Below are positions 1-42,547 of a DNA stretch of 42,547 nt, in pieces. The translations under genes were made by a program, and so were the position numbers. Within the stretch, counting starts at the first letter, position 1, and each line of letters opens with the position of its first letter. Location: assembly GCA_003344405.1 (NCBI GenBank), contig NOWV01000123.1, forward strand, positions 186,001-228,547. Reading direction: 5' to 3'. This stretch comes from Trichoplax sp. H2. Lineage: Eukaryota. Under the pieces are notes generated by a model, which saw nothing but the letters and a program-made list of their open reading frames with translations, was not told the origin of the DNA and made no database searches.

Positions 1-1697
1 GGTTCAGATAAAACCTCAAGTAACTAGAAATCTGGGGTTCAATTTATACGTAGAAAATACATAAGCTAACTATATATATCATATTTTTAGGGGTTGGACT
101 CTGGTGAGCGCTCGATGGAGTAAGTGATGCGTTGTTATCTACAATTTTGTCAAAAATTTTCGCTATATGAATTGCATACCTTCATGAAATTATAGACAAC
201 CCGCTGATAGCCATGAAGTAAACATCGATGACGACATCGTAGCTGAAGATGAAGATGAAGCTGCAAAGGAACATGTAGCTGTAGCGCAAGGTGTGTACAG
301 CAAGGATTAGGTCTAGCTAAGTATTATTTCTAGAAAATAGTAAAGTTACGGGTGCAATAAATCTATCTGATGTCATAGTAATTATTATTGTGAGATACTA
401 TCGCCTTTTTTATTGCCTTTTGTTGGCAACTAATATTAGCAAGTATAGGACTTTACAAGTATGATTATTGTTCCTTAACTTTACTGATTTTACCACACCC
501 TAAACACTATATGAGACTCAGCATTAAAATAGCGTATTAAGTTGATATACACTAATTTTGTTTTTATTCCCTTTCCGTTAACCTGTAGAAGAAGACATGT
601 ACGGTCAAAAACCTGAACATGATGAAGAATTAAAAAATCTCGTTGCAGGTATAACTCAACTATCCTTAGCAATGATGTCGATGTTGATATCGCTTTACTA
701 TTTAATTCCCATGATTACAGTAAACAGTAATCAAGCTTTATAAAATAGTATTCCATGTCTATTTTACCACAAAAATCTATTGTTATACAATTAATATGCA
801 CTGAAAGTTATCATTTTCAACTCTTGTGTAAAAATATACTTACATTAACAAAAAACAGTGGCTGATAAAGCTCGGCAAGAATATAAGGCTGCGGAAGACA
901 ATAAGAACAATATGGAGAATGAAATCCAGTAAGACAAACTATTTACTTTGAGATTGTGTTACTTGTGACAGTGGAGCTGTAACAAAGCTGAATTTGTCAT
1001 TTTGTTACAGGGAGATCGAGAAGGTACTAGGTAGTGACTTTGGATCGGAAGAGGAATTTGCCTACCTACGAGGCAAATGCTATCAATTTACCGATAGAGA
1101 GTGTGTATTTATTGAGTCTAATTGGTTGTCATACTGTATAAACTCACATGTCGGCAGCTTATATAATTAAACCAATTGTAATTATCTATTGGTTCTAGAT
1201 ACACTTATGAGCTTTGTCCGTTTGACAAGGTAACACAAACTTCAAAATCAGGAGGTTCACAAACATCATTAGGGTATGTTATATATACGACAAGGATATG
1301 CGGTATATTATAATGTATATGATGACATGAAAAGTAAAAAGCGCTGCTGCGCTCCTAATTATTTCGATTGCAGTACATGGGGTTCCTGGGTTGGAGCAGA
1401 AAACAAATACTCTAAAATGAAATACGAAGGAGGCCAAAATTGTTGGAATGGCCCTGACCGATCAGCGACAGTCAGTATACTGATACTACTAGTCTTAGAT
1501 ATAAATTTACTAACATTGCTTTCAACCAATTGAGTTGATTACATCATATTTGCATTTCGTAGATCGTCATATCCTGCGGTACTGAAGATTCATTGATATC
1601 GGCATCAGAGCCTAATCGATGCGAATATTTGATGGAATTTAAAACCCCTGCTGCTTGTTTTTCTAGAGGCAATAAGAACTCTCACGACGAATTATAA
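1..1697 (+). CDS. PRKCSH: Glucosidase II beta subunit (PRKCSH/80K-H), 3' part; 5' end lies outside the window
   Basis: Phase-consistent GT-AG exons <1-19, 91-119, 196-290, 589-648, 859-928, 1011-1100, 1199-1273, 1374-1470, 1563-1697. Translation gives an acidic stretch ([12 protein letters not shown]), then the MRH domain [35 protein letters not shown]...[50 protein letters not shown], and the ER-retention signal HDEL-stop. The first three small exons are less certain. Confidence 0.95.
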
Positions 1698-1923
1698 TTA
1701 TTAGAAATAATGTTATATTTCTTGCCAATTTAAACATTACTGATCCCATGTGAAACAGTGACGGCGTTATTTTATGTTCAACTAATATTCGATTACATAG
1801 TTGACAGAAAGTGAAATAGCTTAAATATTTTTAAATGTAGTAATTACTGATGTAAATGATGTTAACTGGGTTTTGAGCCAATTCCTGAAATTTGTGATTT
1901 ACTAATTAATTAATTATTAATTA

Positions 1924-1929
1924 AATAAA
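1924..1929 (+). terminator. Candidate polyadenylation signal of PRKCSH
   Basis: AATAAA about 230 nt after the stop codon; the AT-rich background weakens the call. Confidence 0.4.
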
Positions 1930-3012
1930 ATTTTATCTACAATTTATTTTACCGAGGACGTACGCCTATAAAAATCAAGTAGCACCTGTGTATCATCTAA
2001 TGTATTTGACGTATGCAGTTTTACTAATATTTTTATGGGCAAGACCTAGCTTGCGCGTATGTTGTTCCACCTATTAAAATAGTGGTTAAAGCGACATACC
2101 ATGTATCTATACGAGTATAGAGAGAGAGACATACAGTACTGTATAACTTCGATATATCGTCCATTCGTACTTTTATAATTGTAAATAGATGCAAATAATA
2201 GCATGGTACAGTAAAACCGTCGACTGGATGTCACTAACCGATTTTGCTAGACATTAGTCGTGCAATCCGTCGCTTTGATGACGGGAGCATGCGTCACGAC
2301 ATCTTTACTGATAGTGTAGTACAGTATAATAAAAAAAACAATTTTATTGCAAGCTAGAGTAACTTGGCGCACTTGGCTTCTTTCCACTGCAGTACTATGC
2401 ATCGAGTAACAATAACTCGTACTACGAAACGCTTTGACACAATTGAAGTCAATGCCAATCTACTGTACGCTGGAGTCAATGAGTTCATGGCAATCTAGCT
2501 GTACCAGAGTCAGGGATCAACGGAACTTGTTGACTTCTGAGTATAGCAAGCTAAAACCACTGCGGTCAGCCAGTATTGACTCCAAGCACGGCGAATGCAC
2601 TCATCGCGGAGACAAAAACAAACTCAACATCCGGTGATGTCATGTCATCATGACGCTAGAGAAAATATCTACAGTACCAAAGTCACCGGTGCACACTGTG
2701 TACGTATAGTACTGTACCAGCGCGATTCACTTGGATGGCAAGATGGCGTCGACAATTTAAAGTTGCAATGAGTTGACACTCGTGTTCAAAATCTATATGT
2801 ACATGAGCTATTGGCCTACGTCTACATAGAAAATTGGATCTACTTTGGGCTTGATTTAGCCTACACAGTTTCTTTTCCTTGGTGCCACCGAAGTTCATTC
2901 CGCTGTCCACCTACAGTACTGTACTATACTGGACGGTGATGTTGTCATTCCTTTCCTAACGACACACGGAACCGGTCCGAAACTGGTCTCGATGAATAAA
3001 GTACGTTGTCAT

Positions 3013-3044
3013 TGGTCACACTACCAGCATTGGTAGTGTGACCA
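3013..3044. repeat. Perfect 14-bp inverted repeat with 4-nt loop
   Basis: tggtcacactacca-gcat-tggtagtgtgacca, followed by ctCTAGt. Confidence 0.9.
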
Positions 3045-3307
3045 CTCTAGTGTCAATGGAATAGAGTACAATCAGTAGTGCACAAAAGTACTGTACTGAA
3101 CACTATCTTGATGAAAAAGCAGCCACATCAACCACTGCGGTAACCGGGCAGGTAATAACGTCATCAGCCGCTAGGACCCGGTATGAGAGACAATAGCATG
3201 CAAGGGCTGTGCAGTACACTGCAGTAGACAGTGTCAACAGGAGTGGATGTTCCACAAGTTCAATTTCTATACTGGTTGCTAGAGTGCCGATTTAAGGAAT
3301 TGGATCA

Positions 3308-6300
3308 ATGGCGTCTTCTGAAATTCCTCGAGATTTGATTCTGGCTAATTTTCAGGTGGGCTATCCCATTCTGATAGGAATCCACACAAATTGCTTCCAA
3401 TTCCACAGGCACAAATTGTCTTGATCGCTTTTATCTACGGTACTTATTTTATCTTTCATCATCATAGGTCGTCACTGGTATACAGGACTTTGACCGTTGT
3501 CTTACAATTTTAGAAGGAAACCAATGGGATTTCGAGGTAGAATCATTGCATCAAACATGACTACTATCATATAAAAATGTTAAACTAGGATACATTGCTG
3601 ATCATGGATTCAATTTGAACTTATGAAATAATTGAAATGCTATAGCTTAAGCTACAAAGTACAGCTTGTATCATCATCTCAATTGTTTTCTGTATAATAA
3701 TAATACTAAATTAGAAAGCCGTCAAGGATGCGATGCCGTTTCAAGAAGGTTACGAAGAAGTTGGGTAGGTTTCTTTCATCATGTGTTGTTACTGTATACA
3801 AACTACATGTTAGAGAATTGTTAAGATATCACCAAATTCCCTCCATTAAATATGTCGTTACTGCAGTCAGTGTAGGACAAATAATTTCATGGATAAAATT
3901 GTACCTAGTCACAGACCCATAGAATATGTCCATCAACGTCTAGCGATTGTACTAAACTGCAATGGATGCTCCTTCTGCTCGATAATGATTCCTGGCTTAC
4001 GATTCATTGATTGCAGTAATCAATCACGTTGACACACTTGCAACCCAATTTAATCGTCCACAAACTGTTAATCAATGGGCTACTAGTAAGGACTATTTTA
4101 AAATAGTCCTTACTAGCAGTATAGCGCAGATACTGTAGGTACTTGTACGGTAGACTACCAATTGTACAATTCAATTCATTGAAAAATAATGATCCTCATT
4201 ACAATATTGTACATTCCTGCAAGCCGGTCATGCAACTGTATATTAGACGCTATGTTATTATAGGAAATGATAGATCAAAATGGCTGTCATGACTAAAACA
4301 ACTAAGACTACTAAGACTAACCTTGTCGGCTGACTACAAAGCATCGCTCGTATTTCGATCTATTTTCCCTTTGAAGTATGAATTAAAAATTAAATAATGA
4401 TATCAAGTGCGAATTCTCGTACAAAGCATTGTACTTTTTTCCGCTACAACCTCTGTTCTATTCTGCATAATACAGTAGTACTGCGTCAAGATGGAGACAA
4501 GCTTCATCTATGTATGTACTGTATTTTGTGAAGAGGATAAAGTGTTACTACTCATTGATGTTAGTCGATACCAATGACTTCTAAAAGAAAAGAGATACTA
4601 TGGTTATATCTTATCTATTTCGATGATTCAATCTACAGTACTGCAAAAGTAAGCCCCTCAACAGATTGCAAAATTCTGTAGAGTACAATATCAGATACGA
4701 AGTAGCGCATTATTAATTTGATCCATTACAACCATGGAATCTTCGTTGATGCATTTAAGCTGCAATACGGAAACGATACATCGTATAGTACAGTTCAAAA
4801 ACTGGATGGTTTTTTCAAACGTATTTATTAACAATCAGTTATCGTGCTAATTCTTTGCCCCAACATGAACTGATCATTTTAAGAAGTATGCTTTTATATA
4901 GTTCTTTGCTCTTGATTTTTAGACGTACAGTCGATTTACAGTGTATAGCATGCTCAGGTCATTTCATGTAACACTTTCTACAGTATTTACTCGTATACGT
5001 TCATATGAGTACTGTACCCGAGCAGGTTACCGAAAAAAAAAGTGCTCAAAAATAATTATTAATTAAAAGCAAATTTAACTGCAGTATCATTGCTACTGTA
5101 CCCGGAATAGAAATACTCCATCTATGACTTACTCTACTCCTCTAATGAACAATTTTGCCGATAATTTATAGTTCAATATTGATATCGAACAGCGATGAAA
5201 TGTACTCGTATAAATATCTACCCTGTACAATCGTACTATACGTTACTGTCATCCATTGATAAAATTACCAACGACTTAATGAGTCATTACCCTTGCATAT
5301 ATATCTATAAAAACAAAGCTTATTACCATCATAACGAGTCTAAGGAAGTGATGCATGCGTAGACCTACAGTGCACTTTAAATGATCATGCATGACAAACG
5401 GGTTGAATTCACTACAGTAAGAAATTCCTGTTTCAACTTTATCCGCTTCTAAACATAACTTTCGTAAGTTATTTTTGTAAGCCTTTTTATATCGACGAGA
5501 TAAAATACCCTTGGATCATGCTTTAATAATAAATAAGTGGACATAATTTTCTGTCAAAACGTTTAGAACAATTGATGCTGCTGCTTTTAATACAAACAAC
5601 GAATCTACGATAGCCCAAGGCAGAAATAATGATTTGGACTATCATAAGATAGAATTCGCAGTCAGTTGGCAAGAAGATACTATTATTTTGGAAGTACCTA
5701 CCAATCGTACTGTTGGTTAGTATTTCCTATTTAGATAAGAGTTTTATAAATTTCGATCTCCTCACTATATTATAATCAATGATAATATATTTATCGTTGA
5801 CAAAGTTTTGCAATTTCGCTTATTTCAGGTTTTATCAAGGAACAATTGCAAAATCGCTTAGGTATATCACGCAAGAATCAAATATTGGAAAACTGGCCAA
5901 ATAATACTGAAATTACAATCGATGATAATGTATGATGCATCTATTTGTTAGCTTAAATTATTACTAGTCGTATTATGGTAATGGCATGAGCATCGCAGAC
6001 TTCCTACTGTTGCTTAATTTCTTTGGTTAAAGTAACTATAGATCAGATTCTTTTTTGTAATAGTGTTACTATTTCATATCGATTAGACCGTAATATCTTC
6101 GCTTATGCTGCCTGATCAAGTAAATCTTAATCTATTAACGACTTCAACCGCCGACAATAACTCTGTAAATCTGATAAGAGCTGATCAATGGTAGGACTAT
6201 GATTGTTTCCTTATTTAAAAGTTGCGACTAAGTGTATATATACAAAATAAGCTAAGTGAGCCAATTTTCGTCATCTGTCTTGTTTTACTGTAGCGAATTT

Positions 6301-8796
6301 ATCGTGCATAACTCTGGAGGAAAATTTACTTTACATTTTCCTTGGTGTACCACACTACGCGAGGTTAGTACAGTACCGTCTGTATAACGTAATTCAATAA
6401 TAATGGGTAATTGCAAGTATACAAATTATATTTTCTGACAGGTGAAGGCGCAAGTCGCAGACATATTAAATATACCGGTTAAGAGACAGAAATGGACTCG
6501 TTTGCCGAATTTCGATGACAATGTACCCTATTTGCAATGAATAATTTTCTAACTATTAGGATGGCTATATCTTGATTTGTAGCATTTTATTACAGATTAC
6601 TTTACAAGACTGTGATTTGCCACCCGTTTATAGCGCCAGCGTGGCATCGTCTTACGATTTTAATAAGGTATTGTGTGTTGAATCTTATATGTCTTGCAAT
6701 ACAATGCTTATAACACAATACCCTCACTAAAATGTTCAACTAGGCTGCTTTCTCTGCGGATGACGATATCGATGGTAATGATGATGATGATAATTGTGAT
6801 TCCATGGATTTGGTAAACATCAAGGATAATTATTTTAACTCTAACAATCAATTAAGTAAGTTTACGTAGTTTTACAATACTGTAAACGTATCGATATCAA
6901 GTTAAAAAATCAAATTTGATTCGCTACATTTAGTGCCGGATGACTGGAAAGATCTTACGCTAGCATTATCTGGATTCAGTGATGCCTTTGAAATTAGGTA
7001 AGTACTGTACTATATATGCTATATCTAAATTCCAAAATAGGTATTATATTTATCCTATGCAGATATAAGTAATATTATGAAGCGTGTTGCAGATATGGTC
7101 CCATGCATCCGCTATTTTTTATTGGCCCATTAAAAGATGCCCTAGATGAATGTTTCAAAGGAAATGTAAATCAGGTCTGTTATCTAATGTAGAAATTTGT
7201 TCAAGTTTTCAATTCTTAGAACAAATTAGTAATTTCGGCTATGCTTGATTTCAATATAGAGAAAGCCATTATTCGTTTATATACATAACAGCAAAAGTGT
7301 CCAAGTGAATATCTTTTGTAGGTGAGTGAGTTACGGTGACGAGGTAATAATAATATGAAAAACGATATTATTACTTGTGATACTTAATATCCCACTATTT
7401 ATGCTACGGTAGCAATGTTTTATGCTCAGAATCCATCGTTAACTACTTAAATCAAAACTACGTAAATTGGGCCTGGGACGTAACTTTGCCTAGTAATCGC
7501 GAAAAGTGAGTCTTATATTTTTATGTCAAATGTCCCGGTTTCTAATATATCAACTGAAAAATGTATTCGTTACAGGTGCTTTAGTTTATGTACGTCACTA
7601 TTTGGTGCTACGGCAACCTTCTCTCTGGAACGATTTGAAGACGATGACTACCCTATTATGCTAGTTATAACGAAAGTGAAATCTTCCCTAGAAATAAGTC
7701 GCGTGTTGCAAGGTGAGGATAAGAATTTATTTTTTATCTATTCGAATTACCCAAGGTTATTTGAATCTTGTTATACTTATGACCAGCTAAAATGTCATTG
7801 GACGAGCTATTTACTGGATTAATGGGTGCATTTGAAGATTACCGGCATGTGTTACATAATGAATTAAAAGAAGAAGTAAGTAATTTTAAACTACAAATAA
7901 TTTAAATTGGTCCACATTGATTCATTAATCGTCTTCGGTGATATATTTTAGTACTAAGTCGTTACTGACCATTTTTAGGAAGCTAGAGAGGCCAGACAAA
8001 GGTTCAAGAAACTTCAAGACGCGGAATATGAGGCATCTTTAAAGGCTGATCGAGCAAAGGTCAAAATTTGATAGCGTCCTTGGGGATAATCTTGAAATTT
8101 TAACGAAACCTATTGTATGTAATTTTAGGCTGAGCAGCGCGCTGCTGAGGAAGAAGAACGAAATCGCCTAGAGAAAGAGGCACAACTTTTGCGAGAACAT
8201 GAAGAGCAAGCTCTAATGGAGGAAGTAAAACGGAAAGAGGTTAATAAGTCAAACTTACCAGATTTGAAATAAATAGTAATAACCTAGAATATGTATATCA
8301 TCTGTTAAACTAGGCGGAAAGACAGAGTTTAGCACAGAGCATTCCGCAAGCACCTCCGGACAATTGTACTGATGATGTGATTAAATTCTTAATACGCTTA
8401 CCTGGTGGGGAAAGGCTATCCCGTAAATTTTATTCACGCAATACTGTGAAGGTAATATGTTGTAAATGACCTTAAGGAGCACTAGTGATCATTGCATTCT
8501 CAAAATAAACTATCTACAATAATCAACTATAAAACTAGGATTTATTAAACTACGTGGCATCCAATGGTTTTCTTGATTTTGAATTCAAAGTAGTGACTAA
8601 TTTTCCTAAACGTGAGGTAACAAATACAAATCATAGTACTGTATATTATATAAGAGTAGTTGCTTTTAATAATTATATTACGCATTAAATTATGGCCTCT
8701 TTATAATTACAATAGATTTCTGCCTTAGACCCCCACTTGAGTTTAGGAGATGCGGGATTTTTAAGCCAAGATACTCTATTCGTGCAAGACAGATGA
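3308..8796 (+). CDS. FAF1: FAS-associated factor 1 (UBA-UBL-UBL-UAS-coiled coil-UBX; p97/VCP adaptor), 21 coding exons, about 623 aa
   Basis: Exons 3308-3355, 3468-3536, 3715-3764, 5567-5715, 5829-5929, 6087-6190, 6294-6363, 6442-6522, 6596-6667, 6744-6855, 6934-6997, 7093-7174, 7260-7321, 7413-7505, 7576-7712, 7787-7875, 7979-8059, 8129-8239, 8314-8451, 8539-8616, 8716-8796; all GT-AG, phases consistent, total 1872 nt. N-terminal UBA MASSEIPRDLILANFQVVTGIQDFDRCLTILEGNQWDFE; UAS RYGPMHPLFFIG...VYIHNSKSVQVNIFCSNVLCSESIVNYLNQNYVNWAWD; coiled coil EYEASLKADRAK; UBX IRLPGGERLSRKF...TNFPKR...QDTLFVQDR*. Confidence 0.95.
4083..4116. repeat. Perfect 34-bp palindrome in FAF1 intron 3
   Basis: ctagtaaggactatttt|aaaatagtccttactag is its own reverse complement. 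Confidence 0.92.
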
Positions 8797-8810
8797 AGAA
8801 GTATAAATCG

Positions 8811-8816
8811 AATAAA
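8811..8816 (+). terminator. Candidate polyadenylation signal of FAF1
   Basis: AATAAA 14 nt after the stop codon. Confidence 0.3.
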
Positions 8817-9427
8817 GTTGATACCTTTACAAATTGCAGAAAGATCCTATTAGCGTATTTGATATCTGCAACAGTATCTAATGTTTATTTATAAAGTATT
8901 GTTTTATTGTGACAGATATCAAGCGTATATCACGGAAGATGGACTGTTTTATACTGCATATCCGCTTCAGTGCATTTTTTTGGTATTCCTTGTAAATTGC
9001 CGTAGTGTCGCTTTCGCGTATATGCTGAAAATTATAACGTAAAGATTTGGACAATAGAAATTAACAAAATTTCACAGCAAATGTGAAAATCGTGTATAAG
9101 TACTTAGAGTTTCTAACACCTATGGAATGAAATATTCTGTAAATTGTGATTTTTATGTATGCAATTGAAAAAATATCACTTAAATCTTGTATTGAAATTT
9201 TTGGTACGCAATAGAAGCAAGGTAGTATTATTTCAGGAAGATTATGTGAGGAAATGATATCTCAGTCGTGGCTGTATAGCGTCTATAATTCATTGCGAAT
9301 GGACTTTGGTACGGTGCGATTTGTTATAGACATTGTTAAGTTAAGCGATTTCTGAATGGTATATATTATATTTTGGTAACGGTGTTATAAAAGAGATTCA
9401 GACATGAGTGCCGTGTATATAAAATAA

Positions 9428-9580
9428 ATGGCGTCCGAAAATAGTAGGATAAAGCTATTTGCATTATCGACGTGTTTTGTGTTGTTCGCGATGAGAGTTC
9501 AGGCTGCACGTTTATACTGTATTATGTGCTTAAAATTATACAACATCCTTAGCGTATTTCACAGGTTCGAAACGGAGTAG
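9428..9580 (+). CDS. Candidate 50-aa small ORF with signal-peptide-like N-terminus
   Basis: MASENSRIKLFALSTCFVLFAMRVQAARLYCIMCLKLYNILSVFHRFETE*; TATAAAAG at 9386-9393. No homology recognised. Confidence 0.2.
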   Translation: MASENSRIKLFALSTCFVLFAMRVQAARLYCIMCLKLYNILSVFHRFETE

Positions 9581-10700
9581 GGTACGTAAATGTATTTGTA
9601 GCTTTTAATCGAGGTTGTAAACTACTGCAAGCATATGGTAACAATATAACCGCATTATCACTCGAAATTTTGTTTTACAAACTTTTTGATCAGGTATAGG
9701 TGGAATTACATTATAACGTACTAATGGTAATGACACAGTCAGTAAATTGTAACGAGGTTTTAAATATGTTTCTTATCAATATATCTATTCCAGACTGTAA
9801 TCCAATGTTGCGTAAATTTTACTTTTAAGTTTGCCCCGTATGCACTTCCTGCAAGTCCTAGCATTACGGTTTATAGCTTAAGACTTTAGTTCTGAAGTAA
9901 ATAGTAATAAGCATAACCTACATAAGCAGTTTTATTTTATTTATTACATGATATTAACTGACTTCCAAATCTATTAACGGTTAGCGTGATACTGTATTAG
10001 AAAACTAAAGCCAACCCCAAGTGGCAATTAGTGCGTTACTCATAGATCACTGTATTTGCGTATTGTCTCCACAAGAGTATCAAAATAGCGACCTAATTTA
10101 ATATATTTACTTCACATACATGCATAAACATCTACAACGAGTACGCAGATAATTATAATCGAGTCTTTTTTCTAGCGGGAATGTACATGATGTGTCAATC
10201 ACATACTATATGCACAATACAGCATAGCGGATTTTATGACATTCGAGTATAATAACAAACGTCATTATTGTACTTAACATTATTTCGCATATTCTGCAAT
10301 CGAAAGATTGTCGGAATGTTATCACCCACTTTGGTAGCTCATTTTGTATCATGGATGTATTGCTTACTTCACAAATCTGAAGTTAACGGATTGTGCAGAG
10401 AGAGAATATTGCATTACCCCAGATATTCTTCGATATATTTAATTAGGATATCGTTATCTGCGATCAGTTCTTATAGCAATAATAATAATAAACCATATAA
10501 TAAGCCTTCTGTTATCCTTTTCAGTATAATATAGACCAATGTTCCAAGATAGAACCCCATTGCATAATGATTATATCAAGCTGTATCAAAAGAATGACAA
10601 AATCCAATGGCGACAATTTACTTGTATTCCATTATATAATCAATTATAGAAAACAATTAGATCAAGAATGACGTCACGATAATTCAAATGGCAGTATTAT

Positions 10701-10800
10701 AATAATTGCATTGGTCAGACGATGCTGACTACTATTTAAATTATAGGAATGAATAGAACGAATGTCTAGTTACCAAGCTTTGGTTTCTAGGGCACTTTAT
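10701..10800 (+). repeat. Non-coding element, copy 1 (homologous to 15319-15418), upstream of calcyphosin-like paralog A
   Basis: Core 10715-10783 aligns without gaps to 15333-15401, 52/69 identical by hand count, mismatches mostly transitions. Confidence 0.8.
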
Positions 10801-10997
10801 CCTTAGTTACATATCACGATCTAGCGGCGAGCATTGTTTGCACTTTTCGTTACTACGCAGTAAATAGAGTTGTCCCTGTTAGTACTTTATCAAAGCAATT
10901 TTGTCTCATTAGATAAACATTGCAGAGTAACGCTATAAATTTGGAGTATAGTAGAAAAGCAAACGAGCGCTGCAGTGATAACGTAAATAAGTTGGAA

Positions 10998-13570
<2,573 letters not shown>

Positions 13571-15318
13571 ATTATGAGCTAAGTCATCGATATTAGCTTC
13601 ACTCTAACTTGCTATGTTATGATAAAGATTAGAGACTATGCTATGCCACTTAGTCTCTCATTTTATCAGTACAGCAGACTTATTCGTGTTATATAATAGC
13701 ATTTGAAATGACTTAAATAGTCAGATGTGCTATCATAATGTAAGTTTGTTCGATTTCGCAATAGATTTCCTATTATATACTCCTTGCTGAGGTGTATATT
13801 TTAGCATGTCTTTTTACTAAATAGAAATGAATGAGGACAGCCGAAAAAATATGTTAAAATTTTAATATTAGTTATAGTTCGTTTTATTTCTTCTTAGCTA
13901 GCTTGCATCCTTCATATCTTATACCTTTATAACTTAGAATGATAGTAATTATGATTACGTTATTTAATATATTGCACTTACGGTTAATTCTTCTAACTCT
14001 GTCTAAAAACGACATTACTATAGACAGAAGTATACAACATCTCACCCATCATCAGTGATTAATGGTGACAATACTTGCATACTAAACATGGTAATTAAGG
14101 CGAACATTTCTTTACTTTACTTTACTTTCGATTCGTTGTAAAGTTAGGCATCGCTTGAAACATGACAAGCTTTCGTTTCTTTAATTTATTAATGTTAACT
14201 TATTTATCACTTTCTCAGCATTAGTTACTTATTAATACGGTAATCATGTCTTCTACAATGTAATATGTTATCGATTATGCTATTATTAGTATTTATTAAG
14301 GAGAAATATTCACATTTTAGTACGTAACATGCTTTTACCAACAAAATCATCTTAGGTTTAAGGTTGATGACCGTAGAGAAATAAAGCTAATGCTAGAAAA
14401 TTCGCGATTGCATTATTTGTCAACTTCTTTGCTTAGCTGTGATATCAACAAATGCGGCAGTGTAGTGATTTAATATATAGCGTTCATTCCATCTGAAACC
14501 AATTAATTACTGCATATACTCTGCTACGAGACAGTAATATCTATAGTTGTTAATGAAAATTTAAATTTTATTAGAAAAGAATTCGTTAAAGATCAACAAT
14601 GTTAAGCCTATTAGGATTATAGAGGAATTCTTCACGATTACATAATTTGCATCTTTCTGATCTAATAGGAAACCTTGTAACATCTAACTTAGTTATACTG
14701 TGATGTGAATTTTGAGCGGAAGCATTTAGAGAGAGGTATTTCCAAACAATTGTCGGAATTATCCTTACTCTTTTGTGAAGTTCAGACTAAGTTTCTTAGA
14801 GCTGAAGTCTAATTAAGCGAGCTCGCATGTAATAAAAACGTAAAGCAAAGGTAACCAAAACTCTTTGAGACCTTTAAAAGTTTAGGATAACAGGTTCCTT
14901 TGCGACTGAGTAGGTCTAACTTCTTGAAATCTAGCTCAAGAACGTTTGAATTCGAGATTTATTCCTACATTGTCCTTTCAATCGAAATATTGTAACACAC
15001 TTCTATAAAATCTGACTGTTACAGGATAGTCATAATATTACTACTAAAGCAATGCGATAATGTAGTAGTCTAATATTGTTTAAGAATTCATTATAAGAAT
15101 AGAGAGATTTAAAGAAAACTGGCGGTGTAGAAAAGTAGAATAGGCCTGTACTACACTTAATCAAATCCAAGCTAGGATTAGTTACCACCAACATTTTACT
15201 GCTATAATGATAGACTATGAGGAAATAATTTCAGTAGCAATAAAATTATGTTTTTCAACTAGATTGCTAGAGCAAGTGTTACTTCATACGATGAGAATGC
15301 TTTACTGTATAGAGGTTA

Positions 15319-15418
15319 GACAATTCTATGGATCAGACGATGCCGACTGCTGTTCAAACTGTTAGCATCAATGGGGCTAATGTCCAATTACCAAACTTTG
15401 GCCTGTGGAGAATTTCAT
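15319..15418 (+). repeat. Non-coding element, copy 2, upstream of calcyphosin-like paralog B
   Basis: tcagacgatgccgactgctgttcaaac...aatgtccaattaccaaactttgg matches tcagacgatgctgactactatttaaat...aatgtctagttaccaagctttgg at 10715-10783. Confidence 0.8.
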
Positions 15419-16300
15419 AAGAGAAGTACTGTATATTACTGTATATTATTAGAAATAGGGAGAAACTGCTATTAATAGCCAATGGAATGAATTCATTCAC
15501 GCTCCTTGATATAGTGAACAGAGGTTACAGCTTAAACAGCTATCCCAAGTTTAGAAATGATAAATGGATTGAAGAAGATGTCGGTCTATCTAAGTGATCA
15601 GTCTTGGCAATGTTCGTATACTAGATATAACGATCAAGGTAGAACCAGCTGCCTACTTTGCTTTCAATTCTTTACGAAGCTAGACGTGGCTTGAAGTGAA
15701 ATAGCCTCTGGCTTTCGTTTCTCTAACTTACTCATTAATATGGTAATTTATTAATTAATTATTACAGTACTCACTCTCGCTCAGCCGTACTTAAGTACGG
15801 TAATAATTGCGATTTAAGGCGAAGAATTGTATCGTAGCTTGGGTTCTGTGTCCTCATATAAAACATGATATTACTAACGAACCTCTTCAGGTTACAGTTG
15901 ATAACCGTAATTAAGAGACAAATGATAGACAATCAATTTACCACAGCATCACCTCAAATAACTTTCCCGTGCCCTAAATATGGTGAAAGATGTTTTAATA
16001 TACTCGTAACTTACTCATTTTGCATGATATGACATAAGTCTACGACTAGTAGGAAACTATTTATTTCTCAAAGGTATACAATGATTTATACAATATCATT
16101 TTACGAGTATTTATAATTATAGAAGAGTCAGATCAGTCATTGCTTAGCGCCCCTCAAGTATCTATTTGATTATAATTATCCAAGGATTGCAGCAATTTTT
16201 TTAACGTAGTGTTGTGTATCACCCACCCACCATCCAGAGTAATCGATTGCAGTAACGAAACATCGAAAAGATCAGAAATCCAGTATAGGCTGTTTTGATG

Positions 16301-16314
16301 GTAGCCATAGTAAC
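16301..16314. promoter_or_regulatory. RFX X-box in the probable promoter of calcyphosin-like paralog B
   Basis: GTAGCC-AT-AGTAAC fits GTHNYY-AT-RRNAAC. It is followed by TGACTCA (AP-1-like) and lies about 130 nt upstream of a likely 5'UTR intron (donor GTAAGT 16441, acceptor TAG 16573). Confidence 0.6.
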
Positions 16315-16584
16315 TGACTCATAAAGGGCATTTTTTATTGGATATTAGTCACAAGAGAATAATTTAAATTCAACGCATTACTGATGTTCTTGCTGGCCTT
16401 TGTATCATTCACGTCAGAGAGTATACTATACCAATATACCGTAAGTACATATTCGATGATTTGCAGTAATAGAATAAAGCTAAAGCATCCAGTACTTACA
16501 TATACTACTACTTAGAGTCGCACTTCAGTATAATTTGGCTGCGGCAGCAAATTAAAACGAACCATAATTATAGTTGTTTTCATC

Positions 16585-18197
<1,613 letters not shown>

Positions 18198-21100
18198 TAA
18201 TTTTGACAATTTTTAAACAAATTTTGTAACTTTATTAGCAATCTTATTATTATTACTCTCACGGTTAAAATAATTCTTATCGACAAAGAGATAAAGAATC
18301 TGTTAGTATCTAATAGATGTCGGTACCACACTTCTACTGCAAAGTAAAACTATCACAGGTAGTTCAATTGCTAAAATCGTTTCCAGTAAACTAATTTAGA
18401 TGGATATTAACTGTAAAGCTATCACTAATTTAAAATAAGTAGTGTGTAACTTAAGCCTGTCTTATGCACTTCGTCGATATCAAGATATTTGAATATTAGG
18501 TCCTATATCGTTGTTTTGCATAGAAAATATCGTTAACATTTTACCAAGTCGTAACTATTGCGTATTTGAAGCGCTAAATAGATATCAAAGTATTCACTTT
18601 TGTAAATTATAAATGGCTAATACATCAAGCTAAGCTCTTTAAGTTGCCTGACTGTATTATTGATACCACAGAATCCTTTTAAATAGTTTACATTAGATGT
18701 ACATGAATAAAATTAACTATAACTTAATAAAAGTAAAGTTACCAAATTACTCTTATTCATAAGATTCGGCCATTTGAAATCGGTTAGATTTACCTACATA
18801 TATAATTACAGCCTCTGCTGTTATCCACTGAAAAAGTATATGGCTAGTTATCAGTATGAATGAAAATTTTTCAATTTGTATTCAATTTGTTTTGTCTACT
18901 TGTCATTCCAAGTTATAATAAATGGTTAATGGTCGACATAACACAAAGTTATTAGGACTTATATCTTACAAGGAATAACAACAAGTGTCTATAACGTGGT
19001 ACAAAGGGATTATTTCGGAATGAATCATACGGCGCATTATATTTCAATTACGGTTTCCAAATAAAATAATCTAAAATTTGACTGGAGATATAACCAAGTG
19101 GTTCATAGTAAACTATAGCAATGTAAATCAACTATGTTTGTGAAGAGACATTTTTCTTCTTACACTAAATCCAATAATTAAATAGTTATGTGAAAACAAG
19201 ACCTATCGGTGCTAAATAGTTAGAGATGCTCTCATATTACCGATAAAAATATTAAAATTAACAAGTAAATGCCAATCACTAGTACTGATAAGAATAGATA
19301 ATCAACAAGTATACGAGTTTACTATCATAACCTGTGCCTATTTCCAAAAATAGCTTAAAGTTTTATACGCCTATATTTTAATATGATTGCGTAAGAAAGT
19401 TAACTCTTAATGTACTCGTATATGTGATACATCTCTATGGATATACTTTTAAAGCAGATTAAAACATTATCTAGGATATCTGCTTTACTCAAATGTACAC
19501 CTTTTCAACCTAGCTTATTATTTTTTATAGATATTATATATCGTAAATCACAGTAAAGAAGTTTTTAAATATATACTTTAAAGGTTAACGTTATAAATAG
19601 CATTGAGCTTGATACGTTAAATCGCATATCGCCACTGTTTAGAACAGACCTTGACAATCACTGCTAATATCAACATTCTAGACGAGCAATTACGTTATCA
19701 AAGACAAATCCTAATCATGAAAATTTTGGAAATCATCTTTCTGAAAGGTGTCTAGATATAATAAGAACGGGGAAAATTTTTTGCTGAACTTACTGCAAAA
19801 CTCAATATGTAATAATAAGCATAAACTATATTCATCTGATACTAGGTGTCTGTCTGTTACTTGTAGGAACAAATCTAAAGTTTTATTTCGATAGAAACAT
19901 AATGTATATCTTTAGATCTGTAAGTAATTATCCATTCTAGATATGAATAAGTTTAGAAATAGTTCGAAAATTAAACCGATTATGAGTTAACCTCAGAATC
20001 AGTACTAGCAATTTGGACGCTCTGATTAGAAATCTTTAACTATTTTAATTAAGACTGTTGGCATTTGATCTTTCATAATTGATTTAAGGACTCCGATTTC
20101 ACAATATTGCAAAAATCAGATAAGTAAGCTAATCTAGCTAATAAGGCTAGCGCGAAAAACATGATCATGCAATTATTCGAAAATCGTTTATATTCAACAG
20201 AAACTACAAAAATCAATTTAATGCCAGGATATAACCATCCCTACAGTCAATATAAGCCCAAGAACGCTACTATATCATTAATATTTCTCCCTAGACTGGT
20301 AAGTAAAATAGGTTGTGTAAGTAAAGTGGATTTTTCTATTAACAGATACTAACTACAATTCATTAAGAAGTACATTCTATTTTGAAATTATCTAGAGTTG
20401 AAGATATTTAATTACTAAAACGCCTAAGTACATTATATAAAAGCACTATTGGGTAAAGAAATCAGGCTGAACATAAAATTCTTAGGCTACTGAAAGACCT
20501 TGTATGTCGAGCTAGTAGTTAAGAAATAAAGAAATGTATTTCTTGGAAGGCGCTGCCTAGTGTATAGCGTTTGTATTCTTCTGTATAGTCGATTATCATA
20601 ACGAATTAATTCTTTCAGCAAAACATTAGACTAAATAGAAAAAGTTACATGCTACGTAATATATTAATAAATTTGAAGCTGTTGCAACAATGGTGATTTA
20701 ATTGAAAGGAAATTATACCGAAATCATTTACATGTTACATTTATGATCCATTGAAATTCTACTTGTATAAAATGCTAATTTTTTACTACAAGAATTTGAT
20801 CTGAAGTATTTGTCAATCCGAAGGAGGATCACCGTACGATACTCATTTACGATAAGCCAGAGCTTTTGGGGCGAACATATGTGATAGAAGTGCTGTATAC
20901 TTGTACGACAGTAGTAGTAGTGAGAATAAATGGGAGATACTATACTACGTCGTTCTACTTATAAATTCTTTTCGTATTCATCCAATATTCTAGTCAATAT
21001 GAAATTACCCATCTACGTATAGCAGTTTAAAATCAATGATTATTAAGTACTGTCGATGAAGTATTGCAATTTACAGTTTAATGCATTACGTTTACCAAAA

Positions 21101-21249
21101 AATTTCATAAAATTGGCAAAGACAAGACACTTTAACCTGAATCTACAGCACTACCCATATTAATAAATAAACAAAAATTTAGAATAAGACGCCATATTTA
21201 AAAAATTAACGTTAAAGGCATCCCCAAAATCAGACTTCTCTGAAGAGTT

Positions 21250-21820
21250 GCAACATTGCAATTAGTGAAGAAAATTAATCTGAAATAGGATTTTTCCAAT
21301 TCAGTATTCAATTGCAGCGAAATATACACTGCTTAATCACCTTATACATAATTGGATTATTCATGTGAGATATTGATTATGGTGCTTTACTAACTTTATT
21401 GAGCAAAACAAATTTAATCGGATTGAAATAAGCGAGATCTTGTAGCAATATTGCAATTAGCATAAAAAGTTAATTTAAATAAGATTTTTTCAAGTTCAAT
21501 ATTCACTTACTGTGGAATACGCATGAGAAATTCTAGTGAAAGCGATCAAATACTCTTAAATCGCTTTATGCATCATCCGATTGTTGATGTGAGATAAGAT
21601 AGTGTTTTGCTAACTTTGGTAAGCAGGGCAAATTTAATCGGATTTAAACAAGCGAAATCTTGTAGCAATATCACAACTAGTATAGAAATTAACTTAAAAT
21701 AGGATTTTTCAGTACAGTATTCAAATACAGTGGAAAAGGTAGCAAGAATTCTAATGAATTCGATCAAAAACTGCTGAATTGCTTTATACTCGTATATAAT
21801 CCGATTGTTTATGTTGGTAT
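21250..21820. repeat. Degenerate direct tandem repeat, unit about 220 bp, about 2.5 copies
   Basis: aatttaatcggatt at 21411 and 21631; tcttgtagcaatat at 21438 and 21658; a partial third unit (aaataggattttt...cagtattcaa) near 21283-21311; atccgattgtt recurs near 21575 and 21799. Confidence 0.85.
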
Positions 21821-24800
21821 CTTTATTGAGTAATGTCCTTAATAATCAATATTATACATACTTGACTGCTTTATGGATAAACTTATTAGAGTATTTCTCT
21901 AACGTACGCGATAAGCCAACCGAATAGAAACATCAAAATATTAGACTCCCGAGTTTCTGCACTTCAAAATTCTTAAAATTGTCATGACTTACTTTATAGC
22001 ATAACGTGAATATTGTTGTTCATCAAGATTTGGGAAAAAATCAAATTTATTGGTTAAGTACCGTAGCGTAAACATATTATTGTCTTCCTGCAATCTACTT
22101 ATATATACACAATTGTAATGCGTTACTTTTTTAGAAATCTTTCCAATAATTTGAACTTTAGTTCCTGTAAATTGTTTTACGAGGTGATAAGATAATGGGC
22201 GAACTGGGACGGTTCAGGTTTACTGTAAAAGTGTTGCTCAGTATAACAAATTAGTTCTAGTAGGATGAACAAGCAATATGGATTCGATATAATACTAGAT
22301 TAGCAACATAAATTCCCATAATGATGGCTACCAATTAAGGATCAGTTTAATTAGTTCATGAAATATACATATTAATTTATTTAACTTCATTGTAGCATTA
22401 ACTGGAAGCCGGAATGAAAATAATACCTTAGAGTATATCTATGTACGTGTCAGTTGAATAAAGGCCAGTTATGAATAATCGAGGATTCAAATTTCTAAAA
22501 ATCTGTAATTGGCATCGAATAACGCCGTCGTTGACAAAATTGCAGCAGATCTCCTCAATCATTCTTATCAAAACAGCTGTACGAAGATTGATTTTTAGTT
22601 ACAACAATTATACTGTTGAGAGACATTTTAGCCTGGAAAAGTGTGATTTAATTATGATGGTGTGTGCTATTCAAAGACGCTTGAAAGAAATCAACTTATT
22701 AGCTAGTTAATTAAATACTGGATTGATTTATAGGAATCTGATTATTACTTTTGTTTTAGCAAGTCTTTTCGAAGATAAATTCCTTTTAATTTTATTATGT
22801 AATGAAGCGAATGAACTGGTTTCGATTTTTTCGAAATCATTACTTTATGTTTACAGATGACGTTACTGATACATTATGATGAATTTTGTTTTAACTGACC
22901 TTTATTGAAATAACTAGCCTTGCTTATAATTTAAATATAATGATTTTGTTTTACCTATTCGGTCACTAAGACGCTATTAGTGCCACTACTATTATCCACT
23001 CTTGTAATATTTTTTTGCAGCCAATCCTAAATTTTAAGGAATCTATCTTATTCTAAAAGCTGGATTAATTCTATAGCAACACGGTGTATATGAATACACA
23101 GCCTTCCACTGCCTTAAAAGAAGCTAAATTGATCGGAAATTCATTCATTTTATAATATACTAGGATGTTGAGGTACAAACATCCTCAGATTTGTTACGAC
23201 AGAAGGAAATATTATGAAAGCCAACATGATTATTAATAGATAGTTTAATATTTTATTTTGAAGCCCAGTAACTTCTTATCTTTCTTAAGTGATTTTTAGC
23301 TCAAAAAATCTGTGTACTGAAGCACAGATCGTTAAGGGTTAGAGATCGAAACTTTTCATTTATATATCATATAGCTGAGCTTATGAAATTCCATATATTT
23401 ATGTTGCACTAGCTCACTTGTTATTTATGACATATATGCTGAACATTGTATATCGCATAACTTCAAATGTATCATCTATCTAGGAACAAAAAGCGATGTC
23501 TGTTATTACGTGCAGATTAATGCAATTATGAAATCAGTCGCGTGCATATGTATAATACTGATGTTTAGTAGGGACGAAATTCTTTAGTTCTTGAAAATTT
23601 TTTATACACCATACATATTCAACACATTATATAGTTGAATGAGTGGCTTATTTCGGACGTTCAGGAAAATATTAATATATCATAGCTCAATAACTGGGAA
23701 CGACTCCAGAGTCTTAGCGGATATGGCTAAGACGATATTACCAAGGAAGTCATGAGCTATTAGGTTCTCAATTCGCCTCAATATTCTATTTATATATATA
23801 TATCGCAATGAAGTGGCGGAAAGGAAGATATTTATAGAAAATTTAATAATTATATAAGTATTCTTCTGTATGTCTTAAGATAAAGCTACAGTAATAACAA
23901 TAATACTGTAGTATATTAGATTTCCACTAGTAGCGATAAGTATACTCAGTAACAATAATTTGATGCAATTGGAAGCAGCATTTAATGTTCTACCCGAATT
24001 ATAGGTGATAGTTCACATTACATTACCATAATCGAAGGCAATATTAAGCGGCAACAATATTTTCTTGAATTAATTTTACCTGTACCGAGTCAATCAAACG
24101 TGAAGTTTAAATATTATTACTTTTTCATGATTAAAATCAATTTCGTATTGCATAATGGCCTTATGATGATTCGAACCAAATTTTTAGTCAATAGAACACT
24201 TTTGAAGCGATATAAGCTTCCTGAAAAGTAAATTAATCAAGTATTGTTTGGGATTGTTTGGACAGGTGCACGTAACCTTATCAACATTTCACATGTAGAT
24301 ACAGTATACGCATATGCGTGAATAACTACCAGTACCCATTGCTGTGTCTTATAATTTCATTTAATAGTAATATAAGTTAAAATTAAGACACTTAAGAACA
24401 CATCCTTTATATTATACATCCCAATTGTGTCTAGTTGATAGTTTTTCTTTTTAAAGTCATCCTAAATGATGTCCTGTTATTCCTAATGATTAAAAGCCGC
24501 CCTTGTCTATTACTTTATACAAAATTTACTGTAAATAGCTCTTTCTTAATTAATCTACGGATAAAGATAACGACGTTTATATACATAGTTTTACTTGGTA
24601 TTGTGCCACATGAAGTATGGTAAGAATCGAAAGTTGGAGTTTTAACTCTAAAGAAATTAAATATCGTTAAAATACTTAAACTTCGAATTATAGACAGCTA
24701 TCTATTTAATTTTAAAGTAGACTATATTTATTTATTTTCTGACATAAGAGCTTTTTGATATTTTAATGAAAAAATAATTATATTATTGACATACAAAAAG

Positions 24801-27800
24801 ATCATAATTGCTAAGATACAAATGGCATGACAGAATCTTATCTGCTGTAATTCGAATTGTCGCTCCGCTCCGACTCACGCAGCGTTCGCAACAAACAAAT
24901 TTTCGAATATTTCCTGCGTCATTAAGCTCACTTTATTTTGCGACGTGTTCTTTAAGGTATAAATTGTATAAATTGCGCCATAAATTAAAAATTTTTGAAG
25001 TATCATCTTCTCAATGCATACGACAAGAGTAAATAAGATGAAAGTTTTACACGTGTCGGTATCATCTCAATAAGTTGGTGATATCATTAAATTTATATAT
25101 GGACTTTCCTTCGATGTTCATATCTTCAGTATAACTTTTTAATTATACTACATCTTCCATTTAGTTTCTCGCATGCACAGTAAATAGAAATTGTGCAAGT
25201 GTATATGTGTAAATCAAAATTAGCTGTTAGATCATTTATTCTTTCTATGTTGACATTTAATAATTTTTCTGCTGTTAAATCCTTTTAATTTTTACGAGAC
25301 TAATATCGAAAATACTAATGTAAAAATTCTAATAGCAAGTTTACTATTGCCAATGATTCACAGCTGCAAGGATTTGGTCAACTTGGTATATCTGATATTT
25401 ATAATAAGCTTATAGGGATCATTTTAGTAGCTGATTTTATGATCTAATTGAGAGCCAATGTAAATTTTCTTACTAATGATCTAGTAAGAATGCTATTCTT
25501 TGGAATATAGTAACATAGCAGTAGTCCTTGTTGACCAATCTAGTATTTCGAATTCTTCAATTTGAAACTTTATATGATCTATCAAATTTCTGTAGAGTCG
25601 GTCATCTTAATCATGTTACGTATACACTCTACCAATTGAAATAATACGCTATGAGTTATTGCAGAAATTTTACCATTAGCCAGTAATCAGACTCCGAATA
25701 TGAATGCAGCGAACAATATGCAGTTTGTTAAATCAGATTAAGTCGTAAGTAGAACCGATTAGTGATAACCGCAAAATTTAATCTACATCAAAGAGAGAAG
25801 TTATAAAATACCTATTAGCCTGAAGTTAACTTCAGCCATTAAGCTTGTATAAAATTCAAATTCTTTTTAATCTGTAAATTTCGAACTTGGATGTCTTATT
25901 GCATCAATTTAATCTGCAATCATTCCAATTTAACCCGATATTTTCTAATACAAGTTTTACTTACACCCCACTACCTACTCTCTTCTAATGTGATGTGATC
26001 AACTAACTTACTAGCTGCTTAGTCACTCCAACTGACTACGGAGAGATACTGTAAGTAAGACTAACAACTTCCTCACAAGTATAATAAGCGGCTTGTTGTA
26101 AGATCAGTTTTATGAGTTTTTAATTCTATTCATATAACGAAAGTATAGTACCTTGTCGTACACTAACAACTAGAAAATGCTTTCAGTGTAGGATTTTTCA
26201 TTTCAATAGGTACAGTCCATACTGCAGATATTATTTAGGATTTATTTAATAATAAAATTAAGTAAATTTTGCCTGGTAACATAAAATTAAATTAATATTA
26301 CGGCAAAGAGATACAAGATGGCGCATTAAAACTATTTTTATTTAGATATTAACGATCAGTACAGTAATCAATTTTATGTTAATATTTCGAACATTTTAAA
26401 ATGTTAAGTCAGCCGATGTCGTCTCGTGGATGCCCCTAGAATCTAATATCATTAATATTTATGCTAGATAGATTAGCGTATAGTAGAGTAAATGTCTCTG
26501 GTTCTGTCAGCACGCTCAGTTATTTTGTAATAGACTATTATGTCATTAATATCATTTGTGATTTCTGATGAATGCAACTGTTGTAGTGTTAGCAACCGTT
26601 GCACGGTAAATAAATTTTGAATAAATGTTATTATTCATTTAATTCAGTTATGCGATAGTATCAACGATTAATTTAGCTATTAGTTTTGTTATTAATATCC
26701 TTTTTCATTTACGATATAGTACGGAATTTATATGGCTTTATTTGCAACTCTCAGGTGCTTCTATTGAGAAACTTTGGGGGATGTTATATCAATTAACTAA
26801 AAAAGATGAGATTTAATAACAAAATAATTCTTGTAATCGTTAATAATAGTTTCGGTTATTTTGATTACCCGTTGTTGTCGCATGAAGTAATAAAATAATT
26901 TTTCTTCACTTCCAATATTATTTGTGTCTTACGAAGAGAAAGTAGTTATCCGTTTATTGTATTTTACTAACAAAATTGGTGCTTTCATTTAGAATTCATT
27001 GAATAATGAATTGCCTAATAGAATTTATACCAGAATTGTTCTAGTAGGCAGGAATAAACAGTCTGTAATTGATTTATTGGACCAACTGAGTTGAATCACA
27101 ATATGCCAGGCTTTGTTCATTGATTGTGGATATTGGCGATAATATAATTGCGATTTGGCACCTGCTACAAATTCAATTTCATTTAACAAAATGAAATTAT
27201 CTACATCAATGAAATGATGTTAGATAAAATTAGAAAGAATAGATTCACCTTATTGGCCGCTTGTTAGTTTTGATTATTTCGTGCAATTTATTTAACACTC
27301 GATGAACTCTTGATAAGCGACCAGCAGCAAAATATCAGAATTATTAGGGAGGATTGAATGCAGCAAATCTGATAATTACTTTCTAAATGCAAGGGGTTTA
27401 AATTTTCTTCGCTAAAATAAGTTTTCAATTTTGAAATGATGATTAATATATTGTAAATTTTTCTTATCTTAATTTTAATTGTTGATTAAAATGAAATTTG
27501 ACATTCTGGTTTTATCCTTGTATAACTTGAATATTACTTAAATTGACATACTGCTTACCGCCTACTCTATAAATTTAGCAAAATAAGAAGTTTACCAATT
27601 TTTTCTTCGTTAATGCAATTGGTGTAATCGCTTGTCGCGAATTGCTATAGGTATGCTTTGCTAGTATCGGAGGTCTGAACTCAATTAAAAACGAAAATAA
27701 TTCCTTGTATATATATTAAAGGGTCATTTGTGGAGTATAGCTTCGAAAATAATTAGAAATATGGCATAAGAAATTGCAATCTATGCAGCTTGGTGACAGC

Positions 27801-30800
27801 TCCAACTTACAATTATAATTATTTATAAAAGATATTTAATTGACACTATATTAATCAAATAAGCCAGTAATAAAGGTATCTGCTAATTATTATCTTGGAT
27901 GTATACGATAACTTCCAACTTCATCATTAACATTCTACTATCAGAATTAGGATGTTTATCACCTAGAACAATTTAATTCGATATTAGTATGAAGTCTATT
28001 TGGTAAATCATAATTGTATCTATTCTTTCCATAAATATATTCGATCCTGCTACTTCATTAACCTCATAAGAATTTATTTATGGCTTCCTTACATTGCTTA
28101 GGCAACGCGATTTGGTACGATGCCTGATTTTTAATCAATGACATATTTATAAGAAATTTCTATTATTCCTGTATTAATTACATATAGAAATCCACATAGA
28201 TTACTATTTTAAATTGATGCCTTATGGTTAAGTAATGAAATAGTAATATCAATAACACCAGCAATCCCATAAGATTTCTAAAGTTGTATTTAATTCTAGG
28301 AATATGGAAGTTAACTACAATCAAGTGCATTGATCATATTAGCCTATTATCTTTATTATTCATCATAACAGGATCCGTAATATATAAAAGTGCACATTAA
28401 CATTTTTATCCTTCGAATTGAATTTGATATTCTGTTCTTGCTATTGATTAAAGATATTAAAATCTGCATAGCCAGCAATTTGTTATTTTGTATGTTATTC
28501 AGATTATTGATAGTTATATTGTGATGACATGTGAAAGACTGCATATAGCAATCATTGAATTTTATAATTGTACTTGATGGTAATTTAAATACAATACAAA
28601 TGAATTAAAGGAAAGAAGATAAGTCTATGATAAGATCATAAATTCAATACTTTTATTATGATTTCGTTCAAATTAACTCAACTAATAATAACGATGATAA
28701 AGAAAGGTCTGCTATCTATTATTTATCTATAAGAGACTAATTCTTTAAACAGGATAATCAGTGCTAAATCGTAATTTTACTACTCTACAGCATAACAGTA
28801 AACCGGATGGGCTCAGTAAAATAAATAAATCAATGCTCACCAGATGTTATTAGTAACCGTGTTATTATGATAGCAGATTCAAACAGAATATGTTTAATAA
28901 TGGGCTATTGTTTGCCAGTTGGCAAATTGAGCTAAAAGAGACGAGACATGCAGATATATATCAACAAATGCCCGTATTACTTAAAATTACGCTATTTGGT
29001 GTAATCATTGAACCTCCTTAACGGTCTTATTTTTTATCCTACTGTATGTTTTGTGCCAATGCAGGTTGTTGCAAGTCAGTTATAAAATAACTAGCTCTAT
29101 TGATAACGATATTCTATAATGAATAGTTGAGTTCATTTTCCATTATGACTGTAGCTAAGTAAAAGCTGTTAATATCACCACAGGAAATACGCAATATCCT
29201 ACTACTGTCTTATAAGATACTGTCATATCCAAGTATTAATTTAATTTTTTCCGAATTTTATCGCAAATGCGAATTTGCAACAGTAATATAATCACACAGG
29301 TTCAGCTGTTTCAACCAAAATTCAATTACAATTCGTCTCACTGATATTTTTGGCGTAATCTTGGTTTTTTAAAATATTGTCTTACTATAAGATAAATAAG
29401 TCAACGTATTTACGTTATCAACAGATCACATCTATAGTAATATCTATTTTAATTATCACTCGTAGATAGGTTATCAACACAAAAAATTTTACTGCTAAAA
29501 TAATTCAAATTGAAGTATGTTAAAATATGGCAATGTCAGTTATTTCTTTTCTTGGATTTGTTTAGAATTTTATTTAGATTTGTAATTTTAATCTATACCA
29601 GAAACCTGAAGTAAGCACTAAGGAATTAACATTAGTCAATGAGTTGACTGGATTAATTAATTTTAGATCAGATTCTGTAAGATGTATGAAATAAATTTAT
29701 GATGATAATAGGGTTTGTAGTCTAAAATAATAGTGATCATAAGCGTGATCGTTAAAATGGTAAATCTCATTTACTGTAATTAGTACCCGTATATCATCTT
29801 GTTAATACTGCAGTCCTTAAATAAGTAAATATTGTTATGATTTTTTGGCTCCATATGAATTCATATTGCTAATTGCATGATTTAAAATAATAAATAAATA
29901 ATGTAATAAAAGATAAAATAAGAACTTCACATCATTTTATCTTGTAACGTCAAAATAAACCTATTTTCCATAATGTAATCATAACATGGAAATAATGTCG
30001 TAAAATATACTAGCTGTAGCAAATTTCATCTACTGCATGCATCAACCGAAAGTAGCCTATCCTAAGGAAAAATGTATCCTGTTAATTTTTAATATCGTCA
30101 CCGAGGAAAATAACAATTCATGAACAACAGCTTGTATGAACTTACGGTAGTCAATTAAGGTGAATAAGTAGAACACACTAACAGTTACTCACGTTTGTTA
30201 TTTTTGTCGTATGATTCATAAAAATATCATATATAATATCATATTATGGATGTTTATATAAAATATTTCATGTTAATAAACAAGATATCGTTCTAAAGTC
30301 CATTGTATCTAGTCTTTAGCGTACAGTATAGTTGATGATTGTTTTTTGAGGAAAGTTGTCGAAAATACGGTGCAATAAGAAGAGGCCAAAAATAGAAAGT
30401 AGAACGATCAAAAAAAAACCTAATGCCATCTTGTACTTGTTGTAGCTAAACAACTTAAGAATTATTAAAATCCAAAGCGTATAATTAAAAAATTAAAATT
30501 ATAATGTATTACATAAGATTAATTTATCTTTTAATTAGTAATGAAGACATAAGCTACAATACAGTAATAGAAAGAAATATGAACACTTGATCACATTAAT
30601 AGCTGAGTTAATTTAAAGTCGACGAATATGAGTTTCAAAATGACATTATTGATTAGTCACAAGGTGAGAGAATAAGTTGTTATTATTTCATGGAAACATA
30701 ATCCGGCCAATGAGTCAACTTAAAAGATGAAAGGAATTTAATAAAATAGTCATTTTAACTATTGATAACGTAATTGAATTGTCATTAAAGTGAATCAAAA

Positions 30801-33800
30801 TAAAATCTAGATTAACATGCAGATGAATAATTCACTATCATTTGTCATTATTAAGGTAACAATATGCAATTAAACTGTGATGTAACATCTTCTTATTTAA
30901 AAAGAATTGCCTGCAATCCAACTGTTTTCATTCTCTATGATCATCGCTAGATAATTGTAGGCATTTGATCAGCAATTAATTTTACTAGATATCTTACGAA
31001 AGAAAAATAAATTTTATCTTTTCCCAATTTGATGAAATGGATTAAAATCGTTTTATTGATGATGGGGGAAATGATAGACTGAATTCGTATGGCAGCTGCC
31101 ACACGTCTTTCTCGTTACCATATGTTTTATTATATTTTAATCATCTTATTTCTTTCCATCTGGTTGCCGTTGACCATTATTCTATATTTATTCATCTTTT
31201 GATTTCTTACCCCCTAGTGTTAGCTAAAAAAATCAAGGCGGTTTCTTTAACTATAAGCGCCACTAAATTGATATTTAGTTAAAAGCTATTGAATTTATTC
31301 AAGTCAAATAGTCTATTATAAATTTGAATTATCTCATTATTACTTGGACGTGTGTGCTTGCCTATGGAAGTGTGTAAAAGCGTGTAAGGTTAATCTATCT
31401 GTCATCATTAAGGATTTGAAGATCAATCAATCAATCAAATTATTCACGTCATGATCTTGCTTTTGTCACATACTATTATCGAAATTATAATATTATTCAT
31501 ATTAATAATCTAGCTCTTCTCTTCCGTCCATAACATAGATTTTGTAATTTGAGATTTATCTACTGTAATACTTTTTTTCACTTAATCCTATTGAAAACAT
31601 GATCAATTTAGATTTAAAATAGCTTACTACCGGTATTGACTTAAAGCTAATGGAAATCATTAGTAAATTAAGACATCTACGGGTAAGCCGAAAAAACAGA
31701 TATATCAACATTAATGACTTATAAACGGAAGGAAAATTCGCAGATGGAATGACCCCTCCAAAAAATAGATGAAAACAACATTACCATTGTTCATGATCAA
31801 TTCAGTATCGTCATCATATTTCTATTTGGGGATTGTTATATAAGATCGGAACGGATGAAGAATCGGTTGTATTATCTCATTTCAAGATAAAGCAGTGTAT
31901 AAAGATAGAAAATGATGGAAAGAATAGAAAATTATACAAATAGTTAATCTATTAGTTCAATCGACCCAAGTTTGAAGTTAACATTTGCATAACTTGATTT
32001 ATTTATTATCCTGATAATACCGTAACAAAATAGAATTAATTGAAAAGCACTTGACACATGGCTACAGACAATAGAATAATAGGAAAGCAATTTAGTCAAT
32101 GGTCATAACAATGGTCAAAGTAGATAATTGACATGTAAATAGTCGTCAGTTAGTTTTGTTTGTTAAATCTAATAACAACAAAACAATTAATCTGATTAAG
32201 CTTTTTGAATGTGGACTAACAAGTCTAGTCTATTCGCCGAAGATTAGTATAATTGAGTGATTTACTAAAGACTTCTCCTAATAAAGTAGGGTTACACTTA
32301 AATAGGAGATAACGGGATAAATTTTATTAGATAATATTGTATGAACATGTCATAACAATAGATTAATGTATCATCAAACAAGTATAGTTAACAAAAGCAG
32401 GGCACAAATCAGTGATTGGAATAGAAGTCTGTACTGCTAGGAGGTGGCTTTGTCTTTTAATTTAATTACATTTGACAATAGTGCAAGTAGCATTGTGTAC
32501 GTGTTTGTAGGTTTTCAATCGAGAAAGTTTTTTTCAATCCAAGAGTCTTTCAACTGTCTAGATCGATAGTTGGATTAATTAAAACAATAACCAAATTAGA
32601 AAAGAATAGAAAGGGGATACATAAATACTTTACACATAGTCTACTTCCATTTCATACTCGGATTATCAGATAGTCAGCAAACCTATCCTGTTCCTTTGGC
32701 TAATTTAATTCGTGACCTAAAATATCGCTACTTTTTAGGTAAGATTTTATTTTTTTCTGTCATTGGAACTTATCATCATTTTTATCATGACTACGTCCGT
32801 GTGCACTGTGCTTAAACTTGCTTAAATTTTTAAAGTTATCCTCCATCTTTATACGCTTGAAATATTACAGTATTTTGGAACTACATTTCGTCTGCAGGAG
32901 ATTTACATTTGTTGTGATTAACAGTATAAGTTTGTGGTAATAGCAACCGTATTTCACATATTGTTCATGAGAAGAAAGGATTTCTTTCAGTTTATCGGTT
33001 ACATGATCTTCTCTATGAGCCAAAAAAATCTTGGCCAACTTTTTTAAGTAATTCTAATACTGCTAACTTAATACCGAGAATCTTTGATCGAATAGTTTAA
33101 TCAGTACATATATAATGACGGATTTAATTTTAATCAATGCAATTATTGGATACATGTCTACGACAACATACTATAGAAGTGTACGTTGGAATATTGGTAG
33201 CACCAAAGCAGAAATGATTTCATTAGATAATTAAGTTGGCTTCTCAATATTAATCAGACGATAAATTAATTATATACCATTACTACTATTAGGCGGGGAT
33301 AGAAGATATCTGAGAATATCTAGTCCTTTTGATGGTTGACTTTAAAGTTGTGCTGATGATTACTTCTTGCGTCTTCATATTTTCAATATATGCCTAGTTT
33401 CGTGTCGTATGTATCAAATTGTCCACTTAATAAATCTATTGATTTTTAATTGATGGAGCTAACCATAGCAATTCATTACCGTAGCAAAAGCCTTTCATCA
33501 TACTAGTATATCGCTATACCAGCTGATGATTCAAAGTAGTACCGTAGTGAGAATAAACTTCCAAGCTGATCGAATAGTACCTAAAACAACAAAACATATC
33601 CTGTACAGTAATTAAAATGGCGACTAATGTACCAAGCGGTACCCATTCTTGGCATGAAGAAATAAATTTAGAGATAATAACAATAATAATTGATAGGCTA
33701 AGCTATTTAGCAAATTGAAAAAACCTGATCACCAGGTTAATACAGAAAAGAATGTGCAATTCTTCCCATTTAACAAATCGGTTAACCACTGCACATAGGG

Positions 33801-34069
33801 TATATTATACACACTACAGAACAATGTATATTGTATTCTATTAATGACAACCATATTACAGTAAATGATGATATCTTGTTTCTATGATGAGTTACATATT
33901 TGTCAAGGTGTATGTTAGAATCTTTTCGAGGGAATTACATAACTACTGCTTACGGCTAATCTTCTAACTAAAATAATCTTGCTTTACATTATTAAAGAGA
34001 TAAATCCTTTTTCTATGTTGTATAGATTCTAATCTTCATATCTGAAATTATTTCCTATCAAGAACAAAG

Positions 34070-37000
34070 ATGAAAAATAGCGACAAGCAACAACGCTCAC
34101 CTAAATGTGCTCGCTGCCGCAATCATGGGGTTATTTCTATCTTAAAAGGGCATAAACGTTATTGCCGTTGGCGCGATTGTACATGTGCAAAATGTATCCT
34201 GATTGCAGAAAGGCAAAGAGTTATGGCTGCTCAAGTTGCGTTAAGGCGACAACAGGCACAAGAAGAAAATGAAGCAATTTACTTTAATTCAGCATCCAGT
34301 AATGCCACTAATACAGCCGCAGCATCTAATATCCTCCCTTCGATCAATCACGATGGCAGCCATTGCCGTCAGGATAAAGAATCTATGGTGATCCATCACG
34401 GAATGAAACGCTTTAAAAGAGCAGATAGTCAAGATCATGATCGTCATGGTAAGTTAAACTTAGCAAGGTATAATAAGTAATCATCTTCAATATTAATCAG
34501 TAATGTATGTATTTATGACAAAATAGTTGTTAATAATTATAAGTTAAGGTATAAGCTATATGCTGCTATGTATTGGCCTGATTCCTGTTAGTAAATGCGA
34601 CAATGTTGTTCAAATAGCTATCCAAGTAAATATGTGATGATGATGAACCGAAGTACTACTTTTAATGCGGTTAAAAAAATATTTCCTTCTGAGTGATTGC
34701 TCTATCAGTTGAAATATCGGGGGTAAAAGTTTTCCTCAACCGAAGTCATAAATGAACATATTTACAAAAGCATTTCGTTGAGGAATTCAGTAAAGAGAAT
34801 TTATTTAAATTTGGTAACTGAAATACATAATCACTGCACTTTAAACCTATCCTCGTAGTGTATTTACAATATTTACTTTTCTTAGTCATTAAAACAGACT
34901 GTAGAATAGCTTTAGTTTAATAATCATTTTTACTTAAATCAGTGCCGTCGGCTTTCATGACTGAAAGAGAGTTACAAATTTAAAGATTTTATTAGTATGT
35001 TGCCACATATTAAAGCTAACGCACACGTCTTAGATAATTTCAGTCGACCCCCTCCGGCCTTACTATTGAGCTATAACAATTGCTTGGCATGTTTTCAAAA
35101 GAAATATAAAACATCATTTGATTCTTCTTGCTGGTACCGCGTACTGCAAGTCGATTGAAATAATAATTATCCCCTATGGCATCTAATTCAACATTACACA
35201 ATATTGTCATCATATCTTGATTAATGACGATAAAAGTATCAATCATATCTACTTTTTATACTATGTTAGTAACTTTTTCCTATTAATGATGATAGTTCAT
35301 ACTTACTGATAATACTAAGATTGGAAATTGATGTTTAGTCATCTATTATTTAGCAAGGTTATAAGTCAGGTGGGCTTAAGTTAACATCGTTGCCAATGTG
35401 GGTATATTTTGTTTTACAATTTTTTTTATCTGATTCATTATATTCATTTCCAGTATGAAATAAAATTATATTAATACAATGAGTCAAAGATCTTTCCGTA
35501 GGTCGAACTGACTTCGTAGAGATAGGGAGGGAGAGGAAGGGGAAAAGATATTATTAGTGTTCCAAGGCTTTCGACTGACTACCTTATCGATGATGCAAAA
35601 TATTACTCATTTCTTTATGGTTTATATATAATTTAGTTGATATTACCACTATTTCGTCTGAGAAATATTTTTGGTTATACAGCTGCTACAATACTCCTAA
35701 TTGATACGTCAAGTAGTTTATAGATGGTGCGATAGGAATTGGATTGGTATACTGTTTAGTAGTATATGTTGTTCAGACTATGAAATGTACCTTTATAACC
35801 TGCAAATTACTATAAGAGAATCATGAAATCATTGCTGTTGAACATTTTCGCCAGAATTATGACTACTCTCGATAGCAGATAAGAATAGATTCAGTTTTTC
35901 ACCTTGTCAACTTGTTTATCGTTAATAATAATAGTGATTAGAATAAAAATTAAACAACTACAGCGGTTAACCATTGCAATCATTTTACGCTTTTCGGCGC
36001 TTCTGCCATATAAGATTTAATTCGCTGTCATTAATCCATTCTTATATCATAGCTTAAATCAAGTCAACTTTCTTAATGAGCAGAGTAGAGAAAGAATAAT
36101 CTAGATTTATCGGTTTGACGGATTTAAATTTAAAAAACTGTGAAGTAAGTGCGTTTAGCCTAGTAACTAAACTTGATTGAATATTTAAAGATCTACGGAG
36201 ACCTAGTAATACATGCTATTACTAAACCAGACGTTTAAATATACAGTGTATATTAGAAAGCAATAATTTCAAAATTTTCCAACGCAGTATTTGTGGTTCG
36301 CCCTCCCTTTCTAATATCCTTCTAATCCTACATAATTCTCTGAGATGATCGTTTGTTATTTTCAATCAACTCTGATACTCTGTTTAATTAAACAATGCGG
36401 TAGAAAACAATCATAGACCCCGTCAAGTTGGCCAGACAATCGAGTAGAGTTTAAATATTAATATAAATTGGATTAAAGGATTTAAATTTCACGTACATTG
36501 TTTATGATTATTTTGCTTGTTCCACCCGTTTTTCCTATACATTCTTCTCGTACATTGACTTACAAATCAGTTTATCATGTACGTATTCATCAGCCAGAAT
36601 AAATTATATCTAAAGGATTAAACGATGAGTACTAGATATCGACCATAATTCATATCTCAATTGTAAGTTGTAAACTATCTCAAATATTACTATGAAACTA
36701 TAAGAACAGATTAGATAAAAGCAGATCGTTTACTTGAATGAAAAGATTATTTGTCTAAACAGGTAAGAAATTGATGGCGTTAGGGCAGCCACACGATCTA
36801 GAACAACAAAATGTCGTATAAATTTTAACTTCGTCGATCAGCCTGAGGTGATATTCAAACACAAATGATCAACAATCTCTCGACAATTGTTTTACCAGGT
36901 GGTTAAACTTAATCAAGACAACAGAGACAACATTACGTAAATTATACTTGCTATTATTTATTATATAATTAAGCCCTAACAATAAATCAAAATAGACACT

Positions 37001-39915
37001 ATTACTTCATTTGTGATAGTTTTCACAGAGGCCTAGGGGTGGAGTATACACACATTACCGTAGCTGCTGATTATCCATTTTTCTATAGTTATAGACATAT
37101 CCAGTAAAAGTATGTCATAGCGATCATACTGTTGTTGCACAATTCATTTTAACTTAGCAGAAAAATTAATGTAGTAAGACAGTCAAATGTTATGCCAATT
37201 AAATATGTTATTAGTCTAATTTTTAACCTCAAGAAATTTCCCAGTTGTAGTCTTAACCGTAATTGTTAATAACCCTGGTTGTTAAATATTACCCTTGAAA
37301 GTATGAATATCATCATATCAGATCATAAAATATATTGTATAGATAGTAGATGACTTCATTTCTCTTGTGAAATTACGACAACGTTGCTGTTGTTGCTGTT
37401 ATAATTATATAATTTATTGTGGTTGTTCTGCCTTTAACAATAGTGTTGTTAAAGGAAATTGCAATGTAGTTACTTTGAATAGTAATATCGATACAATTTC
37501 AAATTCAAAAGTTTTCTAAACAGTACCCTTACGATAAAAGAATCTACATTTTCTCGAATATTTCTGTCCTTAAACTAGATTAGAGTATGATGCAATCATC
37601 TTGGGATATTGTTTGCGATTTGAAAGTGGTTACAACATCAAGTAATTTTTTCTTAAAAATAGAGAGGGATAAAAATATGTGTTATGGACAGTAATAATTA
37701 ATCTTTGATTAGTTTACGCTAACTGTCAAATATTTTCATATACTGCTTTATACCGCCACTTATCGCTATTTTGCTACGTCTTACTAGTGTAAGACGAAAA
37801 AAAGAAGGAAAAATTTCAATAACACCGGTGTTACTTCGACTGTGACCAACTTTTGTCCTTTCGGTCCTTTACCGTTTCGAAATGTAGTTAATACTAGACT
37901 AAGTTACCGTGATTGAGAATTTAAACGAGGTACGGATACTTTTCAATGACTAAAATCAATTTATCGCACCAATAGTATCTGGAAGGATTTATAATGGTAA
38001 AATTAAAGCTTTCTCTAAAAAGTCTATGAAATGCGCACTTTACCTAATATGAAAGAGTTCATAATTAGAGAAAAAATTGATAGCTAATGGTGATTATACT
38101 TAATTTAGGTCAATTATCGTATAAATCATTTTATTAAGCGTTAAAATAGCTATATAAGATGTGTGATTACATCATACAAAGAAAACCTTATTTCATAAAT
38201 GGTCAATTTAAAATGACGGCAATCAATTGATTTGAGTCTTTACAATCCTTAAAGTTACTATAGTAAGAAAGATGGATATCGTCTAAAACTCTTACTGTCC
38301 CATTAGAGTAGGCGTAATGTAGATGTTTGCTATGTTAGTTGTGGCTAGCCTCTTTAGCAGCTCCATTTTATGCTCTATCGAAAAAATAAGCATGATTTTG
38401 ATAGTTTTATACTAAAGTACCATCACAATCAATTGTATTCGTAGCTGACTGATGTAATCAAATTCTTTGCTTTCTCCGTTAGCTATGCTACGCTTAGTAC
38501 GCGTAGCAGATAGAATTTGGCTGTAAATTCTTATTCAATCGACAGAATGAATGTTTAGAAACATTCAGTTAAAGAATGCAATTCGCTGATACTCTATTTT
38601 GACTCATTAAAATAACAGTCTGAACGTATATAACATTATACAATCAAATAGTTGTCAAACAATACTGTTGTATACTAATTGTTTCTTGACATCGCCGCCT
38701 TTCTTTCTTTCTGCTTTGTATGCCTGTCTTAACGGTTAGCGTGTTGTTGTCAACGTCTAACCAATATACTACCATCTATAGCCTGTCTTGATAAAAGCTA
38801 TAGAAAGTAATTATTAATCCATCTCTATTGTATCGAATCATTTTGCTATTGCACAAACAAATTACCGAAATTAAGCAAATGATAAACGAATTGACTACTG
38901 TTGACCAAGTCGTAAAAAAATCGACGATATTCTCTGGACTGAAAATTATATATACAACACTACTAGCATGCCATCTAATACCCTTAATCACATATGACTC
39001 TATTCACTACTACTGTATTATTGACAGCACAAAATTAGAATGGCCCTGATTTGTATCTTCTTTCTTACCAGTATATCTTCGTTGCGATACCGTTTTCTTA
39101 TTGCGCTACTGTGATATAAGTTTAAAAATAATAGGAGAAATTATTCAACAATCTCCTTCTTAACATAGCTTTTCTACCTGAAACTACTAAACTGAAGGTA
39201 GCATTCATTATTCTTTTAATCCTATTCCTTATATATATATTATTTTAATTTGATATGATTAGATTTAAAACGCACTCGTTTAAATGATAAAAGCGACGGG
39301 AGTGACGATGAAAAGATAGATAGCGACTACTCAGATGAAAGTTCTACCAAGGATAGAAACAATTCAATTCTGTCACCTCAGCAGCAAACTAATGGAAATG
39401 GTGACAACAGCAATAGCAGCAAGCCCGATTCTAAAATGACATTGATGAATGGAAGTATGTTAGTTGGTGTCAACGGTGAAAATCGATCTCATGATTCTCC
39501 ATTGAATGTTCTGTATCGTGTTTTTCCTCATCGCAATCGTAGTTTTCTTCAATTGATATTACAAGCTTGCAATGGCGATTTAGTTCAAGCCATCGAACAA
39601 ATTAGTCGTAGTCCAATTAATCGTGGCTCCGGTTTACCACCATCGCAGTTGATTTCACCAACGACAGCACCCTATTTGGCTTCTTCATTTGTTCCACCAA
39701 CATCCTTATCAGCAAGCAGTCAACCAATGCGGTTATCTTATGGATCGGATAGTTTACTAACGATGGTGAATCCAAGTTATCCACCCCATCTGCCGCTAAA
39801 CAATTTTACTGGATTTACATCACGCGATATGCAGTCACAGCAAGTTTCTCATGCCTCGCAAGGTTTGCATTCACGCAATTGTTACCTTTGCAACCTTTAT
39901 GGGCAACCAAAATAA
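34070..39915 (+). CDS. DMRTA: DMRTA-type (doublesex/mab-3 related) transcription factor with DM and DMA domains, about 343 aa
   Basis: Coding exons 34070-34448 and 39263-39915, joined by a phase-1 intron of 4814 nt (GTAAGT...TTAG). DM domain [61 protein letters not shown] domain [36 protein letters not shown]. An acceptor at 34025 followed by an in-frame TGA suggests a spliced 5'UTR. The exact subfamily needs a tree. Confidence 0.93.
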
Positions 39916-40966
39916 TATTATTGAGCATTTGATTAGAAAAATTGTACGAGTATCTGCAATTTATACTTTGTATTATTCTGTATAGTTCCAGGCCTAACAG
40001 CAGCAATGATGTACTGAAATCAACAAAAAGTGATACACAGTCATCCAAATATGAATATTGAAATGAACGAATTTATTACCGGCGTGGAAGAACAATCCAA
40101 AAATCGCTTAGATTTTACTCCAATACAACCAACTTATCTTACAAATTTCTTAGTTTAATTAATTAGTCGTAGCAAGAATGTATTTAGCGTTAAATGCTAA
40201 TATCAATGAAATTTTATGATAGTCTTATTATTGAGCTGATTGGATTTCTAGTAATATTAGCGGTATAGTTATAATAGTATTTAAGCATATCATTAGTACA
40301 GATTGATTCCAGTTTACGATAATGGGTACTGTATAATAATTATATAATTATCGTATCGGTTTTATATATTCTCTACAGAATATGATGGTTTTCCTTTGCT
40401 GGTATTTTATGGCTTAAGTTAAGACATTGGTGTGTAGAGCCGTAGTCATACACATCTTTTCCTAAATTAGAGAATGGAACGCTGAATATTAACGCTTCTG
40501 TCATCAGTTTCAGCGCTGATGTGGCAAATCTTTTGAAAAGTCACAGTCACTGTGTAGTGTGTGCAGTCTAAATAATAGTCAGTCATTATATGATTATATT
40601 GTAATATCTGTCTATCTTTAAGTGCTAGAATAAGTTGAAACTGAGTGATTCTGCTAACTTTTTTTCATCAAATACTTCATTTTTATTAATATATTGCAAC
40701 AATCCTGGCATGCAATGACTATTTTAATCGAATTTAGTTATAGCAGTTGAATTACAGGAAATGCCATTGGTTTCGTAATTGTTATCAGCTTACGTACCGT
40801 AACCTATATACCATCAATAATTCTATTAGGCACTGGATTTTTGCCATCTTATCTAGAAAAATTGATAGATTTAGCCCTTGATTATTATGTTCGCATTAAT
40901 TATGGTGCCAATCGACATAAAAGTTTGTCAATCCTTGTAATATACATATGCATTACCTTATTCATT

Positions 40967-40999
<33 letters not shown>

Positions 41000-41015
41000 G
41001 TGCATATATATATAT
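40967..41015. repeat. (TA)n microsatellite with degenerate tail
   Basis: (TA)12 at 40967-40990, then tgtatatatgtgcatatatatatat. Confidence 0.9.
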
Positions 41016-42547
41016 TGACGGCCAATATATTTATCTTAAATATTATCCGAATATTTATCTGTATACAATTATATCTACCACAGTACAAGCTAATATACTC
41101 ATCTATCTCATTTGAACATGGTTTTCTTTTAATCATATTATATTAACTATCATTTCTATTATTGCTGTTTCTCGGCTACAGCAATATAGCCAATTATAAT
41201 CTGATCAAATGACTACCCTTCTATTTGCCATTTGATCACTTTAGATCATAATAAAAATATCAAATTAATTAAATTGCTATCAATCATTTCAATTATATTC
41301 CAAATAGATAGTACTGGTTAGGATAACTTTGATAACATAACATTAAACAATGCAATTATTGAAATATAATGGTAATCAGTATGATAGGGAAACATATCCT
41401 TAGCATAATACGAAATTAAGTAGGAAGATGTAGACATTAAGCTAAATTTATTATAGTATTATCTACCAGGATCTTAGCCTGCAAAGAGCGAGTTTATAGC
41501 TAGCACTTTATTCTTACTATCTAGTATACTGGATAACTTAAAAAACTGATGATTTTATCGTTATCAGAGAAGAGACCAAGCCACATCTATTTTCGATTGA
41601 TAATGGTTAAAAACTCATTCATTACAGGAAGTTTACAGCTATGCGGTACAGCAATGGTGCACTTAATATCACAAGAAAGAATTTGATGTACTATAGACTA
41701 CAGTAAATAGTGCAGGAGAGTTGTACATATAAGAGCATTGCGTTCTAATTGAAAGATCGGCTGCAAGAGGGAGGAATAGCTTCTCCGTAGTTTAGAACAC
41801 AAGCCAAATATAGTTTGTCGTGTATAGCATTTACAGTTTCCGATATTTTCTACAGTCGTTTGCTATTACATAGCCTGTTATGGTATATGTTGTATCTAAT
41901 CCTTCAGTGTTGTTTTCTAATTGATTCATATCCTCTCACTCCTTCATCATCTCACACAATTTAGTCTAGCCTTGCAACACGCGCGATTGCTGCTTTAACA
42001 TAACCTTTTCTAAGTAAGCAAATACATATATTCCGCTGTTCTTTCTCTCACTATTTTCCTCGTTCACATACTGCCTTTCAGATTATAATGGTTATCGCTG
42101 ACCCACACCCAAGGCAAGAAATCAATTTCACAGAACCCTCAACATCACGATAAGCACAGGATTTCGTATAAAGGAATTACTCTGACAGTGAGCAAGTTGC
42201 AGATGACACAGCCACAACAGCAAATTAATATTGTAAAAGTCTTAAAATAGTAACTAAATATACTTCCTTTTTAGCCGTTGGCCAGGAAATTAGATTTAAT
42301 GAAAATATAAATCAGGGACTTGGTTTATCTTTTCTAGTATTTTAAATTTGCCTATGTTCATTTCATTCTTAAAAGTATGTACGGCAATTGCGCACTAATT
42401 TGCCTCAGGATAATTTTTTGAAAATTCTTTGCTGTAATAAAACTATAGCTGAAAAATTTTATCTAATTTGCATCGTTGACTCCAATTAAGCTGTAATGTT
42501 TTTAGTCGATGAATAATAGAATTAATAACATGTCAAGGGTAAAGCGA

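Follow-up and report, generated by a model that had tools for sequence, protein, structure and literature searches.

Whether the DMRT gene of a placozoan shares an ancient gene neighbourhood with other animals, and what could have held such a neighbourhood together, is the question raised by this locus. The window, i.e. the whole stretch of 42,547 nucleotides from contig NOWV01000123.1 of Trichoplax sp. H2, carries the 3' half of PRKCSH, FAF1, the calcyphosin-like genes a and b and a DM+DMA gene in this order, all five on the plus strand (Table 1). It is very probably the placozoan copy of an ancient conserved microsyntenic block formed by a DMRTA-type gene with FAF1, PRKCSH and calcyphosin. 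The preliminary description had read PRKCSH, FAF1 and the DM+DMA gene in this order on the same strand, which was borne out by profile and structure matches and by RNA joints. It had also stated that only a calcyphosin pair separates them, and no further gene was detected in the gaps by frame, RNA-family and tRNA scans. None of the 212 gap frames of at least 40 aa reached the Pfam cut-off (two gave weak sub-threshold matches), and the scan of the window yielded no Rfam and no tRNA match. A transposon considered for a GC-richer stretch at 2-4 kb was rejected; the stretch is the 5' end of FAF1, and no repeat or extra gene was found there.

Table 1. Predicted features of the window and the evidence for each
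Feature	Position	Strand	Evidence
PRKCSH 3' half, glucosidase II beta subunit	1..1697	+	acidic stretch, MRH domain, C-terminal HDEL
FAF1, complete	3308..8796	+	deposited protein P0285, Pfam, solved human FAF1 chains
FAF1 UBA exons	3308-3355, 3468-3536	+	
FAF1 small exon	3715-3765	+	
FAF1 two UBL regions	5568-5932, around 6295-6525	+	
FAF1 UAS (PF21021) then UBX	C-terminal	+	
Calcyphosin-like gene a, six coding exons, last 13469-13567	10998..13570	+	EF-hand matches, exon frames
Lone piece like calcyphosin exon 5	15487..15582	+	tblastn with copy a exon 5
Calcyphosin-like gene b, six coding exons, last 18096-18194	16585..18197	+	solved-structure match, exon frames
No detected gene, about 14.5 kb upstream of DMRT transcript	18198..32673	.	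Pfam, RNA contigs
DMRT non-coding first exon, 3' end	32674..32738	+	joint 32738^34026 (GT..AG), RNA contigs of 2/4 runs, X11 and X13
DMRT exon 2: start codon 34070, DM domain	34026..34448	+	joint 34448^39263 in 3/4 runs
DMRT exon 3: DMA domain	39263..39862	+	Pfam DMA, RNA joints
DMRT last exon: 29 coding bases, stop 40015-40017, 3' UTR beyond 40499	39986..40499	+	joint 39862^39986, 2/4 runs, X7 and X11

The gene at the left edge of the window was assigned to PRKCSH; its 5' part, which would encode the N terminus that binds the alpha subunit and carries EF-hands, lies before position 1. Pfam PRKCSH_1 was matched with 29.7 and 36.8 bits. Three consecutive exon-bearing frames matched solved glucosidase II beta chains collinearly, namely 952-1170 with residues 390-425 (E 0.0039), 1273-1533 with residues 444-484 (E 5e-10) and 1563-1697 with residues 483-514 of 528 (E 7e-07). 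The MRH part was nearer to GII-beta (7e-07) than to GNPTG (0.0025) or ERLEC1 (0.35), and HDEL was read directly before the stop.

The following gene is, judged from its sequence, FAF1. The deposited Trichoplax sp. H2 protein P0285 ('FAS-associated factor 1', 623 aa) was placed at 3308-8793 with exon cores 100% identical. Pfam matches of this protein were UBA_4 (24 bits, cut-off 21.8), UBA_8 (26.9, cut-off 26), ubiquitin (29.5 bits, residues 180-215), PF21021 FAF1 (183.4 bits, profile positions 1-145 of 146) and UBX (54.4 bits); the UBA_4, ubiquitin, PF21021 and UBX scores all exceed the Pfam cut-offs. The older T. adhaerens model P0001 is without the UBA exons. Human FAF1 chains were the top matches in the solved-structure search (4.5e-77). 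P0001 matched solved human FAF1 in UAS (1.2e-38) and UBX (about 1e-12), solved human UBL1 chains were matched with 5.6e-05, 2e-04 and 5.6e-04, and the top four named Atlas clusters were all FAF1. UBL domains between UBA and UAS are not known from FAF2. Two FAF2-type proteins scanned, P0263 and P0264, had UBA, a partial PF21021 match (53-57 bits) and UBX, and no ubiquitin match in Pfam. The best matches were named FAF1 proteins (4.7e-97 to 2.9e-75), with FAF2-named proteins at 5.4e-48 and 3.2e-30; a word-index search with P0001 gave four matches, none named FAF2. P0001 lay within an unresolved comb in a tree of 53 rows. In a tree of 30 rows, with only two automatically named FAF2 rows, P0285 joined a FAF2-type pair (Xenia and P0264, SH-aLRT 87) within the region rich in FAF1. 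This pairing is what one would expect of an outgroup that attaches to the FAF1 branching off first; it is not proof. The introns of the gene are mostly about 60-110 bp long, with a single one of about 1.8 kb at 3766-5567.

For calcyphosin-like gene b the top solved match was a calcyphosin-like protein (2.5e-07), above other EF-hand proteins. Identity between copies a and b is 44-53% over exons 1-5 and rises to 82% in the last exon; going by these sequences, they are old paralogues. Over 32 aa, the lone piece between them is 50% identical to exon 5 of copy a (E 8.4e-06), and tblastn found no other exon-like calcyphosin pieces near it. It is either the remnant of a third copy or an exon that is not used. 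In the excerpted table of Najle et al. 2023, three successive H2 tags are calcyphosine_like, calcyphosine_like and DMRTA-like, which is the order of the window.

The last gene is a DMRT gene, a sex/brain-type regulator. Pfam detected the DM domain (E 1.3e-25, 89.4 bits) and the DMA domain (E 1.9e-19, 69.4 bits), and both belong to one transcript, their exons being joined in RNA contigs of three of the four runs. The spliced protein has 336 aa. When the 123-base intron at 39863-39985 is retained, a stop arises at 39913-39915. The preliminary description had let the gene end at 39915; this had to be corrected, since the intron removes that stop in two of the four RNA runs. By the RNA contigs, the gene begins before 32738 and reaches past 40499. 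Among the best 120 of 3128 matches in a DM domain search, single-DM rows were nearly all DMRTA2-named (vertebrate, amphioxus and insect), and identity to a beetle DMRTA2 was 80%. A DM tree (48 rows, 80 columns) placed the gene in an unresolved DMRTA2-type comb, without a well-supported clade of its own and outside the DMRT3-type (95/87) and DMRT1-type (98/94) clades. TrispH2_008104 is named 'like_DMRTA1/DMRTA2' in the excerpted data of Najle et al. 2023.

A gene-free flank of 14.5 kb precedes the DMRT gene, which also has an intron of 4.8 kb, whereas the first four genes are spaced by only 1.6-3.0 kb. No Pfam match above the cut-off was found in the flank, and no spliced RNA contig within 20.5-32.7 kb; parts of the latter had no RNA cover or low-depth unspliced contigs only, which is not proof of silence. 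A local repeat of about 230 bp lies at 21.25-21.8 kb and a dispersed repeat piece at 25968-26165.

The same families are joined in block 274 ('Planulozoa novel') of the Syntenic Density Database (Robert et al. 2022, BMC Genomics, supplementary file 4, PMC8851819). In the excerpted part of this file, the block comprises FAF1 (OG0001054), PRKCSH (OG0002271), calcyphosin-like (OG0001256) and DMRT (OG0000368), with ELAV (OG0001029) in the wider block. It is a chain-merged composite of pairwise blocks, with 125 rows listed in the excerpt, and was dated by Robert et al. 2022 to the cnidarian-bilaterian ancestor. The main text of PMC8851819 mentions none of its genes. Among the rows listed, FAF1 occurs in five species (coelacanth, cichlid, scallop, Ptychodera and Saccoglossus), each with a DMRT row on the same scaffold, PRKCSH in coelacanth, scallop and squid, and calcyphosin in scallop and Ptychodera. 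Twelve scallop gene ids hold all four families (calcyphosin T08934, PRKCSH T08939, DM T08940, DMRTA2 T08943, FAF1 T08945). In Ptychodera, CAPSL g34213, FAF1 g34214, DM g34216 and DMRTA2 g34217 are close together, and in coelacanth, to judge from the accessions, a PRKCSH-like gene lies between AGBL4/ELAVL4 and DMRTA2. ELAV and FAF1 are on different scaffolds in both hemichordates among the rows listed. The FAF1, PRKCSH and calcyphosin rows listed are bilaterian only; in the cnidarian rows listed (Exaiptasia, Acropora and Clytia) the DM gene has other partners. No match to TriadP58828 was found among the 66 T. adhaerens rows listed, and no Trichoplax row is listed there for these orthogroups.

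Robert et al. [quoted passage not shown] Trichoplax falls within this rule with four families in five consecutive genes, the orthogroup assignment being made by our judgement and not by their pipeline. The linkage of FAF1, PRKCSH, calcyphosin-like and DMRT genes is common to block 274 and the window. The ancient linkage of a DMRTA-type gene with FAF1 and PRKCSH that the preliminary description had proposed is supported by the excerpted rows, which unite the same families in scallop, two hemichordates, squid, coelacanth and cichlid. The calcyphosin pair is a member of the block and not the filler it had been taken for. The linkage has already been entered in a database, if only as a row without discussion, and is given a cnidarian-bilaterian age there; judged from the rows listed, Trichoplax is a new and older instance. 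In all likelihood, the common ancestor of placozoans and bilaterians, if not an earlier one, already had the DMRTA-type gene linked to FAF1, PRKCSH and calcyphosin.

On human 1p32, we assume, DMRTA2 lies downstream of FAF1 in the same orientation with ELAVL4 convergent beyond, and PRKCSH is presumably tail-to-tail with ELAVL3 on 19p13.2. The ancestral order PRKCSH>FAF1>DMRTA><ELAV proposed in the preliminary description could not be upheld, as the scallop and coelacanth ids in the excerpt put PRKCSH on the DMRT/ELAV side. With this position, human PRKCSH beside ELAVL3, which we take to be its neighbour, is explained without the proposed order. Both genes are in a published 19p13.2 amplicon list with CDKN2D, KANK2, DOCK6 and LDLR.

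In the excerpted data of Najle et al. 2023, the H2 ELAV gene carries locus tag 010789, 2,685 tags from the window DMRT gene (008104). A second DMRTA-like gene, 010792, is followed by two tags and then ELAV, i.e. three tags apart. In Hoilungia, the DM/DMA gene g10837, the DM gene g10838, two further genes and ELAV g10841 lie within five identifiers, and some 4,000 identifiers separate the calcyphosin pair g06843/4 from g10837. Hence, at least the calcyphosin link is broken within placozoans. The published locus tags speak against ELAV as the next gene after the window DMRT gene in Trichoplax sp. H2, and the published identifiers support a DMRTA-ELAV linkage in placozoans. T. adhaerens protein-id numbers, considered as a sign of ELAV on the same 3.2-Mb scaffold, were dropped, as ids within a scaffold are not positional. 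It seems rather unlikely that Trichoplax keeps the whole block core including ELAV (PRKCSH-FAF1-calcyphosin-calcyphosin-DMRTA-DMRTA'-x-x-ELAV), for which the 010792-010789 piece would have to follow 008104 physically. In that event, the distance between the tags would stem from a gap in assembly or contig ordering, or from a break that happened very recently. Nine genes around a DMRTA pair would then have formed a regulatory neighbourhood before placozoans split from cnidarians and bilaterians, earlier than the dating in print.

Among the accounts considered for the persistence of the linkage, we tentatively rank first a plausible one modelled on genomic regulatory blocks, with control DNA of the DMRT gene scattered through the neighbourhood. 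If this DNA were distributed across the neighbouring genes, any break that parts them from the regulator would be selected against, and local order and orientation would be free to change. DMRTA2 is a named example of human-zebrafish conserved enhancer links jumping bystander genes in the excerpted text of PMC7049698, and distal promoter-enhancer contacts exist in T. adhaerens according to the excerpt of PMC12221973. The two calcyphosin-like genes and the DM/DMA gene belong to three separate H2 expression modules (lightsteelblue1, yellow and red) in the excerpted table of Najle et al. 2023, as would be expected for bystander genes; neither FAF1 nor PRKCSH was found under its name in the excerpt of this table. 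The long gene-free flank and the 4.8-kb intron of the DMRT gene, in an otherwise compact window, also speak for this mechanism. Against the regulatory-block reading, most FAF1 introns are tiny and could hardly accommodate enhancers, and order and sides differ among Trichoplax, scallop and coelacanth. Likewise, the cnidarian rows of block 274 in the excerpt are without FAF1, PRKCSH and calcyphosin, the calcyphosin link is broken in Hoilungia, and the chain-merged make-up of block 274 weighs on the same side.

The same scrambling of order and orientation between lineages, the identifier distance in Hoilungia and the separate ELAV scaffolds of both hemichordates in the excerpt also fit neutral retention, i.e. 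an ancestral linkage in slowly rearranging placozoan genomes that has just not yet been broken in several lineages. This is a possibility to be reckoned with, but FAF1 and DMRT are still linked in one placozoan, one mollusc, two hemichordates and two vertebrates, and a gene-poor flank beside a developmental regulator usually points to constraint. Most gene adjacency in animals is lost. Furthermore, 162 blocks of such age were counted against 17-25 in shuffled genomes (PMC8851819).

Neighbours kept as a functional cluster by co-expression, shared promoters or a chromatin domain, and not as bystanders, are highly improbable. All five genes share one strand with short gaps among the first four, and promoter-promoter hubs are common in placozoans (PMC12221973, excerpted text), but the three expression modules differ and order and orientation are not kept in other animals. 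We know of no common pathway for the PRKCSH, FAF1, calcyphosin and DMRT proteins, which also counts against such a cluster. Chance or convergent assembly is barely tenable: overlap of any window with a merged composite of many families is easier than with a small block, but five consecutive genes hold four specific families here, as do twelve scallop ids, and for three named families within five genes of a DM gene among about 12,000 genes the odds are roughly 1e-8 by our own estimate, not computed by a tool.

The locus is not a new kind of phenomenon, as the block is already in a database for other animals and hundreds of such microsyntenic blocks are known. It moves the linkage of FAF1, PRKCSH, calcyphosin and DMRTA from the bilaterian record back to the ancestor common with placozoans. 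The vertebrate neighbourhood presumably spans hundreds of kilobases; the compact Trichoplax version of 40 kb is convenient for the question of regulatory constraint versus slow decay, and placozoan ATAC and Micro-C data already exist.

Vertebrate faf1-dmrt5-elavl4 and dmrt4-elavl2 neighbourhoods have been published (PMC7689362, excerpted text); in PMC11034925, faf1 and dmrt2a occur in gene lists only. A DM+DMA gene lies with FAF1 in both the vertebrate FAF1-DMRTA2(dmrt5)-ELAVL4 arrangement and Trichoplax. In contrast to the former, two calcyphosins lie here between FAF1 and DMRT, and PRKCSH is directly upstream of FAF1. ELAV is part of the vertebrate DMRTA neighbourhoods but is not in the Trichoplax window, the placozoan ELAV linkage being given by published identifiers. 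The main texts of PMC3514665 and PMC7530604 on genomic regulatory blocks do not name FAF1, DMRT, ELAV or PRKCSH; their supplements may list the pair. Genomic regulatory blocks are defined by conserved non-coding elements. In such blocks (Irimia et al. 2012; Touceda-Suarez et al. 2020), as at the Trichoplax locus, a developmental transcription factor has long been linked to genes that are unrelated to it and in broad use.

Gene content, order and shared strand of the preliminary description were borne out with corrected gene ends, and no other gene was detected between the genes. The sequence is eukaryotic, rich in AT (GC 0.28-0.40) and has short exons. PRKCSH is represented by its 3' half only. 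Three successive frames are collinear with solved chains of glucosidase II beta (residues 390-425, 444-484 and 483-514 of 528), the last of them terminating in HDEL, and the match to GNPTG is weaker (0.0025 versus 7e-07). EF-hands were found in exons of both calcyphosin-like genes, and a calcyphosin-like protein was the top solved-structure match of the pair (2.5e-07). Copies a and b are old paralogues, with an identity of 44-53% across exons 1-5 that rises to 82% for the last exon. Between them lies an isolated piece resembling exon 5 (15487-15582; 50% identity over 32 aa, E 8.4e-06); further exons of a third copy were not found nearby.

The intergenic gaps measure 1.6, 2.2 and 3.0 kb, and 14.5 kb ahead of the DMRT transcript. 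None of the 212 gap frames of at least 40 aa exceeded the Pfam cut-off (two weak matches, 17 and 17.7 bits), Rfam and tRNA scans of the window gave no match, and no splice joints were seen at 20.5-32.7 kb in RNA contigs of four runs. A piece of about 200 bases (25968-26165) shows high RNA depth in all four runs and has flanks of unlike sequence on both sides. Thus, it represents either a dispersed repeat or part of a transcript from elsewhere; an Rfam match was not found. At 21250-21815 the sequence is locally repeated, in copies of about 230 bases with 74-79% likeness.

The deposited FAF1 protein of Trichoplax sp. H2 (P0285, 623 aa) aligns to 3308-8793 with 100% identical exon cores. Its domains above the Pfam cut-offs are UBA_4, ubiquitin, PF21021 and UBX, and the layout is that of FAF1. 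Solved human FAF1 chains were the top matches (4.5e-77 for the C-terminal half; also the UAS, UBX and UBL1 domains), and the best four named Atlas clusters were all FAF1. In an exhaustive search for relatives (2009 matches, E up to 0.001), the best of the named matches were FAF1 proteins from a hemichordate, from a crinoid and from a sea spider (4.7e-97 to 2.9e-75); FAF2 was the name of two rows, at 5.4e-48 and 3.2e-30. The T. adhaerens model P0001 (TRIADDRAFT_58828) fell into a comb without resolution in a 53-row tree. In a 30-row tree P0285 joined a soft-coral protein and P0264 (SH-aLRT 87) within the FAF1-rich part. Both partners have a FAF2-type layout of UBA, partial PF21021 (53-57 bits) and UBX, with no ubiquitin match. 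We infer that the pair is an outgroup attached at the earliest-branching FAF1. P0001 (561 aa) departs from the window at a few positions, and several exons present in P0285 are missing from it: the two of the UBA (3308-3355, 3468-3536), a small one at 3715-3765 and that of UBL2 around 6439-6525. N-terminal residues of P0001 have no counterpart in the window. By this comparison the window agrees with Trichoplax sp. H2.

The DMRT gene carries DM (1.3e-25) and DMA (1.9e-19) domains (Pfam). A search with the DM exon gave 3128 relatives; the rows with a single DM domain that scored best came from vertebrates, amphioxus and insects, and nearly all bore the name DMRTA2. The DM-domain tree (48 rows, 80 columns) placed the gene in a DMRTA2-type comb lacking resolution, with no well-supported clade around it and outside the clades of DMRT3 type and DMRT1 type. 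Over 20500-40499 three introns, all GT..AG, were revealed by RNA contigs of four runs, each from a different study (see table). From these joints the first exon is non-coding and the stop at 39913-39915 is removed by the last intron. The spliced protein has 336 aa and its stop at 40015-40017, and the 3' UTR extends beyond 40499. Gene and strand had been read correctly, but the end assigned at 39915 was thus too short. Removal of the last intron changes the short C-terminus; this intron may be alternatively spliced. A coral DMA gene, AmDM1, is reported to have two splice forms (PMC4433094). In T. adhaerens the DMRTA-type gene is represented by model TriadG58832, which has DMA only; model TriadG9574, with DM only, is in the same expression module (PMC10580291, file 3). 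The two models may be fragments of one gene, separated at the 4.8-kb intron, and the block could for this reason have escaped synteny pipelines. The alternative is that TriadG9574 represents the second DMRTA-like gene (see below).

DMRT introns in the window and gene linkages among the listed rows of PMC8851819
Feature	Location	Strand	Block	Genes	Evidence
DMRT intron 1	32739-34025	+			RNA contigs, 2/4 runs
DMRT intron 2	34449-39262	+			RNA contigs, 3/4 runs
DMRT intron 3 (123 bases)	39863-39985	+			RNA contigs, 2/4 runs; contig of third run stops at donor
Scallop	chr4		274	calcyphosin-like T08934, PRKCSH T08939, DM T08940, DMRTA2 T08943, FAF1 T08945	PMC8851819
Ptychodera	one scaffold		274	CALR g34210, MTAP g34212, CAPSL g34213, FAF1 g34214, DM g34216, DMRTA2 g34217, MIDN g34220	PMC8851819
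Saccoglossus	scaffold_203		274	FAF1, DMRTA2, MIDN, second DM gene, CDKN2C	PMC8851819
Coelacanth	one scaffold		274	AGBL4, ELAVL4, PRKCSH-like, DMRTA2, FAF1	PMC8851819
Cichlid			274	FAF1, DMRTA2, elavl4, agbl4	PMC8851819
Squid			274	PRKCSH, three DM genes	PMC8851819

From fish to human, faf1 and elavl4 flank dmrt5 and elavl2 follows dmrt4 (PMC7689362). Judged from titles and abstract beginnings, it was the only one to treat synteny among the papers found on FAF1 and DMRT. Neither invertebrate FAF1-DMRT microsynteny nor PRKCSH-ELAVL3 synteny was found in the text of the literature. Robert et al. (2022) do give the linkage of FAF1, PRKCSH, calcyphosin and DMRT in a supplementary database (PMC8851819, file 4): it is their block 274, which has the label 'Planulozoa novel' and at least 125 rows among those listed. 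FAF1 occurs there in at least five species, PRKCSH in at least three and calcyphosin in at least two, all bilaterian. In contrast, the listed cnidarian rows combine the DM gene with OMA1, CAAP1, WLS, PI4KA or USP24. The genes of the block are not mentioned in the text of the paper; hence, it is catalogued, not described. The 49 sampled genomes included T. adhaerens, and the tree has a Parahoxozoa node below Planulozoa. TriadP58828 is absent from the 66 T. adhaerens rows listed. Judged by the listed rows, the Trichoplax instance is new to block 274, and it is older than the dating given there. Five rows of the block (12967-12971) bear the species name Capsaspora owczarzaki with ids CAPTE_Capte and scaffolds CAPTEscaffold; they look like Capitella teleta, and the label is probably wrong.

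The preliminary description had merged human paralogous regions into an ancestral order PRKCSH>FAF1>DMRTA><ELAV. An early-vertebrate order ELAV-PRKCSH-DMRTA-FAF1 would explain PRKCSH beside ELAVL3 on 19p13.2 equally well; one 19p13.2 amplicon list unites both genes with CDKN2D, KANK2, DOCK6 and LDLR. If identifiers track position, as assumed in all order comparisons, scallop PRKCSH adjoins the DM genes on the side opposite FAF1, and coelacanth PRKCSH-like XP_006004085 lies between AGBL4 (…083) and DMRTA2 (…087) (PMC8851819). Thus, the proposed order finds no support in either animal, and another order fits the human data too. The FAF1/PRKCSH-DMRT linkage is very probably ancient, the same families being together in bilaterians of block 274. 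Conservation extends to gene content but not to order; collinearity was not demanded by Robert et al. (PMC8851819).

An ELAV gene had been predicted downstream of DMRT. The 2.5 kb past the DMRT stop, which hold its 3' UTR, contain no RRM-like frame. Beyond the window ELAV was placed by published identifiers only (Najle et al. 2023; PMC10580291, file 3). The H2 tags 008102 and 008103 (calcyphosine_like) and 008104 (DMRTA-like with DM/DMA) show the same arrangement as the window; 010792 is a second DMRTA-like gene, which has the DM domain only, and 010789 is the ELAV orthologue. By tags ELAV is not next after the DMRT gene of the window, and the literal prediction is not favoured. Hoilungia has DM/DMA g10837, DM g10838 and ELAV g10841, with the calcyphosin pair at g06843/4. 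A DMRTA-like gene and ELAV are three identifiers apart in both placozoans, and the H2 spacing would match that of Hoilungia if the piece 010792-010789 came after 008104. The H2 assembly is fragmented (the contig carrying FAF1 has 228.5 kb), so the separation of ELAV is either an assembly gap or a real break.

The linkage itself is very probably ancestral. For its persistence, regulatory constraint by a genomic regulatory block has close to an even chance: DMRT enhancers spread across the neighbourhood would tie bystander genes to the DMRT gene. DMRTA2 is cited for conserved human-zebrafish enhancer links jumping bystanders (PMC7049698), and T. adhaerens has distal enhancer contacts (PMC12221973). 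Furthermore, no other gene of the window has a non-coding flank or an intron nearly as large as those of the DMRT gene, and the calcyphosin-like neighbours and the DM/DMA gene are in different expression modules (PMC10580291). However, FAF1 introns are mostly tiny, the order is scrambled among lineages and Hoilungia, judged by identifiers, has lost the link to calcyphosin. Neutral retention, an ancestral linkage kept by nothing in particular, is a realistic possibility at somewhat below even chance. In general, the Trichoplax window is a new and older example of a block type already known and catalogued.
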